Sequence record: MT612989.1
Reading direction: 5' to 3' (one strand)
DNA length: 64,000 bases
Notes under the pieces: model-generated
What the model saw: the letters and a program-made list of their open reading frames with translations, nothing else
The model's database searches: none
What the model was told of the DNA's origin: nothing
Translations under genes and position numbers: made by a program
Part shown: one piece after another, positions 1 to 64,000 of the stretch
Layout: the number at the start of each line of letters is the position of its first letter
How positions within the stretch are numbered: the first letter of the stretch is position 1

Positions 1-96
1 CGAAGCGAATTAGATTTTCATAAATGGTGTAAGGTTTTAGACTGCCGCGTACCACACAGGAGCCGATGAGACTTTCACCAATTTTTCACTAAAAAG

Positions 97-205
97 TTAT
101 CCACATTATCCACAGACTTATGCACAGCTAAATCATGTTTTTATACACAGATTTCAGACACTTATGCACAATCTCATACACATATTATCCACATATTTAT
201 ACACA
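97..205 (+). repeat. Array of co-oriented DnaA-box (TTWTNCACA) 9-mers
   Basis: TTATCCACA at 97, 106, 185; TTATGCACA at 118, 162; TTATACACA at 141, 197; one-mismatch TCATACACA at 174. Start-to-start spacings 9,12,23,21,12,11,12. Confidence 0.9.
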
Positions 206-584
206 TGTGCATTTAAACGAGGCATGGTGCGATATATTAAAAACAATACTATCTGTACCATGCTCTGAGACGCTGTGAGAGCGATTCTAAGCGTTTTTAG
301 TCATCGTTTGATATATCGCTCAAGCACCAACCGGCTATAGCTGCTAGAGCACATAGAACAAGCATAATGTAGCCGATAGGTATATCGTTTAGTAGATTGA
401 TTAGTGTTTGCATTACGATAGTTTAAAGCTCAATGATAGAATATCAATTAGGTAATACTGAATGATACAGTTAAACGCAGTTGTTATTAGCAGAGCCACG
501 AATGGAACTGTTCGTTTTGATTTATCGGTTACAAACAGATATGTAGTGAGAATCAGAATTAAGATTGATAGTGCGAACATGAGT

Positions 585-800
585 TTATCCTACTGTTAGA
601 TTAAATCGTGCAGCGACATAGCTTGCTCGTTGGTTGTTGTCATTAGTAATACGAATCATAGGTGGTTTGTTTGTATGTTCGTTTACGTTATACATGTGAA
701 CGACATATTCTTTGCCTAGAGTAATGCCGCTTGGTGGTTCTGGTTTATCGATACGAGTTGAAGTATTGTCTATGCATATTGCTTTGATAGTTTGATTCAT
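585..800 (-). CDS. Hypothetical protein (71 aa)
   Basis: ORF track; last gene of a minus-strand operon; ATGA overlap with upstream ORF. Confidence 0.7.
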   Translation of the reverse strand: MNQTIKAICIDNTSTRIDKPEPPSGITLGKEYVVHMYNVNEHTNKPPMIRITNDNNQRASYVAARFNLTVG

Positions 801-961
801 ATTGCGCCTGCCGTTACGTGTAGTAGAACATACGAGACAAAGCCTAGAACAGCAGTGATTACTAGTTTCACGAATCTAGGTTTGTTAATGAAGCTGAAGA
901 TACTCATGCCAGTGAGTATTGCACAGCATAGAAGTGTCATTAGTAGTATTGTCAAGCTCAT
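797..961 (-). CDS. Small membrane protein (54 aa, not in ORF track)
   Basis: Hand translation MSLTILLMTLLCCAILTGMSIFSFINKPRFVKLVITAVLGFVSYVLLHVTAGAI; two hydrophobic segments; 4-nt overlaps with both neighbours. Confidence 0.65.
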   Translation of the reverse strand: MSLTILLMTLLCCAILTGMSIFSFINKPRFVKLVITAVLGFVSYVLLHVTAGAI

Positions 962-1134
962 AGTGTTATTCCGTATTTGTGAATCACAATCATGTTAGCT
1001 AGATTGACTATACAGCAAATGGCATTGAATATCAAGACAAAGTTTCTGTATTCTTTAGACATGATTTGCTCGTGTGAGTCTATCATTAGCACGACGCTGA
1101 ATACTGCGATGATAATAGATAGTCCAATCATAGT
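958..1134 (-). CDS. Small 2-TM membrane protein
   Basis: Probable start MIGLSIIIAVF downstream of the promoter at 1162-1191; two hydrophobic helices. Confidence 0.65.
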   Translation of the reverse strand, partial: TMIGLSIIIAVFSVVLMIDSHEQIMSKEYRNFVLIFNAICCIVNLANMIVIHKYGITL

Positions 1135-1161
1135 GTTTTCCTTTCTTGATTTGATATGTGT

Positions 1162-1198
1162 ATGATACGCGAAAGGGCTGACATCTGTCAACCCTTTT
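1162..1198 (-). promoter_or_regulatory. Early sigma70-type promoter with -35 inside a terminator-like stem-loop
   Basis: Minus strand TTGACA-N18-TATCAT; hairpin GGGTTGAC-AGAT-GTCAGCCC-TTT. Confidence 0.8.
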
Positions 1199-1200
1199 CT

Positions 1201-1560
1201 TTAGTATAATTCATATGATCTGAGATTATTCATATCGAAGATATAGAAGTCTCTATTGCCACTTCCGTCATCGGCAGTAGTCAACATGTATTTGTTATCA
1301 GTTGATAGCCACACGCTTGTGCCGTAAACTTCTACTGCATAGCAATCGCCTTCTTCTAATGCATTAGCGTCTTCAAAGCCGTATTGGAACTCACGTATTT
1401 GATTAATGACGGTATGCATATCTTTCACGTCGTCAGTTACTAGATCGCATGTGAATAGCACATCGGTGCAGTCTACGAGTCCGTGCCATAGATGGTCGAG
1501 ACCAAACTTCGCTGCGATGGCTTCTTCAGTTTCTTTCATTGTTTTAAGTAGTTCTTTCAT
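1201..1560 (-). CDS. Hypothetical acidic protein
   Basis: ORF track, 119 aa, operon context. Confidence 0.75.
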   Translation of the reverse strand: MKELLKTMKETEEAIAAKFGLDHLWHGLVDCTDVLFTCDLVTDDVKDMHTVINQIREFQYGFEDANALEEGDCYAVEVYGTSVWLSTDNKYMLTTADDGSGNRDFYIFDMNNLRSYELY

Positions 1561-1562
1561 GA

Positions 1563-1733
1563 TTAAGCTCTCTTGACGTGAATTTCGCAGCGGCTAACTG
1601 TCTTTTGTACAGTATGGAATCGTGCTTTGATTGATTGTAGGTAATCGATGACTAATGCTTTATCGCGTGCTGAGTCTACTGTAATTACGTTTTCGTTTAC
1701 TTTGATGTGTTGTAAGTATTCTGGTAATTTCAT
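1563..1733 (-). CDS. Hypothetical protein (56 aa, not in ORF track)
   Basis: Hand translation MKLPEYLQHIKVNENVITVDSARDKALVIDYLQSIKARFH...; fills the gap between neighbours exactly. Confidence 0.6.
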   Translation of the reverse strand: MKLPEYLQHIKVNENVITVDSARDKALVIDYLQSIKARFHTVQKTVSRCEIHVKRA

Positions 1734-1735
1734 TG

Positions 1736-1948
1736 TCAAGCCTTATAGTAGTTTTCTACTAGTTGCAGAGTGATTTTACATTCTATGTATTCAGTGCCGT
1801 TTTGAGTTTCTTCAGCGATAGTGACATAGAATATTTGTTTGTCTTCATCGTACTCGATGTCATCAATGAATTCATATGATTTGAGTTGGCATAACTCAGT
1901 GACTATGTTCATGATGCGACGATGTTCGATGATAATGTCATGTATCAT
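1736..1948 (-). CDS. Hypothetical acidic protein
   Basis: ORF track; ATGA overlap. Confidence 0.7.
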   Translation of the reverse strand: MIHDIIIEHRRIMNIVTELCQLKSYEFIDDIEYDEDKQIFYVTIAEETQNGTEYIECKITLQLVENYYKA

Positions 1949-2160
1949 TTGTTATTATGCATCCATTTTTCGAGCGCGACTGTAGTTACAATGACTTCTT
2001 GTACTGTTTCACCATCGAAGTATTGCACTTCCCATAGTTGTTCGTCATCGAAGTAATCTGCATATTCGATATGACCTTTGCCGTTGAACTCATCGTCAAG
2101 CATGGCAATAAGTGCATCTTGAATTTCAGCGTGTTGTGACATTACATTTGATACGTTCAT
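1945..2160 (-). CDS. Hypothetical acidic protein
   Basis: ORF track; overlaps with neighbours. Confidence 0.7.
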   Translation of the reverse strand: MNVSNVMSQHAEIQDALIAMLDDEFNGKGHIEYADYFDDEQLWEVQYFDGETVQEVIVTTVALEKWMHNNK

Positions 2161-2342
2161 AGTTTCTTTTCCAATGGTTGTAGTTCAATTACGCGAAAGC
2201 CTTGCTTATCGAAATCATATTTGTACAGCACACGATTTGCATCTTCGATTTCAGAAAAGATTGCCATGACTTTTATCTCATTGTCAATGTCTAGCACAAG
2301 TAGATATCTGCCTTCTCGGTCTATAATGCCGTAATTTCTCAT
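2157..2342 (-). CDS. Hypothetical protein
   Basis: ORF track 2157..2354; probable start MRNY at 2342 (ATGA coupling). Confidence 0.65.
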   Translation of the reverse strand: MRNYGIIDREGRYLLVLDIDNEIKVMAIFSEIEDANRVLYKYDFDKQGFRVIELQPLEKKL

Positions 2343-2965
2343 TTGCGTCTCCATTCATCACGAACAGTATTGGTTAGTTGTAGATAGAAAGTATCAAGAC
2401 CTTCGAATGTTTTAGCATACGTTGGTGAGTCATCGATCATGATATTGATTTGATTCTCACGGCAGTATTCAGCTTTCTTGTTGTTCCAGATTTCGTCATC
2501 GACCCATGGGCGACCTTTCTCGTCGTACAAGATTTCAACGCCGTCGTCTTCACATGATTGATGAATGCTAAACCAGTGATCATACTCGAAGTCATCTGGT
2601 ACATCAGTATCGAGTTCTTCTTTAATGCCAGTGATGATATGCACTTCAACTGGTAGTTTGCTTAACAGCGCGAAGAACTCTGGTGATTGATCAATTACGC
2701 CATGAATATCGATGCCGACTTTGATAACGCCAGTTTCGATAGCGTTCATGCCACGAGTATCAGACAACTCAACAATCTTATTTGTGATTCGCTCATCGAG
2801 GTCTTGAACTTCAACCATGATGGTAGTGATGTAGGCATCATTGCCGCCATCTAGTGCATAGTCTTGACAGCGCATGAGATACTTTCTAGCGTTGCGCAAT
2901 TGTTCAATCGTCGTGCATGATTCAACGACTTTTTGCATTTTTCTTACTAAATCGTATGGGTTCAT
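2339..2965 (-). CDS. HAD-superfamily (5'-nucleotidase-like) protein
   Basis: VGIDIHGVID motif I variant, HIITG motif II, IMIDDSP motif IV. Confidence 0.6.
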   Translation of the reverse strand: MNPYDLVRKMQKVVESCTTIEQLRNARKYLMRCQDYALDGGNDAYITTIMVEVQDLDERITNKIVELSDTRGMNAIETGVIKVGIDIHGVIDQSPEFFALLSKLPVEVHIITGIKEELDTDVPDDFEYDHWFSIHQSCEDDGVEILYDEKGRPWVDDEIWNNKKAEYCRENQINIMIDDSPTYAKTFEGLDTFYLQLTNTVRDEWRRK

Positions 2966-2966
2966 G

Positions 2967-3317
2967 TTAGCCTCTAAGTTTCTCGTTTAGCTTTTTGATT
3001 GTATGATCAACGTCATTGATTTGATGAGTAATGGTTGTCATTTGCTCGACCAATGCTTGTCGAAACATATTCAACGACTCGATGTTTGTTTGGTATTGTT
3101 TCTGCCAATGTTCGATGAGTTCAGGGATTTCTTCTTCAGATACATCAATTTCATTGTACAGATGTTTGAAATTTAAAATCAATGCGTGGCACAATGGTGC
3201 ACGGCTCGGATCTCTAGCCATGACGAACTGTTCTGAATCGAATGGGCTTTGCACAAACACATCGTGTTTTTCAATTGCTAGATCTTCTATTGATGTGTTG
3301 ATTCGGTATGCTTTCAT
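2967..3317 (-). CDS. Hypothetical protein with C-terminal coiled coil
   Basis: ORF track, 116 aa. Confidence 0.7.
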   Translation of the reverse strand: MKAYRINTSIEDLAIEKHDVFVQSPFDSEQFVMARDPSRAPLCHALILNFKHLYNEIDVSEEEIPELIEHWQKQYQTNIESLNMFRQALVEQMTTITHQINDVDHTIKKLNEKLRG

Positions 3318-3589
3318 ACGAAGTTCTCTAGTGAATTGCCGTTTGGTAGTCGTTGATATAGCTTACGACCAGTTTCAGTTTGACCGATTGCTTTCCAATT
3401 ACTAGACTCATCAAGCGCACGAGCGATTTCACGACGTAATGTGCTGTTCTTCATTGTGCCGTCATTGCGTTGATTACACGCACGAGCAGCAGGGAACTTT
3501 TCAAGCATATCGTCCATTAAATCGTATGCAGTTGCGTAACGACTTGTATTGTTTTTAACTTCATTTCGAATGAGTAGTTTAATATTCAT
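3314..3589 (-). CDS. Hypothetical protein
   Basis: ORF track; GAGGA RBS upstream. Confidence 0.7.
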   Translation of the reverse strand: MNIKLLIRNEVKNNTSRYATAYDLMDDMLEKFPAARACNQRNDGTMKNSTLRREIARALDESSNWKAIGQTETGRKLYQRLPNGNSLENFV

Positions 3590-3604
3590 GTTAATTTCCT
3601 CAAA

Positions 3605-3620
3605 GGGGCATTACTGCCCC
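3605..3620 (-). terminator. Hairpin downstream of natV
   Basis: GGGGCA-GTAA-TGCCCC followed by TTT on the minus strand. Confidence 0.5.
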
Positions 3621-3625
3621 GTTAG

Positions 3626-4651
3626 TTAGATGCCAGTGAAGTACTGAATGATTTGATAATGATCGTCATACAAACGTTCTTGCATTTCCATTACTTCGCT
3701 CAACGAATACCATTTTGCAGACACAGCATCATCGGCTGGTTTCACTTTCGGGAAAGTGTTGTCAGGGTTTGGCTGCACTTTGAAGTGATATGCCATTGTG
3801 ATACGAGTGTGTGGGTAAGAGCGATTGGGGTTATCGAACATCTTCTCACCTTTGAGAGAGCCACGCAAGACTTTCTCTGGGATTTTGATGTTAGTTTCTT
3901 CTTGCAGTTCACGAATCGCAGCAGTCAAGAATGTTTCTTTCTCATGCTTATGACCGCCAGGTAATGCTAAACAGCCTTTGCCTGGGTTGAACTTACGCTC
4001 AACAAGAAGAACATGACCTGCACACATCACAACGCTGTCAGCACACGCGATATTCAAGTGACCTTGGTAGGGATAGTCTTTAAACTTCTCGATTTCGCGC
4101 ACTGAGCTATCGTATTCAGCTTTCATTTCAGTGAAATGCTCTGTTTTGCTCCAATCGTCAAGAAACATCATTGTTTGCTTGGGAATCAGACCAGACATAA
4201 CAGGGTGGTTCAGTAGAATCTCGCTGAAGTACAGTTCTCTGAAGTCAGTTGCAGAGATAACTCTGTTATACATCTTCACTGGTTCAGGTTGAAATAGTTT
4301 TAGCTCAGGGAATAGCTTGAGATAGTAGCTGCTTTCGTCTTTGTCGTAACCAACGATGTGAGTGGCACCTTTTGTATGAGAACGAACATTTGACTGCCAA
4401 ACGTCGTCTTTCGCGTAATCACCTAGTGGTACAAAGCGAACTTTGCTTCGAATATCGTCAGGTAGAGCAATACCCATCATATCACGTACTTCTTCGAACG
4501 TGAAGGGGTTTTTAACTGAGCGATGTCGATTAGAGCTACCGATTAAGATAGTCATCTTGTCTAGATTAAGCGATTCGAACGCTTGGGTGATTGCAGATAG
4601 ATGACCGTTGTGGAATGGACGAAAGCGTCCGATAAAGATTGCGTGTGACAT
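3626..4651 (-). CDS. natV: Bifunctional NMN adenylyltransferase / Nudix hydrolase (NadM-NudF type, NatV)
   Basis: GRFRPFHNGH (HxGH) motif, SAT motif, Nudix box GGHKHEKETFLTAAIRELQEET; 341 aa. Confidence 0.93.
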   Translation of the reverse strand: MSHAIFIGRFRPFHNGHLSAITQAFESLNLDKMTILIGSSNRHRSVKNPFTFEEVRDMMGIALPDDIRSKVRFVPLGDYAKDDVWQSNVRSHTKGATHIVGYDKDESSYYLKLFPELKLFQPEPVKMYNRVISATDFRELYFSEILLNHPVMSGLIPKQTMMFLDDWSKTEHFTEMKAEYDSSVREIEKFKDYPYQGHLNIACADSVVMCAGHVLLVERKFNPGKGCLALPGGHKHEKETFLTAAIRELQEETNIKIPEKVLRGSLKGEKMFDNPNRSYPHTRITMAYHFKVQPNPDNTFPKVKPADDAVSAKWYSLSEVMEMQERLYDDHYQIIQYFTGI

Positions 4652-4720
4652 ATTGGGCTCCCCATTTTGTCATTGATTGAGATTAGATTATTACATCTAT
4701 TATTGTTTGTGTCAAATACT

Positions 4721-5236
4721 TTAAAACTCTTGACCTGCATCAGAACAAATTGCGTTATTAAGTATTGCAGCAGCTTTTGCGACTACTCGATCCGTCATAC
4801 CGATCTCTGGGTCGCAGTTTACATAGTTATGACGTTGCCATAACAACATATCAGTGTCATCATCTAAGATGACATAGCTTCGAAAGTCGTATCGCTTACC
4901 AAGCAACTCTTCATTGTCTTGAATCCATTTAAGAATCTCATTACCACGAAAAGCCCATGAGTATTGATGGTCGAGCATATCTGTCTTGCCGATACATTCA
5001 CCATTAACACCCATATCATTAAGCACTGTATTGATCTCATCGATACTAAGACCACAACGCCACACACTTGTAAGCACAATGCGTGCGTCAGTTCTTTTAA
5101 TGAGATCATTTAAACGGTCGACGCATCGAGGCGAATAAATCCCTTGATACTCGCCATTCAATAGCACGTCCATGTGCTCATCGACTTCTAAAGCGTTGTT
5201 TAGAACGCCGTCTATGTCCAAGAATATAACTTTCAT
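4721..5236 (-). CDS. HAD phosphatase, Swiss-Army-Knife RNA-repair-like family
   Basis: MKVIFLDIDGVLN, IVLTSVWR, YVILDDD motifs; start reassigned to 5236. Confidence 0.75.
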   Translation of the reverse strand: MKVIFLDIDGVLNNALEVDEHMDVLLNGEYQGIYSPRCVDRLNDLIKRTDARIVLTSVWRCGLSIDEINTVLNDMGVNGECIGKTDMLDHQYSWAFRGNEILKWIQDNEELLGKRYDFRSYVILDDDTDMLLWQRHNYVNCDPEIGMTDRVVAKAAAILNNAICSDAGQEF

Positions 5237-5240
5237 TTTG

Positions 5241-5702
5241 TTACCACTTGCATAATTCACCGAGTGCGTCATATGCATCATTCATGCCGTGTAGACTAAA
5301 ATGATACGAGTATGACACACCGTGCCCGTTGTTTACAACATATTCGAGCATATTTCCTGTTTTGAGCGTATCGATAACATCATCACTATTACCAAGATAA
5401 GTCGTGACAGATGATTGTTGTTGTAACTGATTACTCTCGACTCGCACGTATGGGTTCCCATCTAGTGAATACCAGATTTCGTCCGGTTTTGCAGCGGTCA
5501 GGTATGCTCTCGTTTCATACAACGTGATTGCTTTATCACAGTCAATTGTGAGCACAGCAAGACGATTGACTGAGTTCGTGCTTGCAGTGTGTATTGGCTC
5601 ATGTGTGCGAACATCAACACGATGAACAGTCATCCAATCATCGTGTACGTGTGCGTTCGCAATCAATGGCATTATTGCCAAGCTTAACAATGCGAACTTC
5701 AT
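5241..5702 (-). CDS. Secreted/periplasmic hypothetical protein
   Basis: Signal peptide MKFALLSLAIMPLIANA. Confidence 0.7.
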   Translation of the reverse strand: MKFALLSLAIMPLIANAHVHDDWMTVHRVDVRTHEPIHTASTNSVNRLAVLTIDCDKAITLYETRAYLTAAKPDEIWYSLDGNPYVRVESNQLQQQSSVTTYLGNSDDVIDTLKTGNMLEYVVNNGHGVSYSYHFSLHGMNDAYDALGELCKW

Positions 5703-5753
5703 ATTGTGCTTCCTTGTGCTTGTTGCACACGTGCAAATATGGCGCTGTTAGTT

Positions 5754-6506
5754 TTACACTGTATGCATACCACTGCGTCGCAATGAAGACAGTTCATGGG
5801 AGCGCAGTGAGCCACTTTTCTTGAGCTTTGTCTCTTTAGGCTGAACGATTTTCTTTGCTTCTTCAGTGATGATTTCGACTAATTCAATATCGGTATAATG
5901 AGTATCGAGTAGTCGACCTTCTTTACTCACTGGTTGAATACCAACCGAGATTGTCCCGTTTGCTTGATTGAAAATGGCAGTGACTAAGCCAGTTGCCATG
6001 CATCGAGCTTTTTGCAGCAATTCCACTTTAAGCTCATCACGCTCACGCTTTTGACGATTGTTGATGATCTTATCGTGAATCGAGTGACCTGTTTGCTTAC
6101 AGCTAATGACCCGCGCAGATGCATAAATATTCGTTTCATGCTCTGCGTATGGCTTGATCAAAAGCACGTTAGGTGCTGCGTTCACTGAGTATTGAATTTC
6201 AGTTACGATACCTTTCGCTTCTGAAACTGTGTCTTCAACTTCATCACCAAGACGAATTGGCATTGTAGTATTTGTCTCTGCGAAGATAGCTTCATACTCT
6301 TCAACTCGATTAGAATTGACGATTTCGACTAATTTCGAGCTAAAAACATGAGTTTTCACTTCATTTTTAGCGTCTTTTGCTCGAACTTCAAGCAATTCAC
6401 ACCCTGCGATGCACTGTGTGATACCGATTACCGTACCTTCGATGCCAGTTGTGATTGATTTAACAAGCATGCCGAAGCGATGCCCAGATGTAGTTGCAAT
6501 ACTCAT
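5754..6506 (-). CDS. Hypothetical protein with three tandem SH3/KOW-like repeats
   Basis: Three related segments of the form G-x-x-V-x-D/S-x-x-T/S-x-x-x-G-x-V. Confidence 0.7.
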   Translation of the reverse strand: MSIATTSGHRFGMLVKSITTGIEGTVIGITQCIAGCELLEVRAKDAKNEVKTHVFSSKLVEIVNSNRVEEYEAIFAETNTTMPIRLGDEVEDTVSEAKGIVTEIQYSVNAAPNVLLIKPYAEHETNIYASARVISCKQTGHSIHDKIINNRQKRERDELKVELLQKARCMATGLVTAIFNQANGTISVGIQPVSKEGRLLDTHYTDIELVEIITEEAKKIVQPKETKLKKSGSLRSHELSSLRRSGMHTV

Positions 6507-6570
6507 AATATATCACTCTTATTTATTGGAATTTAACACATTATTCACATGATTTCATATGAATTTGCTA

Positions 6571-6750
6571 TTAATCTCGCTTTTGTTTCAAATTGTAGAT
6601 TGTTTTACCGTCTACGTTTGCTAATGCTTCTGCATATGCAGTACGAGCCACAGACTTACAATCGTTGAACATTCTACCAGACGGCGTGCATAACCATGCA
6701 CGCGCTCTGTCTAAGTATTCTTGAACTTCTTCAGCAGTTGCTAAGATCAT
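6571..6750 (-). CDS. Hypothetical protein (59 aa, not in ORF track)
   Basis: Hand translation MILATAEEVQEYLDRARAWLCTPSGRMFNDCKSVARTAYAEAL...; ATGA overlap. Confidence 0.6.
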   Translation of the reverse strand: MILATAEEVQEYLDRARAWLCTPSGRMFNDCKSVARTAYAEALANVDGKTIYNLKQKRD

Positions 6751-7070
6751 AGAGCCAATTCCTCTAGTTCTTCAGCAGAACCTGCGCCAACGTCCATGAC
6801 TTTCTCTAATGCAATCCAACGAGTGCCATTGTAGTATTGACAGTTATTGTTCCACATGTTGTGACGCCACAAATCCCATGGTACAGATTGATCGATTACA
6901 GCAGTCCATGTACACGATGCAATTGCAGGTACACGAGTATAACTGACATAACCAAGTGCTAATACAGCTACAAGAACAGCAGCAGTGATACGAGGGTGTG
7001 ATTTAGCTTCTTGAGCGAGAATCACAGTGTTGTCAAGCCAGTTAGGCATTTTCGGCATTTTGAATTTCAT
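6747..7070 (-). CDS. Single-TM membrane protein
   Basis: TM ITAAVLVAVLALGYVSY; Cys-containing C-terminal domain. Confidence 0.7.
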   Translation of the reverse strand: MKFKMPKMPNWLDNTVILAQEAKSHPRITAAVLVAVLALGYVSYTRVPAIASCTWTAVIDQSVPWDLWRHNMWNNNCQYYNGTRWIALEKVMDVGAGSAEELEELAL

Positions 7071-7106
7071 GATTTTGTTCTCTTGTTTCGTTAGGCGTTG
7101 AGTGAC

Positions 7107-7135
7107 ATATTACTGCCACTCACACGTTTTGTCAA
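7107..7135 (-). promoter_or_regulatory. Early sigma70-type promoter
   Basis: TTGACA-N17-TAATAT. Confidence 0.8.
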
Positions 7136-7148
7136 CTACTTTTTGAAA

Positions 7149-8414
7149 TTAATTGTACAATGCCCAATCTGTTGGTCGAGTTAGTGCAACATAAGCAAGT
7201 TGCTGAACAATCTCTGGCTCGGCGTATCCCATGTCTTGAGTGTAGATACACACACCTTTAACAGTCGTACCTTGTGACTTGTGAGTTGTTGATGCACCAA
7301 GAGACTTAGTTTCAATCATCTGCTCTTTCAAGCCCCAGAAAGCACGCCAGTAGCGTTTAGTATTACCACGCATCGACTTGTAAGTACCAGCAGCAACCAT
7401 CAAGTAACGCGCAAAGCGTTCTTTCTGTAGGTCATCCCACAGAACAGTGAACTCATACACATTACCATCGTCTTTCTCAACAGTTAGCACAGCAACATCA
7501 AACGATTCGTTGTCTACTTTTGGTAACATACCATCGATTGTTTTCTGACGAACATCAAGAATCTTAACGATTTCACCATTGTCAATGACACAAACAGGGT
7601 ACTTCCCGTTTGACTGCATAACTGGCATTTGTGTTACAAGATACTCATTCGGGATAAATGGTTCGCTCGTGTTGTAAATGTGCTCACGAATAATACCATT
7701 GAACGTATCAACACAATCGTTTGTGTAAGCAAGAATACGATAGTCAAGCAAGTCTTCAGGGGTGTTGATTTTACTCAAGTAAGTGTCTAGCATTTTATTC
7801 ACGTTCGGAACGTGCAAAACGCCTTGACGCAGCTCTTTTGACCAGTTAGTGCGTAGCCATTCACCTTGACGTACTTCAGTTGCGACTTGAATCAACGGGT
7901 TGTCTTTTGCTTGTCGTACAACTTCAGTCATTTCATAAGTGTTGAACTTAGTGAACATCGGTGAGATAATACCAGGCTCATGTTTCACTGGTTGAAGCTG
8001 ATACTTATCACCAACACCTAGAATGCGACACTTGCGTGGCATTGTTTTACCCATGATGTCGTATAGCTCATTGTCGATCATACTTGCTTCTTCGACCACA
8101 AGCACATCAATTTCGTCTAGACCTTCAACATCACCAGCTTGCTTGAAGTGCTTCTGATCTTCATACGTGTCTGGGTGAATTTTCAGTAGACTGTGAATCG
8201 TTGATACATCACGACCTGTCATTTTGTGTAGCACGTTCTTTGCTTGGTGAGTTGGTGCTACCATTGCTACGTTCTTGCCTTTTGCGTCAAGTGCCGCGAG
8301 TATAGACTTCATTAAGAATGTCTTACCAGAACCCGCGGGACCAGAAATAGTCATATGCCCATCAGAGTCGAGAAACGCATTCATTGCACCTTGTTGGCAA
8401 TTAGTTAAACCCAC
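7149..8414 (-). CDS. dda: Dda DNA helicase (SF1B)
   Basis: Walker A GPAGSGKT, VEEASMI, GDKYQLQP, HKSQGTT, YVALTRP. Probable GTG start at 8414 behind GAGGA. Confidence 0.93.
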   Translation of the reverse strand: MGLTNCQQGAMNAFLDSDGHMTISGPAGSGKTFLMKSILAALDAKGKNVAMVAPTHQAKNVLHKMTGRDVSTIHSLLKIHPDTYEDQKHFKQAGDVEGLDEIDVLVVEEASMIDNELYDIMGKTMPRKCRILGVGDKYQLQPVKHEPGIISPMFTKFNTYEMTEVVRQAKDNPLIQVATEVRQGEWLRTNWSKELRQGVLHVPNVNKMLDTYLSKINTPEDLLDYRILAYTNDCVDTFNGIIREHIYNTSEPFIPNEYLVTQMPVMQSNGKYPVCVIDNGEIVKILDVRQKTIDGMLPKVDNESFDVAVLTVEKDDGNVYEFTVLWDDLQKERFARYLMVAAGTYKSMRGNTKRYWRAFWGLKEQMIETKSLGASTTHKSQGTTVKGVCIYTQDMGYAEPEIVQQLAYVALTRPTDWALYN

Positions 8415-8424
8415 TATCTTTTCC

Positions 8425-8799
8425 TCATCTATATTTCCAATTGATCGTATGCACTTTGATTGAACGCTCTCGACAAATGTCAATCATGTTCTGAGTGCCG
8501 CGACCGCCTTTGAATGCCAAACATATGTCTGGCTTGAGATCAGCCATGTCGGAGTTGCGTTTAAAACCCGCAGAATCGCCATATTTGTCCCACTCAGCTT
8601 CGCACGTGATTAAATCAACATCGATGTGCGCTTGATTCGCCCAATCTTGCGCAAGTCGATCAGCACCAAGTGCGCCGCCTTCTATAATAGTCATTCGCCC
8701 TATATAGAAGCTATTGTATAGCTTATCTAACGCAGCATAAACAAGTTTTCTATCTCTGAACTTACGACCACCACAGACGAGTACTCTCGGTGACATCAT
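8425..8799 (-). CDS. SLOG-fold YspA/DUF2493-like protein
   Basis: VLVCGGRKF, IIEGGALGADRLA, GFKRNSDM, GTQNMI motifs. Confidence 0.8.
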   Translation of the reverse strand: MMSPRVLVCGGRKFRDRKLVYAALDKLYNSFYIGRMTIIEGGALGADRLAQDWANQAHIDVDLITCEAEWDKYGDSAGFKRNSDMADLKPDICLAFKGGRGTQNMIDICRERSIKVHTINWKYR

Positions 8800-9251
8800 T
8801 GGTCAATTAACCAACCATATAGACAGAACTCAAGTAATTGATGAGGCATGAGCGATGTGCTATCACCAAAATGTCCGTCGAAATGAAACTCAAGTTCTTT
8901 ACCAGTCTCTTGGTTGAATATGTTTGTTGTGGTATCATGAACCCCACCGCAGCATTCACAATGCCAGTGATGTTCTTCTTGAGTCACATCGACGTGAGGG
9001 AATAGGTCTGTGATTAACTCGAACTCGTCTGGTTCTAGTTCGCGTGTTTTAAGCAGTGTTTCGATTATATTACGAGCGTCGTATTTTTCGCGTACGACAG
9101 TGCAGCCAATTGAAGGGATTTCAACCATAGCTGTCTTGTACATTTCACAGTTGTAGTTTTGATCGATGTATGATTCCCATGTTGCAGATAGCAAAAGGTC
9201 ATCATTGAACATGAATTGAAGGGAGTTTTGGTCTTGAATTAGTGTAATCAT
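8796..9251 (-). CDS. Hypothetical protein
   Basis: ORF track, 151 aa, HCECCGGVH motif. Confidence 0.7.
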   Translation of the reverse strand: MITLIQDQNSLQFMFNDDLLLSATWESYIDQNYNCEMYKTAMVEIPSIGCTVVREKYDARNIIETLLKTRELEPDEFELITDLFPHVDVTQEEHHWHCECCGGVHDTTTNIFNQETGKELEFHFDGHFGDSTSLMPHQLLEFCLYGWLIDQ

Positions 9252-9265
9252 ATATTTCTCTCAAT

Positions 9266-9288
9266 AAAAAAGCGCCCGTAGGCGCTTT
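9266..9288 (-). terminator. Intrinsic terminator
   Basis: GCGCC-TACG-GGCGC-TTTTTT on minus strand; same stem-loop at about 26207-26220. Confidence 0.8.
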
Positions 9289-9293
9289 GTGTT

Positions 9294-9545
9294 TTACGGT
9301 AAACGTAAGTCTTTTGCAGTGATGTAGATGTCTGTGTCAGGGTCGTAGTACATACCCTCACGTGCATCGTAGTAATAAACTTTACCATTCAGGTCAGTAT
9401 ATGGACCCTCTAGACCTGAATTAGACAAGTCTGGGTAACGGCTATCATCTACTTTACGATGTTTGACAACACGCTCGTGAAACTCTTGTTCAGTTTCTTG
9501 CAGTTTGACTTCACCTTTTTTGAAAAAATCGTTAAAACCTTTCAT
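9294..9545 (-). CDS. Small late protein with capsid-targeting-like leader
   Basis: Probable start MKGFNDFFKKGEVKLQE at 9545; TATAAATA 26 nt upstream. Confidence 0.75.
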   Translation of the reverse strand: MKGFNDFFKKGEVKLQETEQEFHERVVKHRKVDDSRYPDLSNSGLEGPYTDLNGKVYYYDAREGMYYDPDTDIYITAKDLRLP

Positions 9546-9570
9546 GTTAAACCTCTTTATTTGTTTAACG

Positions 9571-9578
9571 TATTTATA
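9571..9578 (-). promoter_or_regulatory. T4-type late (gp55) promoter
   Basis: Perfect TATAAATA on the minus strand. Confidence 0.8.
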
Positions 9579-9579
9579 A

Positions 9580-10593
9580 TCAATTGTAACTATATACTGA
9601 AGGGAAGTAGAATTCGTCAAGCCAGTCATCATACCACTCGTAGAAATCATTAACCAATTCAGGTGTGTGATTCGGAAGTGACGTTGTATCTTTTGCATTT
9701 TCTAGCACTTCAAGACGTTCTTGCAGCACTTCAGACACATATTCCCACTTGTACTTACCTTGTTTCACGTCACGATAGAACGCTGCGTTCTTCAAAGGGA
9801 ATTCCAACTTACCTACTGTTAGTATATCGATTGCTTGATCGATTACACGCATGGCATGTGATATCGCTTTCCAATCTGAACCACTTGCAGCACGCGCTTG
9901 ATATGCACGAGCACCATATTTGCTCATCATCTTCTCAAGACGACCCGCAGCTTCTTCAAACGTTATCTCAAGACCGAATACTTTCTCAAGCACACTGAAT
10001 GCAGGGTCTTTCAAATCGCTCGCGTCTTTAGTTTTAGGCCCATGATACCACTGAAAACGCACGTGAGCGTCTTCTGCACACAGTTCCCATAGTTGTTTGC
10101 ACAACTCAGGGCTTGAACCCAACTTCGCTTTAGAATCGACGTTGTGCGTCTCTACAGCACGGGCGAATTGCATAAGGCTGTTTAGTCGCGTACCTTTGAT
10201 GCCGTACTTCTGTGCTTGATTGAGCGCGTAACCAGTCATTGCTTTAACGTTTGATGTCAAATACGTACTTGTTAACTCACGACACATAGCAGAGAATGCA
10301 GGGTTGCAGTCATCTGGGTTCTGTAGTGCATTAAATGCCAATTCAATTGCATACGACTGACCTGCAAGAAAGTCACGCATGAACACTTGAACTGGTATAT
10401 ATTCAAAGTCTTCATCGTCTGCACCGTTCTTCTCAAACGATTTGCCAGTCGTGTGTACTGAGTTCTTTATTGCAACACCACGCAACAGTTTACGTATTTC
10501 AGGTTGAAAGACAGCTTTGTAGTCTGTATCTGACTCTGGCGTGTCTGTGCCATAGAGTTTCGAGCCGAATAGACTCGTGAATAGTACATTCAT
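9580..10593 (-). CDS. nrdC.11: Pol-beta-superfamily nucleotidyltransferase (T4 NrdC.11-like)
   Basis: LFGSKLYGTDTPESDTDY signature; WKAISHAMR; 337 aa. Confidence 0.8.
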   Translation of the reverse strand: MNVLFTSLFGSKLYGTDTPESDTDYKAVFQPEIRKLLRGVAIKNSVHTTGKSFEKNGADDEDFEYIPVQVFMRDFLAGQSYAIELAFNALQNPDDCNPAFSAMCRELTSTYLTSNVKAMTGYALNQAQKYGIKGTRLNSLMQFARAVETHNVDSKAKLGSSPELCKQLWELCAEDAHVRFQWYHGPKTKDASDLKDPAFSVLEKVFGLEITFEEAAGRLEKMMSKYGARAYQARAASGSDWKAISHAMRVIDQAIDILTVGKLEFPLKNAAFYRDVKQGKYKWEYVSEVLQERLEVLENAKDTTSLPNHTPELVNDFYEWYDDWLDEFYFPSVYSYN

Positions 10594-10865
10594 TGTACAC
10601 TCTCCCGCATAGCGATCATTGCGGTGTAGTTCATTACACTCACGTGATCATTATCTTCAAGTGCTTTATCGCGCAACTCATAGAGATAGTCGATAGAGCA
10701 CACATTAGGGTCGAACCAACCATGACGACCTTTCTTGCGTGCATCAGCAAGTTTTCTAGCCATTTCGTGACTAGAAGCAATGATCAATTGCTTATCAGCC
10801 CACTCTTCGTCTGGTTCAATTGATGGGTCAATAGCTAAATTCATGCTTATTTGAAAGAAGTTCAT
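10590..10865 (-). CDS. Conserved phage hypothetical protein
   Basis: KLADARKKGRHGW...CS motif, all-helical. Confidence 0.65.
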   Translation of the reverse strand: MNFFQISMNLAIDPSIEPDEEWADKQLIIASSHEMARKLADARKKGRHGWFDPNVCSIDYLYELRDKALEDNDHVSVMNYTAMIAMRESVQ

Positions 10866-10867
10866 AA

Positions 10868-11332
10868 TTACCCCAGTGTCAATGTATTCATCATTTGTGT
10901 TTTATAGTTATCACCTAGACCGCTACTGCGTGCAGCTTGAATACCGATGTAGATGCGCTTGTTGAATGGTTTCACGATTGACTCTAGAATTTCAACGATG
11001 TCGTGACCTAACATAGGCTGCACGTGCTCGATGAAGATATGTTCACGATCTTGAGTACATGCAAATGAAACTGCCTCAATGAGTTTTTCAAGATTCAGTC
11101 CACCACATACAACCAATGCACCAACACCAATTTTATTAGCCATATTAGCGGGATGTGTTTCTGTAACGATCATTGTACAGTTGTCGATGCCACGTTGCAT
11201 CATCATACCCAATAGCATAGTGTTTTTACCACTTGCAGGTGAGCCTAGAACAACTGTGCTGTACTCGCCATTTAAAATACTCAGCTTAGAAACAGTAGTG
11301 TTCGCAGCGCGTAGAATGTCTTTTGGTGTCAT
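10868..11332 (-). CDS. Small P-loop NTPase-like protein
   Basis: GSPASGKNT Walker A; start reassigned to MTPKD downstream of promoter. Confidence 0.6.
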   Translation of the reverse strand: MTPKDILRAANTTVSKLSILNGEYSTVVLGSPASGKNTMLLGMMMQRGIDNCTMIVTETHPANMANKIGVGALVVCGGLNLEKLIEAVSFACTQDREHIFIEHVQPMLGHDIVEILESIVKPFNKRIYIGIQAARSSGLGDNYKTQMMNTLTLG

Positions 11333-11384
11333 AATATAAATCTCTTTTTGTTGGATTATTGAACGTTTAATCAGAATATGCCTT

Positions 11385-11413
11385 ATGATAAGCATTTTTT
11401 ACACTTTAGTCAA
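11385..11413 (-). promoter_or_regulatory. Early sigma70-type promoter
   Basis: TTGACT-N17-TATCAT. Confidence 0.8.
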
Positions 11414-11465
11414 CAATTATTTTGTCTTTTTTATGAGAAAATTGTAAATCAAGTAGTGTTGTAGC

Positions 11466-11473
11466 ACTAAATA
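11466..11473 (+). promoter_or_regulatory. Late-promoter-like motif
   Basis: ACTAAATA upstream of a plus-strand gene. Confidence 0.55.
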
Positions 11474-11500
11474 TATCATACACAATATTTTATTCAGTTT

Positions 11501-11574
11501 CGAGGGTCGTGACTATGTATCGCATTGGTCACTGCGAGTATTGGTTCCAACTATAGTCGCTTCCCTCGTTTTTT
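11501..11574 (+). ncRNA. Candidate structured small RNA or leader attenuator
   Basis: Nested stems CGAGGG/CCCTCG, GTGACTAT/ATAGTCGC, TCGCA/TGCGA and TTG/CAA, followed by TTTTTT. Confidence 0.45.
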
Positions 11575-11597
11575 ATTACTGACAACAAAGGAATACC

Positions 11598-12158
11598 GTG
11601 ATGGAACTTAAAACATTTGATGAATATAAAGAAACAGAGCTTAAAGAAGCTACAATAAAGCAATGGGCTGGTCGTTCTGCATTAGCTGGTGCATCTCTCG
11701 GTGCTGCATTTGGCTTTATGACCGCAGCAGCGGGTGCGACAGCAACAGGTGGTTTGGCAGTCGCTGTACCACTTGCAACATGGGGTGCAATTAGTCTCGG
11801 TATTCATGGTCTTATTGGTGGTGCGTTATTTGCAGGCGGTCAAGCACGCAAAGACTACAGCGAACTCAAAAAGACTATGAAGAAAATCGAGAAGTATCGC
11901 TCACTGAAACAAGACGATATCACTGAGAAGAAAGTAGCAGCATTTGAAAAAGACTTAGAGCGTTCGCTGTTCTTAGTTCGTAAGCTTCGCACAAGTCTCA
12001 ACAGTGACATTGATATTGCAACAGCGAAAGGCGTATTTCGTAGCGACATCAAGCAATCTGATCAATATCTTCAAGGTCTTGAGAAGATGGAAGCAGAGCT
12101 GATAAAGATTGAAAAGGCTACTAAACGTGCTAAAAAAGCCGCTAAGAAGTCAAAATAA
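11598..12158 (+). CDS. Glycine-zipper hydrophobic-hairpin plus coiled-coil protein with capsid-targeting-like leader
   Basis: MELKTFDEYKETELKE; about 55-aa Gly/Ala-rich hydrophobic tract; basic coiled coil; AAAGGA RBS. Confidence 0.75.
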   Translation: MMELKTFDEYKETELKEATIKQWAGRSALAGASLGAAFGFMTAAAGATATGGLAVAVPLATWGAISLGIHGLIGGALFAGGQARKDYSELKKTMKKIEKYRSLKQDDITEKKVAAFEKDLERSLFLVRKLRTSLNSDIDIATAKGVFRSDIKQSDQYLQGLEKMEAELIKIEKATKRAKKAAKKSK

Positions 12159-12159
12159 C

Positions 12160-12190
12160 AAAAAAAGGGAGCTAATTGCTCCCTTTTTTT
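12160..12190. terminator. Bidirectional intrinsic terminator
   Basis: A7-GGGAGC-TAATT-GCTCCC-T7 between convergent genes. Confidence 0.88.
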
Positions 12191-12681
12191 TATCTGCGAC
12201 GTTTTTTAAACTTCGATTTTTTCACTTTTTTGACTGCTCGATTTAAAAAGCTTTCTTTTTTCTGTTTCTTCTTGACTACAGTCTTTGTTATCTTCTTCGC
12301 TTCTACCTTTTTAGGTTCAACACGTTTAATCACTGGCGCTTTCTTTACAGGCTGCTTGATTACAACTTGCTTAACGTGCGTCTTCTTCGACTCAAAAGAA
12401 TCACCTACTTCGTCGATTAACTCAGCAGCAACAAAACCAATCGCTGCATCACCTAAATCAAACCCGTCATCTTGCTGTACAACGACTGTCTGTGGTTGTT
12501 GCGGTTGTTCTTCAACAACAGGCGGCGTCACATCAAACTTTTCAGTAGTTGGTGCGTCAACTAGTAGCTGTTCATCTTCTTGTTCAGCATAGTAAGCGTT
12601 AGTATCAAGCGTCGCAGGTTTGTTGTCACATGCGGCAAGTGTCAGTGTTGCTAGTGCAACGAGTATAATTTTACGAATCAT
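12190..12681 (-). CDS. Lipoprotein with very basic C-terminal tail
   Basis: Lipobox LAA-C after the signal peptide; Lys/Arg-rich tail ending KKRRR. Confidence 0.75.
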   Translation of the reverse strand: MIRKIILVALATLTLAACDNKPATLDTNAYYAEQEDEQLLVDAPTTEKFDVTPPVVEEQPQQPQTVVVQQDDGFDLGDAAIGFVAAELIDEVGDSFESKKTHVKQVVIKQPVKKAPVIKRVEPKKVEAKKITKTVVKKKQKKESFLNRAVKKVKKSKFKKRRR

Positions 12682-13361
12682 AATAGCTCCGTGTGAAATA
12701 ATTCACTAGTTTCTTCAAAGAATTTAACAGCATCTTTTTCATTGATGAAAGTATGCCACTTCATTGATGTATGTTGCGTTTCGACTATTAGCTGATTTAT
12801 TGCTACGACATATCGACCGCTATCATCTTGACCAAGTGTAACAAATCTATCGGCTTTATCGTTGCTGTCAAAATACTGGTCAATTATTGTATCTATACCA
12901 TGTGCATCTTTATCAAATCGAACTTCTTGATCGATGCCTAAATGCGTCTCAAGACGGTCTAGTTTGTGCAATAATGCATCGTTCTGACTCTTCAACACGC
13001 GATTCTGAATGCTTTTATCAAACTTGGACACGACCCATGAGTTGATAATACCAATAGTCAAACCCAGTAACGATGTACCAACAACAAACATACACCCGAT
13101 GACATATCGACCACCTGTAGTGACAGGGTACTTGTCACCAAAACCGATTGTACTCATTGCCATCCATACTGTCCAGAAAGAATCACCCGGTGTTGTGATG
13201 TTCGCGTCAGGGTTTTGTATTTCGAATGAAAATAATATATTTGCCGCAGTAAGTGCTATTGATAGAGCGATTACTATCATCAAACCGAATATCATCAGCA
13301 TATTATACTGAGCAACTCCATGCTCATCGTATTTTCGAATATGTTTCTTAAATCGTTTCAT
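12678..13361 (-). CDS. 2-TM (KcsA-like) potassium channel
   Basis: TM1, pore helix SFWTVWMAMS, selectivity filter TIGFGD, KYPVTTGGR turn, TM2, cytosolic tail. Confidence 0.9.
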   Translation of the reverse strand: MKRFKKHIRKYDEHGVAQYNMLMIFGLMIVIALSIALTAANILFSFEIQNPDANITTPGDSFWTVWMAMSTIGFGDKYPVTTGGRYVIGCMFVVGTSLLGLTIGIINSWVVSKFDKSIQNRVLKSQNDALLHKLDRLETHLGIDQEVRFDKDAHGIDTIIDQYFDSNDKADRFVTLGQDDSGRYVVAINQLIVETQHTSMKWHTFINEKDAVKFFEETSELFHTELL

Positions 13362-13692
13362 TGTCGTTCACCGCCAGTGCAATTGTGAATTGAAAGTATT
13401 CTTTAAGTTCTGCATAATCAGAATCACTTAGAGTTTCTTTGATGAATTTGATAGTTGCCTTCAATGCACCGTGAGGCAAGATAACTTGATCATCGTTGCA
13501 GTACTCAATGTCATAACGCTCGGCTAACACATTCAGATGATAATCGCGATATACTGAACGTTGAATACTGTTCATGCAGCCATATGCGAAAGCAAGAGCA
13601 CTGCGGTATTTTTCTTTATTAACGACCGCTGCGTCATTCTGTTCGACAAGTGCTTCAACAGCGCGTAAGTCAGTAGCGTTCATAACTTTCAT
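13348..13692 (-). CDS. Hypothetical protein
   Basis: ORF track; GAGGA RBS. Confidence 0.7.
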   Translation of the reverse strand: MKVMNATDLRAVEALVEQNDAAVVNKEKYRSALAFAYGCMNSIQRSVYRDYHLNVLAERYDIEYCNDDQVILPHGALKATIKFIKETLSDSDYAELKEYFQFTIALAVNDNETI

Positions 13693-13704
13693 AATGTTTT
13701 CCTC

Positions 13705-13962
13705 TTATAAGCAATCAATGTGAACTTCGATAGAATTTAGGTCATCAGACGAGAACCACGTAATATCATACGGTTGAACGTCATCAGTATCGTCATCGTG
13801 AACATAACCAACACCGATGCTACCACGACGTGGTGAAACTACAAGACAGCCGATGATTTCACGATACTCAGTGATTGTGTGAACTTCACCATCAGTAGTT
13901 GTACAAGCATAGTCGATGTCATATGTTGATTCTAGTGAAGCGATAATTTGTTGTGCAGTCAT
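13705..13962 (-). CDS. Hypothetical acidic protein
   Basis: ORF track; first gene after promoter. Confidence 0.7.
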   Translation of the reverse strand: MTAQQIIASLESTYDIDYACTTTDGEVHTITEYREIIGCLVVSPRRGSIGVGYVHDDDTDDVQPYDITWFSSDDLNSIEVHIDCL

Positions 13963-13997
13963 AATGTTCTCTTTCGTTGTTTCGTTTCAGTAGTTGT

Positions 13998-14036
13998 ATA
14001 ATACACAAAAGGGCTGACCGAAGTCAACCCTTTTTT
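13998..14036 (-). promoter_or_regulatory. Composite terminator/early promoter cassette
   Basis: GGGTTGAC-TTCG-GTCAGCCC-TTTT hairpin containing TTGACT, N18, TATTAT. Confidence 0.82.
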
Positions 14037-14040
14037 AAAA

Positions 14041-15081
14041 TTATTTCAAAGTATTTTTGTCTAGCTCTTTCAGAACTAGATATTCGCTACAGCGCAACTT
14101 GGTGTTGTTGTAATCAGATGGTACAGACACAACATCACGTGGGTTGACTTTACAAAGCACGACGCGATTACCCGCAGCACCACCAAAGTGTGGCAAGTAA
14201 CCTTTCGAACAGACATGCAGACCAGCCGAACAAGTTTGATCTTTGTTGTCGTTCACTTGGTGACGCAACATCCATACACGTGTACCTGGCTTATTGCACA
14301 TTTTGTTACTGTGAATGTCTTTGTAGTTGTCGCGAATCTTTTTGTACGCTAAGAAGTGACCATCATCGGTTAGTTCGATATCAGCAGCTTCTAAGAAGCC
14401 GTAAAGCTCTTCGACAGCGCGACGCGATGGGTTCTCGATTAGATTCTCGAAGAACTTCACGAGTTTAGTCACTTGAGTCTTGTCACCATCTTCCATAGCT
14501 TCAAGAATGCGACCAGTCATACCACCATCGATATCAAGGTCTTTGTACTTAACAACGCCACCTTTCACTTTGACATTACCAAGCATAAACTCTTCAATGC
14601 CTTTTGCTACATCTAGAAGTTCAACTGCGGTAGCACCGTCATTGTCTAGCAATGCTTCAACGATCTTGCTGTAGTTCGGTGCTGTGATATCGGCAGAATA
14701 AGCTTGACCGTCAACAGTAAAAGACACGTTAACTGGCGTGATTACATAAGCGAATTCTTCAATCGCCTCGTCAAGCTTTTGATCAAGAGTCTTTTCAGGC
14801 TCAGGTGCTTTCGTCTTAGGCGTTGGCTCTTTAGTACCAGTAGTGTCTAGCAACTTCTCTAGGTTTTCTTTGAATACGTCTTGACAATGTTGTTTACGGC
14901 GCGGGCGTTTGACAACTTGCTTTGCAGTATTCAAGCTGAATTTACCATCACGATGTTCAGCAAGAACACGGCGTAGAGTGGTTGGCGAAGTCCCATGCTT
15001 CGCCGCGTTGTCTTTCTGTGTCATACCATTAGCAGATGCTTTAACGATAGACTGTTTTGTTTCGAGTGGCAAGTTAACCAT
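14041..15081 (-). CDS. rIIB: rIIB protein
   Basis: N-terminal HTH; LELTDDG-type segment, FLAYKKIRDNY, CSAGLHVCS, VNPRDVVSVP, KLRCSEY. Confidence 0.92.
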   Translation of the reverse strand: MVNLPLETKQSIVKASANGMTQKDNAAKHGTSPTTLRRVLAEHRDGKFSLNTAKQVVKRPRRKQHCQDVFKENLEKLLDTTGTKEPTPKTKAPEPEKTLDQKLDEAIEEFAYVITPVNVSFTVDGQAYSADITAPNYSKIVEALLDNDGATAVELLDVAKGIEEFMLGNVKVKGGVVKYKDLDIDGGMTGRILEAMEDGDKTQVTKLVKFFENLIENPSRRAVEELYGFLEAADIELTDDGHFLAYKKIRDNYKDIHSNKMCNKPGTRVWMLRHQVNDNKDQTCSAGLHVCSKGYLPHFGGAAGNRVVLCKVNPRDVVSVPSDYNNTKLRCSEYLVLKELDKNTLK

Positions 15082-17143
15082 TGCGTTTTCCTCTCAAGAG
15101 TTTAATTAGTTTTGTAGTTGATTCTTCACACGTGTTAGAACCAACAAGTTTGAATAGCAATTCATATTTCGATTCATTTTGAATCTTTTTCAACTTCTCT
15201 AAGTGCTTTTCTTGCTCTTGTGTTCGAACGTCGCGAATAGCAGAGAAGTGGTCGCACAGTCGATCAATCGTCTGATTACACGTGTGATAAGAACGAGCGT
15301 AACCGAAATGATTACGAACAGCATCATTATTCCACGTCATCACAAGCGCACTGCGATACCCGTACAGATTGTTATCAACTGTGTATGATTTCCAATCAAT
15401 TTTACTACGCAATTCACGCTTGTTAAACTTAATATCAAAGATATTTACAGCATTTTCATTACCTTTGATGTGAACGTACTCAGGACGTCGAGCGATGTAA
15501 ACAACATCAATGCCTTTAATACGCATAATCGTCTCGATCATACCCAACGAACGATGGTAATCAAGACCATGACCACACTCTGGTACTTTCTCAATGTAAT
15601 CACGGAACAGACTTACGTAATGAAACGAACCGCTCTTTAATACTTCGCGTTTAACGTCAGATGCTTTAACTGTACGCTCGCCGTCTTCATTAATTCGCAT
15701 TTCATACAAACGAATTGTAGCTGACACTGGTTTTTTCTTGACGCTCTTCTTCTGAGGCGTGTAATTCGCTTTCAAATCAGACGTTTTCAACACGCGATAC
15801 TCACAATCACGAAGACGTTCTTTGAAGAATGCCAACGGTGCAGTCGTAGACGGCTTATCGTCATGATGATAGAAAATACTCACGTTTTCTTGACGAATAT
15901 ATTCTTTTGTGATTGCAACACCACCAGACTTCAAATCGTCAACAATGACCGTAATCGGTTTTTTAGAGTAATCATTACGCGGGTTGACCAAGTCGTACGG
16001 ACGCGCAGCACGGGTATTGCGTTGAACACCTTCTTTATTGCTGCACTCAGGTCGCATACGTACAGTTTTACCCATAATCGGGAAATCTTTAAGCATACGA
16101 CTTGCATAAGTCGCCACAAGCTCGTCATTAAACTTCAGCTTCTTCAGCACAACGTCATTGAAACGATTGTCACAAGCGCGATATGCATCACCGATATAAT
16201 CAAAGTTTTGATCATCAACCCATTTCTGTGCTTCAGCTAGAAACTTAGAATTGATTTCATTCACACGCTTATTGATATTGTCAATCGTATAGTCATCATA
16301 GTGAAGCTCTTCACGAGACGCACTGACATCGAGTTCACCAATCGGGAATTCAATGTATAGATCAGAGTTCTTGAAGTAGTTTCGAACTAGATGAATATCT
16401 TGAATGTGATATTCACTTAGTGGGTAACAAACATTGCCCATTACTGCGTAAACATCACCAGAACGCCATGAATTCTTCTTGTTTTCAGTGAAGTAACCGT
16501 CCATATGAGTGAAATTACGCTCAGAAAGAGTGATATTCGTCTCAACAGCAGGTGCTTTGAAGTACGGCATTACTTTGTTTGCAGCTTCTTTGAAGCGATT
16601 GAAGTCTTCTTTACGTACTGGTACGATTACTTCAACACCATCAGGCTCATCAGTTGGTGCAGGCTCTGACATACAAGTGATTGCAGGTTCGCCATTATCA
16701 AGATAAGCAGAGTAAACCGCTTTAAGACCGTTCTTTGTTGACTTAACAGTGAACGATTGACCGTTGTTATAGCTAAACGGTGTCTTAGAACCAAGACCCA
16801 TTGCACCAATCACGTCGTTCGAGTCGTCTTTCGTCGAATCAAAAACAGTCGTGTACACGCCAAAGATCTCGTCATCGCTCATACCACAACCGAAATCTTT
16901 CACTGCAAACCATGGTTCAAACTGATTCGGCAAGTGTACTTCGATTGCTTTATCGATATTTTTGTTCATTTGATGAGCATCCCAGCCGTTACATGTCAAT
17001 TCACGTACAATAGCTAGAATAGGGTCTTTGTATAGTGTAGTCGAAATAATACGAAAGCCTTTTGCACTTGCTTTCATATTAAAGCCAGCCGTTCGCATCT
17101 TACCAGATGTTTGGACTTTACTTTCAGGGGTATGAATAATCAT
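15074..17143 (-). CDS. rIIA: rIIA protein (N-terminal GHKL/HSP90-like ATPase)
   Basis: IVRELTCNGWDAH, DFGCGM, STKDDSNDVIGAMGLGSKTPF; directly upstream of rIIB. Confidence 0.92.
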   Translation of the reverse strand: MIIHTPESKVQTSGKMRTAGFNMKASAKGFRIISTTLYKDPILAIVRELTCNGWDAHQMNKNIDKAIEVHLPNQFEPWFAVKDFGCGMSDDEIFGVYTTVFDSTKDDSNDVIGAMGLGSKTPFSYNNGQSFTVKSTKNGLKAVYSAYLDNGEPAITCMSEPAPTDEPDGVEVIVPVRKEDFNRFKEAANKVMPYFKAPAVETNITLSERNFTHMDGYFTENKKNSWRSGDVYAVMGNVCYPLSEYHIQDIHLVRNYFKNSDLYIEFPIGELDVSASREELHYDDYTIDNINKRVNEINSKFLAEAQKWVDDQNFDYIGDAYRACDNRFNDVVLKKLKFNDELVATYASRMLKDFPIMGKTVRMRPECSNKEGVQRNTRAARPYDLVNPRNDYSKKPITVIVDDLKSGGVAITKEYIRQENVSIFYHHDDKPSTTAPLAFFKERLRDCEYRVLKTSDLKANYTPQKKSVKKKPVSATIRLYEMRINEDGERTVKASDVKREVLKSGSFHYVSLFRDYIEKVPECGHGLDYHRSLGMIETIMRIKGIDVVYIARRPEYVHIKGNENAVNIFDIKFNKRELRSKIDWKSYTVDNNLYGYRSALVMTWNNDAVRNHFGYARSYHTCNQTIDRLCDHFSAIRDVRTQEQEKHLEKLKKIQNESKYELLFKLVGSNTCEESTTKLIKLLRGKRNG

Positions 17144-17150
17144 GTATTTC

Positions 17151-17288
17151 TCACATATCGTTAATTACCTCGTTTAGAGCGTCCACTGCTTCTATATGAG
17201 GCATCTTGTATTGCTTTTCAAGACAATGAATGATGTCATCGAATTCATATTCAGACTCAATCATGTCGCGTATCATGTTGTCAATCAT
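17151..17288 (-). CDS. Small acidic hypothetical protein (45 aa, not in ORF track)
   Basis: MIDNMIRDMIESEYEFDDIIHCLEKQY...; AGGAG RBS; promoter at 17314-17341. Confidence 0.6.
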   Translation of the reverse strand: MIDNMIRDMIESEYEFDDIIHCLEKQYKMPHIEAVDALNEVINDM

Positions 17289-17313
17289 AGTAGTTCTCCT
17301 TCAATTTAAGAGC

Positions 17314-17341
17314 ATTATACACAATTGACAACTCACGTCAA
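17314..17341 (-). promoter_or_regulatory. Early sigma70-type promoter
   Basis: TTGACG-N16-TATAAT; TTGAC...GTCAA inverted repeat. Confidence 0.65.
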
Positions 17342-17344
17342 CAA

Positions 17345-17653
17345 CTATCGAGGGATTACCGTGCGAAGATTTGCAGCTTCTACTAACGCAGCGCGATAAG
17401 CATCTGGGTACTTTTGCTCGACGATTTCAGGTTCGACAATCGTCGCTGAACTACCGACAGGTAATTTGGCATTGTTGCTAACACCACCGTAAGGTCTGAG
17501 TTCTAGGTATTTACGACGACCATCAGGCAAGTCAACAACGAGCAGTACGTTCATTGAGTAAGAACGACCTGAGTTCTTTGCACGCAATACAAAGTCACCG
17601 TCTTTAATTTCTCGACCGAAAAAATCTGTTTGTCTAGTCATCACATGCCTCAC
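17345..17653 (-). CDS. Hypothetical protein
   Basis: DFFGREIKDGDFV motif typical of small phage SH3-like proteins; start may be 17641. Confidence 0.7.
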   Translation of the reverse strand: MRHVMTRQTDFFGREIKDGDFVLRAKNSGRSYSMNVLLVVDLPDGRRKYLELRPYGGVSNNAKLPVGSSATIVEPEIVEQKYPDAYRAALVEAANLRTVIPR

Positions 17654-17906
17654 TCAGTGTTGATTGACCGAAATACCAGCTACCTGCAAATGTAAGTTTC
17701 TTGCAGCCGTCTTTGGTGAAATCTTGCCAGAAGTCTACTTGCCAACCGTTTGTCTCAAGATCATGAGCTTCGTAGCCAATTTCTTGTAAGTAGTTGACAA
17801 TATCAAACGGAGTAAACTCTTGCACGCTGTGTGCAATATTTGAACCTGCTTCAATTTTTTCAATCGCGAGGTCAATTACTTCTTTGATTCGAGTTTTATC
17901 TACCAT
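17634..17906 (-). CDS. Hypothetical protein
   Basis: ORF track; NGWQVDFW motif. Confidence 0.7.
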   Translation of the reverse strand: MVDKTRIKEVIDLAIEKIEAGSNIAHSVQEFTPFDIVNYLQEIGYEAHDLETNGWQVDFWQDFTKDGCKKLTFAGSWYFGQSTLSEACDD

Positions 17907-18304
17907 TTTCGAATAATATCCCCGTTGTTTGTGCTTACATTACCAGCAACATCACCACATTTGATATCACCGTTTGTTGATGATACTGAACCATCAACAT
18001 CGTCACATTCAATATCGCCATTAGTCGTTGTCACGTCACCTTGTACGTTACGACATGCAATATTGCCGTTCTCGTTTTGAACAAGAGTACAGTCACCATC
18101 AATGTACACGTTTACCACGCGGTCATCAATATCACCTTGCAAACGACCGTCAACAACGACTTTGCCGTTCTTAACTGTCACGCTTGTACCGTGATACTCA
18201 GTACCATTGATCTTAATCGTACTACGACTTGCTAGATTTGCTTTAAAATTGGACATAGATTCCCTTATTTTTCTCATTTTCGTAAACGACATGCCACTCT
18301 CCAC
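17900..18304 (-). CDS. Beta-solenoid repeat protein (DUF4097/adhesin-like)
   Basis: Repeats V-x-G-x-V-x-S/T-x-N-G-D-I-x-C. Confidence 0.7.
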   Translation of the reverse strand: MESGMSFTKMRKIRESMSNFKANLASRSTIKINGTEYHGTSVTVKNGKVVVDGRLQGDIDDRVVNVYIDGDCTLVQNENGNIACRNVQGDVTTTNGDIECDDVDGSVSSTNGDIKCGDVAGNVSTNNGDIIRKW

Positions 18305-18489
18305 ATGTAAACATCACCGAGCGTAGATTCAGTTGAAACCAAGTAGGTCTCTAGCAATAGTTCGCTTTTGCGACTAAACAACTGAGTGCCGAATAGTGAA
18401 TAATGAACATCACCATCTACGATTTTCATTTGTTGTGGTTTGTCGAATGTGTCTAGTAGACCTTCATAAGTTTCAACTGAAGTAATCAT
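18274..18489 (-). CDS. Hypothetical protein
   Basis: ORF track; ATGA overlap. Confidence 0.55.
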   Translation of the reverse strand: MITSVETYEGLLDTFDKPQQMKIVDGDVHYSLFGTQLFSRKSELLLETYLVSTESTLGDVYMWRVACRLRK

Positions 18490-19064
18490 ATTACTATAAT
18501 CTCTGCTTTACCTGCGTAACCTTTTTGAAATACAAAGTGCGCATACTCAATCGAGTCTGTGCCTTTTGTACCGTGAAATGATGGTCTTCGATGATGAACC
18601 ATCACTGCTCTCAGGGGTGCTTCATCCCAGAAAGGCTTTCGTTTGATACTACCTAGCCAGTTAAGACGTTGTAGCATGACAACATAACCACCATTCTTGA
18701 CTTCGCTCAGTGCTTTCTCTGCAAAATCAACTGATAAGCTGAACGGTGGGTTAGTCATGATCATATCGTAGTAATTCACTTGAACATCAGCTTCAAGATA
18801 GTTCGCGATAATTTGCGCGTGACTGTCTTCGCGAATGTCCATTGTGTCAATATCAACATGATACAAACTCTTGTATGCTACGGGATATGCTGCTTTGTGT
18901 TCTGAACAACCACCACATGATGGGTCGAGCACGTACATACCTGCCATGCTCTTCTCGTGCTCATGCTGAATGCGAGTTTCAAACTCTAGTAGAAACTCTT
19001 CAACAATCCAGTCTGGCGTAGCGTAGTAATCGTCTTTGTTGACTTTACCTTTTGTGCTACTCAT
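18486..19064 (-). CDS. DNA N6-adenine methyltransferase
   Basis: DDYYATP, motif I VLDPSCGG, motif IV MTNPPFS. Confidence 0.85.
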   Translation of the reverse strand: MSSTKGKVNKDDYYATPDWIVEEFLLEFETRIQHEHEKSMAGMYVLDPSCGGCSEHKAAYPVAYKSLYHVDIDTMDIREDSHAQIIANYLEADVQVNYYDMIMTNPPFSLSVDFAEKALSEVKNGGYVVMLQRLNWLGSIKRKPFWDEAPLRAVMVHHRRPSFHGTKGTDSIEYAHFVFQKGYAGKAEIIVI

Positions 19065-19066
19065 TT

Positions 19067-19600
19067 TTAACCGTGTACTGTTAAGTATTTGTCGCGACCA
19101 ATTTCGTAGATATTACCTTCTGCGTCAAGGTCGATGAATACATCACGCCAGTTGATGTTGCTGCTTACAATGACAGGCATATCTTCTAAGCGAATACCCA
19201 TTAGCTCAGACGTTACATGTCTTGCATAGTCTTCGCTTGTGCCTTCGAACACCCAACAGTCACTGATTTTCTCGGCTGCATCTTCGAATGACATACAAAC
19301 GTTGTTATTATACAATGCTTCGCAGATTTCACGTTCTTGTTCATCGAGATTAAACCAAGCAAGTAGACCGTCGAAGTCTAATTCTTCGTCTTGTAAATCA
19401 CATGGCATGTTGTGCCATTCAAATGCTACATAAGCTGTTCCCTCATGGTTGTCCAAAAAGTCTTTGAACTCTGACGGGCAAACAGTGTAGTAATTCAGCA
19501 TGCCAGCACATGAGACAGTAACAGCAACTTCATCGTCCACATGCTCAATCGATAACGATCTTAGCTCTTCTTCACGTTCACTCAAGTTCATAGTCTTCAC
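19067..19600 (-). CDS. ArdA-like antirestriction (DNA-mimic) protein
   Basis: Very acidic; C-terminal EDYARHV...NINWRDVFIDL resembles the ArdA C-terminus; own early promoter. Confidence 0.6.
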   Translation of the reverse strand: MKTMNLSEREEELRSLSIEHVDDEVAVTVSCAGMLNYYTVCPSEFKDFLDNHEGTAYVAFEWHNMPCDLQDEELDFDGLLAWFNLDEQEREICEALYNNNVCMSFEDAAEKISDCWVFEGTSEDYARHVTSELMGIRLEDMPVIVSSNINWRDVFIDLDAEGNIYEIGRDKYLTVHG

Positions 19601-19625
19601 TCACATAAATTGTTTCAAGGACTGT

Positions 19626-19654
19626 ATAGTACGATCAAAAAAGGGGACTGTCAA
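19626..19654 (-). promoter_or_regulatory. Early sigma70-type promoter
   Basis: TTGACA-N17-TACTAT. Confidence 0.85.
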
Positions 19655-19676
19655 CAACTTTCTCAAGTTATTTTCA

Positions 19677-19730
19677 ATCCCCTAATATTACTAATATCTC
19701 TAACTTCACTAAAACTACTAATACTACTAA
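19677..19730. repeat. Six tandem imperfect 9-mers ending CTAA
   Basis: atcccctaa, tattactaa, tatctctaa, cttcactaa, aactactaa, tactactaa. Confidence 0.75.
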
Positions 19731-19760
19731 GATGATGCCCAATTTTTGGGCCTCAGTTGG

Positions 19761-20324
19761 TTATTTCGCTTCGCTCTTCTTGTTCTTTTTAACCAGATTC
19801 CAGAATCGAAAGCCCAATTTCTTGATTTGCTTTAACTGCTCTTCGATTGTCATCTTTCCACCATGTAGACGTTTTGGCATTCTTACTTCTCTTGCATTGA
19901 GAAAACCATCTACTTCGATTATACCAGCCCACTCAGGTACATCAGCATGGTCGACAAGACCTTTCGGGAATGCATACCAGAAGTAATTGCTCATTTTACC
20001 ATCTTGCAATGCATCACGTTTTGGTGTTTTGGTATACTTGTCACGCCAGTGATCGTAAGACTCATTTTCGATTAGAACAGTTTTCTGCTCGTCAACTCGA
20101 TAATCTGCTTTAGATACTTTGATTTCAATCTCATCACATAAACCACTTGGTCGAATACCAAATAAATCAGCTTCATTATCGAACTTGGTGTAACAGTTTG
20201 GTATAACCGCTGTGTATCTCTTGTGAATCCATACGCTTTGTACGGCAATTGCGTACTGTACATCTGCTTCTGTAATGTCTTTTGTGTCTTTCTCTTTTTT
20301 CATAAATGCCATGATAAGTCTCAC
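19761..20324 (-). CDS. MmcB-like PD-(D/E)xK nuclease
   Basis: EADLFGI...DEIEIKVSKADYRVD, NYFWYAFP, PEWAGII. Confidence 0.75.
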   Translation of the reverse strand: MRLIMAFMKKEKDTKDITEADVQYAIAVQSVWIHKRYTAVIPNCYTKFDNEADLFGIRPSGLCDEIEIKVSKADYRVDEQKTVLIENESYDHWRDKYTKTPKRDALQDGKMSNYFWYAFPKGLVDHADVPEWAGIIEVDGFLNAREVRMPKRLHGGKMTIEEQLKQIKKLGFRFWNLVKKNKKSEAK

Positions 20325-20364
20325 TCATATACTGTTATGAGTACTTATGTCATGTTTCAGATAC

Positions 20365-20387
20365 AAAAAAAGCTCCCGAAGGAGCTT
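20365..20387 (-). terminator. Intrinsic terminator (cUUCGg loop)
   Basis: GCTCC-TTCG-GGAGC-TTTTTT. Confidence 0.8.
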
Positions 20388-20498
20388 TATCTATCGCGAT
20401 AATTATCATCGCCGCAGTCAGGACACGACCAGAATATAATGCCACATACACTTGTTTCATTCCTGTTCGTGTGCTTGCAGTATAGTTTACGAAAGTGT

Positions 20499-21506
20499 TT
20501 AAAAAGTACCATCAACGATATTCAACCAGTTCTTACGCAAGATCTCGTTGGCTACATTGACTAGAGAACGCTTGATAACATCCCAATCATCACGAGGGAT
20601 TGCTACTTCGTCTCGTTCGTCACGTTCAAACTCATCTTTCGCGTCTTTGACAAACAAACCACTTACCATACCGAACTGCTTCGCTTCAACTTTGCCGATC
20701 TTACTCAGTACATTGCGCAAGCGGTTTTCAGTTAGATAACAACTAAATGCAGCGTGCAGTTTTTCTTGTTCTTCTGTAAGAACAACTTTAGCTCGCGGCG
20801 TTTTTCCCTGCTTATTCTTTTTCTCTTTGAATTTCTCATTCTTAACCTTCAAGATTGCACGAGAACCGTTGTGTAAGCGTTTCTCCGCTTTCAATTGCTT
20901 AACTACGAACCCTTCTGCTACGTTTTCACTATCAACGTCAGCGGGCGTGTGAAAGCTTCTGAAGAGGGGATCGATTTTAAGTAGTTCATCAAGTGTACCG
21001 CGTGCGATTTCGTGAGTCGTCTTGACTCCAGCAAACTTACATGCTTTGAGCACAACATCCCAATCTAGAAACTCACCGGTTTCTGGGCATAAGATATCGT
21101 AAGCCCAGAAATCTTTATCACCGTAGTTGACTTCTTTTTGAATGCCTTTACCTGCAAGTTCACCATAGACGATGATCGTTTCATCGTTTTTGATAAAATC
21201 ATTGGCAAATAGCCAATTTGAGATATCTTGCATTTTTTCGATGTGAGCTTCTACAACGCTCGTACAACCGTAGAAGTCGTAATCACCCATAGCATTAGCG
21301 CCAATAGTAGAAGTGCGTTTAGCGGGCGTTACAGACATCTCTCCAGGTACTTCCTCAGTGCTTGGTTTGAATTCGACGATAAAGCTGAAGTTGGCACCGT
21401 GGATCTTCTCAAGAGCTACCCATTCTTTGACGCCAAGCATGTCACATTTGTCTACGAATGCTTGACGGTAGCTGTTTTCTAATGATGTGTATTTCACAAA
21501 GCTCAT
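20499..21506 (-). CDS. rnlB: RNA ligase 2 (Rnl2)
   Basis: Motif I EKIHGANFS, YGELAG, motif IV AEGFVV, motif V ILKVKNEKFKE; 335 aa. Confidence 0.95.
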   Translation of the reverse strand: MSFVKYTSLENSYRQAFVDKCDMLGVKEWVALEKIHGANFSFIVEFKPSTEEVPGEMSVTPAKRTSTIGANAMGDYDFYGCTSVVEAHIEKMQDISNWLFANDFIKNDETIIVYGELAGKGIQKEVNYGDKDFWAYDILCPETGEFLDWDVVLKACKFAGVKTTHEIARGTLDELLKIDPLFRSFHTPADVDSENVAEGFVVKQLKAEKRLHNGSRAILKVKNEKFKEKKNKQGKTPRAKVVLTEEQEKLHAAFSCYLTENRLRNVLSKIGKVEAKQFGMVSGLFVKDAKDEFERDERDEVAIPRDDWDVIKRSLVNVANEILRKNWLNIVDGTF

Positions 21507-21515
21507 AATTTTACC

Positions 21516-21776
21516 TTAAATTCCTAAAAAACGTTCACGATGTGCAAGCTCTTCATGACTTGCGATTTCTTTTTCTATTTCGATCTCATTGTAAGAGATT
21601 CGACCTTTTGAATCTGACAACATGATGATTGTCACTTCTGGGTTGAATTCGATTTCGAACTCTGGCGTGATATAACGCTCTCGACCATCTTCAAAGTATC
21701 GAACTTCGACGACGCTGAATTCACATATCGCAAGAGTTTCGAGTCGTTGTCTTAAATGTCTCAATTTCATTGTCAT
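21516..21776 (-). CDS. Hypothetical protein
   Basis: Start reassigned to MTMKLRHL (AAGGA RBS, downstream of promoter). Confidence 0.7.
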   Translation of the reverse strand: MTMKLRHLRQRLETLAICEFSVVEVRYFEDGRERYITPEFEIEFNPEVTIIMLSDSKGRISYNEIEIEKEIASHEELAHRERFLGI

Positions 21777-21801
21777 ATTCCTTATATGAATTTGCCTTCT
21801 C

Positions 21802-21830
21802 ATTGTACATATAAACAATAGCATAGTCAA
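21802..21830. promoter_or_regulatory. Divergent overlapping early (-) and late-like (+) promoters
   Basis: Minus TTGACT-N17-TACAAT; plus TATAAACA at 21810-21817 inside its spacer. Confidence 0.7.
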
Positions 21831-21848
21831 TAACTTTTTGAGAAAAAC

Positions 21849-22355
21849 ATGAGCAAACAACTTAAACAATCAGAACTGACAGAATGCCGTAATGAACTAA
21901 TCATGGATCAATTGGACAGATGTGTGTTGTGCGGTACTAAATTGAGTGAAGAGAAAAGCACGCCACATACTGACCACGACCACAACACGGGGCATATTCG
22001 AGGCGTTCTGTGTCGAGCGTGCAATACTTACGAAGGCGTTGTGATTCATAAGTTTACAAGAAGTGGTTTGAAAGGTCGTGGAATTGATTACATTCAGTGG
22101 CTTAAAAATCTAGTAGAATACCTAGAAGCTGATTACTCAGATAATGATTATCACCCTCAGCACCCAAAAGACCAAACTAAGATCTTCAGTCGATTAAAAC
22201 TGCAAGAGCAAAAAGAACATTTAGACAGTCTAGGTATTAAGTACCCAGAGGGTGCGAAGAAAAGCGAATTGGAAAAGATTTACAGAAAGAGTTTCTTGAA
22301 TAACCCGCGTTGTGATTTTGACAACAACAAGTATGGTTATGGAGATGACGAATAG
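21849..22355 (+). CDS. 49: Endonuclease VII (Holliday junction resolvase, gp49 family)
   Basis: CVLC...DHDH..GHIRGVLCRACNTYEG; C-terminal HPQH helical dimerisation segment. Confidence 0.88.
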   Translation: MSKQLKQSELTECRNELIMDQLDRCVLCGTKLSEEKSTPHTDHDHNTGHIRGVLCRACNTYEGVVIHKFTRSGLKGRGIDYIQWLKNLVEYLEADYSDNDYHPQHPKDQTKIFSRLKLQEQKEHLDSLGIKYPEGAKKSELEKIYRKSFLNNPRCDFDNNKYGYGDDE

Positions 22356-22356
22356 C

Positions 22357-22385
22357 AAAAAGGGAGCAATTAGCTCCCTTTTTTT
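22357..22385. terminator. Bidirectional intrinsic terminator
   Basis: A5-GGGAGC-AATTA-GCTCCC-T7; core is the reverse complement of the 12160 element. Confidence 0.88.
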
Positions 22386-22773
22386 ATACAATGATAGTTT
22401 CAGTACCGATTGTAATGACTGTTTGTGTCTTGACTTCAATCGTGTTGTTCATGTCTTCGTTCAAGCTGATCATTTCTTCAATGTCATCGCTCTCGAATGC
22501 TTCATGGTCGAACATGATTTCAGTGATTGACCAATCTTCACCTTGAGACTCACTCCAAGCCAGTGCCATGTCGCGCTGTTCTTCATGTATGCAAACTTCA
22601 GCTTCTGTTTCAGAATGCTTACCGTCTAGGTCACTGAAAGAAAAGCTAAATGCGCAAATCGCATCTTCATATTTCTCAACGAACTCAGCCGTAACCCAGC
22701 ACGTGTGTGCTGCGGTCGCGTTGCTGTAGTAGCCAGTTGCTGATACTTCAATTAGTCTAAGATTGTCGTTCAT
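22384..22773 (-). CDS. Hypothetical acidic protein
   Basis: Start reassigned to MNDNLRL. Confidence 0.7.
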   Translation of the reverse strand: MNDNLRLIEVSATGYYSNATAAHTCWVTAEFVEKYEDAICAFSFSFSDLDGKHSETEAEVCIHEEQRDMALAWSESQGEDWSITEIMFDHEAFESDDIEEMISLNEDMNNTIEVKTQTVITIGTETIIV

Positions 22774-22775
22774 TG

Positions 22776-23114
22776 TTATGCCTCGTCGTCGCGATATACA
22801 GCCGCGATGTTTTTGTAGTGTGTATGCACCCATAGCGCACGATCTTGATCGTCTGGCTTCATGATACCTTCGATAATGCGTGGGTCAGGTACGTTTTTGA
22901 TATTACCTAGTGGTAATAGAACTTTGTCACCTACTTTGATGACCTTTTGGTCTACGTCTTCGCCGACAGAAATCACAATACCGTGAAGCGGAACTTCGGG
23001 TTGAGTAGCACGCCCGAGAACGATACCACCTTCAGATTTGATTTCTTCACCTTCTTTAACTGCTTTAGTGTCGATGATGATTTGTTCGCCCATTGCGTGT
23101 GCTTTAAGTGTCAT
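22776..23114 (-). CDS. 31: Co-chaperonin gp31 (GroES-like)
   Basis: EEIKSEGGIVLG mobile loop, VISVGEDV, KVGDKVLLP, HYKNIAAVY. Confidence 0.9.
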   Translation of the reverse strand: MTLKAHAMGEQIIIDTKAVKEGEEIKSEGGIVLGRATQPEVPLHGIVISVGEDVDQKVIKVGDKVLLPLGNIKNVPDPRIIEGIMKPDDQDRALWVHTHYKNIAAVYRDDEA

Positions 23115-23320
23115 TATTTCTCTCGTCTTTTGTATTTGTTTCGTGTTGCTTCAAATGCTGCAATGCGTTCGTCTGTAGCTTTCTTTCGCTCTTCAAACTC
23201 ACGACATTTCTTGCGCATATTACCATCTTCGATGTCATAATCTCGACTCTCAGGACCACGTTGGTCCCAACCAATCCAGAAGTTATTCACGTCATCGAGT
23301 AATTCTTTTTCTGTAGCCAT
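23114..23320 (-). CDS. Hypothetical protein
   Basis: ORF track, 68 aa. Confidence 0.65.
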   Translation of the reverse strand: MATEKELLDDVNNFWIGWDQRGPESRDYDIEDGNMRKKCREFEERKKATDERIAAFEATRNKYKRREK

Positions 23321-23414
23321 TATATAGTTCTCACGAAAGTTGATGATTTGATGAGTTAGGGCCCATCACTCCTATTTGTTGATCGCTGTTTTATCAGCGC
23401 ACTGCGACCGTCTC

Positions 23415-23624
23415 TCAGTGCGGACTATTTAGTTCAAACCCGCGGAAGTCGTCGTATGTTCTTGTGTATACGTCGCCTAGTTCGCTCGTGTAAGTGATAG
23501 CATTGTACCACTTACCGTCGAACTTGAGTTTGCCTTTACTCGTTACTGTATACACATTGCTCGTCTTCTTGTGAATAATACACTGTCCGACGCGCAAGTG
23601 TTCAGCAAACGGGTCTTTAATCAA
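23415..23624 (-). CDS. Hypothetical protein (DUF1653-like SH3)
   Basis: HKKTSNVYTV...VYTRTYDDF pattern. Confidence 0.6.
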   Translation of the reverse strand: MIKDPFAEHLRVGQCIIHKKTSNVYTVTSKGKLKFDGKWYNAITYTSELGDVYTRTYDDFRGFELNSPH

Positions 23625-23892
23625 ACGATTTCACTTCGCGTAAATTAGCTCGTTTAAACGAACGCCAGCCATTAGCTTCGAGATCGAAGTAACCGCATGT
23701 CGCTTTTTGCTTTTCGGTTTTCTCTGGCTTTGTCTCACCTTCAGCTAAAGGCTTTTCTTTCGGGTGAAACTCAGCAGGGATGAAATCGAGATTGCGCGTA
23801 CCAGTTACAGTCTTAATAGAACCATCTGCTTTCTCAAATTCAAATGTGACTTTACCATTTTTCAGCAAGTCGTCGATATTCACTTCAATCAT
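23617..23892 (-). CDS. WYL_2/DUF2693-like SH3-fold protein
   Basis: VTFEFEKADGSIKTVTGT...YFDLEANGWRSF. Confidence 0.7.
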   Translation of the reverse strand: MIEVNIDDLLKNGKVTFEFEKADGSIKTVTGTRNLDFIPAEFHPKEKPLAEGETKPEKTEKQKATCGYFDLEANGWRSFKRANLREVKSFD

Positions 23893-23901
23893 GTTTTAAC
23901 C

Positions 23902-24510
23902 TCACATAAAGAAATAGGGATTTTCAAGAGTCTTGAACTCGTTTACGACTGTCATCTTAAACGTCTTCAAGTCGATGTTAAACACTTTATTTGGCTCAAC
24001 ATGCTCTGGAGTTAAAATCGTTCGCGTGCTGCTAAACGATGTACCGTCTTCGCTCATGAACAACGGGCTAATTTCATTGCGAAATACACGCAAATTGCCG
24101 TTAATGAAGTGAAAACAAGCAAACGTACCGTCAAGTTCGTTTAATTTGCCGTAGCAAATCGCTTCAGCAATGTGTGCAGTATCCCATTCTTGAGTCTGAT
24201 TTTTCATGTAATGGTCTTTGAGAATACCATTATGCCACACGTGTGAATCATGCAACTGACCGTTCTCTTCAATTGTTACAATAGCGGGATGTGCTTGAGC
24301 ACTTGTTCCCGTTGGTGCTTGTACATGACAGATATAAAAATCTGCACTATCAGGCACATTAGTTGTATTGAACGCCCCTGTAAACTTGTGAACCGTCACA
24401 TGACCGTTCTTAAACGTACTCACAGAGTGAGTACGCGAACCACGATGAATATTACTCTTTGACAATTCAATAAGCTCTTGCTTGCTTCTAGCAGCAAATA
24501 GTCCACACAT
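23902..24510 (-). CDS. Class II (Ntn) glutamine amidotransferase associated with QueC
   Basis: N-terminal MCGLF nucleophile Cys, HRG, HVQAPT, WHNGIL, DT, DGTFAC, RNEISPL. Confidence 0.8.
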   Translation of the reverse strand: MCGLFAARSKQELIELSKSNIHRGSRTHSVSTFKNGHVTVHKFTGAFNTTNVPDSADFYICHVQAPTGTSAQAHPAIVTIEENGQLHDSHVWHNGILKDHYMKNQTQEWDTAHIAEAICYGKLNELDGTFACFHFINGNLRVFRNEISPLFMSEDGTSFSSTRTILTPEHVEPNKVFNIDLKTFKMTVVNEFKTLENPYFFM

Positions 24511-25226
24511 TAATGACCTGCCTTAGCAAATACTTGTTCCCATGGGATATCAATCGAGTAAGGTGCTGGGTCTTTAATACCCGCTTTACCGAAGTTCATG
24601 ATGCGTTCAGCACATGACGGACATTTACCACAGCTTTCACCTGCTTCGTTAGGGTCGTAACACGTTAGACTATCTTCAAACGGTACACCGAGCTTAACAC
24701 CAATAGCGATTTCATCTGCCTTTGACATACGAGCGAACGGAGCAAGTAATGCAATCTCGTGTTGACGATTCAGTGCAGATAGATTGTTCATGCCGTCAAG
24801 AAAGTCTTGTGTGCAGTCCCAGTAACCGTATGCGTCATGCACTTGAATGCCAGTAAAAACCGCTGCACAGCCATTTGCTTGCGCGAATGAGAACGCGATT
24901 GTGTTCAATAGCATATTACGATATGGAACTTCAGTTGGCGGTTGAGGGTCGCCTAGAACGTCTTGAATAGTTGGCATAGCAACATCTGAACCAGCGATAT
25001 TTGCACATACAGGTGCTACCACTTCACCTAAGAATGAGATGTCGATTAGACGATGCTCGATACCGAGCTTTTGACAAGTCAATTTAGCTTTTTCTAGCTC
25101 AATTGACTGTTTTTGACCGTAGTAGAACGATAATGCAAACACATTGTCTTTGCCGTATTCATCTACTAGTTTGTACGTAAGGATTGTTGAGTCCAAGCCA
25201 CCGCTTAGAACAGATACTACTTTCAT
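24510..25226 (-). CDS. queC: 7-cyano-7-deazaguanine synthase
   Basis: SGGLDS PP-loop, VPYRN, YWDC, TCY...CGKCPSC; start reassigned to MKVVSV. Confidence 0.95.
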   Translation of the reverse strand: MKVVSVLSGGLDSTILTYKLVDEYGKDNVFALSFYYGQKQSIELEKAKLTCQKLGIEHRLIDISFLGEVVAPVCANIAGSDVAMPTIQDVLGDPQPPTEVPYRNMLLNTIAFSFAQANGCAAVFTGIQVHDAYGYWDCTQDFLDGMNNLSALNRQHEIALLAPFARMSKADEIAIGVKLGVPFEDSLTCYDPNEAGESCGKCPSCAERIMNFGKAGIKDPAPYSIDIPWEQVFAKAGH

Positions 25227-25281
25227 TTTTAACCTCTCAAGTATATGAGTGCTCACAATTGAACACTCATCATAGCTCTTA

Positions 25282-26190
25282 TTACTGACGGAATAAACAA
25301 CTTCCGTTAGTGTGCGAGACAACTTCACTACCAAGTGCTTCTGGTAGTAGTTCTTCATGCGTTGCACGTGCTGGGCAGATATTCCAACCACCGCGACGTG
25401 TGTATAACGCTGTTACCATAAGCTCTTGTGGGTCGAACTTATCAAGTAACGCTTTGTAAATCATTTCAACACATTCTTCATGGAAATGATTCTCTTTACG
25501 GAATGACACGATGTATTGCATGAGACTGTCAATAGTTGGTGTTTTTTCACCTTTCATGTATACATACAGATCACCGAAATCTGGTTGATGCGTCACGCGA
25601 CAGTTAGAACGTAGATTCGGCGTGAACACTTTCATGCGCTTCACGTGAGATTCTTGCAGTAAATCAGCATCTGCACCGCTTTCTGAGTCGAATACAGTGT
25701 CTTCAGATACGTATTTGTCGAGTTCTGCATACCCTGTCATACCGTGCGGTTGTGTTGATCTGACTGTGAAGAAGCTCACTTGTACTTCAGCACCGATGAC
25801 TTCAGATAGATCACGCGACGCGATAGCTTCAATTGCACCTTGTACTTCAGCACGAGTCGCAGCGACTTTAGCCATGTTGAAGCTGTTCCAATACAGTTTC
25901 ATTGATTTACTTTCAACGATATTCGGTGAATCGCTTGGGTACACGACTTTCGCCATACCAGATACAGGCAGACCTTGTTCAGTCAGTGCCGATACTTCGA
26001 AGCCATGCCATGTATCAAACCCTGCAAAGTCTTCGTTTGTGATACCGTAATCAGTTCGATTTAGCTCACGCGGGATTGGTACAAGTAAATCTGGTCGAAC
26101 GTCTACGATATTAACGAAATCGCTGTAATCGCCAGCTTTTTTACCTAAATGCTCAGCCGCAATAGCTGATACTTCATCATAATTGCTCAT
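25282..26190 (-). CDS. queF: NADPH-dependent preQ0 reductase (bimodular QueF)
   Basis: IVESKSMKLYWNSF QueF motif, SNCRVTHQPD catalytic Cys, FHEECVE, YTRRGG. Confidence 0.92.
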   Translation of the reverse strand: MSNYDEVSAIAAEHLGKKAGDYSDFVNIVDVRPDLLVPIPRELNRTDYGITNEDFAGFDTWHGFEVSALTEQGLPVSGMAKVVYPSDSPNIVESKSMKLYWNSFNMAKVAATRAEVQGAIEAIASRDLSEVIGAEVQVSFFTVRSTQPHGMTGYAELDKYVSEDTVFDSESGADADLLQESHVKRMKVFTPNLRSNCRVTHQPDFGDLYVYMKGEKTPTIDSLMQYIVSFRKENHFHEECVEMIYKALLDKFDPQELMVTALYTRRGGWNICPARATHEELLPEALGSEVVSHTNGSCLFRQ

Positions 26191-26219
26191 GTATACCTCA
26201 TAAAGAGCGCCCGTAGGCG

Positions 26220-27599
26220 CTATTCTTGTTCTTTGAAAGCTGGGAATTCAGCAGTTGTACCGCGACGAATACGCATAGATGGTAGCTTGTCAATATGACT
26301 TGCGTGCCATCGCTGATATGCAGCAACGTCTTTCACATCAAGTAGTTTGTCTAAAACGTCTAGACGACGAATCGCAGACCATTTCTTAAACCCTTCTTGC
26401 GGTTCTTTTTCTTCTACAACCCCGCCGAAGAATGATGATAAGTCAACTGCTTTCGGTGTATTCAAGTCAAGAGTTTCGGAGATGATTGCTTGGAAATTAT
26501 TGACTTGTGATAAGATTATACACATATTACAAGCAACTTCAAACACAATATCTTCGTCTGTCATCGTTTCTTTGTCGAGTTCTTTCAACCACAATCGTGT
26601 TGCGAACTCCTTGAACTCTTCTTTACCCCGCGGTAATACATGACCGAAACGACCCCACACTTCATCTAGCATTTCATCTAGTTCACGCGACGGTAATTTC
26701 TTACCATCTTTAAAGATACCGTGACCTGAGATCTTACGACGACGACCGAGCTTATCTGTGTATTCACGATTGGTTAAACAACCAGTGTGAGTTGATGAGT
26801 CGTAGCTAATGTGAAAATCGTCACCGAAATAACCGCTTCTGATAAGAGCTACAGCAGGCAACAATCGCTTAACAGAACCGACACCTAGCATATGCACAGA
26901 TTTCTTTGCTTTATCTGGGATATTGAGCTTCGGAATGACACTCATCATGTCAATAGACTCACGCACGCCATTACCAATACATGTATCGGCAGCAGCACAA
27001 CCAGCAATGTGATGCTCAACGCCTTCAAGTTGTGACATTATACCATCACTAAATGCCTTAAAGTCATCGTCTGAGTTGCCTTGTAAGATTATGTACGGTT
27101 TACAATCGCTTTCTTTCTCAAGATATGTTTCAATCTGAGCGCGTATGTTCTTACCTGTTTTAACACCGTATTTGTACGCTAGATCATACATGAAGACCTT
27201 GTCTTTCGTGTTGATACGAGCAGAACCACCACCTTGTGCTTCATTGTGCAACGGGATTTCATCGAAACACATGCCAATATCACCAGACTCTGCTTGATTC
27301 TCGTAAACTGCTTTACGAAGTTCTGGTGTATTCTCTAGACCTAAGTTAACAATCTGAAGACCGCCAGAATCGACATGAATCTTGTATACAGAATCACCGA
27401 ACAAGTCTTTAATTTGCTTACCGACTTTCTTTTCAGTGTATGCGTTATACAACATACTGATTTTATGAACACCGTCGAGATCTTGTGCTGTGTCTAGTAT
27501 TTTACGCAAATAGGACGTGTCAACCACGTCCATTAGTTTATGTGCTGCACCAAGACGAGCATGACCCGTCGCAGACATAACGTATTCAATTATCATCAA
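26220..27599 (-). CDS. TGT-like 7-deazaguanine transglycosylase (DpdA/DpdA2-like)
   Basis: VDSGGLQ, CFDEIP, IILQG, HMLGVG, SYDSST match TGT TIM-barrel motifs; embedded in the que cluster. Confidence 0.78.
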   Translation of the reverse strand: MMIIEYVMSATGHARLGAAHKLMDVVDTSYLRKILDTAQDLDGVHKISMLYNAYTEKKVGKQIKDLFGDSVYKIHVDSGGLQIVNLGLENTPELRKAVYENQAESGDIGMCFDEIPLHNEAQGGGSARINTKDKVFMYDLAYKYGVKTGKNIRAQIETYLEKESDCKPYIILQGNSDDDFKAFSDGIMSQLEGVEHHIAGCAAADTCIGNGVRESIDMMSVIPKLNIPDKAKKSVHMLGVGSVKRLLPAVALIRSGYFGDDFHISYDSSTHTGCLTNREYTDKLGRRRKISGHGIFKDGKKLPSRELDEMLDEVWGRFGHVLPRGKEEFKEFATRLWLKELDKETMTDEDIVFEVACNMCIILSQVNNFQAIISETLDLNTPKAVDLSSFFGGVVEEKEPQEGFKKWSAIRRLDVLDKLLDVKDVAAYQRWHASHIDKLPSMRIRRGTTAEFPAFKEQE

Positions 27600-28268
27600 T
27601 TACCCTCGTGCTAGAGACATGAATTCGGCGCGTGCTTCTGGTTCGGTACGAAATGCACCTGATAGGTGACTTGTAACAGTGCTTGAGTTGTTGTCTTCAA
27701 CACCGCGTGCCTTGACGCAATAGTGTTTTGCGTCGATCAATACTGCCACGTCTTCAGTTTCAAGAATGAACTTCAGTGCTTCAGCGATTTGAACAGTCAA
27801 ACGCTCTTGAATCTGTGGGCGTCGAGCAAAGTACTCGACGATGCGATTCATCTTAGAAAGACCAAGTACTTTCTTATTTGGGATATATGCAACTGTTGCA
27901 AAGCCGTCGATTGTTACGATGTGATGCTCACATTGTGAAAGAACAGTAATGCCTTTTTCACAAACCATCTGATCGTAGTTCATTTTGTTGTCTACAGCAG
28001 TACATTTAGGGAACATATCTGGTGATAGACCGCTCATGAGTTCATTGACCATCATCTTAGCCCAACGCTTCGGTGTATCAACAAGCGAATCGTCAGTAAG
28101 GTCAAGACCTAGAGCTTGCATGATGTCAGTGAATCGATCTTCAAGAATTACTTTCTTTTCATCATCAGTTAGACCGTTTTCAACAGTCGGCGTGTGCATT
28201 CCGATTTCACGAAGATGCGCTTCAACTTTTTGTCCAAGAATTGGATCTACTTTATTTTTGTCTAACAT
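27600..28268 (-). CDS. folE: GTP cyclohydrolase I
   Basis: TPKRWAKM, SQCEHH, GLSKMNR, RPQIQERLT, HYCVKARGV. Confidence 0.96.
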   Translation of the reverse strand: MLDKNKVDPILGQKVEAHLREIGMHTPTVENGLTDDEKKVILEDRFTDIMQALGLDLTDDSLVDTPKRWAKMMVNELMSGLSPDMFPKCTAVDNKMNYDQMVCEKGITVLSQCEHHIVTIDGFATVAYIPNKKVLGLSKMNRIVEYFARRPQIQERLTVQIAEALKFILETEDVAVLIDAKHYCVKARGVEDNNSSTVTSHLSGAFRTEPEARAEFMSLARG

Positions 28269-28299
28269 TCTATTTCCTCTTAGTCAGAAAACAATAATA

Positions 28300-28317
28300 G
28301 CACGCCGAAGCGTGCTA
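28300..28317 (-). terminator. cUUCGg hairpin between queD and folE
   Basis: AGCACGC-TTCG-GCGTGCT. Confidence 0.55.
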
Positions 28318-28335
28318 CTAAACATTAATTGTTGA

Positions 28336-29268
28336 TTACTTATAGAGTAATTCTTTGTTGATTTTGATGTCAACGACTGCGCCTTTCGAAAGACCTTCAG
28401 ATACCCATACACGCTGTACACCCATACGCTGAAACTCGTCTTCGTATGTTTTTGCAATGTAGTTCGCGAGATTTTCAACTGTAGTTTCAGTGTTGATTAC
28501 GATTGTTTCTTCTGAATCGATGTTCAAATAGAAATTACCACGCTGTGAACAATACGCTACCGCACCTTCCGCAGTTAGATTGTCGTTCCATACGATGTAG
28601 CCGCTCATTTCTTCAGCAATGCGCTCCAGTACTTTGCGACCACGACTGTTTAACATGGCATCAACTGCAATGAACGAACGATGTCCATGTGCAATGTTCT
28701 GACACCCATAAGAAGAGCTAGAACGCAAGCCATGAGCGTAATGAAATGAAACGTGCGTGTTTGCCCATGATGGCAAGTCAAAGCTCTCTGAAAGCTCTAC
28801 AGTGACGTGTGTGACCGGATAGCCTTGTAGTTTAAGCTGCTTCAGCAACATATTTTCAAGATACTCGGTTAGATAGTTCATGTACAGCGTATCCGACGGG
28901 ATGTGAAGATCAGTATCGAATAGCGATACATCGACGATCTCTTGATACCAGTCATTGACAGACGAAACAGCAGTGAATAACGGAGAGTCGATTTGTGTAC
29001 GGTCACGATTTTCAATATCGCTTAACACATATTCACTGTATCCGTTGACAAGAACTAGACGGTGATCAATTGCGTGTTCAGATTCGTCTACTAACTGCTT
29101 GATCGCTTTCTTGCAACCGCTGAAGTCAATTACGACTTGCTCAGTTTCATCTACTTCGCCGGTGATTTCAACACATAGATTGTAACTCATACCGTTAATT
29201 TTACCGTTTTCATCAACGTATGCGTGATCGATGCATGTGATGTTGTTTAAAAACATTGTACTTTTCAT
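28336..29268 (-). CDS. queD: QueD-like 6-carboxytetrahydropterin synthase (long, tandem T-fold type)
   Basis: IDHAY, VVIDFS..K, DHRLV, HYAHGL, AHGHRS, TTVENLA, EGLSKG. Confidence 0.8.
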   Translation of the reverse strand: MKSTMFLNNITCIDHAYVDENGKINGMSYNLCVEITGEVDETEQVVIDFSGCKKAIKQLVDESEHAIDHRLVLVNGYSEYVLSDIENRDRTQIDSPLFTAVSSVNDWYQEIVDVSLFDTDLHIPSDTLYMNYLTEYLENMLLKQLKLQGYPVTHVTVELSESFDLPSWANTHVSFHYAHGLRSSSSYGCQNIAHGHRSFIAVDAMLNSRGRKVLERIAEEMSGYIVWNDNLTAEGAVAYCSQRGNFYLNIDSEETIVINTETTVENLANYIAKTYEDEFQRMGVQRVWVSEGLSKGAVVDIKINKELLYK

Positions 29269-29292
29269 ATGTTTCTCTCTTGTTAAAGCTCT

Positions 29293-29321
29293 ATTATAAG
29301 TCCGAATTACTTATATTAAAC
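29293..29321 (-). promoter_or_regulatory. Promoter of the que cluster
   Basis: GTTTAA-N17-TATAAT. Confidence 0.65.
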
Positions 29322-29322
29322 A

Positions 29323-29775
29323 TTATTCGTCTTCGAACATAATAACTTTCACACCACGAGCATCTAGCCAATGCCACCAATCGGGTTGTGAACCGCTGTA
29401 AATCGAACCTACAATGAGAATTTTGATACCAGCCGCGACTATCAGCTTGGCACAGTTATGACACGGCGACGTTGTAACATACATAGTCGCGCCTTCAGTA
29501 GATATGCCAGCGCGTGCAGCGTAGCAAATCGCGTTTTGTTCCGCATGTATCTCGTGAATTTCTGACCATTGACGGTGAGTTAAATCACCGAAGTCATCGG
29601 TATCTTTACAGTGAAGCATACCTGACGGTGTACCATTGTAACCGTGTGAGATAATACGATCATTCTTGACGATGACAGCACCTACTTGCTTCTGTGTGCA
29701 GGTGCTTTTCTTAGCAAATGACTTGGCGATGTCAAGATACACCAAGTCATAATAGCTTTTGTTCTTCGGGAACAT
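29323..29775 (-). CDS. cd: dCMP deaminase
   Basis: QVGAVIV, GYNGTP, HAEQNAI, SPCHNCAK. Confidence 0.93.
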   Translation of the reverse strand: MFPKNKSYYDLVYLDIAKSFAKKSTCTQKQVGAVIVKNDRIISHGYNGTPSGMLHCKDTDDFGDLTHRQWSEIHEIHAEQNAICYAARAGISTEGATMYVTTSPCHNCAKLIVAAGIKILIVGSIYSGSQPDWWHWLDARGVKVIMFEDE

Positions 29776-30092
29776 TACGATAACAGAGCAGCTTTAACTA
29801 GTTCATCAAACTTCGCATCAGCTTTCTTTACGTAAACTGGTGCGTTGATTGTGTTGAAGTCAGCAAGAGCAACAGCAGATAGGTTACGAATGTGGTATAC
29901 TGCGTTGCGCGTCTCTGCGTATACTTTGTTGTCGATTACTTTGAATGATTCAATCGGCGCAGTTAATGCGTGCTCGCCTTGCTCATGACCAACCATTGAA
30001 TTGAAGAAACGACCTTTGATGCGATTCGTCTCAACGAATTCTTTAGAAGTAAGTTCGATTGCAGCAGTGAAGTTAACGTTGAATGTAGTCAT
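29775..30092 (-). CDS. Hypothetical protein (likely paralogue of 30154..30453)
   Basis: Shared G...H...G..(L/M)T..(I/V)...VYA.T...Y pattern. Confidence 0.7.
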   Translation of the reverse strand: MTTFNVNFTAAIELTSKEFVETNRIKGRFFNSMVGHEQGEHALTAPIESFKVIDNKVYAETRNAVYHIRNLSAVALADFNTINAPVYVKKADAKFDELVKAALLS

Positions 30093-30153
30093 AATATATT
30101 TCTCTCAAAAAGTAATCAAAAATAGTGAATTCGTTTGTATTAAAGCAGAATTT

Positions 30154-30453
30154 CTAGTTGTTGTAAAGCGGAATGTTAATACCGCGTTCAGCAGCGTCTT
30201 TAATCATTTGCGTAATCTCGTCAAAAGACACGTTGGTTAGTTGATAACGACTCTTAGAGTGCGTCACAGCATACACAATACCGCCATTGATTTCAACATA
30301 CATGACATTAGAAGTCATGATTTCGCCTGCGTCATTGAATCGCTCGATTGAGTGACCGCTTGCTTGACCAACTAGAATGTGAGTTTTATTCGGGTTGAAC
30401 CCTGTGTTCACAAACTGCTTCATTGATAGTTCTAACTTACCAGTAATATCCAT
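30154..30453 (-). CDS. Hypothetical protein
   Basis: ORF track; GAGG RBS. Confidence 0.7.
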   Translation of the reverse strand: MDITGKLELSMKQFVNTGFNPNKTHILVGQASGHSIERFNDAGEIMTSNVMYVEINGGIVYAVTHSKSRYQLTNVSFDEITQMIKDAAERGINIPLYNN

Positions 30454-30465
30454 GTTTGTTACCTC

Positions 30466-30660
30466 TTAAAATTCGATGTTTGATGCTTGAACTGTCTGAA
30501 CAGCACCGATTTTAGCAGGTTTGCCGAAACAGTCAACACCGCCTGTGATTCTAACAGTGTAGTTGTCTTTGTTACCAAGACGGTTTACTGAGTTTTCGTC
30601 GTGTGAAACGATTTCAACTTCAGTGTATTTGCCAAAACCTTGATTGATGCGTGCTTTCAT
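30466..30660 (-). CDS. Hypothetical protein
   Basis: First gene after promoter. Confidence 0.7.
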   Translation of the reverse strand: MKARINQGFGKYTEVEIVSHDENSVNRLGNKDNYTVRITGGVDCFGKPAKIGAVQTVQASNIEF

Positions 30661-30679
30661 AATGTTCTCTCTTTGTTAG

Positions 30680-30733
30680 TAGTCGATGTCGTTTCGATGT
30701 AGCTATAATAGGCGTTTCGTGAAATTCATGCAA
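30680..30733 (-). promoter_or_regulatory. Early promoter and conserved leader
   Basis: TTGCAT-N17-TATTAT; 30680-30710 is identical to 45404-45434. Confidence 0.8.
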
Positions 30734-30754
30734 CCGTTTTTTTGCTCTAAAACG

Positions 30755-30779
30755 AAAAAAGGTAGCCGAAGCTACCTTT
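30755..30779 (-). terminator. Intrinsic terminator (cUUCGg loop)
   Basis: GGTAGC-TTCG-GCTACC-TTTTTT. Confidence 0.85.
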
Positions 30780-30785
30780 CTGTAT

Positions 30786-31661
30786 TTAAGCACCAATTCG
30801 TTCTAACGTTGCTTGACTCAATTTCGAATCACTTTGGGCTTCAAGAGAACTAACATCACTCCAAACGGTGATCTCATTTCCATTGATTACCCAGATCTTA
30901 CCAGAAATCATTGCTATACGTTGCTCATCATCGTAGAAAAGCTCGTCTTCAGGTTCATAATACCACTCTAACGGGTAAAATGATTTATACCAAGCAACAT
31001 CATCATTGATGCTACCTGCCGAAAGTTCAACAATACCAGCTTCGATGTTTAACGAGTGACCGCCACGAAGATACCAAATACCATCACCACCCGTTACTTT
31101 AACAATAGCAGCGTCGTTGATTGTAGGTAAATCGAGCAATTCAGTTCCCATTTCTGTATCATAACCAGTCGGGTTATCAGTGTAAACAGGCTTTGGGTCT
31201 TCAATAGGAACGATTCGTTCCATCACGAATGACGCACCTTCAGATTCATTTGATACTCTCAATTTGAAACCTAAATCTTTGGCAAATCGTTCAGCCATTC
31301 TTTTGTATAATCGAGTACGCTTACGGGAATCAGAACGATTTGTGTCATTAAATGCTGCGAATGTGATTCGATTTACGATGTTGTTTTGCATCACGTGCTT
31401 AATTTCAGAAATAACCGTGGCGAAAACAGTCATCGCGTCTTTAGAATCACCCTTTGCTAGGCTGTAATTGTAAGACATTGCACCCGCTGGCTTATGCATA
31501 AAATCCACGCCTAGAGCTTTGCGATCTTCTTCATAATACAGACCAATCATATACTCAGCGCCGTCTATTTCGAAGTAACTCTGATTACCACGTCGTGCTG
31601 TTATGGGTGCAGCGCGGTTAAACGCTTCTGTTAGCTCGTTTTGATATTCGCTAAATTTCAT
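30786..31661 (-). CDS. Putative internal (capsid-packaged) protein, paralogue A
   Basis: MKFSEYQNELTE leader; domain shared with 31663 and 40346. Confidence 0.75.
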   Translation of the reverse strand: MKFSEYQNELTEAFNRAAPITARRGNQSYFEIDGAEYMIGLYYEEDRKALGVDFMHKPAGAMSYNYSLAKGDSKDAMTVFATVISEIKHVMQNNIVNRITFAAFNDTNRSDSRKRTRLYKRMAERFAKDLGFKLRVSNESEGASFVMERIVPIEDPKPVYTDNPTGYDTEMGTELLDLPTINDAAIVKVTGGDGIWYLRGGHSLNIEAGIVELSAGSINDDVAWYKSFYPLEWYYEPEDELFYDDEQRIAMISGKIWVINGNEITVWSDVSSLEAQSDSKLSQATLERIGA

Positions 31662-31662
31662 T

Positions 31663-32583
31663 TTAAGATTCCATTATTTCTGGGTTTAACCACGGCGCAT
31701 CGAATGCATTCACGTATTTGGTAAACGCTGCATCGTCGGTGTATATTTTTAGACTTGTTTGACTAGTCAAGACGATATAGAAGTTCTTGAATGCACCAAC
31801 CAGATATGTTCTATCTTCTTCGGGACCCTCGCCATAGTCGAAAATTGGGTGCTGTAGTGCTGCTAACCAACCTTCCCTGTCCGACATTTCATACACAACG
31901 CGATTTACACGTAACCTAGCTGCAATTTCGTCAGCCGCTTTTACAACTGCACGACCTTGCCCTAGAACACCACTAATCATCGAACCATCTTCAACTTCAA
32001 ACGCTCTTACAAATGCATATGCATTGGCGTGAGATAAATTAACTTCAACATGGTCGCTATGTTCTTCAAACCCGACTGGACGACGTGCTCGACGTGAAAA
32101 GTCATCTACACGTTGTTGATAACCCACATCATACACAATGAATTCACGACCTACGTTTCTGTAATCATACTGAGGGAATTCTCTAAGTTTCGCCTTTGTC
32201 ATGATCTTATACAGTCTGAGACGTTTATCTGCATCACGCTGATCAGCGTCATTGAACGCGCTATATGTTATTTGAGCAGGTGAATTGTCTCTAACAAAAC
32301 TGAAAATAGCATCGACAACCGTTGATAATACGATACGAGCTGTTTTATCATCTTTCTTAGTTAGATTATAACCACTACCATCAAGAGCTTTGAACGACAC
32401 CTCAGCCTTCATAGACTTCATCCCGTTCGGTTCACGTATAATACCTTTCTGAATGTCTATTTCATAATAAACACCATCAACTTGAAACGCATACACGTTT
32501 AAATTTGGTAACTCTCGGACGAGTTTATATTTCGCAGGGCGATCTAACGACTCGTTGAGTCTTTGATATTCGCTAAATTTCAC
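31663..32583 (-). CDS. Putative internal (capsid-packaged) protein, paralogue B
   Basis: GTG start, MKFSEYQRLNE leader; SAFNDADQRDADKRLRLYK parallels AAFNDTNRSDSRKRTRLYK. Confidence 0.75.
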   Translation of the reverse strand: MKFSEYQRLNESLDRPAKYKLVRELPNLNVYAFQVDGVYYEIDIQKGIIREPNGMKSMKAEVSFKALDGSGYNLTKKDDKTARIVLSTVVDAIFSFVRDNSPAQITYSAFNDADQRDADKRLRLYKIMTKAKLREFPQYDYRNVGREFIVYDVGYQQRVDDFSRRARRPVGFEEHSDHVEVNLSHANAYAFVRAFEVEDGSMISGVLGQGRAVVKAADEIAARLRVNRVVYEMSDREGWLAALQHPIFDYGEGPEEDRTYLVGAFKNFYIVLTSQTSLKIYTDDAAFTKYVNAFDAPWLNPEIMES

Positions 32584-32873
32584 TCTAAAAATTCCCCGTC
32601 TGGTATCGTGTCTTTGTCGATATTACCATTCAATGGTAGATCATCATCAAGACCGACATCTATTGATTTTAAATGTATTTCTAAGTCGTCGATTGATTGT
32701 TCAGTATAGAGGTACTTGCTTCTGTAATCGAAAAATGAGTAGCAATCTTCAGTGTATTCTACTTTCAAAATCGTTTCATGACCTGCATGAACATATACTA
32801 CGGGGTCGCCGAACGCGCTAATATCCGTATAACTCATCTTCGTGTTTTTCAATAATGCAATTGCTTCTCTCAT
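32580..32873 (-). CDS. Hypothetical acidic protein
   Basis: ORF track. Confidence 0.65.
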   Translation of the reverse strand: MREAIALLKNTKMSYTDISAFGDPVVYVHAGHETILKVEYTEDCYSFFDYRSKYLYTEQSIDDLEIHLKSIDVGLDDDLPLNGNIDKDTIPDGEFLE

Positions 32874-32876
32874 AGA

Positions 32877-33161
32877 TTAACCTATAAAATTGTTTAATGG
32901 GCTGCTCAATCTATCAAGTTCTTCTAGTATTACATCACCATGACACGCTTTAGGCTTACAATGACAACCGAGAATCTTTCCTTTTAGTTGCATAAACTGC
33001 TTTTTAAATTCGTCGTCTTGTAATTGAATGCGTAACCACTCGCGATAAAGCTCAATAACTTCGCTTCGAGTGCCGTCAATCCCTGATTTAAATGGGTTCC
33101 CAAACGGGGTGCCGCGACCAATGTACACATCAAAAGAATGATGAGCAATGTTAACTATCAT
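32877..33161 (-). CDS. DUF4326-family protein
   Basis: DVYIGRGTPFGNPF, LGCHCKPKACHGDV. Confidence 0.8.
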   Translation of the reverse strand: MIVNIAHHSFDVYIGRGTPFGNPFKSGIDGTRSEVIELYREWLRIQLQDDEFKKQFMQLKGKILGCHCKPKACHGDVILEELDRLSSPLNNFIG

Positions 33162-33477
33162 TATTTAGCACCACTCTAAACCCAACACCGTGAATGACAT
33201 TAACACAATCAACAAGACTACCGACAATCGGCACTGCTTTAACTTCAGCACGCTCGTAACCTGCGTATCGTACAAGCTGAAGAACAACCTTTTCATCACA
33301 ATCTTTGTACATCGTGTAAGAACCGACTAAGAAGAGGTCATTGTCATCGGCTATATTGTTGATGATCTCTCTTCGAGCGTATCTAGCTGCTTGCGTGCGC
33401 ATATAACGCTCGAAATCACCATTATCGTTTTTCATTCTATTGATTTGTCGTCTCATAATAACCTCAAAAAGCGCCAT
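33151..33477 (-). CDS. Hypothetical protein
   Basis: ORF track. Confidence 0.6.
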   Translation of the reverse strand: MALFEVIMRRQINRMKNDNGDFERYMRTQAARYARREIINNIADDNDLFLVGSYTMYKDCDEKVVLQLVRYAGYERAEVKAVPIVGSLVDCVNVIHGVGFRVVLNNDS

Positions 33478-33485
33478 AAAGGCGC

Positions 33486-33665
33486 TTACTGTTCTGAATA
33501 TCTAACACCTTTGAGAAATGCCTCAAGGCAATATTCATTATACGATTCGTAAACAACTTGACCGTTGTCTTTTATCTGCCATAGTGATTGATTGTGTTCG
33601 TCAATTTCTTCGTTCAGAATGAACCCTTGACGTTCAACCATATCTCGTATTTCATGCTTTCTCAT
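33486..33665 (-). CDS. Hypothetical protein (59 aa, not in ORF track)
   Basis: MRKHEIRDMVERQGFILNEEIDEH...; GAGG RBS. Confidence 0.6.
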   Translation of the reverse strand: MRKHEIRDMVERQGFILNEEIDEHNQSLWQIKDNGQVVYESYNEYCLEAFLKGVRYSEQ

Positions 33666-33710
33666 AATAACCTCGTTTTAGAGTGGCGACTCAAGCCGCC
33701 ACTATTTTAA

Positions 33711-35087
33711 TTAAAGGACTCGACCACCACAGTGTTCGCCTTTCTCTAGTTTAGTACGTACATATGGAATACGTTCTTCACTCAGATCTTTCCAGTATTG
33801 ATCAGTGTTCGGTGTTGTGCTGTGACCGTAACCGTAGTTGTGACCGATTTCGTGCAAGAATACACGAGTGTTGTGGTCATAGTTTGCAAGATCATACATC
33901 TTAGATTCAGTCTTGGTGTTTGCAGCCCATGCGAAAATCGCAAAGGTTGTGTGCTCGTCGTATGACGGTGCAACGCCGTAGATTGAAGTTACCCCACCTG
34001 TATAACCAGGTGAAGGCAAGTAACCTTCATCACCAGTCATGATCATATTCGCACGACATGACTCAAAGTTGTTATTGAACCCTGCGTATGCTTTCATCGA
34101 CGCGCTTACTAATGCGTTTTCACGCTGCATCTTCAAGATCTCAATAGCACGCACTGAACTGTATTCATACAGTGGAATACGACCTTCCAAGTGAGGGAAG
34201 TTTCTCAGGTCATCAGTCTGCGGTGAGTAAGTCTGATATAGACCAGAACTGTTACCAGTCAGAATCGGTTCAATTAAGCCTAGTTTGTAACCAACCTGTA
34301 CTGAGTTCGAGTTCACTTGTTTTTGCCATGTTTCCCACCACTTCGGGTCTGCCATGTGGAAGTATGATAGATTACCATCACCACCCATCCCCGGGATTAA
34401 TGTCGCGTTCACCATCAAGTACGGACGGTCAAACGTCTTATTCGCTTGATCAATCGATGTCTTGATGCTTGATAGATCTTCAGTTGTGTGTAACCAGTTC
34501 AACGCTTTAATCCAGAAGCCTGCCAGATCACCACCGTAGTTCATGTCGTTAACTGTGTAACATACACGTTTACCGAGCTGATAACGACAGCTCTCGCGGC
34601 GTAAGTTAGCCCAACCCACATCAAGCGAGCCGTTTACATCAAACTTGCTTGAGTCTGCATTCATGCGAAGCGTGTATTCAAAGCCGTTATCAAAACATGC
34701 GCTACCTGATACAGAACATGCCCACTTCAATGGTGCCATAGCAAGTGTACTAAGAGCACGCATATCATCACTTGGTGACATTGTACGCATGTCTGTTGAA
34801 TCTTTCCAGAACCCGTAACCGTTACTGTCCATCGAAATGTAAGTGCTATTGACGGTCTGACTGATTTCACCGGTTTTCTTATACTCAGCGTCAGCTTCTT
34901 GCATCGCGCTGTTTAACCAGGTACGTAACACTGAGTTGTGATAACCGTTCGTCATATGAGGGAACGTGAACTCAGTTGTGAAAGGACTCGGTGTTTCGAC
35001 ACCTTCAGCCGGTAGTCCCGTGAATGTAGCCGCTGTCGTTGACGCAGTAGAACATAACAATGCTAATGAAAGCCAAAGTTTTTTCAT
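33711..35087 (-). CDS. Secreted zinc metalloprotease (metzincin motif)
   Basis: Signal peptide MKKLWLSLALLCSTASTTAA; HEIGHNYGYGH = HExxHxxGxxH. Confidence 0.8.
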   Translation of the reverse strand: MKKLWLSLALLCSTASTTAATFTGLPAEGVETPSPFTTEFTFPHMTNGYHNSVLRTWLNSAMQEADAEYKKTGEISQTVNSTYISMDSNGYGFWKDSTDMRTMSPSDDMRALSTLAMAPLKWACSVSGSACFDNGFEYTLRMNADSSKFDVNGSLDVGWANLRRESCRYQLGKRVCYTVNDMNYGGDLAGFWIKALNWLHTTEDLSSIKTSIDQANKTFDRPYLMVNATLIPGMGGDGNLSYFHMADPKWWETWQKQVNSNSVQVGYKLGLIEPILTGNSSGLYQTYSPQTDDLRNFPHLEGRIPLYEYSSVRAIEILKMQRENALVSASMKAYAGFNNNFESCRANMIMTGDEGYLPSPGYTGGVTSIYGVAPSYDEHTTFAIFAWAANTKTESKMYDLANYDHNTRVFLHEIGHNYGYGHSTTPNTDQYWKDLSEERIPYVRTKLEKGEHCGGRVL

Positions 35088-35162
35088 TTTATACCTATAT
35101 TTTTAAGTTTTATTTTTATCTGTACAACCTAACCAGACGTGAATTGCAGTACATCGCTGCAA

Positions 35163-35210
35163 TGTGAAACTAGTATAGCATCATGTCGTTGATATTAAAC
35201 TAGTTTCACA
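35163..35210 (-). promoter_or_regulatory. Promoter bracketed by a perfect 12-bp inverted repeat
   Basis: TGTGAAACTAGT (35163-35174) / ACTAGTTTCACA (35199-35210); GTTTAA-N17-TATACT. Confidence 0.7.
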
Positions 35211-35216
35211 ATCTTT

Positions 35217-35498
35217 TTAAATTCGTTTACCCCATTCAGAGAAGTCACGACCAGTCCAAATGAACTCGCGGTTGGTCAACTCTTCGATAGCTTTTTGAGT
35301 TGGTTCGAATGTAAATACGTCACCGATATATTCATAGCCGTACTTCGCTTTTGCTGCAATTTCTCGCATTTCAGCACCTTTTTTCAGCACTTCAGCTTCG
35401 CTTTTCGCGATGATGTAACCATCTGGTCGAGTGCCCCAACCATGCTCAACTTCAGTTACAAGTGCACCGTAACAGACAATCTTTGTTTCAAAACTCAT
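35217..35498 (-). CDS. Hypothetical protein
   Basis: TEVEHGWGTRPDG motif. Confidence 0.7.
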   Translation of the reverse strand: MSFETKIVCYGALVTEVEHGWGTRPDGYIIAKSEAEVLKKGAEMREIAAKAKYGYEYIGDVFTFEPTQKAIEELTNREFIWTGRDFSEWGKRI

Positions 35499-35830
35499 GA
35501 TAAACCTCTTACTTTGATGTTTTCATACACAGGCGCGACTTTTTCAAACACGACTGATTTAATCGTTGGTTGATTGTTGTCGATGTTAATCGCATTGATG
35601 AACGCAACTATACCGTCAATCGTGTTGAATTCCATTGATTCGAACCCAATCACATAACGACATTTCACTAGACGCCATTTGCCTTGCTTTTCAAGTGCAA
35701 TGTAGTTCGATTGGCATGCTTTAGACAACCCCATACCCGATAGATCATAATCTTCGTCTCTCAACGTAGTATCAGCTACGATTGCAGTGCGTGGGTTTTG
35801 ATAATCAACATATAATACAATTTGTTGCAT
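35495..35830 (-). CDS. Hypothetical protein
   Basis: ORF track. Confidence 0.7.
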   Translation of the reverse strand: MQQIVLYVDYQNPRTAIVADTTLRDEDYDLSGMGLSKACQSNYIALEKQGKWRLVKCRYVIGFESMEFNTIDGIVAFINAINIDNNQPTIKSVVFEKVAPVYENIKVRGLS

Positions 35831-36069
35831 TAAATTTCTCTCATTTTAGAAATGTTTTGCCAGAATTTCGTTTGCTCGATTTTACATATGATAAACAGAA
35901 TAAACATAACAATTGACACTAGTAGTGTACCGATAAACCCATATAACATGATCATAATCATGGGTATATTGTATGTTCGTTCGAATATTATATGCAGACC
36001 CGTGAAAATTGCGATAATGTTTGAAATTACAAACGTGATAATGAACATAAGAAATAAAAATTCGCCCAT
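35830..36069 (-). CDS. 2-TM membrane protein
   Basis: Two long hydrophobic segments. Confidence 0.7.
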   Translation of the reverse strand: MGEFLFLMFIITFVISNIIAIFTGLHIIFERTYNIPMIMIMLYGFIGTLLVSIVMFILFIICKIEQTKFWQNISKMREI

Positions 36070-36073
36070 GAGA

Positions 36074-36466
36074 TTAACCCTCGTACTTGTATGTGTAATC
36101 TGGTGTTGGTCGAATGAAGTCTCGACCCTCGCGTTGACCTGCTAGCCAAATTTCTTGAGCACAATCCTCGCAGTAATACGCTCTCATTGCAACGTTATAA
36201 GAGCTTGCGCCGGGCTTTTGGCACTGAGTTACATTACAGTCGCCGCCTTTCTTGCCTTTGCGCTCATTGCGTTTCGCAAGGTCAATCATTGCTTCGTGAC
36301 GTTCGCGAGTGTCTAGACGATCAATGCGCTCACGTTCGTGCATACGATCCATGATTTCAACTTGCTTCTTCGCAGTTTCTTGCATTCGATTCCACTCTTT
36401 ATCATAGTCGCGTGGCTTGTTTTTCTTTACTTTACGCAATTTGCCGTTGATTACTTGATATGCCAT
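36074..36466 (-). CDS. Hypothetical protein with C-terminal Cys cluster
   Basis: KGKKGGDCNVTQC...YYCEDCA. Confidence 0.7.
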   Translation of the reverse strand: MAYQVINGKLRKVKKNKPRDYDKEWNRMQETAKKQVEIMDRMHERERIDRLDTRERHEAMIDLAKRNERKGKKGGDCNVTQCQKPGASSYNVAMRAYYCEDCAQEIWLAGQREGRDFIRPTPDYTYKYEG

Positions 36467-36468
36467 GA

Positions 36469-37164
36469 TTAAGCTCCGTATGCTTCAATTAGTTGTTGGC
36501 GTTTTGCTTGGCGACGTTTCTCTTCTTTCGCTCGCTTCTTAGCAAGAATATCGTTGATTCGAGAACTCACGAGATTTGAAATTGCACTGCAAAGTGCTTT
36601 CTCTTCGTTATTGGTAAACACGTTTGCAGGCGTCGCGAGACGCATCAATTCGCCAGTATAGCGAAAATCTTGATACTTCACAACGAATTTCACATCAGTA
36701 TCACGATCAATTAGCACAATTGAATCATTATTCTCACTAACACACATTTCATTGTTGACGTACTTTGCAACGTGAAAACGCTTCGGTTTATTCAGCATCT
36801 TGTCGATGATTGCAAGGGTCGGCTCTTCAACACCATAGTCGTAATCAAGATACGTCTTAGTCACGTAATTTGCGTATTCAGCTTTGCGCTTTATAATTTC
36901 TTTCGCTACGCTCGACCAAGTACCTTCGATTTTATCACAATCATCACGAACATCATGAGACCAATAAGAACGTCCGTACTCAGATGCATGTCGCTTACTC
37001 ACGAACATAACAAATCGTAGTTTGCGTAGATGTGTGTCAGTCAGATAACCGAGAAGTGGTTTACCATTTGAACCTTTAATTTTAAAGGCGTCTAGATTCA
37101 CAGACGGCTTTTGAAGCTCATCATGGAAGATGTCGTACACATATTTGCGAGCTGCATTAGTCAT
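36469..37164 (-). CDS. Hypothetical protein
   Basis: ORF track; first gene after promoter. Confidence 0.75.
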   Translation of the reverse strand: MTNAARKYVYDIFHDELQKPSVNLDAFKIKGSNGKPLLGYLTDTHLRKLRFVMFVSKRHASEYGRSYWSHDVRDDCDKIEGTWSSVAKEIIKRKAEYANYVTKTYLDYDYGVEEPTLAIIDKMLNKPKRFHVAKYVNNEMCVSENNDSIVLIDRDTDVKFVVKYQDFRYTGELMRLATPANVFTNNEEKALCSAISNLVSSRINDILAKKRAKEEKRRQAKRQQLIEAYGA

Positions 37165-37194
37165 AGTGTTCTCTCTTTCGTTTCGATGCGATAG

Positions 37195-37223
37195 ATATTA
37201 ACCTAAATAAGTAATACAGTCAA
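37195..37223. promoter_or_regulatory. Divergent overlapping early (-) and late-like (+) promoters
   Basis: Minus TTGACT-N17-TAATAT; plus CCTAAATA at 37202-37209 in its spacer. Confidence 0.7.
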
Positions 37224-37241
37224 CCGAATTCGAGAAAAAAG

Positions 37242-38297
37242 ATGATTATTTTTGAAAGCGTTCAATCGCAGCGTGCATTAGAGTACGCATCTAAGTTTAT
37301 CGTCGATAAGCTTGAAACACAATTAGAAGCTGCTCTGAGTAGCCCACCATTCGACCCGAACAAACTCGCACTTAATACCAAGAATCTGAACATCAAAACT
37401 GGTGAAACTGAGTTCGATGCGCTTCTTGCGCGTGGTATCGTTGCTTATCTTAAACTTGATAACCAAAACCCAACCGAAATGGGTGTTTGGCGCGGTGCTT
37501 TACACGACCCAGAAGCAGGTGAAGCAGGGAACTTGCAAATCACCGTTGATATAACCGGTGTCACTGCGGTGAGTCAGATTATGGCTAAGTTTAGAGTCGA
37601 GAAAGAACAGATGTACAGCACTACATTACATGAACTTCAACATGCTTATGATAACTGGCGTTCTGGTGATATAGAAGACTTCGAGACACGCGACGAAGAG
37701 GGTGTATATCAACACTCAGGGCGTAATAGAGCTTATATCGATAAAGAGTTCATTCGACATGCTAAAGCAGGTCACAAAGCGACACACGACGAATATCAGA
37801 ACTATTCGCACGAGATAAACGCTCGTTATGCACAAGCGATTGCAGATACTAAAGCAGATTTTAAAAATTCACCAGCCACTGCTCAAGCATGGATTAATCG
37901 ATTTAAACACAACTTTGATGGGTGGGACAATATACCAGAAGAGTCTAAGAAACGATTGATTTCGCGTGCAGGGGCTGAACACAGTGAGTCGAGACAACCG
38001 TTTAAAGGTAAAGAAAGCAGCTTGATGTATGCATTGAAAGGGTTTGATGTGAGATACACCAGAGATAAGAAGTTTAGTAAGATTGGTTATTGGTTCAGTC
38101 AGTTTAAATACGACGGTCGTAATTCTAGCGAATTGCTAGATAAACTTGAATTACTAGCACATAAAACTGAAGGTGTAGTTGCACTACCACTTGATGATAT
38201 ACGAGCAAACTCAGCATTATTCGCTGAAATGCGTAATCGTATGAATCTAGGTTCATGGGAACGAATGGGTTCTAATCATATGATCTACCGACCATAA
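37242..38297 (+). CDS. Zincin-like metallopeptidase-domain protein, probably late
   Basis: LHELQHAYD (HExxH) plus downstream HEINAR; late-like promoter. Confidence 0.75.
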   Translation: MIIFESVQSQRALEYASKFIVDKLETQLEAALSSPPFDPNKLALNTKNLNIKTGETEFDALLARGIVAYLKLDNQNPTEMGVWRGALHDPEAGEAGNLQITVDITGVTAVSQIMAKFRVEKEQMYSTTLHELQHAYDNWRSGDIEDFETRDEEGVYQHSGRNRAYIDKEFIRHAKAGHKATHDEYQNYSHEINARYAQAIADTKADFKNSPATAQAWINRFKHNFDGWDNIPEESKKRLISRAGAEHSESRQPFKGKESSLMYALKGFDVRYTRDKKFSKIGYWFSQFKYDGRNSSELLDKLELLAHKTEGVVALPLDDIRANSALFAEMRNRMNLGSWERMGSNHMIYRP

Positions 38298-38322
38298 AAA
38301 GGGGCTTTCGCCCCTTTTTTTA
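38296..38322. terminator. Bidirectional intrinsic terminator
   Basis: A5-GGGGC-TTTC-GCCCC-T8. Confidence 0.88.
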
Positions 38323-38940
38323 TTCTTCATCGCAAATTGTATATGCTTCATCTTCGACGACCATGTGATATGTCCATCTGATTTCTCGTTCAGCGTATAG
38401 CAAGTTATCCACAAGAAATCCACAGCCATGTGATGCACGATGCCAGTCGTTGTATGGTTTGTCAGGTCGAACGTCTTCCCAGTAAGATTCTCGCTTGAAT
38501 ACTAACGAGTCATCTCGAAGATCTTCATAACCGAATTTCCAATTGTGGTCGCGAAGCGTATCAAGACCTTCAACTTCCCAATCGCGATGATCCCCGAAGT
38601 CCCAACCTTCGCGCTTCACACCGTGTGACTCAACACACTTACAGAGTGGGATGTCCCCAGTCTTTTTGTTGACGATAGCAACAACTACGCCACGTTCAAA
38701 GCACGATACTACGTTTTTGATGATCAGAACGTCGTGTTCTTCTTTGTATTTCACATACGCTGGCTCGATTGATACATATACATCAGCATCACCATACCAG
38801 ATTTCTTTATTGTACCCGATTTTCAATTTCACATGTTCGTAAATTGAAAGAATATTCGGCTTCATTGCTTCATTTACGATGCGAGTGTAAACCTTGTTGT
38901 TAATTTGATTCAACTCTCGCAATGTTTGTTCAACGTTCAT
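38320..38940 (-). CDS. Hypothetical protein
   Basis: ORF track, 206 aa. Confidence 0.7.
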   Translation of the reverse strand: MNVEQTLRELNQINNKVYTRIVNEAMKPNILSIYEHVKLKIGYNKEIWYGDADVYVSIEPAYVKYKEEHDVLIIKNVVSCFERGVVVAIVNKKTGDIPLCKCVESHGVKREGWDFGDHRDWEVEGLDTLRDHNWKFGYEDLRDDSLVFKRESYWEDVRPDKPYNDWHRASHGCGFLVDNLLYAEREIRWTYHMVVEDEAYTICDEE

Positions 38941-38952
38941 GTATTCTCTCTA

Positions 38953-39330
38953 TTAGCTATTGTAAAAGAATAGCCCATCTAGTGTTTTAACTGATTCTTC
39001 ATTGAAGAACCATGCGATTGCGTCTTCACGACGCTTAAAGCGTTTCATGTATGATGAATTGTCTGTACCGTAAAGCACAATTAACCACTCATAACCTTTA
39101 TGGATTCGCTTCTGTTCGCGTTCTTCTTCATCTGAGCGTGTCGCTTGTTGCTCAGAGTCGAATAAATGGACAGCGCACCAGCGATGGTCACTCTCAGGTA
39201 CGTACATTCCCCAAGAATCGCTGGGCGCTGTAATCGGCATGAATCCCAAGAATATCGTACCTTGCACGAATTGAGAACTCATGTAATTAACCATGTTCAT
39301 AAAACGATTGGTCGAATATTTGTGTAACAT
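38953..39330 (-). CDS. Hypothetical protein
   Basis: ORF track; promoter GTTTAT-N17-TATAAT at 39345-39373. Confidence 0.7.
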   Translation of the reverse strand: MLHKYSTNRFMNMVNYMSSQFVQGTIFLGFMPITAPSDSWGMYVPESDHRWCAVHLFDSEQQATRSDEEEREQKRIHKGYEWLIVLYGTDNSSYMKRFKRREDAIAWFFNEESVKTLDGLFFYNS

Positions 39331-39374
39331 AACATGCTTACTCTATTATAAGAAAAACACAGCAAAGATAAACA

Positions 39375-39998
39375 TCATTTGCGAAGTTTTTTAATGATTT
39401 TGTCGATTTCGCCGACGTTTTCTTTCCACGACAGAACCCCACGAGCGTAGAATTTTTCTGTGTCAGAAGAATCTTCAGTGAGTTCATAAGGCGTCGCATT
39501 GACAATGCAATCTCTGAAGTACTCAAGCTGCTCGATTGTGTCATCGTATTTCGATTTCTCGAAATCATACATCGGGATATAACGACGCGAGCCACCCCAT
39601 GCATACACCTCAAGTCGTGTTAAATCGGGTTGAATTTTGTATGCTTCGTCAATGTTGCACAGACGTTCGATTGTTCGCTCGTCTTCTGTCATATGAGATT
39701 CTAAACGCTTCTTCAACTTTTCTGTTGCTTCGGGGTACTCATCACCGATTTCTTTAATCACACGAGCACACCACCCAAGTCTATAATCTGAAGAGTCTTT
39801 CACATGTTGAATAATCTCTTCACGCGATAAACGTGTAGGCTCTTTGACTTGCCGAGTCTCGAAATCCATGATATAACCATCTTTGAGAGTAATCCCATTA
39901 CCGTTCGTAGCGAAAAGATGATCTAGTACTGAAAATCGAGTCGGGAAAATCGTGTGATATTCTTGCATCACGTGTTTAATGTAGTCAGCTAATAACAT
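39375..39998 (-). CDS. Hypothetical protein
   Basis: Start reassigned to MLLADY; YPTRFSVLDHLF-like motif. Confidence 0.7.
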   Translation of the reverse strand: MLLADYIKHVMQEYHTIFPTRFSVLDHLFATNGNGITLKDGYIMDFETRQVKEPTRLSREEIIQHVKDSSDYRLGWCARVIKEIGDEYPEATEKLKKRLESHMTEDERTIERLCNIDEAYKIQPDLTRLEVYAWGGSRRYIPMYDFEKSKYDDTIEQLEYFRDCIVNATPYELTEDSSDTEKFYARGVLSWKENVGEIDKIIKKLRK

Positions 39999-39999
39999 C

Positions 40000-40272
40000 T
40001 TAATTCTCTCTAATTTCAAATTCAATTTCACCAATCTCGTCACCAAACTCACTCTGTAGTTTCTCGATGACGAATTCTTGATACTTTTCTAATTCAAGCG
40101 TTTCGTCGTCAAACTTCTCGAAAAAGATGCTCACGCCTTGTGTAAAGGGCATAAACACACCGTGTACGTCGTCTCGATCAATAGATGCTTCGATTCGGTC
40201 GAGCGTTTCATCAACGTCATAATTCTCGTCGTGAATGTTGATGAATATTTCTGTTAAGACATTAATGTTCAT
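40000..40272 (-). CDS. Highly acidic hypothetical protein
   Basis: Start reassigned to MNINVL downstream of promoter. Confidence 0.7.
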   Translation of the reverse strand: MNINVLTEIFINIHDENYDVDETLDRIEASIDRDDVHGVFMPFTQGVSIFFEKFDDETLELEKYQEFVIEKLQSEFGDEIGEIEFEIREN

Positions 40273-40302
40273 ATTATTCTCTTTTTCGTTTTCGATAAAG
40301 CT

Positions 40303-40340
40303 ATAATACAAAAAAGGGCTGACATCTGTCAACCCTTTTT
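40303..40340 (-). promoter_or_regulatory. Composite terminator/early promoter cassette
   Basis: GGGTTGAC-AGAT-GTCAGCCC-T6 (same hairpin as at 1172); TTGACA-N18-TATTAT. Confidence 0.85.
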
Positions 40341-40345
40341 TAATA

Positions 40346-41797
40346 TTATTCTTCGTCTTCGTCGTCTTTGTACTCAGATACATCAACGCCGTTTTCTTCA
40401 GCAAGCTCAATAAGTGCTTCATCAAATGACGGACCGAAGTTACCATTTATAGCGTATTCAAACACCTCTTCTTGATATGGATCTGAGTTATTCATCAAGA
40501 ACTCAGCAGCTTCGCGACCATCTAACCCCAGTACGTTAAATACCGCACCAATTGCAGATTCGCGCACGTCTTCATCATGATCTGCTAGAAGTTCCTCAAC
40601 TCGATAACCTTGTTCGGCTACGTATTGGCGTTCTTCGTAATCATCTGTATCATCGATCATTCTATCCCAGATATCTTCTGCCATATCGCGACCGAATTCA
40701 CTTTCGTAGCGTTTCGCATATGTGATACGTGTGTCTGCATCGTCGTTTGAGAATGACCAATCCCACGCTGTGTCCCGTACATCTTCATCTGAGTCAAGAA
40801 CAAGATCCCAAATACCAAAACCCATGTCCGCAGCTTGTTTACGGTGTTGCCAATCGCCAGATGAAGCAAGTTTATCGCCCATTTCGTAATCTGACTCAAC
40901 TACCGCTGCACGAACGTCTTCGTCATCGTGGAAAATCAGCTCTTCGTGCATCAGACCCCAACTAGCAATACGAACTAGAGTTTGCCAATCTGCGTGTTCA
41001 ATGATTTCATCTTCACGACCTTCATTGATCCATGCTTCGATTTGATATTGATCTGCTTCATCAACAAAATCTTCAAGAGACGGGCCGCCACCAAATGCAG
41101 TGTCGTAGCTGCTAGAACGCTCGTTCTCGTTGGTAAGAGTAAATGAAACTGAACCACTCATACTCATCAACGCTTGGTTAACGTCGCTGTCGCTCATTGA
41201 AAGAATGCTGCGCGTCACGTTCTTACGAACAGAACGGAAATCGTTTGCGCCACCTGCTAGACGTGCAAGCCAGCGGTCGCTAATGTCAGTCGAATAACCA
41301 TATTCTTTACCGAAAGTCAGTGACAGTGCGTAGTAAAGCATTGGACGAGAAATCAAGTCTTTCAATAGCTTTTTCTTGCTTTCTTCATCTAAACGAGTCG
41401 CTTCGCGTCGATTGTTAACAAGTGCGTAGTACTCGTGATTCTTTGGTAGTTCATAAGCTGCGCTGAAGTCATATTCATACGGCTTCATGCCCATTTCTTC
41501 TTCATACGTCTCGGTGAATTCACGTAGAGTCGTCAATACACCAGAGAATACCGCAGCCGCAGAGTGTCCTGCTTTACCTGTCTGAGCATAACCACCTGAG
41601 TTTTGGAATGTAATAGTGAAATAACCAGGGTTGCTTTCTTCAACACCAACTTCAAATCGCTCACCAGCAGCGTCGAATCGCGCTGAAGTCTCGCCCGTCC
41701 CGTTCTCATGACCCCAATCCCAATCAATGTCGATATTCGCACGATCAGAAATCTCATCAAGGCGAACTTCTTGATAAAATTCGTTAAATTGTTTCAT
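40346..41797 (-). CDS. Putative internal protein, paralogue C, with acidic HEAT/LRV-like repeats
   Basis: MKQFNEFYQEVRLDE leader; shared N-terminal domain; repeats L-x-x-D/H-x-D-E-D-V-R. Confidence 0.78.
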   Translation of the reverse strand: MKQFNEFYQEVRLDEISDRANIDIDWDWGHENGTGETSARFDAAGERFEVGVEESNPGYFTITFQNSGGYAQTGKAGHSAAAVFSGVLTTLREFTETYEEEMGMKPYEYDFSAAYELPKNHEYYALVNNRREATRLDEESKKKLLKDLISRPMLYYALSLTFGKEYGYSTDISDRWLARLAGGANDFRSVRKNVTRSILSMSDSDVNQALMSMSGSVSFTLTNENERSSSYDTAFGGGPSLEDFVDEADQYQIEAWINEGREDEIIEHADWQTLVRIASWGLMHEELIFHDDEDVRAAVVESDYEMGDKLASSGDWQHRKQAADMGFGIWDLVLDSDEDVRDTAWDWSFSNDDADTRITYAKRYESEFGRDMAEDIWDRMIDDTDDYEERQYVAEQGYRVEELLADHDEDVRESAIGAVFNVLGLDGREAAEFLMNNSDPYQEEVFEYAINGNFGPSFDEALIELAEENGVDVSEYKDDEDEE

Positions 41798-41825
41798 TTA
41801 ATTAACCTTTTAATGTTGTTTCTTC

Positions 41826-41833
41826 TATTTAGA
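41826..41833 (-). promoter_or_regulatory. Late-promoter-like motif
   Basis: TCTAAATA 29 nt upstream of the 41797 start, just downstream of a terminator. Confidence 0.6.
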
Positions 41834-41840
41834 CAAAACA

Positions 41841-41867
41841 AAAAATCCCGTCTTAACCGACGGGATT
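41841..41867 (-). terminator. Intrinsic terminator
   Basis: AATCCCGTC/GACGGGATT stem followed by a T-run on the minus strand. Confidence 0.8.
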
Positions 41868-41870
41868 TAA

Positions 41871-42269
41871 CTAGATTTGATTGTCAATTTCGAATTCTAA
41901 TTCATCATCATCGAAGAACTCTCGCGCTTTTCGCTTGTACCATTCAATAAACTCGTATGTGTGTTGAATGAATGCATCATCAAGCTCGATTGTTAGATTC
42001 GCAATGTCTTCTTCAGACATACGCGCTTCGAAGTGGTGACGTTCTTCAGCTACGTTCAATACTAGTAAGTCGCCGTAGAAGTGACCAACATACGGGTGCT
42101 CACGTTCTTGTGTTTCAGCTTCAACGATGAAATCAATAAAGTTATCAACGTCGTCGCCAGAAATATTATCACTTACAATTTCAATGACCTGAACACCGAA
42201 GTTATGACCAGCGATTTCAGTTGACTTGATGATATTTGGGTTGAGTAGTACTACATCTAAATCAAGCAT
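41871..42269 (-). CDS. Highly acidic hypothetical protein
   Basis: Start reassigned to MLDLDV (AAGGTGG RBS). Confidence 0.7.
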   Translation of the reverse strand: MLDLDVVLLNPNIIKSTEIAGHNFGVQVIEIVSDNISGDDVDNFIDFIVEAETQEREHPYVGHFYGDLLVLNVAEERHHFEARMSEEDIANLTIELDDAFIQHTYEFIEWYKRKAREFFDDDELEFEIDNQI

Positions 42270-42453
42270 CTGATACCACCTTAATATTTTCAAATCGACG
42301 GTCAAACGCAGCTAGACATGCATCAGCATAGTTTGTTGCAGTTGATGTTTCTTTACAGTCATTTGCGTTCGCAGTATGACACCATGCTTTCAACCACACG
42401 TCGCGTCGTTGCATTTCATGTTCAACTTCGTGTGCGTAAAGTAATTTAGCCAT
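42262..42453 (-). CDS. Hypothetical protein
   Basis: Start reassigned to MAKLLY; RRDVWLKAWC...A motif. Confidence 0.7.
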   Translation of the reverse strand: MAKLLYAHEVEHEMQRRDVWLKAWCHTANANDCKETSTATNYADACLAAFDRRFENIKVVSDA

Positions 42454-42676
42454 TTGTTTTTCCTTTTCCAGAATTTGTGTATAAACCGAATATCGCTGCA
42501 CCTGCACCGACAATAGTCGATACAAATGCAGATTGTGTTGCTGAAGGGTCAGGCAGTGCCATGAACCATATTGCTGTAGTATAAAGCAAGTAGCAATACA
42601 TTGCAACTAAAATTCGAGGGACAATGCGCCACGAGTCGAAAGCTTCAGCAAGTTTTTTATTTGTTTCAAAACTCAT
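42446..42676 (-). CDS. Small 2-TM membrane protein
   Basis: WRIVPRILVAMYCYLLYTTAIWFM and FVSTIVGAGAAIFGLY helices. Confidence 0.75.
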   Translation of the reverse strand: MSFETNKKLAEAFDSWRIVPRILVAMYCYLLYTTAIWFMALPDPSATQSAFVSTIVGAGAAIFGLYTNSGKGKTNG

Positions 42677-42843
42677 TTAGGTAATCTCTTTCTAGCTCGT
42701 TGCCTTATGATCTTATGACGTAGTTTAACACGTTTAGCCTCACTCTTGTCAATCATTTTCGTAATAAAATATACAAATAATGCAATCAATGACAGAATAA
42801 GCAATAAAATCAATGCATTAAACGCAAGTTCGGAAGGGAACAT
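42673..42843 (-). CDS. Small single-TM protein (56 aa, not in ORF track)
   Basis: MFPSELAFNALILLLILSLIALFVYFITKMIDKSEAKRVKLRHK... Confidence 0.6.
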   Translation of the reverse strand: MFPSELAFNALILLLILSLIALFVYFITKMIDKSEAKRVKLRHKIIRQRARKRLPK

Positions 42844-42846
42844 ACA

Positions 42847-43359
42847 TCACCAGTCGATTAATTTATCTTCTTCAAAATGAACAATAACGATTTCTTTACT
42901 ACCGCTTGCACGGTCGATGATATCACGAATAATTTCCCAATCACCACCCGCTAGACCCGCACCAATAAGAGGTAAGTAGATTTTATCGTCATTGCCTTCA
43001 AGATAGCGAACGATACCACGCACAGATTCAGCAATTGCAGAGTATTCAGCGTGTCTCTCTTTCGTACCCATACTGAACTGCGTGTACATGTTGAACACAA
43101 CAGCTTGAGGGACCGTTCCGTGTTCATCAAACAACGCAACCGAGTATTCACCGAGTTTCAGTGGGTCACCTTCACGACCGAAGTCGATATCAGCTTGGTA
43201 AACTTCAGGAAAACGTCGCAACTGACCTGCAATACCAGAACCTTGTCTGATAAAGCAATTACAACCTTGTCCCATGATAAAAGTGCGTTGATGATTAGGG
43301 TTTTCAATCGCGTGAGCGAGAGTGGCGACTAAATCGCCACGAATCTCAGATACAATCAT
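42847..43359 (-). CDS. tk.4: Macro domain protein (T4 Tk.4-like, ADP-ribose processing)
   Basis: QGCNCF..QGSGIAGQL, FNMYTQF, YLPLIGAGLAGGDW. Confidence 0.85.
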   Translation of the reverse strand: MIVSEIRGDLVATLAHAIENPNHQRTFIMGQGCNCFIRQGSGIAGQLRRFPEVYQADIDFGREGDPLKLGEYSVALFDEHGTVPQAVVFNMYTQFSMGTKERHAEYSAIAESVRGIVRYLEGNDDKIYLPLIGAGLAGGDWEIIRDIIDRASGSKEIVIVHFEEDKLIDW

Positions 43360-43916
43360 TAATCAAAACCCCCGCCTGAACTACTTGAGCTGCTATCACT
43401 GCTTGAGTAGCTTGAGCCACTATCGCTCGAACTTGAGTAGCTTGAGCTGCTATCAGAACTACCACCGAATGAGTAACTACCCGGGCTAGACACGCGCTCT
43501 GGTTCGCTGTAACTCGGCTCAGGTGCAGAGTAGCTTGGTTCAGGGCGTGAGCGTGTTGGCTCGTCTTCAGAATACAGACCTACAGGGTCAGTAATCGGGT
43601 TTAGAGGATGCAGCGGATTTGTCACGATGCCATCATCTTCACGACGCTTACGAGAAGTACGCGACAGTGATTGAGTTTTTGGTACATTATGACGCACTGA
43701 ATGAGTCACGCGAGATTTTGCATTGCTTGATGTACCATTCAACGAACGAAGTTCTTTTGCATCGCGGTCACGCAGACGGTCGAGAATGTCAGGGTTTGCT
43801 TGTTCACGCATCGACTTCGCGTTTTCTGCTTTTTGCTTGTCTGCCGCACGTTTGTACATGTAAATTACAAACAATACAAACAAGATTGCCGCTACTGTTA
43901 CTGATAATTCAATCAT
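43359..43916 (-). CDS. Membrane-anchored protein with Ser-rich low-complexity tail
   Basis: N-terminal TM; tail ...SSSDSSSSSSGGGFD. Confidence 0.7.
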   Translation of the reverse strand: MIELSVTVAAILFVLFVIYMYKRAADKQKAENAKSMREQANPDILDRLRDRDAKELRSLNGTSSNAKSRVTHSVRHNVPKTQSLSRTSRKRREDDGIVTNPLHPLNPITDPVGLYSEDEPTRSRPEPSYSAPEPSYSEPERVSSPGSYSFGGSSDSSSSYSSSSDSGSSYSSSDSSSSSSGGGFD

Positions 43917-43926
43917 ATTTTTACCT

Positions 43927-44844
43927 TTAAAAGTTACCTGGTTGTACTTGGAACACTTCAACACCTACTTCACGTAGAGTATTGACTACTTGGTCACGAT
44001 CATCGAACATCACAATAGGACGACGGAAACCGCGTTCTGCTAATTCTAGCAGCAATTCTAGTTTGATTACCCAATCCGGGCGAGAATCGCCTTTCTTGCG
44101 CATTACCAAATCAAAACCACTTGAGTGTGTGAATGGCATGTGCTTAGATAACCAACTGCGCGTATGCTCTTCACAAATACCATCACGACCGCTCATGAAG
44201 ATGATTGGGTAATGAATGCTTAGAAGATCAAGCATTTCGATTACAGTTTCGCGTGGCGAATCTTCTTCGACACGAAGCCATTCAAACGGGCTACGACGAC
44301 CTTTGATACCTTTATGCATTTCAGCAACCGTACCGTCGATGTCTGACAATACACACAAATCAGTACCTGCTTCCCACAGAGGTTCAAGCAGTGATTTGAA
44401 ATGCGCGATAATCAAATCGCGATTGTGTTTGTGATAGTTCTGGAACATAGTTGTTAGAACTTTACCACCGACTGACATTTCACGAGCCTTATCGCGTGCA
44501 AATGCTTCATCGAAAGAGATATGAAATAACTTCTCTTCGTATTCAGCACCTAGCTCTTGTGCGATGTTTCGCCACATTTCGCGACGTTCAGGCACAAGGT
44601 TTGTATCAGAGATAACAACACTCTTACCTTGACGAAGTGCAAGCATAGCTTTGTCTTTGTTGACTTTAGTTACAAGTTCTTCGTTTTGCTTCGTGAATTT
44701 GTATTCGCCCCACTTGAAGGGACCGAACAGTTCTTGACGAGTATCGTCGCGATTGACGTTTACTGCTTTCCCGTTCGCACAGAATTTCTCAGCCCACGTA
44801 GTTTTGCCGGACGCAGGCACACCGACTGTTACAATCAGTTTCAT
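43927..44844 (-). CDS. pseT: Polynucleotide 5'-kinase / 3'-phosphatase
   Basis: GVPASGKTT, NRDDTR, DTNL; HAD module DIDGTV, SGRD, FDDR. Confidence 0.95.
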   Translation of the reverse strand: MKLIVTVGVPASGKTTWAEKFCANGKAVNVNRDDTRQELFGPFKWGEYKFTKQNEELVTKVNKDKAMLALRQGKSVVISDTNLVPERREMWRNIAQELGAEYEEKLFHISFDEAFARDKAREMSVGGKVLTTMFQNYHKHNRDLIIAHFKSLLEPLWEAGTDLCVLSDIDGTVAEMHKGIKGRRSPFEWLRVEEDSPRETVIEMLDLLSIHYPIIFMSGRDGICEEHTRSWLSKHMPFTHSSGFDLVMRKKGDSRPDWVIKLELLLELAERGFRRPIVMFDDRDQVVNTLREVGVEVFQVQPGNF

Positions 44845-44852
44845 ATTTGTCC

Positions 44853-45086
44853 TTATTTCTTGTATCGAGTCACGATAGACTGCGCGATTTCTAGCAATTG
44901 TTTCGTGCGTGTATCTGATAGAGCACCAAATGAATTTAGTTCATTACGCGCTTCTTTAACAACTACGTTGCTAGGCACAGACTCTTCTAGTTCTTCAATC
45001 AGACTTCCAAGCTGAAATACACTACATACACCGTATTGATTGAATTGAATGTTCGCTTCGTTGTATGCTTTTTCAAGCTGCTTCAT
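44853..45086 (-). CDS. Hypothetical protein
   Basis: ORF track. Confidence 0.7.
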   Translation of the reverse strand: MKQLEKAYNEANIQFNQYGVCSVFQLGSLIEELEESVPSNVVVKEARNELNSFGALSDTRTKQLLEIAQSIVTRYKK

Positions 45087-45087
45087 A

Positions 45088-45387
45088 TTATAGCCCTTTT
45101 GTGTTTAAGTAAACGTCATTTACGTATTCAATTGCTTCTTTCTTCGTTTTGAAGCCTTCTGCAACTACTAACATTGTAGAGTCGTCGTCTTTCGACGTAG
45201 CACGGAGAACCCAATTCTTGCCAAAGCGACCGCGACGAATACGCAGCTTTTTATGAGTTTCACCAGTTACGTTGTTATAAAAGTTACGCTCATTTAAGTC
45301 GTCGCTTTTAAGCGAGTCAATAGAATCATAAACCCATATGGAATATTGATTGTCAGAGATAATTTTTCTGCCTTTGAATTGAATCAT
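45088..45387 (-). CDS. Hypothetical protein
   Basis: First gene after promoter; FKTKKEAIEY motif. Confidence 0.7.
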   Translation of the reverse strand: MIQFKGRKIISDNQYSIWVYDSIDSLKSDDLNERNFYNNVTGETHKKLRIRRGRFGKNWVLRATSKDDDSTMLVVAEGFKTKKEAIEYVNDVYLNTKGL

Positions 45388-45403
45388 AATTAACTATCTT
45401 TGT

Positions 45404-45464
45404 TAGTCGATGTCGTTTCGATGTAGCTATAATACGCAAAAAGGGTTGCCGAAGCAACCCTTTT
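45404..45464 (-). promoter_or_regulatory. Composite terminator/promoter cassette plus conserved leader
   Basis: GGGTTGC-TTCG-GCAACCC-TTTTT; TTGCTT-N17-TATTAT; 45425-45464 is identical to 60548-60587. Confidence 0.88.
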
Positions 45465-45466
45465 CT

Positions 45467-45799
45467 TTAATTATTTTCATCTTTTTTCTGAATATTTGCA
45501 TCTTGCTCTTTGTACAGTCGAATAACCTCAAGTAAATCAAAGTTATATGTCTTGTACGAATGCATCCACTTCGCGAAATCTAACCATTCGTCGTATTCAA
45601 AACCCACATAAGCTGTATTAGCTTTGATTGTATCAGTCGTAATGACCAATATTTTGACACCGGGATTTGGCGGTGGTGTTGGAATATTGGGGTGGACGAT
45701 TTCATTCTTTTGCGGCTCAGGTACTGGCTCTTTTGGTGTACCGATACAACCGACCAGCATGAAGCATAGAGCAATTGCTATGATTTTATTGACCATTTC
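45467..45799 (-). CDS. pseT.2: o-spanin (outer-membrane lipoprotein, PseT.2-like)
   Basis: Lipobox MLVG-C, Pro-rich linker; overlaps the i-spanin 3' end. Confidence 0.85.
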   Translation of the reverse strand, partial: EMVNKIIAIALCFMLVGCIGTPKEPVPEPQKNEIVHPNIPTPPPNPGVKILVITTDTIKANTAYVGFEYDEWLDFAKWMHSYKTYNFDLLEVIRLYKEQDANIQKKDENN

Positions 45800-46169
45800 G
45801 CACCTCGTCGAAGAACTTGTCAAGAGCTTTTTGCTCTTTTATTTGAACTAGACCAGGTTTTTGAAATACGATATCTTGACGTGATTTGTATGTGTCAATA
45901 GTCGCGGTTAACTTGTCCAATTCTGTTTGAAGAGTTTTGCGATATTGTTCCTGTTCACGGTAAACACTTCGCCATTGATCTATGGTTAAGTTTTTGTTCT
46001 TGATAGTTGTTTGCAAACGCTCATTATCACCCGTTAGTCGCTCAACTTCAGCAGTTTGAGTAACTAAATCTTTCTCAAGACTTACATTCTCATACTTCAA
46101 GTAACCAATAGAACCAATGAAAACAGCAGCAACCGCCAAGAGCACGTAAATTTTATATTGTGAAAACAC
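45786..46169 (-). CDS. pseT.3: i-spanin (PseT.3-like)
   Basis: N-terminal TM then coiled coil, KPGLV motif; AATAAATA at 46203-46210. Confidence 0.85.
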   Translation of the reverse strand: MFSQYKIYVLLAVAAVFIGSIGYLKYENVSLEKDLVTQTAEVERLTGDNERLQTTIKNKNLTIDQWRSVYREQEQYRKTLQTELDKLTATIDTYKSRQDIVFQKPGLVQIKEQKALDKFFDEVRNGQ

Positions 46170-46211
46170 GATAGGTACTCCCGTATTAGTTGTATACGAG
46201 AGTATTTATTA

Positions 46212-46481
46212 TTAAGAATAGAAGACTGGAGCGAACGTCTGTGTGAAGGGATTTAGATAAAACGTAGATACGACACCATTCTTGTCTGATATTTGAACGT
46301 CAAGACCTTGAATAGTATCTGTTTTTGATGGGCCCACGTAGACGATTTTACCGCCTCGATTTTTTGGGTCTTCTTCGAGTTTCTTCTGCAACGCAGGTAA
46401 AAACTCTTCTTGTAACTTTTTAATGAATACATTCGGGTCACCGACTTGCATCGGCTCCCCGTCTTGAAATACAAAATGCAT
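46212..46481 (-). CDS. Hypothetical protein
   Basis: ORF track; directly follows rnlA. Confidence 0.65.
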   Translation of the reverse strand: MHFVFQDGEPMQVGDPNVFIKKLQEEFLPALQKKLEEDPKNRGGKIVYVGPSKTDTIQGLDVQISDKNGVVSTFYLNPFTQTFAPVFYS

Positions 46482-47627
46482 TTACACCCCGTTTAGATAT
46501 TTCTCTGGGATTGCTAGTTCTGGTCGCTTCAGATATGCAGTAACTAAAGATTCATAGACACCTTCGACTGTCTGCTTCTGATACGCGATCATAGCTACCC
46601 CGAATTCCCATGGTTTTAATACTTTCTGACCTGCAATTGCATAGTCTTTACGCGCTAGATGACGATTACGAGCATAGAACTGACGAACTGCATTGAATGA
46701 ATTCGTAAGAGTCTTCGTCACGTGAGAATCAAATTCACGAATACGCTCAATCGTCGGTTTGTCATCTGCGAATAGCGCATAGAGATCATCGTGATTGCCG
46801 TTCAAGATAGTTGTTACCAACTTCTTCGGAACATTCACTGAGTCTTTTTGCGAGTGTAAATCAACATACCATTGAGTTTTGATTTTCACAGATTGACCGT
46901 TTGCAAGACGCAAGATCATGCCTTCAATACCTTTCGTATCTCGCAATTTCTCAACGAAATCTGGTTCATGTGCAGTCGCTGGGTCGTACTCGTCAACAAG
47001 CCACTGTTTAACACGCATCAACGCAGATTGTGGAATGTCGTCGAAGCTTACATAATCACCTGTTTCGTTGTCACGAATATTCAAGATAATCAGTTTAGCT
47101 TCTGGGTACTCAAGAACGATGCGGTTGTTAGGCGCACACCATTCCATGTTAACTGTCAAACCCGCTTGAGTACAATCGTCACAGAATTCCCACAAGTCAC
47201 GATTCTCTGGCTTTTTGATGTAGCGATTAGCCGCAACAGCTTGCTCCGAAAAGATGCTTGTTTTTGACTTCAGCGCGAAGTTCTCACCTGACAAATACGT
47301 GCTAATCAATGAACCATCAGCTTTGTCCATTAGTTGTACAGTGGTCGTCAAGTCAAGTTCCATCGTAAAGGGATTCTCGTTTAGATTGAAGAATTTCTCC
47401 ATCGGACGAGATACGATACGAATCATTTCATCATTGTCATCTAATTGAAACATGATACCACGCGCTTCAAGAGCACCCGGCAAAAGCCAATCAGAATATG
47501 AAGCAATATGATAGCTAAACACGCGAAACTTTTCACCAAGCGGTGAAAGATGATCAGCAAAGAAGAACTTGCCTTCAGCGTCATCAGCTAGAGACATCAA
47601 ATTTTTGTATAATTCTTGTACGTTCAT
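46482..47627 (-). CDS. rnlA: RNA ligase 1 (and tail fibre attachment catalyst)
   Basis: EARGIMF, RPMEKFFNLNE, motif I DKADGSLIS, TVNMEW, IEGMIL, KIKTQWY; 381 aa. Confidence 0.95.
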   Translation of the reverse strand: MNVQELYKNLMSLADDAEGKFFFADHLSPLGEKFRVFSYHIASYSDWLLPGALEARGIMFQLDDNDEMIRIVSRPMEKFFNLNENPFTMELDLTTTVQLMDKADGSLISTYLSGENFALKSKTSIFSEQAVAANRYIKKPENRDLWEFCDDCTQAGLTVNMEWCAPNNRIVLEYPEAKLIILNIRDNETGDYVSFDDIPQSALMRVKQWLVDEYDPATAHEPDFVEKLRDTKGIEGMILRLANGQSVKIKTQWYVDLHSQKDSVNVPKKLVTTILNGNHDDLYALFADDKPTIERIREFDSHVTKTLTNSFNAVRQFYARNRHLARKDYAIAGQKVLKPWEFGVAMIAYQKQTVEGVYESLVTAYLKRPELAIPEKYLNGV

Positions 47628-47655
47628 GTTATTTTCCTCTCAAAATAGTCTTTTA

Positions 47656-47686
47656 ACAGTGTACATGAGTTCATGCACACTGTCAA
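47656..47686 (-). promoter_or_regulatory. Early promoter inside an inverted repeat
   Basis: TTGACA-N17-TACACT; ACAGTGTACATGA / TCATGCACACTGT (1 mismatch). Confidence 0.8.
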
Positions 47687-47690
47687 CAAC

Positions 47691-47993
47691 TTATTTCAAG
47701 ATTTCTGTGATGATTTCTTTAACCTTTGATAGGTTAAGTTCGACTCGGGGCGGAATGACGATGCCATGAATCGACGGCTCTTCGTTTTTAAACGTCAACG
47801 ATAATACATTATTATCATGATCAACATACCAAGATGAAATATCGAGTTGAATGTCACGCTCGTATTTGACGTATCTTATTTCATCAATACCAAGTTCACG
47901 GGCAAAATCAGTGCGCATTTCTGCGCTACTGATTTCAATTTTATCTACATTAGCCAAAGAAGCTCTCCAATGTGATGGTTTTCTTGTAGTCAA
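47691..47993 (-). CDS. Hypothetical protein
   Basis: ORF track; overlaps the gp43 3' end. Confidence 0.6.
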
Positions 47994-50502
47994 ACTTGAT
48001 TGCTTCAGAAATCGCAGTCAATGGTTTGATGAACTTATCTTCGTACAAACGATTGTAATCTACGTGGTCAATCAAGTATGAGATTGATTCAGGTAGTTTA
48101 CCACCAGATGGGTAAGCAATACGGTCAATGCCGTGTTTGTTTCGAGTCAAGAACACAACAGCGATTTTATCACCTTCGTTGATCTTGTCGAACCCATGTT
48201 GTGCAGCTAGTTTGTTGTAGTACAACGCACCTTTTACATGACCTGGACAACCTTTACCTGGGTTACCTTGCTCGTCAGAGTATTTGTTCATGTTGTTCGC
48301 GCTAGACACAAACGACACTTCTTGATACGGAGCTACTTTGAACTCTTTCTCATACTCTTTAACGAATTCTTGAAGCTTCTCTTCGCCTTCTTGCAGAATC
48401 AAACGAATTGCTTCTTTAAGACCTTTTTGGCAAAGTGGTGGTGTTGAACTACGTTGAGTTTCAATACCCATGATTTTCAGCTTCGGTTTACGAATGCCTT
48501 CGTTATCTTGTACGTCAAGCGCGTAACGCTTTTTCGCGATAAAGAAGCCAGTACGTGCTAGAACTTCTCGGTCCATGAACATTTGACGCTCATACGTGTT
48601 CATGTACTTGTGCAGTGCTTCGTATGACGGGTTGATAACTTTCGTTTCAACTGTCTCACAGACTTTAGAGAATTTATCTGTGTATTCATCACCTTCAAGT
48701 TTGTTAACGCCAGTAAGTTCAAGAAGCGGATCAAAGTTAACGTATATTGAGTCGGTATCACCGTAAATCACGTAGTCTTTGTCAGTTGTCTTACAAACTT
48801 TGTTCAACCAGATGTTAACGTCACGCGCTACCCATTTGATTGCAAGCTGACCGTATGCTGTTACAGCTTCTGCATTACGTAGATCGTAGAAGCGGAAGTA
48901 TTCGTTACCTAACGCACCATAGAGTGAGTTGATCAAGATCTTACGAGCCATTTGCTGTACGTCGTAGATCTTCGCTTCATGTTTCGCGTGCTCGTATGCT
49001 TCACGAAGTTCAGGTGTTTCACCTTCTTCGTCCATCTTTTTCTTGATGTCGATTGCTTGCTGTTCGTATTCGAACGCTTTCTTCTTATTAGCTTTACGCT
49101 GGAAGAAGACTTTCTCAATCTCAATCGGGATTACACCACGCACGTCTTTGCGATATTGCATACCGTTCGCGCTGTTTGAAATGTCATCAGCAGGGAACGT
49201 AATAGCCATGTCAACAATCTTGTCGATACGATCTTCAAGTGTACCTTCATAGTCAAGCTGACCAACGATTGTTTCTGGTGAAATGTTACACTCACGAATA
49301 ATCGACGGGTACAGTGATGTTAAGTCGAAAGAGCCAATGCCGCGATGATAACCCACTTGAGGTGCTTTTACAAACGCGCCCATGAATCGACCACCTTCGT
49401 GCGATGTCATCATTGGTACTACTTTCTTCTCAGCTTTCAAACTGTTGAAGATGATTGCATCCCACGGTTTAATCGTACCAAGTACTGTCTGATAGTTGAT
49501 ACCCGCATAGTACGCTAGAGAAACAGTCAAAAGCATCAACTGAAGTTTCTCATCAAGTCGTTTAACCAAGTTAACGTCTTGAATCTGATAGTCAATGAAG
49601 TTCTGATAATCTTGCTCATAGAACTCTAAGTAGTTCGCTTGTGTAAACTCAACTTTTTTCTCATCAAGTTCAACTTCACCGATGTAATCAAGACGATAAG
49701 ATGGTCGAGTCACGTAAGTGAATTTCTTGTAAAGCTGAAGATAATCGAGTTCAGATACGCCGACGATATTCACTTTACAGATTTCTTGACCGTAATCGTT
49801 AGTCATCGTCGAAATGTGAACTTTACCCCACGGTGACAAGCTATTCATCACCTTCTCACCAAACAGATTTTTGTATCGATTGACAATGTATGGCATATCG
49901 AACGATTCAATGTTCCAACCTGTTACGATTGCTGGGGTCTTTTCGCGCCAGAATTGCAGATACTTAACAAGTAACTCTTTTTCAGTTGCACAGCGAATAT
50001 ACACTGTTTTTTCTAGAAGTTCTGGCTTAACGATGCTGCTTTCACGCGACCATTCTTCATTTGATGGAATACCGTAAACGTAGAATTTATCGTCGATGTT
50101 GTCATAGTGACCGATTGAAGTAATAGGCACTGGAGCGTGCGCTGCTTCAGGGAACTCAACAGACGGGGTTTCGATATCGATATTTGCAATTCGAATACGA
50201 TTGATGTCGAAGTTACGTTCTTTGTAAGTATCAGAGATATAAGTTACAACGAAGTCGTCCATACCGAGTACTTCATGATGCTGCTTAGTGTCTTTGATGT
50301 ACTTACTAGCTTCGCCCATTGTGTCAAACATCTTTGGGCGACAGTTGCGACCGTAGATGTCGTTGTAACCAGTTTCTTCGTTACAGTGAATGAACAGAGT
50401 CGGTTCATATTTGACTTTGCGCATATGCTCAAACCCGTCATCATCTAAATAACGTTCACAAAGATTAGAGCCGATTCGTTCAATTGATGTGTAGATTGCC
50501 AT
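47950..50502 (-). CDS. 43: DNA polymerase (family B, gp43), uninterrupted
   Basis: ExoI DIET, Exo[43 protein letters not shown]; 850 aa. Confidence 0.98.
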
Positions 50503-50512
50503 GATATTCCTT

Positions 50513-50528
50513 CACAAGTTGTTACGTG
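50513..50528 (-). promoter_or_regulatory. Possible gp43 autogenous translational operator hairpin
   Basis: CACG-TAACAACT-TGTG (8-nt AAC-rich loop) immediately 5' of AAGGAATATC-ATG, the layout of the T4 gene 43 operator. Confidence 0.4.
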
Positions 50529-50562
50529 TTGCTATGCTATCAGAGAAAAATGAAGTTCTAAA

Positions 50563-51081
50563 CTACCATTTCCCTAAAAAGTGTTGTTCTTCGATAAGCC
50601 AAGCCTTGAACTCGCCTTTCGGGTTCTTATATTCGCGAAACGCATCGATTTTCATATCAATCGGGTTGTCTTTTGAAAAATAAGCCGAGCGTGTTTCTTC
50701 GTCGCCAAACACATAGAATATACCATCGAATCCCATGTGGCGAACTGCGTCGCGATACTCTTTAACTTTGTATGAGTCGATTACGCCATATAGTTTACCA
50801 TCTGAGTGGCGATAAAAGCGTTTCTTGCACTTGATTTCAACACAGAATTGCTTGCCTTTTGTGAAAACAAACACGTCTGGTAGCATGAAGCTTGCGGATG
50901 TGTCTTGACAGAACATTAAACGCTGACCACGATTATGTTTCTGATCTGTTTTTGATGTAGCTGTATTGATTAGCATTGCTAGCGGGTCTGCATGACAGAA
51001 CACACGTGCTATCTTAGGCTCAACGGCAGCTTCGAATTCGCCACCGAATTGTAGTAGTTCTTGAAAACGTTCATCGTTCAT
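50563..51081 (-). CDS. PD-(D/E)xK nuclease-fold protein
   Basis: E-helix GGEFEAAV, LPDVFVF, CVEIKCK. Confidence 0.7.
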   Translation of the reverse strand: MNDERFQELLQFGGEFEAAVEPKIARVFCHADPLAMLINTATSKTDQKHNRGQRLMFCQDTSASFMLPDVFVFTKGKQFCVEIKCKKRFYRHSDGKLYGVIDSYKVKEYRDAVRHMGFDGIFYVFGDEETRSAYFSKDNPIDMKIDAFREYKNPKGEFKAWLIEEQHFLGKW

Positions 51082-51140
51082 ATTGTATTCCTCAAAATTA
51101 AGAGGCTTGCACCTCTTAATTTTATTAGCAAGTTGAATAC

Positions 51141-51578
51141 CTACTTAACGTATCCCCACTCAAGGAAATATCCCTCGGTGAAGAGTTGTTTAGCAAGTAC
51201 AACTTGACTGATCACATGATAACGCTCATCGTCGTTTGAAATTTCACTTGAATAGTCGCGAGACTCTTGATGCGATTTTGCATAATTCTCGACAATCGTA
51301 ACCCAATCGCCTGAGTTGATTACGCTGACGTGCTCGGGACATGCGCGATAGATTTTAACTTTCGCATTCGGGTTTCCGTGACAGCGTTTGATGATTTGAT
51401 ACGCCTCGCGCTCATCGCGATCATTGTGATTGCCGTACCATCGTAGACCGTTCGCTTCGTATACATCTTCAGGGAATGTTCCCGTCAATGAGATATCGTA
51501 CAGCGGGCTGTCATCAGGAGGTGACGGCGCTCGGTGTTGCATGTGATATTCGCTCAAAAATTCAGTGTAAGTTTTCAT
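51141..51578 (-). CDS. Putative internal protein, ART-like fold
   Basis: MKTYTEFLSE leader; IYRA...GDWVT...YA..H...EWGY. Confidence 0.7.
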   Translation of the reverse strand: MKTYTEFLSEYHMQHRAPSPPDDSPLYDISLTGTFPEDVYEANGLRWYGNHNDRDEREAYQIIKRCHGNPNAKVKIYRACPEHVSVINSGDWVTIVENYAKSHQESRDYSSEISNDDERYHVISQVVLAKQLFTEGYFLEWGYVK

Positions 51579-51976
51579 TATGCACCTATCTTATACTTGT
51601 ATCGTAGATTCCAGTTTTTAGAATCGCGGAACGAGATCACGCGAAACTTATTATCGCCAGTAAATTCGTGCGACTCAGGGTGCGCGATTTTACATAGATT
51701 CCAGTCTTCAAGTAACTTGGCAATGTTATTACGACGTTCAATATCTTCGTCAGTAATTTCTACACATCGACCGTCAAGTGCTAGAAGCTCTTTAAAGTGA
51801 ACTAGAAAATACACGCCACGTTTCTGAAGAATATGGCACGATTGATATAGAGTATTTGTTTTGTTGTTCGCGATGCCGATTCGCGTTAATGTCTCGCGAA
51901 TCTTTAGAAATGCATCGTCGTCTGGTAATTGAATTTCAAGTTTGTTAATAATGTCCATGATTAATCTCAACAGCAT
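51578..51976 (-). CDS. regA: Translational repressor RegA
   Basis: FLKIRETLTRIGIAN, LYQSCHILQKRG.YFLVHFKELLALDG, RRNNIAKLLEDW. Confidence 0.96.
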   Translation of the reverse strand: MLLRLIMDIINKLEIQLPDDDAFLKIRETLTRIGIANNKTNTLYQSCHILQKRGVYFLVHFKELLALDGRCVEITDEDIERRNNIAKLLEDWNLCKIAHPESHEFTGDNKFRVISFRDSKNWNLRYKYKIGA

Positions 51977-51992
51977 AATAAAAATATATTTA

Positions 51993-52487
51993 TTAGCGTG
52001 TTAAGCCCCCCGTTCGTGAGTCGTACCATTCTTGTAATTGATTCAACTCTTCGGGCGTTAGACGATTTGAAATACTAATTGCATGTGATTTATTGACGTT
52101 GTATACATCAACAATTAGATCAACATAGTCATATTTCGGTTCTTTTGCCCATGAATTGAATCGCTTACCTTTACGAACTGCATGATACAAATAATCATAT
52201 TGCATTTCATTCGGTAACTTACTACCAACCGAATCCATGATATACGCATGAAGAACTGTATCGATGCCGTTGCTCAATGCGCGATTCACCATAAATGGTA
52301 GATATTGCTCATCAACAACCGCATCTGGTAAACGTTTCTTCATGTAGATACTGTCAACGAAATCAAACGGTGAATATTTCTCTGCTTTCTTCGCTTTCTT
52401 CAGCTCTTCTTCGTATTCTTTTTCTTCTTCAGCGATTCTCGCTTCAGTTTCTTCGCCTTTCGCTAGGAATTCAAAGATGTCCATCAA
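51993..52487 (-). CDS. 62: Clamp loader small subunit
   Basis: SPFDFVD, YLPFMVNRALS, QYDYLYHAV.KGKRF..WAK. Confidence 0.92.
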   Translation of the reverse strand: MMDIFEFLAKGEETEARIAEEEKEYEEELKKAKKAEKYSPFDFVDSIYMKKRLPDAVVDEQYLPFMVNRALSNGIDTVLHAYIMDSVGSKLPNEMQYDYLYHAVRKGKRFNSWAKEPKYDYVDLIVDVYNVNKSHAISISNRLTPEELNQLQEWYDSRTGGLTR

Positions 52488-52493
52488 ACCCCC

Positions 52494-53444
52494 TTATACG
52501 AAAGTACACTCAAGCATGATTTGAACAAGCGTGTACGCTAGTAGAATTTCAGTATCGACACAAGTTGTAGCGTTGTTGTTTGCTTCGCCTACAATTTGAA
52601 TGAATGTCGGGATGCTATTACCGTCTAAGTCAGTATATGCCGCTTTGTAAAGATTATGTAGAAACGACGCAAGATCTCCAGAATATTTCGGAATTAGACC
52701 GCGAATCGTTTTGAAGTCTTTCGATTTCAAAGCCGCAATCATTTCAGAAATATCATCGTTTGCCGTGATCTCTGAAAGAATACCTTCGTCGATAACACCT
52801 TTACGAGAATAATTCTGCAACGCAACAACAGTTTTACGATTGTCTGGGTAATTGCGTTTTACAAGCTCTTTCAACACCGCTGCATTAGTCACAGAAATGC
52901 CTTCTTGCTTACAAATACTCATCGAACGCAGAATCATTTGCTTGATACACGATAGTCGCTCGTCTTTGTCGTATACAAACTCGAATGTCTGTAGACGTGA
53001 ACGAATCGGTGTTAAGATTTTCTGAGAATAGTTACATGTCAGAATAAAGCGAACGTTTTTGCTGTATTGCTCAATCAAACCACGTAGTGCTTTCTGAGCA
53101 TCTGGTGTTAAGTTGTCTGCCTCATCAAGAATGATTGCTTTTGGCTTACCAGAGAATGATACAGTCGAACAGAATGCAGGTAAATCGTTCTGTACAAGCT
53201 TGATGCCGCGACTAGATGATGCGTTAATGAAAAGCACTTCATAACCCATATCTGCAAGCACAGCACGCGCAACAGTCGTTTTACCAGTACCAGGTGAAGA
53301 ACTTGCTAACAGCATGTTTGGGATTTCACCCGAATCAATCATCGCTTGAAAGTGTTCACGCACGCGCTCGGGTAATACACAGTCGTTGATTGTTTGTGGA
53401 CGGTAGCGTTGTTCCCATAGAAGTTCTTTCGGATCAAAATTCAT
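52494..53444 (-). CDS. 44: Clamp loader AAA+ subunit
   Basis: LWEQRYRP, SPGTGKTT, ILDEAD, SRL. Confidence 0.96.
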   Translation of the reverse strand: MNFDPKELLWEQRYRPQTINDCVLPERVREHFQAMIDSGEIPNMLLASSSPGTGKTTVARAVLADMGYEVLFINASSSRGIKLVQNDLPAFCSTVSFSGKPKAIILDEADNLTPDAQKALRGLIEQYSKNVRFILTCNYSQKILTPIRSRLQTFEFVYDKDERLSCIKQMILRSMSICKQEGISVTNAAVLKELVKRNYPDNRKTVVALQNYSRKGVIDEGILSEITANDDISEMIAALKSKDFKTIRGLIPKYSGDLASFLHNLYKAAYTDLDGNSIPTFIQIVGEANNNATTCVDTEILLAYTLVQIMLECTFV

Positions 53445-53472
53445 TTAGTCGTTTCCCATAATAAAATTTTCA

Positions 53473-53495
53473 AAAAAAAGGGGCTTTGCAGCCCC
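53473..53495 (-). terminator. Intrinsic terminator between genes 45 and 44
   Basis: GGGGCT-GCAA-AGCCCC followed by a T-run on the minus strand. Confidence 0.7.
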
Positions 53496-53512
53496 GATAA
53501 CTTACAAATAAC

Positions 53513-54178
53513 TTAAAGTGCTTCGGTTGCAATGAAGTACTCAAGGGATAGACCCAAGAAGCGAGAAATACCCGCTGGGTGAATCGAAACTTTGTAGTCT
53601 TGGTCAACGATGTTCAAACGCTCTGCTTTGAAGAAGAACTTGAATTCAACGTCTGATTCAACTTCACCAACGTTGATTTCAAACGTGTGTTTGCTTGAAC
53701 CTTGTGCATCAGTAGCTGATAGCGTGATTGCAGTGCTACCCGCTTCAGTTCGAACACAAATGTCAGAAAGACCTAGTGTCGCAGACGCTTTTTTAACGCG
53801 CTGTAGATCTTCACCTTTGAGATCAAACTCAGCACCGCCGTCTAGTTCAGTAGGGAAGTTTACTTTTTCAGGTGCTTCAGTTACAAACTCAGCGTTTGCA
53901 TATTGGAACGTAAGCTTCGTACCACCATCACCAGTAACGACAACGTATTTTTCTTGGAAATCAAGTTCAGCATTGTCAAGCAAGTTCAACGCGCTTAGAA
54001 ACTCACCCAGATCGTACACTGCAAACTCTACAGGGAACGAATCTTCGATGTCAGCGTAAGCGATTTGCTTGTTCAAGTTGTCTTGAGTACGTAGTCGAGA
54101 ACCTTGATGGATAACCATGCCGTTGTTGATGCCTGCAAAGTTTTTCAGTACTTCGATTGTAGATTTAGATAGTTTCAT
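53513..54178 (-). CDS. 45: Sliding clamp
   Basis: MKLSKSTIEVLKNFAGINNG, FAVYDLGEFL, YFIATEA. Confidence 0.96.
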   Translation of the reverse strand: MKLSKSTIEVLKNFAGINNGMVIHQGSRLRTQDNLNKQIAYADIEDSFPVEFAVYDLGEFLSALNLLDNAELDFQEKYVVVTGDGGTKLTFQYANAEFVTEAPEKVNFPTELDGGAEFDLKGEDLQRVKKASATLGLSDICVRTEAGSTAITLSATDAQGSSKHTFEINVGEVESDVEFKFFFKAERLNIVDQDYKVSIHPAGISRFLGLSLEYFIATEAL

Positions 54179-54212
54179 TCTTTTACCTTCAAGATTATGA
54201 TATTTTATTCAA

Positions 54213-54479
54213 TTAAAGTTTAAAGCCACGTTCAGTATATTCAAAGTTATACTCGTAAGCAGTAAAGTAGTCGTCTAGACCAGATGTGATTTTCAACCAA
54301 CGCTCTTTACCGAACGCTTCTAGTAGTTGAGCCTCAGGGATGATTTTTTCTTCGCCAGTGAATGCATCAATGATAACCCAATGTTTTATCTCTGGCATAG
54401 ATTGATAATTGTCTAAGTTCATTTGCATTTCCTCAATAGCTGCGCTTATATTAGCACGGCTATTTACCGGTCTAAACAC
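54213..54479 (-). CDS. gp45.2-like protein
   Basis: Position between 46 and 45; IIDAFTGEE...FGKERWLKI.SG. Confidence 0.5.
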   Translation of the reverse strand: MFRPVNSRANISAAIEEMQMNLDNYQSMPEIKHWVIIDAFTGEEKIIPEAQLLEAFGKERWLKITSGLDDYFTAYEYNFEYTERGFKL

Positions 54480-54943
54480 TATTGAATGAAGAAAAACGCA
54501 GTTTTCTTGTTAAACTCACGATGCAAAATATGCATCAATTCATCTACTTTCGTAGATACACCGCGAATGCGTTGTTCAGCAAACGAATATGTGTCAAACA
54601 AGATGATGTCTGGCATATTTGCATTGCCACGACCTACGAATGCGTTGTGATAAAACCCATCACGGACGATCTTGTCATAAGTCGTTGCCATGTCATGATT
54701 CCAACCACGACGATTCATCGAACGATTCAATTCGTTGTAATAGACTTCAAGCACATTGAAACCTTCACGTCGTAGACGCTCTGCGGCTTTTACCATCGAA
54801 GTTGTATGACCAGTCGCACGACCGAGCATAAAGCGCCCGATCTTCGTTTCTGGACATTCTGTGTGTGTGTCGTTAAGTAAAAGATACTTACACATCGTGT
54901 AAATATCTTCACTGTAATCGACCGTCATCGGTACGAGTTTCAT
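54479..54943 (-). CDS. Hypothetical degenerate P-loop-like protein
   Basis: GRATGHTT, IILFD. Confidence 0.6.
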   Translation of the reverse strand: MKLVPMTVDYSEDIYTMCKYLLLNDTHTECPETKIGRFMLGRATGHTTSMVKAAERLRREGFNVLEVYYNELNRSMNRRGWNHDMATTYDKIVRDGFYHNAFVGRGNANMPDIILFDTYSFAEQRIRGVSTKVDELMHILHREFNKKTAFFFIQ

Positions 54944-57177
54944 TTGACCTCTCTTGTGAAATTACCTTTCTTGGCAAATTTAATATGCTTATCGAACATG
55001 CTTTGTTCATGCTTCTCACTGTGTGAGATAATAAACACGTTATCTTGAATACTGCTCAAGATTTGGTTGATAGAATCAACCCCATCAGTATCAGCAGCCG
55101 AATCAAATACTTCATCGAGTACTAATAGGTTGGTCATTGAGCCTGTACGAGCACTTACTAAGTCACGAAACGCGAATAGCAATGCCAAGTCAATACGACA
55201 ACGTTCGCCTTGAGAGAATGACGTGTAACTAAAGTCGTCACGACCACGAGATTTAATCGTCTCGTTGAATTCTTCATCAAGAACAAAGTTGTAGTTTGCA
55301 TTCATGGTCTTCAAGTAGTCATTGATATACTTGTTGATCATCGGAATGTACTGGCGAACGATCATCGACTTCACGCCGTCATCTTTCAATAATGTACCAA
55401 CGATGGTACGACAGTGCTTAGTCTGCAAATCATTTTGCAAGCCTGCCTTCACTTCACGAACTTCAGCAGTCAGTTTCTTGATCAGCGCCGAGCGGTCTTC
55501 CGTTGCAGCTTTCGCTTTTACGTCTTCAATGTCTGCATTGATAGTCGCAATCTTGGACGTCAAGTTCTGCTCGTTAGTTATTGCTTTCGCTAATTCAGCT
55601 TTGTCTTTAGCGATGTTATTCGCTAATTCTTCGCGTTCACTCGCACCCTTATCGGTCAATGACGCTTTGATGTCAGCAAACTGCGCAACTGATTCTGCAC
55701 GAGCTTTAGATTGTTCTTCACGTAACAACGTCAGTGTATCGTTGAAAATACTGGTTTTCTTCGACATTTCTTCACGCTGCGCTTCGATTACTTCAGCACG
55801 CTTCTCTGATTGCTTTTTAACAAGCACAGAACGCTCTGTACGCTGTTTCTCATCTAAATCTGAACGTTCACTCGCACGAGTGCTAATATACTCACTACGA
55901 GCTTTAGACTGCGCTTGAGCAGCACGAATCTTTTCAGCAAGTGCTTTGCTTTCTTCAGTAAGAGTTGCGATCTGCGAATCAGCCATATCAATGACACTTT
56001 GCGCGAAATCAGACGAAATTGTTTGCTTACACGTCGAACATTCACAGTCACCGTTCTTCTCGAAGAATTCTTTATTCTCTTTGAGCTTCGCGATTTCTTT
56101 CTTGTTGCTCAACACCGTCGAAGTATCAGCAGCAATAGCATCAGCATCGGGTGCTTCTGGTGTGTTTTTCTCGGTCTCTTTATCGAAATCAATCAATTCT
56201 TGTGAGTGTTCTTTGTCGAGGTCGAGAACTTCTTGTTCATTCAGCTCGTCGATTACGTTCTGTTCGCTTGTTTGCTTAGCCTTGAGTTCATCAAGTTCTT
56301 CTTTCTGTTTAGATTCGATCTCGTTGATATTGGCACGGTGCTCAGAATCTAACGCAGCAAGTTCAGTTTCGTGCTCTTCTTCTGCCGCTGACAGTTCAAA
56401 ATCAAGCTTCTGTTTCAGATCACGTAGAATCTTGCTATCGCCGCTGATTTGATTTTCAAGCTCTGCGATTGCAATACCAATAGGTACAAGCTCTGCTTCA
56501 GCTTCTTTCTTACGCGCTTCAAGTTGAGCAAGATCACCATCACGGTTATCTTGCTGTTCTTTCTGAAACTGAATGTGTAGTTTAAGCTCACCCATTCGAC
56601 GTTCGATTTCAGCTTCGGTATCTTTGATCTTCTCATTGAGTTGTTTCAGCGCAACTTTGTTCAACGCTGCCATATCACTGAAGATACCGATATCAAGCAA
56701 GTCTTCTACAATCTCACGACGTTTACCAGCAGGTAAAAGCATAAATGGTGTATAACCCGCTGTGCCTAGCACCGCAATCTGTTTAAACGTGCTTAGACTC
56801 ATTTTCAAGATGTTCTTTTCGAGCATGTCTTGATAATCAGCAACAGCAGCTTCTTGCGGGATTAGTTCATCGTCTTTGTAGATTTCGAACTTGTTTGGTT
56901 TAATACCGCGAATGATTTTATAAACATGCTTATTGTCTTGAAATGTAATTTCAACCAATAGCTTTTTCTTATTCACGGCGTTGACTATCTGAGTCTTTTT
57001 GATATTACGGAATGGTTTACCGTACAACGCGAAACAAACTGCTTCGATAAACGTCGATTTACCAGCACCGTTTGTACCAGTAATCAATGTCTTATTAAAC
57101 TCAGATAAATCTACTGTAATAGGCGTGTTGCCTACTGACATGATATTACTATATGTTACGTCTTTAAACTTAATCAT
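54940..57177 (-). CDS. 46: Recombination ATPase gp46 (Rad50/SbcC-like), long form
   Basis: GTNGAGKST, Zn hook CSTC, signature FSQGE, LVLDEVFD, IISH; 745 aa. Confidence 0.96.
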   Translation of the reverse strand: MIKFKDVTYSNIMSVGNTPITVDLSEFNKTLITGTNGAGKSTFIEAVCFALYGKPFRNIKKTQIVNAVNKKKLLVEITFQDNKHVYKIIRGIKPNKFEIYKDDELIPQEAAVADYQDMLEKNILKMSLSTFKQIAVLGTAGYTPFMLLPAGKRREIVEDLLDIGIFSDMAALNKVALKQLNEKIKDTEAEIERRMGELKLHIQFQKEQQDNRDGDLAQLEARKKEAEAELVPIGIAIAELENQISGDSKILRDLKQKLDFELSAAEEEHETELAALDSEHRANINEIESKQKEELDELKAKQTSEQNVIDELNEQEVLDLDKEHSQELIDFDKETEKNTPEAPDADAIAADTSTVLSNKKEIAKLKENKEFFEKNGDCECSTCKQTISSDFAQSVIDMADSQIATLTEESKALAEKIRAAQAQSKARSEYISTRASERSDLDEKQRTERSVLVKKQSEKRAEVIEAQREEMSKKTSIFNDTLTLLREEQSKARAESVAQFADIKASLTDKGASEREELANNIAKDKAELAKAITNEQNLTSKIATINADIEDVKAKAATEDRSALIKKLTAEVREVKAGLQNDLQTKHCRTIVGTLLKDDGVKSMIVRQYIPMINKYINDYLKTMNANYNFVLDEEFNETIKSRGRDDFSYTSFSQGERCRIDLALLFAFRDLVSARTGSMTNLLVLDEVFDSAADTDGVDSINQILSSIQDNVFIISHSEKHEQSMFDKHIKFAKKGNFTREVK

Positions 57178-57394
57178 TGGCTATTTCATCCCATCGGTCA
57201 ACTGCTTCTTCTTTAGTAGAACCATAGACGACTAGACTATGCTCAACGAAAGGAGGAGTGCGCTGATCATCATCGTCGTTGTCACATTCAACAATCCACG
57301 CTGTGAAACTACACCCATTTGCCATTACTGGCGCCTTATGAATAAACGGAAGTTTGCCGCAGATTTTACAAGGACTTACTAGTTCACGTTCCAT
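57170..57394 (-). CDS. Lar-like (restriction alleviation family) small protein
   Basis: SPCKICG...WIVEC...STKEEAVDRW. Confidence 0.45.
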   Translation of the reverse strand: MERELVSPCKICGKLPFIHKAPVMANGCSFTAWIVECDNDDDDQRTPPFVEHSLVVYGSTKEEAVDRWDEIAND

Positions 57395-58437
57395 TATGCA
57401 TTCTCCAAAGCTTCAGCACGAAGCGCCGAGAAGATAGATTTAACTTTCGTCTTAACATCAGTCGATTCGTCAAGCGTATCTGCATACTCAGCAACATAGT
57501 CGTCAATGTCTTTGATCGATTTGATGTCTTCAGCAACATCTTTCTTGATATCCAATTCATCAAGCGTTTGACACGCATGTGCGATTTGTGCAATACGGTC
57601 TTCGACGACATCAAACGAGATTTCTCGCTTGTCGCTTGAACGACGTTCAACGATAATCTTGACGTTACGGTTTTCATAGCTCGGGATTGTTTTCGGGTCA
57701 AACGTCTCGGCATCAAAGTAAAGCTTTGTATGCCAACAGTTAGGGTTCTCGATAAACTCCATTTCATGAGTTTCAGTATCGAACAACCAAAAACCACGCT
57801 TGTCGTCAGCATCTGCAAGTGTCAATGTATACGGAGTACCAAGATACTTGATGTTGCCTGCTTCAGACTGAGTGTGAAAGTGACCAGACCATACTTGCTT
57901 GTACTTCTTCAAGAAGCCAGCATCAAGACAGCCCGTTGCTTTCTGACCGCGATGAAATTCAAAACCATTTAGTTCGAAGTGACCGACACAGTATTCAGAT
58001 GTCGATTTTTTGATGAATTCATCGATTTCAACCGCATTTTCTTTACAAATCCACGGAATAATGTCGATTTTCACGCCATCAAACTCAACCGTTGTCGGTT
58101 TTTCATAGATAGTCACATCAGGGACAATGCTCAGTACTTCATACGGTGTATTAGGTACAATGCATTCACGCAAGTGCATGTCATGGTTACCCACTAGAAC
58201 GTGAGTGTCATATCCCTTCAGCATGCCATTTAGATACGTTCGCTGAAACATCAATGTTTCTTGAGTCGCACCGCGTCGAACATCAAACCAGTCGCCTAGC
58301 TGAATGATCTGTTTTACACCGCGCTCTTCAAGTTCAGCAAACATAAAATCGAAGAATTCTCGTTGGTAGTTTTGAACCCACAAGTCGTCATCTTTAATGC
58401 CGATATGTAAGTCACCAACCAGTGCTATTTTGCTCAT
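57394..58437 (-). CDS. 47: Recombination nuclease gp47 (Mre11/SbcD-like)
   Basis: GDLHIG, GDWFD, GNHD, GHFEL, SGHFH. Confidence 0.96.
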   Translation of the reverse strand: MSKIALVGDLHIGIKDDDLWVQNYQREFFDFMFAELEERGVKQIIQLGDWFDVRRGATQETLMFQRTYLNGMLKGYDTHVLVGNHDMHLRECIVPNTPYEVLSIVPDVTIYEKPTTVEFDGVKIDIIPWICKENAVEIDEFIKKSTSEYCVGHFELNGFEFHRGQKATGCLDAGFLKKYKQVWSGHFHTQSEAGNIKYLGTPYTLTLADADDKRGFWLFDTETHEMEFIENPNCWHTKLYFDAETFDPKTIPSYENRNVKIIVERRSSDKREISFDVVEDRIAQIAHACQTLDELDIKKDVAEDIKSIKDIDDYVAEYADTLDESTDVKTKVKSIFSALRAEALENA

Positions 58438-58943
58438 TTTTTCTCACTCGTAAGGTAAGTCACAACCGAAGCCCAATCAGGGAATTCGTCTGTGCCAAAG
58501 TGAATGTGTTCGCCCATAAACTCACCTGCACCGTTTTTAGTGCGGTCGTCGATGAGATAATGACCGAAGTTTAACTGCTTATTGTGTGACAAGATCAGTC
58601 GTTTGTAAGCGCCTTTACCTAAGTAACGCTCAACCCACAATCGTTTATCTTGCCATGCACCGGGATTATCCCACGGTGCGGTAGATAGTATATAGCAATC
58701 GAAGTGTTTGTTCAACATTTCAAATGCAGAAACTGCACCGTTGAGTGGTTTCATGTGAGCGAAAATACCCGGGCATTCATCGTAGCGACCTTCATATTGA
58801 TTGCGCTCCCATATTGAAAGAGCATCAATACCGCTTTTGAAGTCAACAAGCACATTGTCCATGTCAATGTAAACAATCGGCTTTGCTTTCTTAGCGCGAG
58901 TGATCGCACGAATCATCAATTTAACTACGTTCATAAGCTTCAT
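58434..58943 (-). CDS. 5'(3')-deoxyribonucleotidase (NT5C-type HAD)
   Basis: YIDMDNVLVDF, LSTAPW, LIDDR. Confidence 0.85.
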   Translation of the reverse strand: MKLMNVVKLMIRAITRAKKAKPIVYIDMDNVLVDFKSGIDALSIWERNQYEGRYDECPGIFAHMKPLNGAVSAFEMLNKHFDCYILSTAPWDNPGAWQDKRLWVERYLGKGAYKRLILSHNKQLNFGHYLIDDRTKNGAGEFMGEHIHFGTDEFPDWASVVTYLTSEKK

Positions 58944-59454
58944 TCTGCAAATGTTCCCGAATCTCTGTCAATCGGCTACAGAATTCTTGTACAGTTAAAA
59001 CCGTCTCTGCCTGCTTCTTACGCCCGATTGAATGAGTAAGGGTAGCTTTACCAGTAGCAAGCAGTGCCTTTTGAAATTTGACGTTCTGAGCCAACGCAGC
59101 GTACGCATCATCGAGTAACGATTGATAACCAACCGAACCTCTCTGAATCGGCTCACCTTGCCAATAAAGTGTCTGAGTGCGCTGCCAGTTCTTCTTTGCA
59201 CCGCGTGCTTTAGCAACTTTACCTACAAGCTTGCAGACTTCACGTTGCATATCAGGGTTTTTAAACTTCAGTGACTGAAGAAACCCTTCCATTGAAGCAC
59301 ATTCAACGCCACGCACAGTGAATGCGTGTGGCGCAAAGTTCGACAGCGCACTGGCTGGGTAACCAGCGCCTGATTTGATGTCCATTACTGACCCGCTTTC
59401 GCTTCTGCGAAAGAGCGTACGATAGTCAATACTTGTTCGCGACTTGTTTCCCAA
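58921..59454 (-). CDS. 30.3: T4 gp30.3-like (NADAR-related) protein
   Basis: ALSNFAPHAF...SMEGFLQSLKF, LYWQG, KALLAT. Confidence 0.8.
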   Translation of the reverse strand: MGNKSRTSIDYRTLFRRSESGSVMDIKSGAGYPASALSNFAPHAFTVRGVECASMEGFLQSLKFKNPDMQREVCKLVGKVAKARGAKKNWQRTQTLYWQGEPIQRGSVGYQSLLDDAYAALAQNVKFQKALLATGKATLTHSIGRKKQAETVLTVQEFCSRLTEIREHLQNEAYERS

Positions 59455-59735
59455 AGCGTCTCAAGCACATCGTCACCGACAGTTTGACCAGTAATAGAAC
59501 GCAGCTTACGAATTGCGTAGATATAACCCGCTTTGTTCTCTTCAATTAAACACTTTTCAGCGTGCTTACGCAGACGTTTAATCTCACGCGAGTTCTTTTT
59601 GATGCGTCGTTTAGCTTCTTTCTCAATCAAAGCACGGCGTTGAGCGTTAATCTGTTCGAGATATTCTTGTACCTCTTGATCATCGACTACATCAACAATT
59701 TCGTCGTCTTTAAGTAAATCTGGCTTTTCTTGCAT
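59385..59735 (-). CDS. a-gt.4-like protein
   Basis: KEAKRRIKKNSREIKRLRKHAEK...YIYAIRKLR. Confidence 0.65.
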   Translation of the reverse strand: MQEKPDLLKDDEIVDVVDDQEVQEYLEQINAQRRALIEKEAKRRIKKNSREIKRLRKHAEKCLIEENKAGYIYAIRKLRSITGQTVGDDVLETLWETSREQVLTIVRSFAEAKAGQ

Positions 59736-60196
59736 TACTGCTCCTTAGTATCGACCTGAATCTTTAAATGGTCGATGATGAATTGAAATTGTGTATGTGT
59801 TGAAAATGGAAGAATCTTACCATCTTTCTGAGCGTGAAGCTTCAGTTCATGACGATCTTCAGCAATCAATAGTGTATCGCGAGTATGCTCGACTTCTTGA
59901 AAGTCAGTGTACATTACATCAACGTTTAATTGCTTACCGAGCGTATCAAACCAAGCGCGTTGTTGTTCAGCAATAACCGAAACTTTGCTCAAAACGGCAA
60001 TGAATGAAATCTTTTGATTTAAGAGAAAATCAAGGACAGCAGTTGACGGTAGACGCTCATAAAGCTTGACTTCAATTGCTTTATTGAGTACGTTGTCACG
60101 CTCTTTTTTCTCAAGCTGGTCGATTTGAGGCGCACCTGCAATTGCAAACCCAAGAGTGTCATCAGATAGAATGTTGCTCGTTTCAATATAAATCAT
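59735..60196 (-). CDS. Hypothetical protein
   Basis: ORF track; promoter TATAAT at 60220-60225. Confidence 0.7.
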   Translation of the reverse strand: MIYIETSNILSDDTLGFAIAGAPQIDQLEKKERDNVLNKAIEVKLYERLPSTAVLDFLLNQKISFIAVLSKVSVIAEQQRAWFDTLGKQLNVDVMYTDFQEVEHTRDTLLIAEDRHELKLHAQKDGKILPFSTHTQFQFIIDHLKIQVDTKEQ

Positions 60197-60243
60197 AATG
60201 TTTCCTTCAATGTTTGAGTATTATATCTAACAAATACGAGCAG

Positions 60244-60510
60244 TTAAACTATTCGTTTTGCTCGTTTTGCTCGTTCTGTAAGTGCATCTGAGAATTCCGC
60301 TTCTAATGTTTCTAATGTATCGTCTAATGTTACAGTAACAACACACATAGAGTCAAGAAGAATAAATGTCACTTTTTCTTCGTCTGTCTTGATTGTTAAA
60401 TCTTCGTCAGGCATAATCATGAATTCTCGCGACCAGAATGCGAAAGACGTAGCAGGGCAGTCTAGCATATCACGTACAGTAGTAAGGCGAATTGATTCAG
60501 TAATCATCAT
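60244..60510 (-). CDS. Hypothetical protein
   Basis: First gene after promoter. Confidence 0.7.
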   Translation of the reverse strand: MMITESIRLTTVRDMLDCPATSFAFWSREFMIMPDEDLTIKTDEEKVTFILLDSMCVVTVTLDDTLETLEAEFSDALTERAKRAKRIV

Positions 60511-60547
60511 AATGTACTCTCTTTGTTTTCGTATCTCGTTTCGATAG

Positions 60548-60587
60548 AGCTATAATACGCAAAAAGGGTTGCCGAAGCAACCCTTTT
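60548..60587 (-). promoter_or_regulatory. Composite terminator/promoter cassette
   Basis: 40-bp exact copy of 45425-45464. Confidence 0.88.
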
Positions 60588-60604
60588 ATTCAAATAATTT
60601 CAAA

Positions 60605-61252
60605 TTATTTTGTCCAAACTACCGAAGCACCTGAACCAGATTTCTTGTAACCGTACTTTGAAAGGTCTGGAATACGTTGAAAGCTGTCTTTCGCTGTAAC
60701 TACACCGCGAGTAGCAATTTCTTTAGCCACGTCTCTTGTTGCATTACCTGCTTCAATCTGCATAGACAGATCTGGATATTCTTGAGCAATGAATTGCATC
60801 ATGATATCGTTTTTGCTTTTACCACTGATCACGTTCAACACAGTTTGAGTAATGTCAGTACCGCGAGTGATATGGAAAACTTTACCACGAGCACGAGACT
60901 CAACATCACGAATAATCTCTGCTTCGACTTCTTCAGGTACAACGTTCAGTACGTAAGAAGTAAACGCCGTATCGAATGATTCCCCATTTGGGATAGTCAG
61001 ACTGACATCAGTCCAACCATCAGCAGATGTACCATTGAATTTGTCATATGCATACGTTTTGATGCCTTCAGAGCGTAAAAATTCAGCGTTACGACCGTAT
61101 TTACCAGCACCATAGTCAAGAGCAGTACCACCCGGTGTAAACATACCTTTCTTGTATAGTTTAACCAGTGCTGCTACTTCTTTACCACGTATCGACGTTG
61201 CTGCGGAACTGTACTTTTGTACTTCAGTTAAAAATTCACCAAATTTCTTCAT
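60605..61252 (-). CDS. SAM-dependent (amino-)methyltransferase with capsid-targeting-like leader
   Basis: Start MKKFGEFLTE at 61252; ALDYGAGKYG motif I, AYDKF, TSYVLNVV motif IV-like. Confidence 0.75.
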   Translation of the reverse strand: MKKFGEFLTEVQKYSSAATSIRGKEVAALVKLYKKGMFTPGGTALDYGAGKYGRNAEFLRSEGIKTYAYDKFNGTSADGWTDVSLTIPNGESFDTAFTSYVLNVVPEEVEAEIIRDVESRARGKVFHITRGTDITQTVLNVISGKSKNDIMMQFIAQEYPDLSMQIEAGNATRDVAKEIATRGVVTAKDSFQRIPDLSKYGYKKSGSGASVVWTK

Positions 61253-61259
61253 TGTGCAC

Positions 61260-62705
61260 CTACTTAATATCAATATCAATCAGATAGTTCGTTGCGTTAA
61301 CGCTGAACTCAATCAAAGTACCGTCAACCGAAACGTCAACGCCGTTTTCAACGATGTTTTCCATCATCGAGTAAAGTGTTTCTTGATCAAGCATCGCTTC
61401 AGAGAAAGATTGACCAACCTTGAATGAACTGAACTGATCATTTGCAAGAGCACGAATCAGTGAATCAACATCATCAACCATTTCAGTCACTGGACGTAGA
61501 CTAGACATGATATTCGGGTGGAATACACGATTCGACTCAGCCATTGTTGAAAATGCAGTCACTGTTTGACGCTCAGGGGTAACACAACCATCGAACGATA
61601 GCATAGCTTCAGCAAATGCTTTACAGTCAAAACGTTTCACGCCTTTACGTTCCATCATCGCAATCATATCAAGAAGCGGGTAACCTGCTTCAGATAATTC
61701 AACGCGATATTCTTCACACACACGACCTGCACGCATAGCATGTTCCGCGTTTGTTAGAACAATACTTGTGTTGTTGTGTTTCAGCTTCCAACCGTTGTCA
61801 AAATACGCTTCTTTCACATCAACAAGATTTTGCCATGCAGTCGATGTCAGTGGCGCAGTCGCGATTTCTTTCGTGAAAACGTTCTGAGCATGTTCAATCA
61901 TGGTGATGTTCTGTTTCAGATCGTATGCTTTGAATCCTTCTAGCATCGGCAAGCCAGTATCGTCTTTACGTTCACGAGCGTATGATACGTCTTTCGCTTC
62001 TTTTACAATGAACAAGTCCATGATTTTACGGTTCAGTGCAGCCAATGTAAGTGCATTTTTACCAGACTTGATTTTCATCTCAGTGATGTCAGACAGTTCG
62101 GCTTTTGAATCAACCGATTCAACAGTCACATAAACGTCACCAAGCTCGATGTTTTCAGCCATTGACAGTATTTCAGATGCTGAATTGTCATCAATTGATA
62201 GCGATTCAATTACAAGCTTATCAGAATCAGCAAGATTAATTTTCATTTCACGCATAGGGAAAACAACGTGAATGTCATTTTTCTTATAACCAAGCTTAGT
62301 CGCTTCGGCAACAACCTGATCTAAGTAACCGCCTTTAATCACGATGCTAGGAAGACGAGCTTCAGTACACATGATCATAGACTTAACTTGCTGTAGCTCA
62401 TGTGCTGGCAATGATAAGAATTCGTTTTCCATAAGCAAGTTGATTGTGCTTACGTTCTCGCTCAGATTAATATCGAAGTTTTTCTCATCGACGTTTTTAT
62501 CTTCAGCAAGTTTAGTACTCATGATAGATTTAAGCTCATTTGCCTTTTCCATCATGCCGATAGTTGTTTCAACGCCTTTGCCTTTGCTGAACTCAGTAGA
62601 TGCAGTGCCTAGCTCAACAATAACTTGACCAAACTTAGGGTAGATTTTACCACCCTGAGTTTGACGGCGATTTTCACTCAGAAATGAGTCAAAGTTACCT
62701 AACAT
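61260..62705 (-). CDS. Large hypothetical protein with capsid-targeting-like leader and possible degenerate P-loop region
   Basis: MLGNFDSFLSE; YPKFGQVIVELG; LGYKKNDIHVVF. Confidence 0.7.
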   Translation of the reverse strand: MLGNFDSFLSENRRQTQGGKIYPKFGQVIVELGTASTEFSKGKGVETTIGMMEKANELKSIMSTKLAEDKNVDEKNFDINLSENVSTINLLMENEFLSLPAHELQQVKSMIMCTEARLPSIVIKGGYLDQVVAEATKLGYKKNDIHVVFPMREMKINLADSDKLVIESLSIDDNSASEILSMAENIELGDVYVTVESVDSKAELSDITEMKIKSGKNALTLAALNRKIMDLFIVKEAKDVSYARERKDDTGLPMLEGFKAYDLKQNITMIEHAQNVFTKEIATAPLTSTAWQNLVDVKEAYFDNGWKLKHNNTSIVLTNAEHAMRAGRVCEEYRVELSEAGYPLLDMIAMMERKGVKRFDCKAFAEAMLSFDGCVTPERQTVTAFSTMAESNRVFHPNIMSSLRPVTEMVDDVDSLIRALANDQFSSFKVGQSFSEAMLDQETLYSMMENIVENGVDVSVDGTLIEFSVNATNYLIDIDIK

Positions 62706-62714
62706 GTTAATTCC

Positions 62715-63227
62715 TTAATCGTAAAATTTCTGTAAGTTAAGTGGTTCTTTCTGTTCATCTGGTTGAGCTTTAGCAGTCTTGCCAGATTCGTAAGAATTGA
62801 CACGTTCTAACATCTGTTGAAGAAAATCGAAATCAGTTTCTTCACCATCAATCGAGTAGTTAGACGAATCACATAAGAATACTTTATATTTAATCGCTGT
62901 ATCTTTTCTTTCTTTCTTAATACGTTGTACAAACGCATTGAAGCAAATACGAGTGATATAAGCGTGTGGGTTGTTATACTTGTCAGTGTCGAAGTTCTTG
63001 ATATAGCGCAAGCAATGTTCGATTGCGTCACCAATCATCTCTTCTTTCCATGTTGCAGTATACCCACTAAAATTGTAACGCCGAGATAAATTCTCGCTGA
63101 TCTTCATGATGCTGATTGCTACCACGTCAGGGACGGGAATTGCAGCATCAGGGTGTTTCTTCATTTCGTTTTTCCATTCGCACAAAGATGCGTACAGAGC
63201 TTTATTATCTACATAATGATTTTTCAT
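62715..63227 (-). CDS. 55: Late transcription sigma factor gp55
   Basis: HYVDNKAL, NFSGYTATWKEEMIGDA, NFDTDKYNNPHAYITRICFNAFVQRIKKE. Confidence 0.96.
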   Translation of the reverse strand: MKNHYVDNKALYASLCEWKNEMKKHPDAAIPVPDVVAISIMKISENLSRRYNFSGYTATWKEEMIGDAIEHCLRYIKNFDTDKYNNPHAYITRICFNAFVQRIKKERKDTAIKYKVFLCDSSNYSIDGEETDFDFLQQMLERVNSYESGKTAKAQPDEQKEPLNLQKFYD

Positions 63228-63235
63228 GTCACACC

Positions 63236-64000
63236 TTATACCGTTACTGCGTGAGTGTATGACAGCTTAGAACTGTTCGCAAGAACACCAAGATTATCCC
63301 AGTCGATTTCAACTGCACCCGTTTGATTGTCTTCTAATGGGGCTACGGTCAATGCGTATCGAGCAATCACACCGTAAATTGGGTGGAATGATTTTGAGTC
63401 TTGTGTTTTATATTGATATGCAATACCAGCGTCTGTTGCTTTGTCAAAGTTGTATGGGCTGAATACTAAACTTGAGATTTCATAATCACCAAGTTCTTTC
63501 TTAACACCAATTGTTACGTAGTCAGTCGTTGCATACTTGTCATGAACTAGATATAACCCAGAGTCACATTTATACATGCTAGTATCACCAATCTGTGTAG
63601 CCATACCAGTGCCCGTCAATAGACCAAATGCTTCACCACCTGCTACGATATATGTACCTGTACAACCCGTCGACTTTTCAATCTCAGCAGCAGATGCATG
63701 GACGAGCGAGTATAATTCTCGACCTTTATCAAAACGATTAGTAATCCCAGATAGCGTAATTGCACTACCAACAGTTGAAATACTGTTTAGTGCATCGATG
63801 ATATTAGTGTTGATGTCATCTGCGATTTGGTCAGCAATAGAATCTGTGATAATCGATTCATTGACACCAAGTGCTTGCATATCTTGAATTGTTTCAAGTG
63901 AGATTTCAGTTTTTAGCTTTGATGATTGAACTTGTGCATACCAGCGATCAAGTCTAAAACCATGGGGAAGCCAGCCACTCGCGTCATCAGCTTCAGCTAC
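63236..64000 (-). CDS. 24: gp23/gp24-family capsid vertex protein (5' end outside the window)
   Basis: Frame stays open to the window edge (...FRLDRWYAQVQSSKLKTEISLETIQDM); IADDINTNII; LVFSPY; GVIARYAL. Confidence 0.82.
   Translation of the reverse strand, partial: VAEADDASGWLPHGFRLDRWYAQVQSSKLKTEISLETIQDMQALGVNESIITDSIADQIADDINTNIIDALNSISTVGSAITLSGITNRFDKGRELYSLVHASAAEIEKSTGCTGTYIVAGGEAFGLLTGTGMATQIGDTSMYKCDSGLYLVHDKYATTDYVTIGVKKELGDYEISSLVFSPYNFDKATDAGIAYQYKTQDSKSFHPIYGVIARYALTVAPLEDNQTGAVEIDWDNLGVLANSSKLSYTHAVTV

Follow-up and report, generated by a model that had tools for sequence, protein, structure and literature searches.

Genomic setting of the array

The window, i.e. the whole 64-kb stretch of DNA that was analysed, corresponds to the first 64 kb of Vibrio phage vB_ValM_R11Z (MT612989.1, 100% identity; R11Z below), whose 246.8-kb genome belongs to Schizotequatrovirus, the KVP40-like relatives of T4. 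Position 1 of the record is arbitrary, as comparison with the uninterrupted sequence of phage VH7D showed that the end of the R11Z record continues into window position 1. Close to this junction lies a row of eight DnaA boxes. Every gene for tens of kb on either side of this array is carried by the - strand, and the array sits within a long block of small early genes with unassigned functions, its neighbours matching only PHROGs of unknown function. Within this block, it is located between the 3' end of one - strand gene group and the promoter of the next. The following elements were delimited in the region:

Immediately left of window position 1, at ~110 bp from box 1, - strand: sigma-70-type early promoter (TTGACA-18-GAGAAT, with TG before the -10), a 10 of 12 match to the promoter hexamers
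63-70, no strand assigned: invariant CCGATGAG motif left of the array, lying between promoter and box 1, present in 12/12 aligned phages
82-95, no strand assigned: T5-N4-A5 AT-rich palindromic element directly left of box 1, containing the near-match TTTTTCACT at 82
97-205, + strand: whole array of eight co-oriented DnaA boxes (109 bp), from the consensus scan, with the register kept in 11 phages
221-264, + strand: long hairpin with conserved arms CATGGTGCGATA / TATCTGTACCATG, also kept by KVP40
267-297, + strand: second hairpin, ending in a T-run and terminator-like, just downstream of the stop codon of the ORF at 297-413 (-)
297-413, - strand: ORF, annotated in XZ1
413-580, - strand: unannotated 55-aa gene matching phrog_32164 (E = 2.7e-31), with annotated homologues in KVP40, ValKK3 and XZ1

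The array had been singled out by a reading of the bare sequence (the original prediction), in which positions 1-584 were described as devoid of ORFs. This agrees with the R11Z annotation, whose first CDS starts at 585, but not with the phrog_32164 match at 413-580 (-) or with the XZ1 annotation of 297-413 (-). The 413-580 gene is the last one clearly recognised in the early transcription unit upstream; it bounds the non-coding region, and the truly non-coding stretch amounts to ~395 bp (window 1-296 plus 98 bp at the record end). An Rfam search of positions 1-1500 returned nothing of note.

Composition and spacing of the boxes

The eight boxes, all on the + strand, are the following:

97-105, + strand: box 1, TTATCCACA, exact; TTATCCACG in the VS1/VS2/QD01 and nt-1/CZ01 clades
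106-114, + strand: box 2, TTATCCACA, exact, abutting box 1; TAATCCACA in the VS1/VS2/QD01 and nt-1/CZ01 clades
118-126, + strand: box 3, TTATGCACA, exact, after a 3-bp gap from box 2; TTATCCACA in the other clades, a change of the N position only
141-149, + strand: box 4, TTATACACA, exact; TTATCCACA in the other clades, a change of the N position only
162-170, + strand: box 5, TTATGCACA, exact; identical in 11/11 array-bearing phages
174-182, + strand: box 6, TCATACACA, one mismatch, the weakest box and the one that varies most; TCACCCACA or TCACACACA in nt-1 and CZ01, TTACACACA in the VS clade
185-193, + strand: box 7, TTATCCACA, exact; identical in 11/11 array-bearing phages
197-205, + strand: box 8, TTATACACA, exact; TTATGCACA in ValKK3, XZ1 and the VS clade, TTACCCACA in nt-1 and CZ01

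Exact matches to the consensus (TTWTNCACA / TTATNCACA) start at 97, 106, 118, 141, 162, 185 and 197 and comprise three copies of TTATCCACA, two of TTATGCACA and two of TTATACACA; all eight sites have zero or one mismatch. The consensus scan bore out the seven exact same-strand boxes and the near-match at 174 that had been noticed initially. The other near-match then listed, at 82, does have a single mismatch (TTTTTCACT) but is not conserved in relatives. Start-to-start distances between successive boxes are 9, 12, 23, 21, 12, 11 and 12 bp, and the helical phasing proposed for the array was confirmed in that six of these seven intervals correspond to one or two helical turns. The gaps within box pairs 2-3, 5-6, 6-7 and 7-8 are 3, 3, 2 and 3 bp, respectively, and box 4 is flanked by spacers of 14 and 12 bp, i.e. 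two helical turns each way. No weak boxes of the ATP-DnaA-specific type were recognisable in the spacers.

The rest of the window (63.9 kb) contained nine scattered exact matches, on both strands, and 10.96 +/- 3.37 matches were expected from shuffles of the whole window. At the level of the whole genome, 25 exact TTATNCACA matches were found (seven in the array and 18 elsewhere), compared to 13.3 expected from composition. The motif scan of the full 246.8-kb genome suggested alongside the original prediction identified the array as its sole cluster, every other 200-bp stretch having at most four sites when up to one mismatch was allowed. The chance expectation is ~0.003 boxes per 109 bp (from 7.3 per 246,831 + strand positions), and seven boxes by independent chance would have a probability of the order of 1e-21 (arithmetic from composition frequencies). 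As duplication can create repeats, this non-randomness is by itself silent on function.

Conservation among relatives and loss in KVP40

A BLAST search with the array gave matches in 17 Vibrio phage records. Eleven array-bearing phages belonging to three clades were aligned together with KVP40: R11Z, VH7D, ValKK3, XZ1, phi-Grn1 and Va3 (clade 1), VS1, VS2 and QD01 (clade 2), and nt-1 and CZ01 (clade 3, the separate genus Mylasvirus). Scans of metagenomes and IMG/VR for more relatives recovered only VH7D itself. In all 11 phages, spanning Schizotequatrovirus and Mylasvirus, the eight boxes occupy the same register, with the exception of one 1-nt change in the VS1/VS2/QD01 clade. Variation in the alignment was distributed as follows:

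Specified positions of the eight boxes: 5/64 columns variable, minimum of 0.08 changes per column
Fifth (N) position of the boxes: 4/8 columns variable, minimum of 0.63 changes per column
Spacers: 22/37 columns variable, minimum of 0.73 changes per column

The difference between core and spacer columns was significant (Fisher test, p = 2.9e-8, 11 phages), and the spacers are just 49-76% identical while the register is kept. Between nt-1 and R11Z, identity reaches 84% in the array compared to 50-53% in the flanks; in comparisons between the genera, no other part of the intergenic region is conserved as well as the array, whose locus is syntenic and carries one extra ORF in nt-1. As read from the alignment, the pattern of variation is that of the degeneracy of the DnaA-box consensus TTATNCACA, position by position, which supports the view that the repeats act like genuine DnaA boxes and are maintained by purifying selection. 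Their identity as DnaA boxes, as originally proposed, was thus upheld by variation falling on the degenerate fifth position and the spacers and by the conserved register.

KVP40 keeps both flanks (70-85% identity), whereas the 125 bp between them are 46-48% identical and all boxes are degraded. A search of the whole KVP40 genome for a relocated or replacement cluster found none, the genome having ten scattered boxes. Since KVP40 has lost the boxes, kept the flanks and gained no cluster elsewhere, the array is dispensable in this phage. Loss of the boxes with retention of the flanks had been named at the outset as evidence against the proposal; this is the situation in KVP40, but the reverse holds between nt-1 and R11Z, where the array outlasts its flanks. 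The array is thus ancestral, has been under selection in most lineages and can be dispensed with in one. As flank motifs persist in KVP40 where the boxes decayed, the flanks are independent of the array, unlike in an integrated origin. The natural loss in KVP40 also provides a ready-made comparison.

Elements flanking the array

The element at 82-95 is present as T5-N4-6-A5 in all array-bearing clades, and its A-tract is lost in KVP40. It lies within the locally least stable 30-mer beside the array (96th-99th genome percentile). The CCGATGAG motif is retained by KVP40, which indicates that it is independent of the array. All clades, KVP40 among them, have retained the sigma-70-type promoter, which is directed away from the array.

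Right of the array, the arms of the 221-264 hairpin show one-sided changes only, and G.U pairs are possible only in the + strand. No compensatory changes were found in either hairpin (221-264 and 267-297), and a consensus terminator scan did not call the one at 267-297. Folding of positions 206-300 gave -29.2 kcal/mol (z = -3.96) for the + strand and -21.8 kcal/mol (z = -2.5) for the - strand. A structured + strand RNA tied to the array was nevertheless rejected, given that compensatory changes and a conserved upstream promoter are lacking and that KVP40 keeps the structure.

Other candidate features were also discarded. A search for a row of promoters in the array gave one weak match (TGCACA-16-GATAAT, 9 of 12 hexamer positions), no more than in shuffles, and a late-promoter match TATAAATA at 194-201 (-) is absent from VH7D, ValKK3 and the other clades. 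A coding sequence across the array was excluded because the + strand ORFs are short and unconserved and a 1-nt indel occurs in one clade; the gene call QD01_174 is probably spurious.

The probable binding protein

A tblastn search for DnaA domain IV in phages (E <= 1e-3) returned 52 phage records, with no Vibrio record among the matches listed (individual rows and ten named organism groups). On this ground, a phage-encoded DnaA was set aside as the binder; as the search revealed no DNA-binding domain of the DnaA type in these phages, the DnaA of the host is the likely candidate. The presence of the same 9-mer arrays in unrelated phages of other hosts (see the last section) also argues for a universal host protein, i.e. 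DnaA, as the common factor. Overall, the array is predicted with high confidence to be bound by DnaA.

In E. coli, ChIP-seq showed that DnaA binds in vivo almost only at box pairs 2 or 3 bp apart, and one extra base pair between boxes abolishes binding in vivo (PMC11317965). The conserved register of the array can be explained by this need for 2-3 bp gaps. As the gap is a general requirement for DnaA binding, the phasing cannot separate the candidate functions.

It is very improbable that the 9-mers are instead bound by a phage protein, or that they are a repeat remnant without present function. The small neighbouring genes, all with unassigned functions, could encode such a binder, and KVP40 manages without the array. 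However, the variation fits the DnaA consensus position by position, the boxes and their register were kept over a divergence that left the spacers 49-76% identical, and this consensus is found again in unrelated phages that infect E. coli or marine hosts.

Comparison with known DnaA-box systems

In its layout, the array appears most similar to the DnaA-oligomerisation region of an origin, and its formal assignment is only to the generic kind of DnaA-box cluster, given eight boxes in 109 bp, of which seven are exact and one has a single mismatch, and most neighbours 2-3 bp apart. With the gammaproteobacterial oriC it shares co-oriented TTATNCACA 9-mers with 2-3 bp gaps and an 11-12 bp period, a run of ~5-8 sites that can template a head-to-tail DnaA oligomer, and a promoter firing away alongside, as that of gidA does at oriC. 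Unlike oriC, where three strong sites are combined with weak ATP-dependent ones in two opposed arrays anchored at R1 and R4, the phage array is single and entirely of consensus strength. No 13-mer unwinding element was recognised beside it, it has no GATC/SeqA sites and no conserved IHF site, and it belongs to a virulent phage with a T4-type replisome.

Like datA and the B. subtilis clusters, the array is a self-contained, non-origin cluster of strong boxes that could lower the level of active DnaA. However, datA is chromosomal and needs IHF and specific mixed-orientation boxes over ~1 kb, whereas the array consists of eight co-oriented boxes in 109 bp on an amplifying phage genome. An IHF-like site (WATCAANNNNTTR, one mismatch, 129-141) was found in the R11Z clade only and, by eye, is not conserved in VS2 or nt-1. 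DARS1 and DARS2 also have clustered boxes, some of them 3 bp apart, but the oppositely oriented boxes of the DARS core drive ADP release, whereas those of the array are all on the + strand. The shared orientation of all boxes and the lack of conservation of the IHF-like site speak against a strict mimic of datA, as put forward in the original prediction, or of DARS.

Eight conserved DnaA boxes have been described in the injection-stop (iss) region of 25 T5-like phages (Davison 2020, bioRxiv 10.1101/866236). As in R11Z, they lie in non-coding DNA of a virulent phage with its own replisome, and pairs are 3 bp apart. In contrast, the T5 box pairs are in inverted repeats within the terminal repeat and half of the boxes are non-consensus, whereas the array is one co-oriented consensus series inside an early-gene block of a presumed permuted genome. 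No inverted repeat carrying boxes was found in the array, and the R11Z record is circularly contiguous at the site.

Among replication origins of the T4 family, oriE likewise associates an early-mode promoter with evenly spaced direct repeats, but these are 24-nt coding repeats of the gp5 beta-helix with no DnaA-box similarity, at a position that is not syntenic. Homology to the oriE iterons was rejected because the T4 repeats are gp5 coding repeats. T4-type origins (oriF, oriG and oriE) are characterised by a promoter whose transcript enters an unwinding element or, for oriE, by the iterons; the conserved early promoter of R11Z lies next to the array and is directed away from it. Plasmid and P1 origins (oriR, pSC101, RK2 oriV) similarly recruit host DnaA through tandem consensus boxes but pair them with Rep iterons and an AT-rich region; at the array, none of these and no Rep gene were identified. 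Capture from a Vibrio chromosome was also dismissed, as the 30-mer from box 1 to box 3 was found in 12 bacterial genomes, all Firmicutes and none Vibrio; no dnaA gene was present near it in the 8 kb examined in those genomes.

Possible functions of the array

An origin-type element is the leading reading of the use of the array, held here tentatively. The eight consensus co-oriented 9-mers would constitute a selected binding platform for the host initiator DnaA. On entry of the phage DNA into the cell, ~eight DnaA protomers joined head to tail, an oligomer whose formation on the array we infer, would cover ~110 bp. This complex, located ~110 bp upstream of the conserved sigma-70 early promoter that fires away from it, would help to open adjacent DNA for a first, origin-dependent round of phage replication, preceding recombination-dependent replication, and the divergent promoter alongside would supply negative supercoiling. 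Such an element could be individually dispensable, like the several T4 origins.

Several precedents are consistent with an origin-type element. DnaA-box clusters are origin components on plasmids and phage P1, and the gidA promoter at oriC offers a parallel for a promoter pointing away from the array. T4 origins depend on host-RNA-polymerase promoters (an early promoter in the case of oriE), and T4-family origins are individually dispensable and use host-made structures at early or middle promoters (PMC3016281).

The local sequence is less favourable to it. No outlier was found in the search for a DNA-unwinding element, the least stable flanking 30-mers falling in the 96th-99th genome percentile and none at the 99.9th; the candidates are the T5-N4-A5 element (82-95) and ATATATTAAAAA (233-244). 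No 13-mer-like or DnaA-trio-like repeats were seen by eye beside the boxes. GATC is absent before position 1217, so the original statement that 1-584 has none is correct, but this absence is only weakly informative because GATC is depleted across the whole window (162 found vs 275 expected). Neither a GC skew inflection nor a change in transcription direction was detected at the array; cumulative GC skew follows gene direction and is uninformative as an origin marker for T4-type phages. In addition, all boxes are of consensus strength, and the low-affinity ATP-DnaA switch sites of oriC are absent. T4-type replisomes load their helicase through gp59, and we know of no DnaA role in T4-type replication and of no DnaA handover to the gp59/gp41 system. 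DnaA is never mentioned in a review of T4 replication (PMC3016281), and the comparable boxes of T5-like phages lie away from the mapped origins (bioRxiv 10.1101/866236). The absence of a replacement cluster in KVP40 also counts against an origin. A classical, oriC-like form of the DnaA-assisted origin considered in the original prediction is disfavoured, as the locus shows no outlier unwinding element, no GATC and no skew inflection.

A DNA-encoded sink or inactivator of DnaA, which is doubtful as the use of the array, is not mutually exclusive with an origin. These two uses, both raised in the original prediction, would be the strongest candidates. Each amplified genome copy would add eight predicted high-affinity boxes, and free DnaA would be titrated or else undergo conversion of the datA kind; the host chromosome would start no further rounds of replication, and the expression of DnaA-controlled host genes would change. 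Boxes of consensus grade suit the capture of both ATP and ADP forms of DnaA, no unwinding element was found, and the array is a self-contained module that decayed in KVP40 while its flanks stayed, a loss that fits host-takeover accessory functions, which typically vary between relatives. The E. coli chromosome carries roughly 300 DnaA boxes, and at least 100 phage genome copies would bring at least 800 boxes (arithmetic), a number comparable with or above these ~300. Conversely, eight sites on a single infecting genome would be negligible, so that any effect would come late in infection, and there is one cluster per 247 kb. datA requires IHF and a particular box arrangement, whereas the IHF-like site at 129-141 is not conserved, and DARS requires oppositely oriented boxes, whereas those of the array are all co-oriented. 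To our knowledge, no mobile element uses a DnaA sink. Chromosomal DnaA titration is itself experimentally supported, excess plasmid copies of datA or oriC delaying initiation (PMC12371093 and references therein), and DnaA-box clusters restrain initiation in B. subtilis (PMC3245932).

Control of transcription is an unlikely use, either as a DnaA roadblock or insulator between two co-directional early units, or as a far-upstream regulator of the early promoter that would couple early phage expression to host DnaA status. The 3' end of a - strand block lies on one side of the array and the next promoter on the other, its boxes have one shared orientation relative to transcription, and the array of the T7-like phage P483 is likewise upstream of early promoters, where the sense strand reads TGTGGATAA as it does here. 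DnaA additionally acts as a transcription factor, and its complex with a dnaA box can reportedly terminate transcription in an orientation-dependent manner, in work attributed to Messer and Weigel in 1997 and to Schaefer and Messer in 1989. However, known DnaA-regulated promoters have one or two boxes at or near the promoter, whereas the eight boxes here are ~105-215 bp upstream of the -35 hexamer, and the promoter and hairpins are unchanged in KVP40, which has no array. Quite improbable, finally, is an anchoring role, in which an array coated with DnaA would hold phage DNA at the membrane or at a site of replication or packaging, or would block a DNA-translocating motor. Such a role would match the eight conserved boxes of the T5-like injection-stop region, where motor blocking is proposed, the location of arrays in the terminal repeat of the T7-like phages P483, A7 and phiEap-1 and next to the terminase module in marine contigs, and the fact that the vibriophage assemblies of two laboratories break at most 30 bp apart, just left of the array. 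Yet the T5 model is itself only a proposal, and T4-type genomes are taken as circularly permuted without fixed ends, which is established for T4 (PMC3016281) and presumed here. PVA8 shares the assembly break and, like KVP40, matches only from window position 211, its boxes not being closely R11Z-like; the break is thus probably independent of the array.

Recurrence of DnaA-box arrays in phages

More than 120 IMG/VR contigs were found to contain DnaA-box arrays with 11-12 bp phasing, 6-10 of the boxes being exact in many of these contigs, and eight boxes are present in the terminal-repeat region of the T7-like phage P483 and relatives. The impression of a unique feature conveyed by the original prediction was hence too strong, as arrays have been published for T5-like phages and also occur in T7-like terminal repeats and IMG/VR contigs. 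Its narrower claim, that none had been described for T4-like phages, agrees with our literature search, which found no such description; the T4 replication review (PMC3016281) and a review of T4-related genomes are silent on DnaA. No paper linking DnaA boxes and KVP40 was found, in a search whose scope did not extend to the KVP40 genome paper, and a broader search on phage DnaA-box arrays retrieved only the T5 preprint (bioRxiv 10.1101/866236).

The array is a real feature: chance cannot account for it, and the selection acting on it follows the specificity of DnaA. T4-type phages serve as the textbook example of replication that does without the host initiator. Since two genera of T4-like vibriophages have retained intact boxes under selection, they probably either use DnaA or disarm it, despite having their own replication machinery, and host DnaA would be of some consequence for them. 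An origin at this site would be the first in the T4-like family to be assisted by DnaA and would give KVP40-like phages a defined origin; a sink would amount to a protein-free takeover device and to a natural test of the DnaA-titration model.

A broader proposal, rather unlikely as it stands, is that phased DnaA-box arrays are a convergent device by which virulent phages with their own replisome capture the host initiator, spanning T4-like vibriophages, T5-like phages, some T7-like phages and marine podophages. In vibriophages, the amplifying array would then act as a DNA-encoded switch that shuts host initiation or reprograms DnaA-controlled genes, i.e. a host-takeover mechanism made of DNA alone. 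The recurrence of such arrays across virulent phages makes the question of their function more general, and work in one bench system, nt-1 or QD01 with Vibrio natriegens as the host, could account for a feature that is widespread yet has gone largely unnoticed. For phi-Grn1, the array lies at 208,182-208,352; the phi-Grn1/phi-ST2 genome paper, which makes no mention of DnaA, places a putative origin at nt 51,089 by GC skew.

DnaA-box arrays beyond R11Z

Arrays of similar layout were found in a few T7-like phages, each with eight DnaA boxes in one orientation, 11-12 bp phasing and five exact TTATCCACA boxes.

DnaA-box arrays in T7-like phages
L160 1490-1615: Escherichia phage P483 (KP090453.1)
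nt 19-136, plus a second copy: Shigella phage A7 (MK685668.1)
nt 62-209, plus a second copy: Enterobacter phage phiEap-1

The array was duplicated in A7 and phiEap-1, with the copies located at the genome ends, and these two terminal copies were read as a direct terminal repeat. In P483, early promoters were located ~390 bp downstream of the array. For most relatives, only the flanks matched, and not the array stretch itself. A literature search for DnaA boxes in T7-like terminal repeats retrieved no paper making this link.

The IMG/VR scan, which required three close co-oriented boxes, returned at least 120 matches. A family of marine viral contigs in this database (L017, L038, L039, L040, L052, L081 and L115) possessed 6-10 phased, intergenic DnaA boxes (e.g. 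L040 6009-6162 and L039 6817-6903) adjoining a gene of the GP88 family (PF17338). The opposite side of the boxes was occupied by a T4-type large terminase (PF03237, PF17289) together with a small basic ORF.

The R11Z array starts with a box-box-GAC-box 30-mer, TTATCCACA TTATCCACA GAC TTATNCACA, which was also present as an exact match in four unrelated viral contigs (IMG/VR L141-L143 and L145) and in 12 Firmicute genomes (L146-L157). None of these 12 genomes belonged to Vibrio, and no dnaA gene was detected within the 8 kb examined in any of them.

Evenly spaced repeats near the T4 replication origin oriE are termed iterons in the literature. They corresponded to six 24-nt units within the coding region of gene 5 (phage T4 locus L159, 5403-5570, beside the annotated oriE), and were taken to be the beta-helix repeats of this gene.

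Left flank of the R11Z array

Assemblies from two laboratories had breakpoints no more than 30 bp apart, just left of the array (window 1-31; ends of MT612988, ON190025, ON190024, OQ164647 and OM782678). The R10Z and R11Z records start at window position 1, and those of phages PVA23, PVA8 and PC-Liy1 end at about position 30. The PVA23 genome was assembled with SOAPdenovo, and its termini were not determined according to the corresponding paper. These breaks may lie close together by chance, or they may reflect anomalous coverage or a physical terminus. The similarity of PVA8 to R11Z began only at window position 211, as was the case for KVP40, the relative that lost the boxes.

Hairpins and ORFs right of the array

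Several features were identified to the right of the array, among which the R11Z record omits the two small membrane-like ORFs.

Features right of the array
221-297, +: two conserved hairpins, with G.U pairs and a T-run functional on the + strand alone
297-413, -: 38-aa ORF, annotated only in XZ1
413-580, -: 55-aa ORF, matching phrog_32164 (E = 2.7e-31), annotated in KVP40, ValKK3 and XZ1

The hairpins lay within a block of - strand genes spanning 160 kb and were retained in KVP40, which lacks the region of the 38-aa ORF. They resemble either the 3' terminus of a + strand RNA or a structure adopted by single-stranded DNA; neither a conserved promoter upstream of them nor compensatory changes within them were found. 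The invariant hairpin motif GCGATATAT(T/C) (window 229-241) had an inverted copy 65 nt away (307-319), falling within the 38-aa ORF, and the pair formed 13-nt arms with 92% complementarity.

In phage QD01, a 101-aa CDS (QD01_174; L004 2914-3219, +) was annotated straight through the DnaA-box array. Its reading frame was not kept in the other phages, and it is probably a spurious call.

GATC sites were strongly depleted over the whole window, with 162 observed compared to 275 ± 16 in shuffled sequences.

What the first reader, a model, noticed from the sequence alone, without database searches (positions are those of the whole stretch)
9294..62705. Dispersed cohort of proteins with T4 capsid-targeting leaders: a candidate injected-effector arsenal
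Seen: eight unrelated or paralogous ORFs share an N-terminal M-x(1-3)-[F/Y]-x-[E/D/S]-[F/Y] leader ending in L-x-E. They are 9545 MKGFNDFFKKGEVKLQE, 11601 MELKTFDEYKETELKE, 31661 MKFSEYQNELTE, 32583 MKFSEYQRLNE, 41797 MKQFNEFYQEVRLDE, 51578 MKTYTEFLSE, 61252 MKKFGEFLTE and 62705 MLGNFDSFLSE; 37242 MIIFE is a weaker ninth. Several sit behind late-promoter motifs (TATAAATA 9571, ACTAAATA 11466, CCTAAATA 37202, TCTAAATA 41826, AATAAATA 51987) despite lying among early genes. Established: T4 IPII/IPIII begin MKTYQEFIAE, a leader sufficient for prohead packaging; gp21 cleaves after (I/L)-x-E; IPI* inhibits GmrSD and Alt is an injected ADP-ribosyltransferase. Inference: the cargoes (methyltransferase, ART-like, metallopeptidase, glycine zipper, acidic repeats) are the domain types found in phage 'polyvalent proteins', here split into separately addressed genes. 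They would form a first-strike anti-defence or host-takeover toolkit delivered with the DNA.
Basis: partly seen in the sequence, partly recalled or inferred. Interest (0 to 1): 0.82.

Follow-up and report, generated by a model that had tools for sequence, protein, structure and literature searches.

The report
Capsid-targeting leaders on Vibrio phage proteins
Eight scattered genes of a KVP40-like Vibrio phage begin with the short T4-type tag that sends proteins into the phage head, and counterparts of most of them have been detected in virions of a related phage, so they are probably head-internal proteins delivered with the DNA: a known mechanism carrying new cargo.

Summary
The window is bases 1-64000 of Vibrio phage vB_ValM_R11Z, a KVP40-like Schizotequatrovirus. 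Eight genes share a leader with an aromatic-x-acidic-aromatic core that ends in L-x-E. Two of them (51578, 61252) keep the exact 10-residue register of the T4 ipII/ipIII leader. The pattern is far above chance: 8 observed against 0.4 expected, and 0 of 2000 shuffles reach 8. The proteins are otherwise unrelated, apart from one paralogue pair. A published virion proteome of the related phage 6E35.1a contains orthologues of six of the seven gene families that have one, at abundances typical of minor structural proteins. The 62705 family was not detected, and 51578 has no orthologue there. The genome encodes the gp21 protease and scaffold core. Four genes have conserved late-type promoter motifs. 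The cargo is only partly as claimed. 61252 is a SAM methyltransferase. 62705 is a zeta/AAA_33-like domain with a degenerate P-loop. 31661 and 32583 share a module found in Alt and in large multidomain phage proteins. 37242 has a conserved HExxH. No in-window gene is ART-like. Cleavage, injection and anti-defence roles remain inferred. Verdict: new members of a known kind.

The parts
9294..9545 (-). CDS _21, 83 aa, acidic, Tyr-rich C-terminus. Leader is 17 aa (9495-9545), MKGFNDFFKKGEVKLQE.
   Evidence: The orthologue 6E35.1a p0024 (VP_0192) is in the virion proteome at 6/13 counts. K-I/L-Q-E is conserved.
9571..9578 (-). TATAAATA late-promoter consensus, 26 nt upstream of _21
   Evidence: It is one of only two exact copies on the - strand of the window. 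It is conserved upstream of the 6E35.1a orthologue.
11466..11473 (+). ACTAAATA late-type motif, 135 nt upstream of _25
   Evidence: It is conserved at -111 in 6E35.1a, in an otherwise diverged intergenic region.
11601..12158 (+). CDS _25, 185 aa, basic (pI 10). It has a Gly/Ala-rich hydrophobic segment, a coiled-coil-like region and a Lys-rich tail. Leader is 16 aa (11601-11648).
   Evidence: The orthologue p0027 (VP_0188) is in the virion proteome at 7/21 counts. It lies on the opposite strand to its neighbours.
12159..12195 (+). Intrinsic-terminator-like hairpin plus T-run directly after _25
   Evidence: Read directly from the sequence.
30786..31661 (-). CDS _58, 291 aa. Leader is 12 aa (31626-31661), MKFSEYQNELTE. 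The N-terminal domain of about 150 aa is shared with Alt-type and multidomain phage proteins.
   Evidence: The orthologue p0057 (VP_0154) is in the virion proteome at 37/51 counts.
31663..32583 (-). CDS _59, 306 aa, GTG start, paralogue of _58 (24% identity overall). Leader is 11 aa (32551-32583).
   Evidence: In alignment A2, M1 K2 F3 S4 E5 Y6 Q7 L10 E12 are invariant across orthologues and this paralogue.
37202..37209 (+). CCTAAATA late-type motif, 32 nt upstream of _70
   Evidence: It is conserved in 6E35.1a and KVP40.
37242..38297 (+). CDS _70, 351 aa. It has no CTS-type leader (MIIFES...). A HELQH motif at residue 130 is conserved. It lies on the opposite strand to its neighbours.
   Evidence: The orthologue p0071 (VP_0140) is in the virion proteome at 18/25 counts.
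38296..38319 (+). Strong terminator-like hairpin after _70
40346..41797 (-). CDS _75, 483 aa, very acidic (mature pI 4.2), helical-repeat-like. Leader is 15 aa (41753-41797), MKQFNEFYQEVRLDE.
   Evidence: The orthologue p0077 (VP_0134) is in the virion proteome at 58/109 counts.
41826..41833 (-). TCTAAATA late-type motif, 28 nt upstream of _75
   Evidence: In 6E35.1a, 11 of 16 copies of this octamer sit 16-40 nt upstream of gene starts, seven of them upstream of structural or virion-detected genes.
41843..41868 (-). Terminator-like hairpin (10-bp stem) immediately upstream of the TCTAAATA motif
   Evidence: It is conserved in KVP40.
51141..51578 (-). CDS _92, 145 aa, an accessory gene. Leader is 10 aa (51549-51578), MKTYTEFLSE, in the exact register of the T4 ipII/ipIII leader.
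   Evidence: It is absent from KVP40 and 6E35.1a. Actinophage homologues align only from residue 8-10 onward.
60605..61252 (-). CDS _107, 215 aa, class-I SAM-dependent methyltransferase fold. Leader is 10 aa (61223-61252), MKKFGEFLTE.
   Evidence: The orthologue p0106 (VP_0103) is in the virion proteome at 31/79 counts.
61260..62705 (-). CDS _108, 481 aa. Leader is 11 aa (62673-62705), MLGNFDSFLSE. Residues of about 10-186 are weakly related to zeta-toxin/AAA_33 P-loop kinases, but the Walker A motif is degenerate.
   Evidence: The orthologue p0107 (VP_0102) is NOT in the virion proteome.

Best explanation
Most of these genes (at least _21, _25, _58, _59, _75 and _107; probably also _92; uncertain for _108) encode head-internal proteins. 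Each carries a short N-terminal propeptide that works like the T4 capsid-targeting sequence. Hydrophobic or aromatic residues, at positions 4 and 7 in the canonical register, would bind the scaffolding core while the prohead assembles. The phage's gp21-type prohead protease would then cut after the (L/I)-x-E that ends the leader and free the mature protein inside the head. The protein would leave with the DNA at the next infection.

The tag is modular. It sits on unrelated cargo: a SAM methyltransferase, an Alt-module protein pair, an acidic helical-repeat protein, a basic Gly-rich protein, and a domain that is tag-less in actinophages.

Shown: the leaders, their enrichment and conservation, the presence of the protease and core genes, and virion presence of orthologues in a related phage. 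Inferred: binding to the core, cleavage at L-x-E, late expression, ejection into the cell, and what the cargo does there (host takeover or counter-defence). _70 is probably also a virion protein, but it must be targeted some other way.
For: The leaders are real and enriched. _92 shares 7 of 10 identical and 2 conservative positions with the T4 ipII/ipIII leader fetched by tool, and _107 keeps the same register. This matches the published rule that residues 4 and 7 target and residues 8 and 10 are processed (PMC9026906).

The leader is the best-conserved segment of the _58 family, invariant across a paralogue that is only 24% identical overall. L/I-x-E is kept in every orthologue compared. Leaders are low-confidence N-terminal extensions in both AF2 models. 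Actinophage homologues of _92 align only after the leader.

R11Z encodes gp21, gp22, gp23, gp67/68 and Inh.

In the 6E35.1a virion proteome, orthologues of 6 of 7 families are detected. Their length-normalised counts are 0.06-0.25, against 0.002-0.05 for obvious non-structural carry-over and 0.1-0.4 for structural proteins. Genome-wide in 6E35.1a, 10 of 16 leader-regex hits are detected against a 21% base rate (Fisher P = 3e-4).

Other virion proteins of that phage start with similar L-x-E leaders: Alt, p0184, p0181, p0245, p0252 and p0276.

Late-type promoter motifs are conserved upstream of _21, _25, _70 and _75. A TATAAATA upstream of gene 24, with no terminator-like site before _107, could drive _108 and _107 late.
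Against: There is no proteome, N-terminal mapping or transcript data for R11Z itself. The only proteome is from a relative whose candidate orthologues are 45-91% identical. It used PEG-precipitated particles, which also contained clear non-structural proteins at up to about 20 counts, so the low-count detections (_21, _25) are weak.

The _108 orthologue, a large protein with a well-conserved leader, was not detected. _92 cannot be checked. _58/_59 and _92 have no late-type motif within 120 nt. Most cargoes are acidic and large, unlike the small basic T4 IPs. Leader lengths vary from 10 to 17 residues, and only two keep the canonical register. Nothing shows ejection or any effect on the host.
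Confidence: 0.7

Rival explanations
1. The leaders do target the proteins to the prohead core, but the proteins serve head assembly or DNA packing and are not injected effectors. They could be extra scaffold or core components, size determinants, or counter-ions and spacers for a 247-kb genome in a large prolate head. Some, such as _108, may be chopped up and expelled like gp22, gp67 and gp68.
For: The core proteins gp68, gp22 and gp21 of the relative also start with short leaders ending in (L/I)-x-E. _75 is highly acidic and abundant in virions. _108 has 9 internal (L/I)-x-E sites and is undetected in virions, as expected for a degraded core protein. KVP40-type heads are larger than T4 heads and their size determination is unexplained (PMC3012670).
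Against: A methyltransferase fold (_107), an Alt-type module (_58/_59) and a horizontally acquired accessory domain (_92) are hard to read as scaffold parts. _92 is present in only 8 Vibrio phage records in the collection searched and is absent from KVP40 and 6E35.1a, so it cannot be essential for assembly. The T4 precedent for CTS-bearing non-core proteins is injected proteins.
Confidence: 0.2
2. Only a subset is packaged. For the rest, the N-terminal likeness is a relic or coincidence and the proteins act in the cytoplasm of the producing cell. This applies above all to _108, perhaps also to _92, _21 and _25. The low-count proteome detections would then be lysate carry-over.
For: The _108 orthologue is absent from the proteome. 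Non-structural enzymes appear in the same proteome at up to about 20 counts, overlapping the raw counts of the _21 and _25 orthologues. The loose leader regex also hits clear non-virion proteins such as gp62. No late-type motif lies directly upstream of _92, _58 or _59.
Against: Length-normalised abundances of the _21 and _25 orthologues (0.11 and 0.075) exceed those of all obvious contaminants (0.05 or less). The leaders of _108 and _21 are conserved across three phages. _21 has a perfect conserved TATAAATA. _92 has the most canonical leader of all.
Confidence: 0.3
3. The shared N-termini are a by-product of composition or translation-initiation constraints (Lys-rich, AT-rich second codons, RegA-type sites) and have nothing to do with the capsid.
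For: M-K is a common start in this genome.
Against: Column shuffling preserves position-specific N-terminal composition, yet gives 0.41 expected against 8 observed, with 0 of 2000 shuffles reaching 8. The a-priori T4 rule gives P = 3e-5. There is a strong association with virion detection (Fisher P = 3e-4). The amino-acid pattern is conserved across diverged orthologues.
Confidence: 0.03

Closest known systems
[quoted passage not shown]
   Same: They have a short N-terminal leader with hydrophobic or aromatic residues at 4 and 7 and (L/I)-x-E at 8-10. The tag sits on otherwise unrelated proteins. The genes are scattered among non-structural genes, and a gp21-type protease and core are present in the genome. 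_92 and _107 match the register exactly. The R11Z gene _243 (outside the window) even sits in the tRNA cluster, as T4 ipI sits next to T4's tRNA genes.
   Different: Here the cargoes are mostly larger (8-55 kDa mature) and acidic, and at least one is an enzyme. T4 IPs are small and basic, and the three characterised ones inhibit GmrSD-type restriction enzymes. Leaders are 10-17 residues long with a variable register. No sequence similarity exists outside the leader. Processing and injection are unproven here.
T4 Alt (head-packaged, injected ADP-ribosyltransferase with a 7-residue propeptide)
   Same: It is an enzyme cargo with a short N-terminal propeptide cut by gp21. The Alt of the relative starts with a leader ending in L-N-E and is abundant in virions. 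The N-terminal domain of _58/_59 resembles part of Alt proteins of other T4-like phages in a fold search (E about 1e-5). A further paralogue lies next to alt.
   Different: The in-window proteins have no ART domain. The genome's own Alt, with its ART domain at residues 317-495, lies outside the window at 66181-67809. A profile comparison of the _58 family with R11Z Alt found nothing.
Polyvalent proteins of phages and conjugative elements (Iyer et al. 2017, PMC5512222)
   Same: The predicted logic is the same: proteins packaged in the particle and delivered with the DNA. Domain types overlap: methyltransferase, zeta-toxin-like kinase, ParB-associated domain, and a module also found in 800-1370-aa multidomain phage proteins.
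   Different: The defining feature, many effector domains in one polypeptide, is not met. These are separate genes with one or two domains each, and each has its own leader.
Ejection proteins of phiKZ/SPN3US-type giant phages and the Dar proteins of phage P1
   Same: They are large sets of head-internal proteins, many processed by a T4-related prohead protease and delivered into the cell. In P1 they serve anti-restriction.
   Different: Those are different phage lineages, with a different cleavage motif and no T4-type CTS. No homology was found here.

Membership tests
T4-type CTS-bearing internal head proteins | N-terminal leader of about 10 residues with targeting residues at positions 4 and 7 | tested here: met
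   The register is exact for _92 and _107. It is shifted or extended (aromatic-x-acidic-aromatic core) for _21, _25, _58, _59, _75 and _108. It is not met by _70.
T4-type CTS-bearing internal head proteins | Leader ends in the gp21 cleavage motif (L/I)-x-E | tested here: met
   It is present in eight of nine genes and conserved in every orthologue compared. It is absent from _70.
T4-type CTS-bearing internal head proteins | Genome encodes the gp21 prohead protease and the gp22/67/68 scaffolding core | tested here: met
   R11Z _197 to _200 at 120929-123113, plus the Inh homologue _192.
T4-type CTS-bearing internal head proteins | Protein present in mature virions | tested here: inconclusive
   There are no data for R11Z. 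In the published proteome of the relative 6E35.1a, orthologues of _21, _25, _58/_59, _70, _75 and _107 are detected. The _108 orthologue is not, and _92 has no orthologue.
T4-type CTS-bearing internal head proteins | Leader removed by proteolysis during head maturation | not testable with these tools
   The published tables give counts only, with no peptides.
T4-type CTS-bearing internal head proteins | Expression at the time of head assembly (late promoter) | tested here: inconclusive
   Conserved late-type motifs lie upstream of _21, _25, _70 and _75. Read-through from the gene 24 late promoter is possible for _108 and _107. No motif lies within 120 nt of _58, _59 or _92. No transcript data were found.
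T4-type CTS-bearing internal head proteins | Ejected into the host with the DNA | not testable with these tools
   This is an inference from T4.
Polyvalent proteins | Two to fifteen effector domains in one polypeptide | tested here: not met
   These are separate genes of 83-483 aa with one or two domains each.
Class-I SAM-dependent methyltransferases (for _107) | Rossmann-like MTase fold with a Gly-rich SAM motif | tested here: met
   The AF2 model has pLDDT 91. All top PDB matches are SAM methyltransferases (E about 1e-5, TM 0.4-0.56). D46, G48, A49 and G50 are invariant. Many homologues carry PF13489. The substrate is unknown.
Zeta-toxin/AAA_33 P-loop kinases (for _108) | Walker A GxxxxGK[ST] and kinase-domain homology | tested here: not met
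   Homology is weak (E 2e-5 to 6e-4 over residues of about 10-186) to proteins that carry Pfam Zeta_toxin/AAA_33. The Walker A position in _108 is degenerate, and Pfam does not hit _108 itself.
   None of the nine proteins has an ART hit in Pfam, PDB sequence search or fold search. ART or PARP-like hits occur only outside the window, in Alt _114 and weakly in _268.

The most novel reading that the evidence does not exclude
Schizotequatroviruses pack an unusually large, enzyme-rich internal proteome of a dozen or more proteins, each addressed by its own T4-type leader. This would be the unbundled equivalent of a polyvalent protein. The leader would be a portable address label that newly acquired domains can pick up. 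One example is _92, whose actinophage relatives lack it. Another is the leader-plus-methyltransferase combination, which recurs in many distant uncultured phages. The virion would then deliver a methyltransferase, a pseudo-kinase, Alt-module proteins and an acidic repeat protein as a first-strike kit.
Probability: 0.35. Interest if true: 0.65.

Novelty: new member of a known kind. Interest (0 to 1): 0.5.

Why it matters
Capsid targeting by a short leader is textbook T4 biology, and leader-based discovery of internal proteins is established for T-even phages. In the KVP40 group, however, these genes are all annotated 'hypothetical protein'. The one paper that found their orthologues in virions did not connect them to a targeting leader. 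Recognising the leader gives a shortlist of proteins that the phage probably delivers with its DNA, including a methyltransferase family that is widespread in uncultured marine phages. That makes a question directly testable: what do broad-host-range Vibrio phages inject to get past the first minutes of infection? It also shows the tag behaving as a modular label on horizontally acquired domains.

Tried and rejected
- Pfam, NCBIfam, PADLOC and PDB sequence searches of the nine proteins gave nothing above curated thresholds. PHROGs gave only 'unknown function' families, except a C-terminal match of _92 to a 'ParB C-terminal domain' family.
- The fold search of the _58 model against PDB gave no significant match. 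Scattered GNAT-like hits at E of 8e-3 or worse were not used.
- hhalign of the _58 family against the single R11Z Alt sequence found nothing.
- The AAA_33 protein near a distant methyltransferase homologue is not related to _108. A conserved MTase-kinase pair was therefore rejected.
- Miller et al. 2003 (KVP40 genome paper) is not held in the library. No KVP40-group transcriptome and no second virion proteome were found.
- The AATAAATA at 51987 was rejected as a promoter for _92, because it precedes regA.
- The 47-aa ORF at 135-278 that matches the core pattern has no ribosome-binding site and is not annotated. It was treated as chance.
The T4 leaders used for comparison were later read with the tools from NC_000866, and their letters are not reproduced in this report.

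Full report
IDENTITY. The window is 100% identical to bases 1-64000 of Vibrio phage vB_ValM_R11Z (MT612989.1). This is a Schizotequatrovirus (KVP40 group, Straboviridae) that infects Vibrio alginolyticus. The nine ORFs in the finding are the annotated CDS _21, _25, _58, _59, _70, _75, _92, _107 and _108. All are labelled 'hypothetical protein' in this record, and their counterparts where present are labelled the same in KVP40 and 6E35.1a.

OBSERVATION. Every N-terminus reads as quoted. Eight share an aromatic-x-acidic-aromatic core that starts at residue 3-6 and is followed within 0-9 residues by (L/I)-x-E. _70 (MIIFES...) does not fit. There are two minor corrections: _59 starts with GTG, and the _25 leader has four residues before the first aromatic.

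An all-against-all BLASTP shows that only _58 and _59 are paralogues. The similarity among the others is confined to the leader.

The pattern is not chance. Because that pattern was fitted to the data, I ran two fairer tests.
- I shuffled each N-terminal column among 419 predicted R11Z proteins, which keeps the peculiar composition of N-termini. Shuffles gave 0.41 +/- 0.64 matches to core plus L/I-x-E, against 8 observed. None of 2000 shuffles reached 8.
- I took a rule in advance from the T4 literature: aromatic at 4 and 7, L/I/V at 8, E at 10. It finds three R11Z genes (_92, _107, and _243 outside the window) against 0.06 expected, P = 3e-5.

The window holds 8 of the 13 genome-wide matches to the core pattern at predicted or annotated starts. 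At least two of the five outside it look like chance hits.

COMPARISON WITH T4, BY TOOL. The accession NC_000866 came from a paper. From it I read the ipI, ipII and ipIII genes. The ipII/ipIII leader is a 10-mer. _92 shares 7 identical and 2 conservative positions with it, and _107 keeps the same register. PMC9026906 reports three relevant facts. The first 10 residues of IPIII suffice for packaging. Residues 4 and 7 matter for targeting, and residues 8 and 10 for processing. Alt loses a 7-residue propeptide. PMC12373910 states that many ip genes of T-even phages were found through this signal and that Ip1-3 each inhibit a different GmrSD enzyme.

MACHINERY. R11Z encodes the gp21 protease, gp22, gp23, gp67/68-like core proteins and an Inh homologue at 115749-123113.

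VIRION EVIDENCE. PMC12028318 reports mass spectrometry of particles of phage 6E351A (GenBank MW824377). It detected 94 of 444 proteins (Table S4). Its Table S8 links those tags to PHROG numbers and GenBank tags. Matching by PHROG family and synteny gives the following replicate counts:
- _75 orthologue: 58/109
- _107 orthologue: 31/79
- _58/_59 orthologue: 37/51
- _70 orthologue: 18/25
- _25 orthologue: 7/21
- _21 orthologue: 6/13
- _108 orthologue: not listed
- _92: no orthologue in that phage or in KVP40

The preparation was PEG-precipitated and also contains clear non-structural proteins (ssb, dUTPase, thymidylate synthase, ligase, GTP cyclohydrolase) at up to about 20 counts. Per residue, however, the candidates score 0.06-0.25. 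Those contaminants score 0.002-0.05, and structural proteins score 0.1-0.4.

A loose leader regex run across the 6E35.1a genome gives 16 hits, against 4.9 expected from internal Met sites. Ten of the 16 are in the proteome, against a base rate of 21% (Fisher P = 3e-4). Further virion proteins of that phage also begin with short leaders ending in L-x-E. These are Alt, p0184, p0181, p0245 (82 aa, in the tRNA cluster), p0252 and p0276, and also the core proteins gp68, gp22 and gp21. The authors noted that some anti-defence proteins occur in particles, but they did not discuss targeting leaders.

CONSERVATION. In an alignment of _58, six orthologues and the paralogue _59 (24% identity overall), the invariant columns include M1 K2 F3 S4 E5 Y6 Q7 L10 E12. 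Across R11Z, KVP40 and 6E35.1a the (L/I)-x-E is always kept. The hydrophobic positions are kept or conservatively replaced, even where leader identity drops, as in _107. In both AF2 models the first 5-8 residues have pLDDT below 50 and precede the folded domain. Actinophage homologues of _92 align only from residue 8-10, so the tag looks added to an acquired domain.

EXPRESSION SIGNALS.
- Exact TATAAATA occurs only twice on the minus strand of the window, and one copy lies 26 nt upstream of _21.
- In 6E35.1a, TATAAATA and TCTAAATA are the two over-represented xxTAAATA octamers upstream of genes, and most copies lie upstream of structural or virion-detected genes. PMC1524935 notes that the first T is poorly conserved in T4-like phages and that Aeh1 uses CTAAATA.
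- TCTAAATA lies upstream of _75, directly after a terminator-like hairpin. CCTAAATA lies upstream of _70, and ACTAAATA upstream of _25. All three are conserved in relatives.
- _25 and _70 are the only candidates on the plus strand, and each is closed by a strong terminator. They look like autonomous late cassettes among oppositely oriented genes.
- A TATAAATA lies about 55 nt upstream of gene 24, and no terminator-like site lies on that strand down to _107. Late read-through into _108 and _107 is therefore possible.
- _58, _59 and _92 have no such motif within 120 nt. The AATAAATA at 51987 belongs to regA.
- No transcript data exist in the library.

CARGO.
- _107 belongs to a family of more than 230 clusters. 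Many carry PF13489. Its model (pLDDT 91) matches only SAM methyltransferases in the PDB. Many distant homologues from uncultured phages also start with a short M-[KR]-x-x-[DE]-hydrophobic-hydrophobic-x-E leader ahead of a conserved GGTSI block. One lies in the structural module of a myovirus contig.
- _108 has three full-length relatives. Its residues of about 10-186 weakly match proteins that carry Pfam Zeta_toxin/AAA_33, but its Walker A position is degenerate.
- The N-terminal domain of _58/_59 recurs in a paralogue next to alt and in a fourth virion protein. In the viral fold library it matches Alt proteins of other T4-like phages and several 800-1370-residue multidomain phage proteins. 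It matches nothing in the PDB.
- _75 is genus-restricted, acidic and helical-repeat-like.
- _25 is basic, with a Gly/Ala-rich hydrophobic stretch and a Lys-rich tail.
- _70 has a conserved HELQH.
- No in-window protein is ART-like.

INTERPRETATION. The best reading is that at least six of the nine are head-internal proteins addressed by a T4-type leader and trimmed by gp21, and that they are delivered with the DNA. The first part is well supported. Trimming, delivery and function are inferred from T4. The main rivals are (a) an assembly or core role instead of an effector role, most plausible for _75 and _108, and (b) a mixed picture in which some leader-like N-termini are not functional tags. 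A purely compositional origin is effectively excluded.

This is a known mechanism with new cargo families in a genus where it had not been pointed out. I rate it a new member of a known kind, of moderate interest.

Noticed in passing
window 24510-29268: A 7-deazaguanine DNA-modification cluster: queC, queF, a tgt/DpdA-like gene, folE and queD. PMC12028318 reports dPreQ1 in the DNA of the related phage 6E351A and found FolE in particles.
   Followed up: partly
window 51141-51578: _92 is an accessory gene found in only 8 Vibrio phage records. Its other relatives are about 170 Mycobacterium, Gordonia and Rhodococcus phage proteins (about 34% identity, some labelled 'ParB C-terminal domain'). Their alignments begin right after the 10-residue leader.
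   Followed up: yes
window 41826-41868: A terminator-like hairpin is immediately followed by a late-type TCTAAATA motif upstream of _75, and the arrangement is conserved in KVP40. It is a compact terminator-promoter junction that isolates this gene as its own unit.
   Followed up: partly
L012:3693-3935 (R11Z 167693-167935, outside the window): An 80-aa gene inside the tRNA cluster has a canonical 10-residue leader. Its 6E35.1a orthologue is in the virion proteome. T4 ipI likewise sits beside T4's tRNA genes.
   Followed up: partly
L008:3553-4437 (KVP40.0116): The annotated start of the KVP40 orthologue of _58 lies 11 codons upstream of the conserved leader Met. It is probably a mis-called start.
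   Followed up: no
L014:6001-6654: A distant homologue (about 40% identity) of the _107 methyltransferase has its own short leader ending in I-F-E. It lies between tail-sheath and terminase genes on a 41.5-kb metagenomic myovirus contig. The leader-plus-methyltransferase combination extends well beyond Vibrio phages.
   Followed up: partly
L012:27170-28258 (R11Z 191170-192258, outside the window): A 362-aa protein has a 16-residue leader ending in L-N-E and a weak PARP-catalytic-domain hit (E 1e-4, below cut-off). Its 6E35.1a orthologue is in the virion proteome. It is a better 'ART-like cargo' candidate than anything in the window.
   Followed up: partly
window 2339-4651, 12678-13361 and 42847-43359: NAD-salvage genes (NMNAT, NadM-Nudix), a protein annotated as a potassium channel, and a macro-domain protein lie among the early genes.
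   Followed up: no
window 135-278: An unannotated 47-aa ORF matches the aromatic core pattern. It has no ribosome-binding site and no L-x-E, so it was treated as a chance hit.
   Followed up: yes
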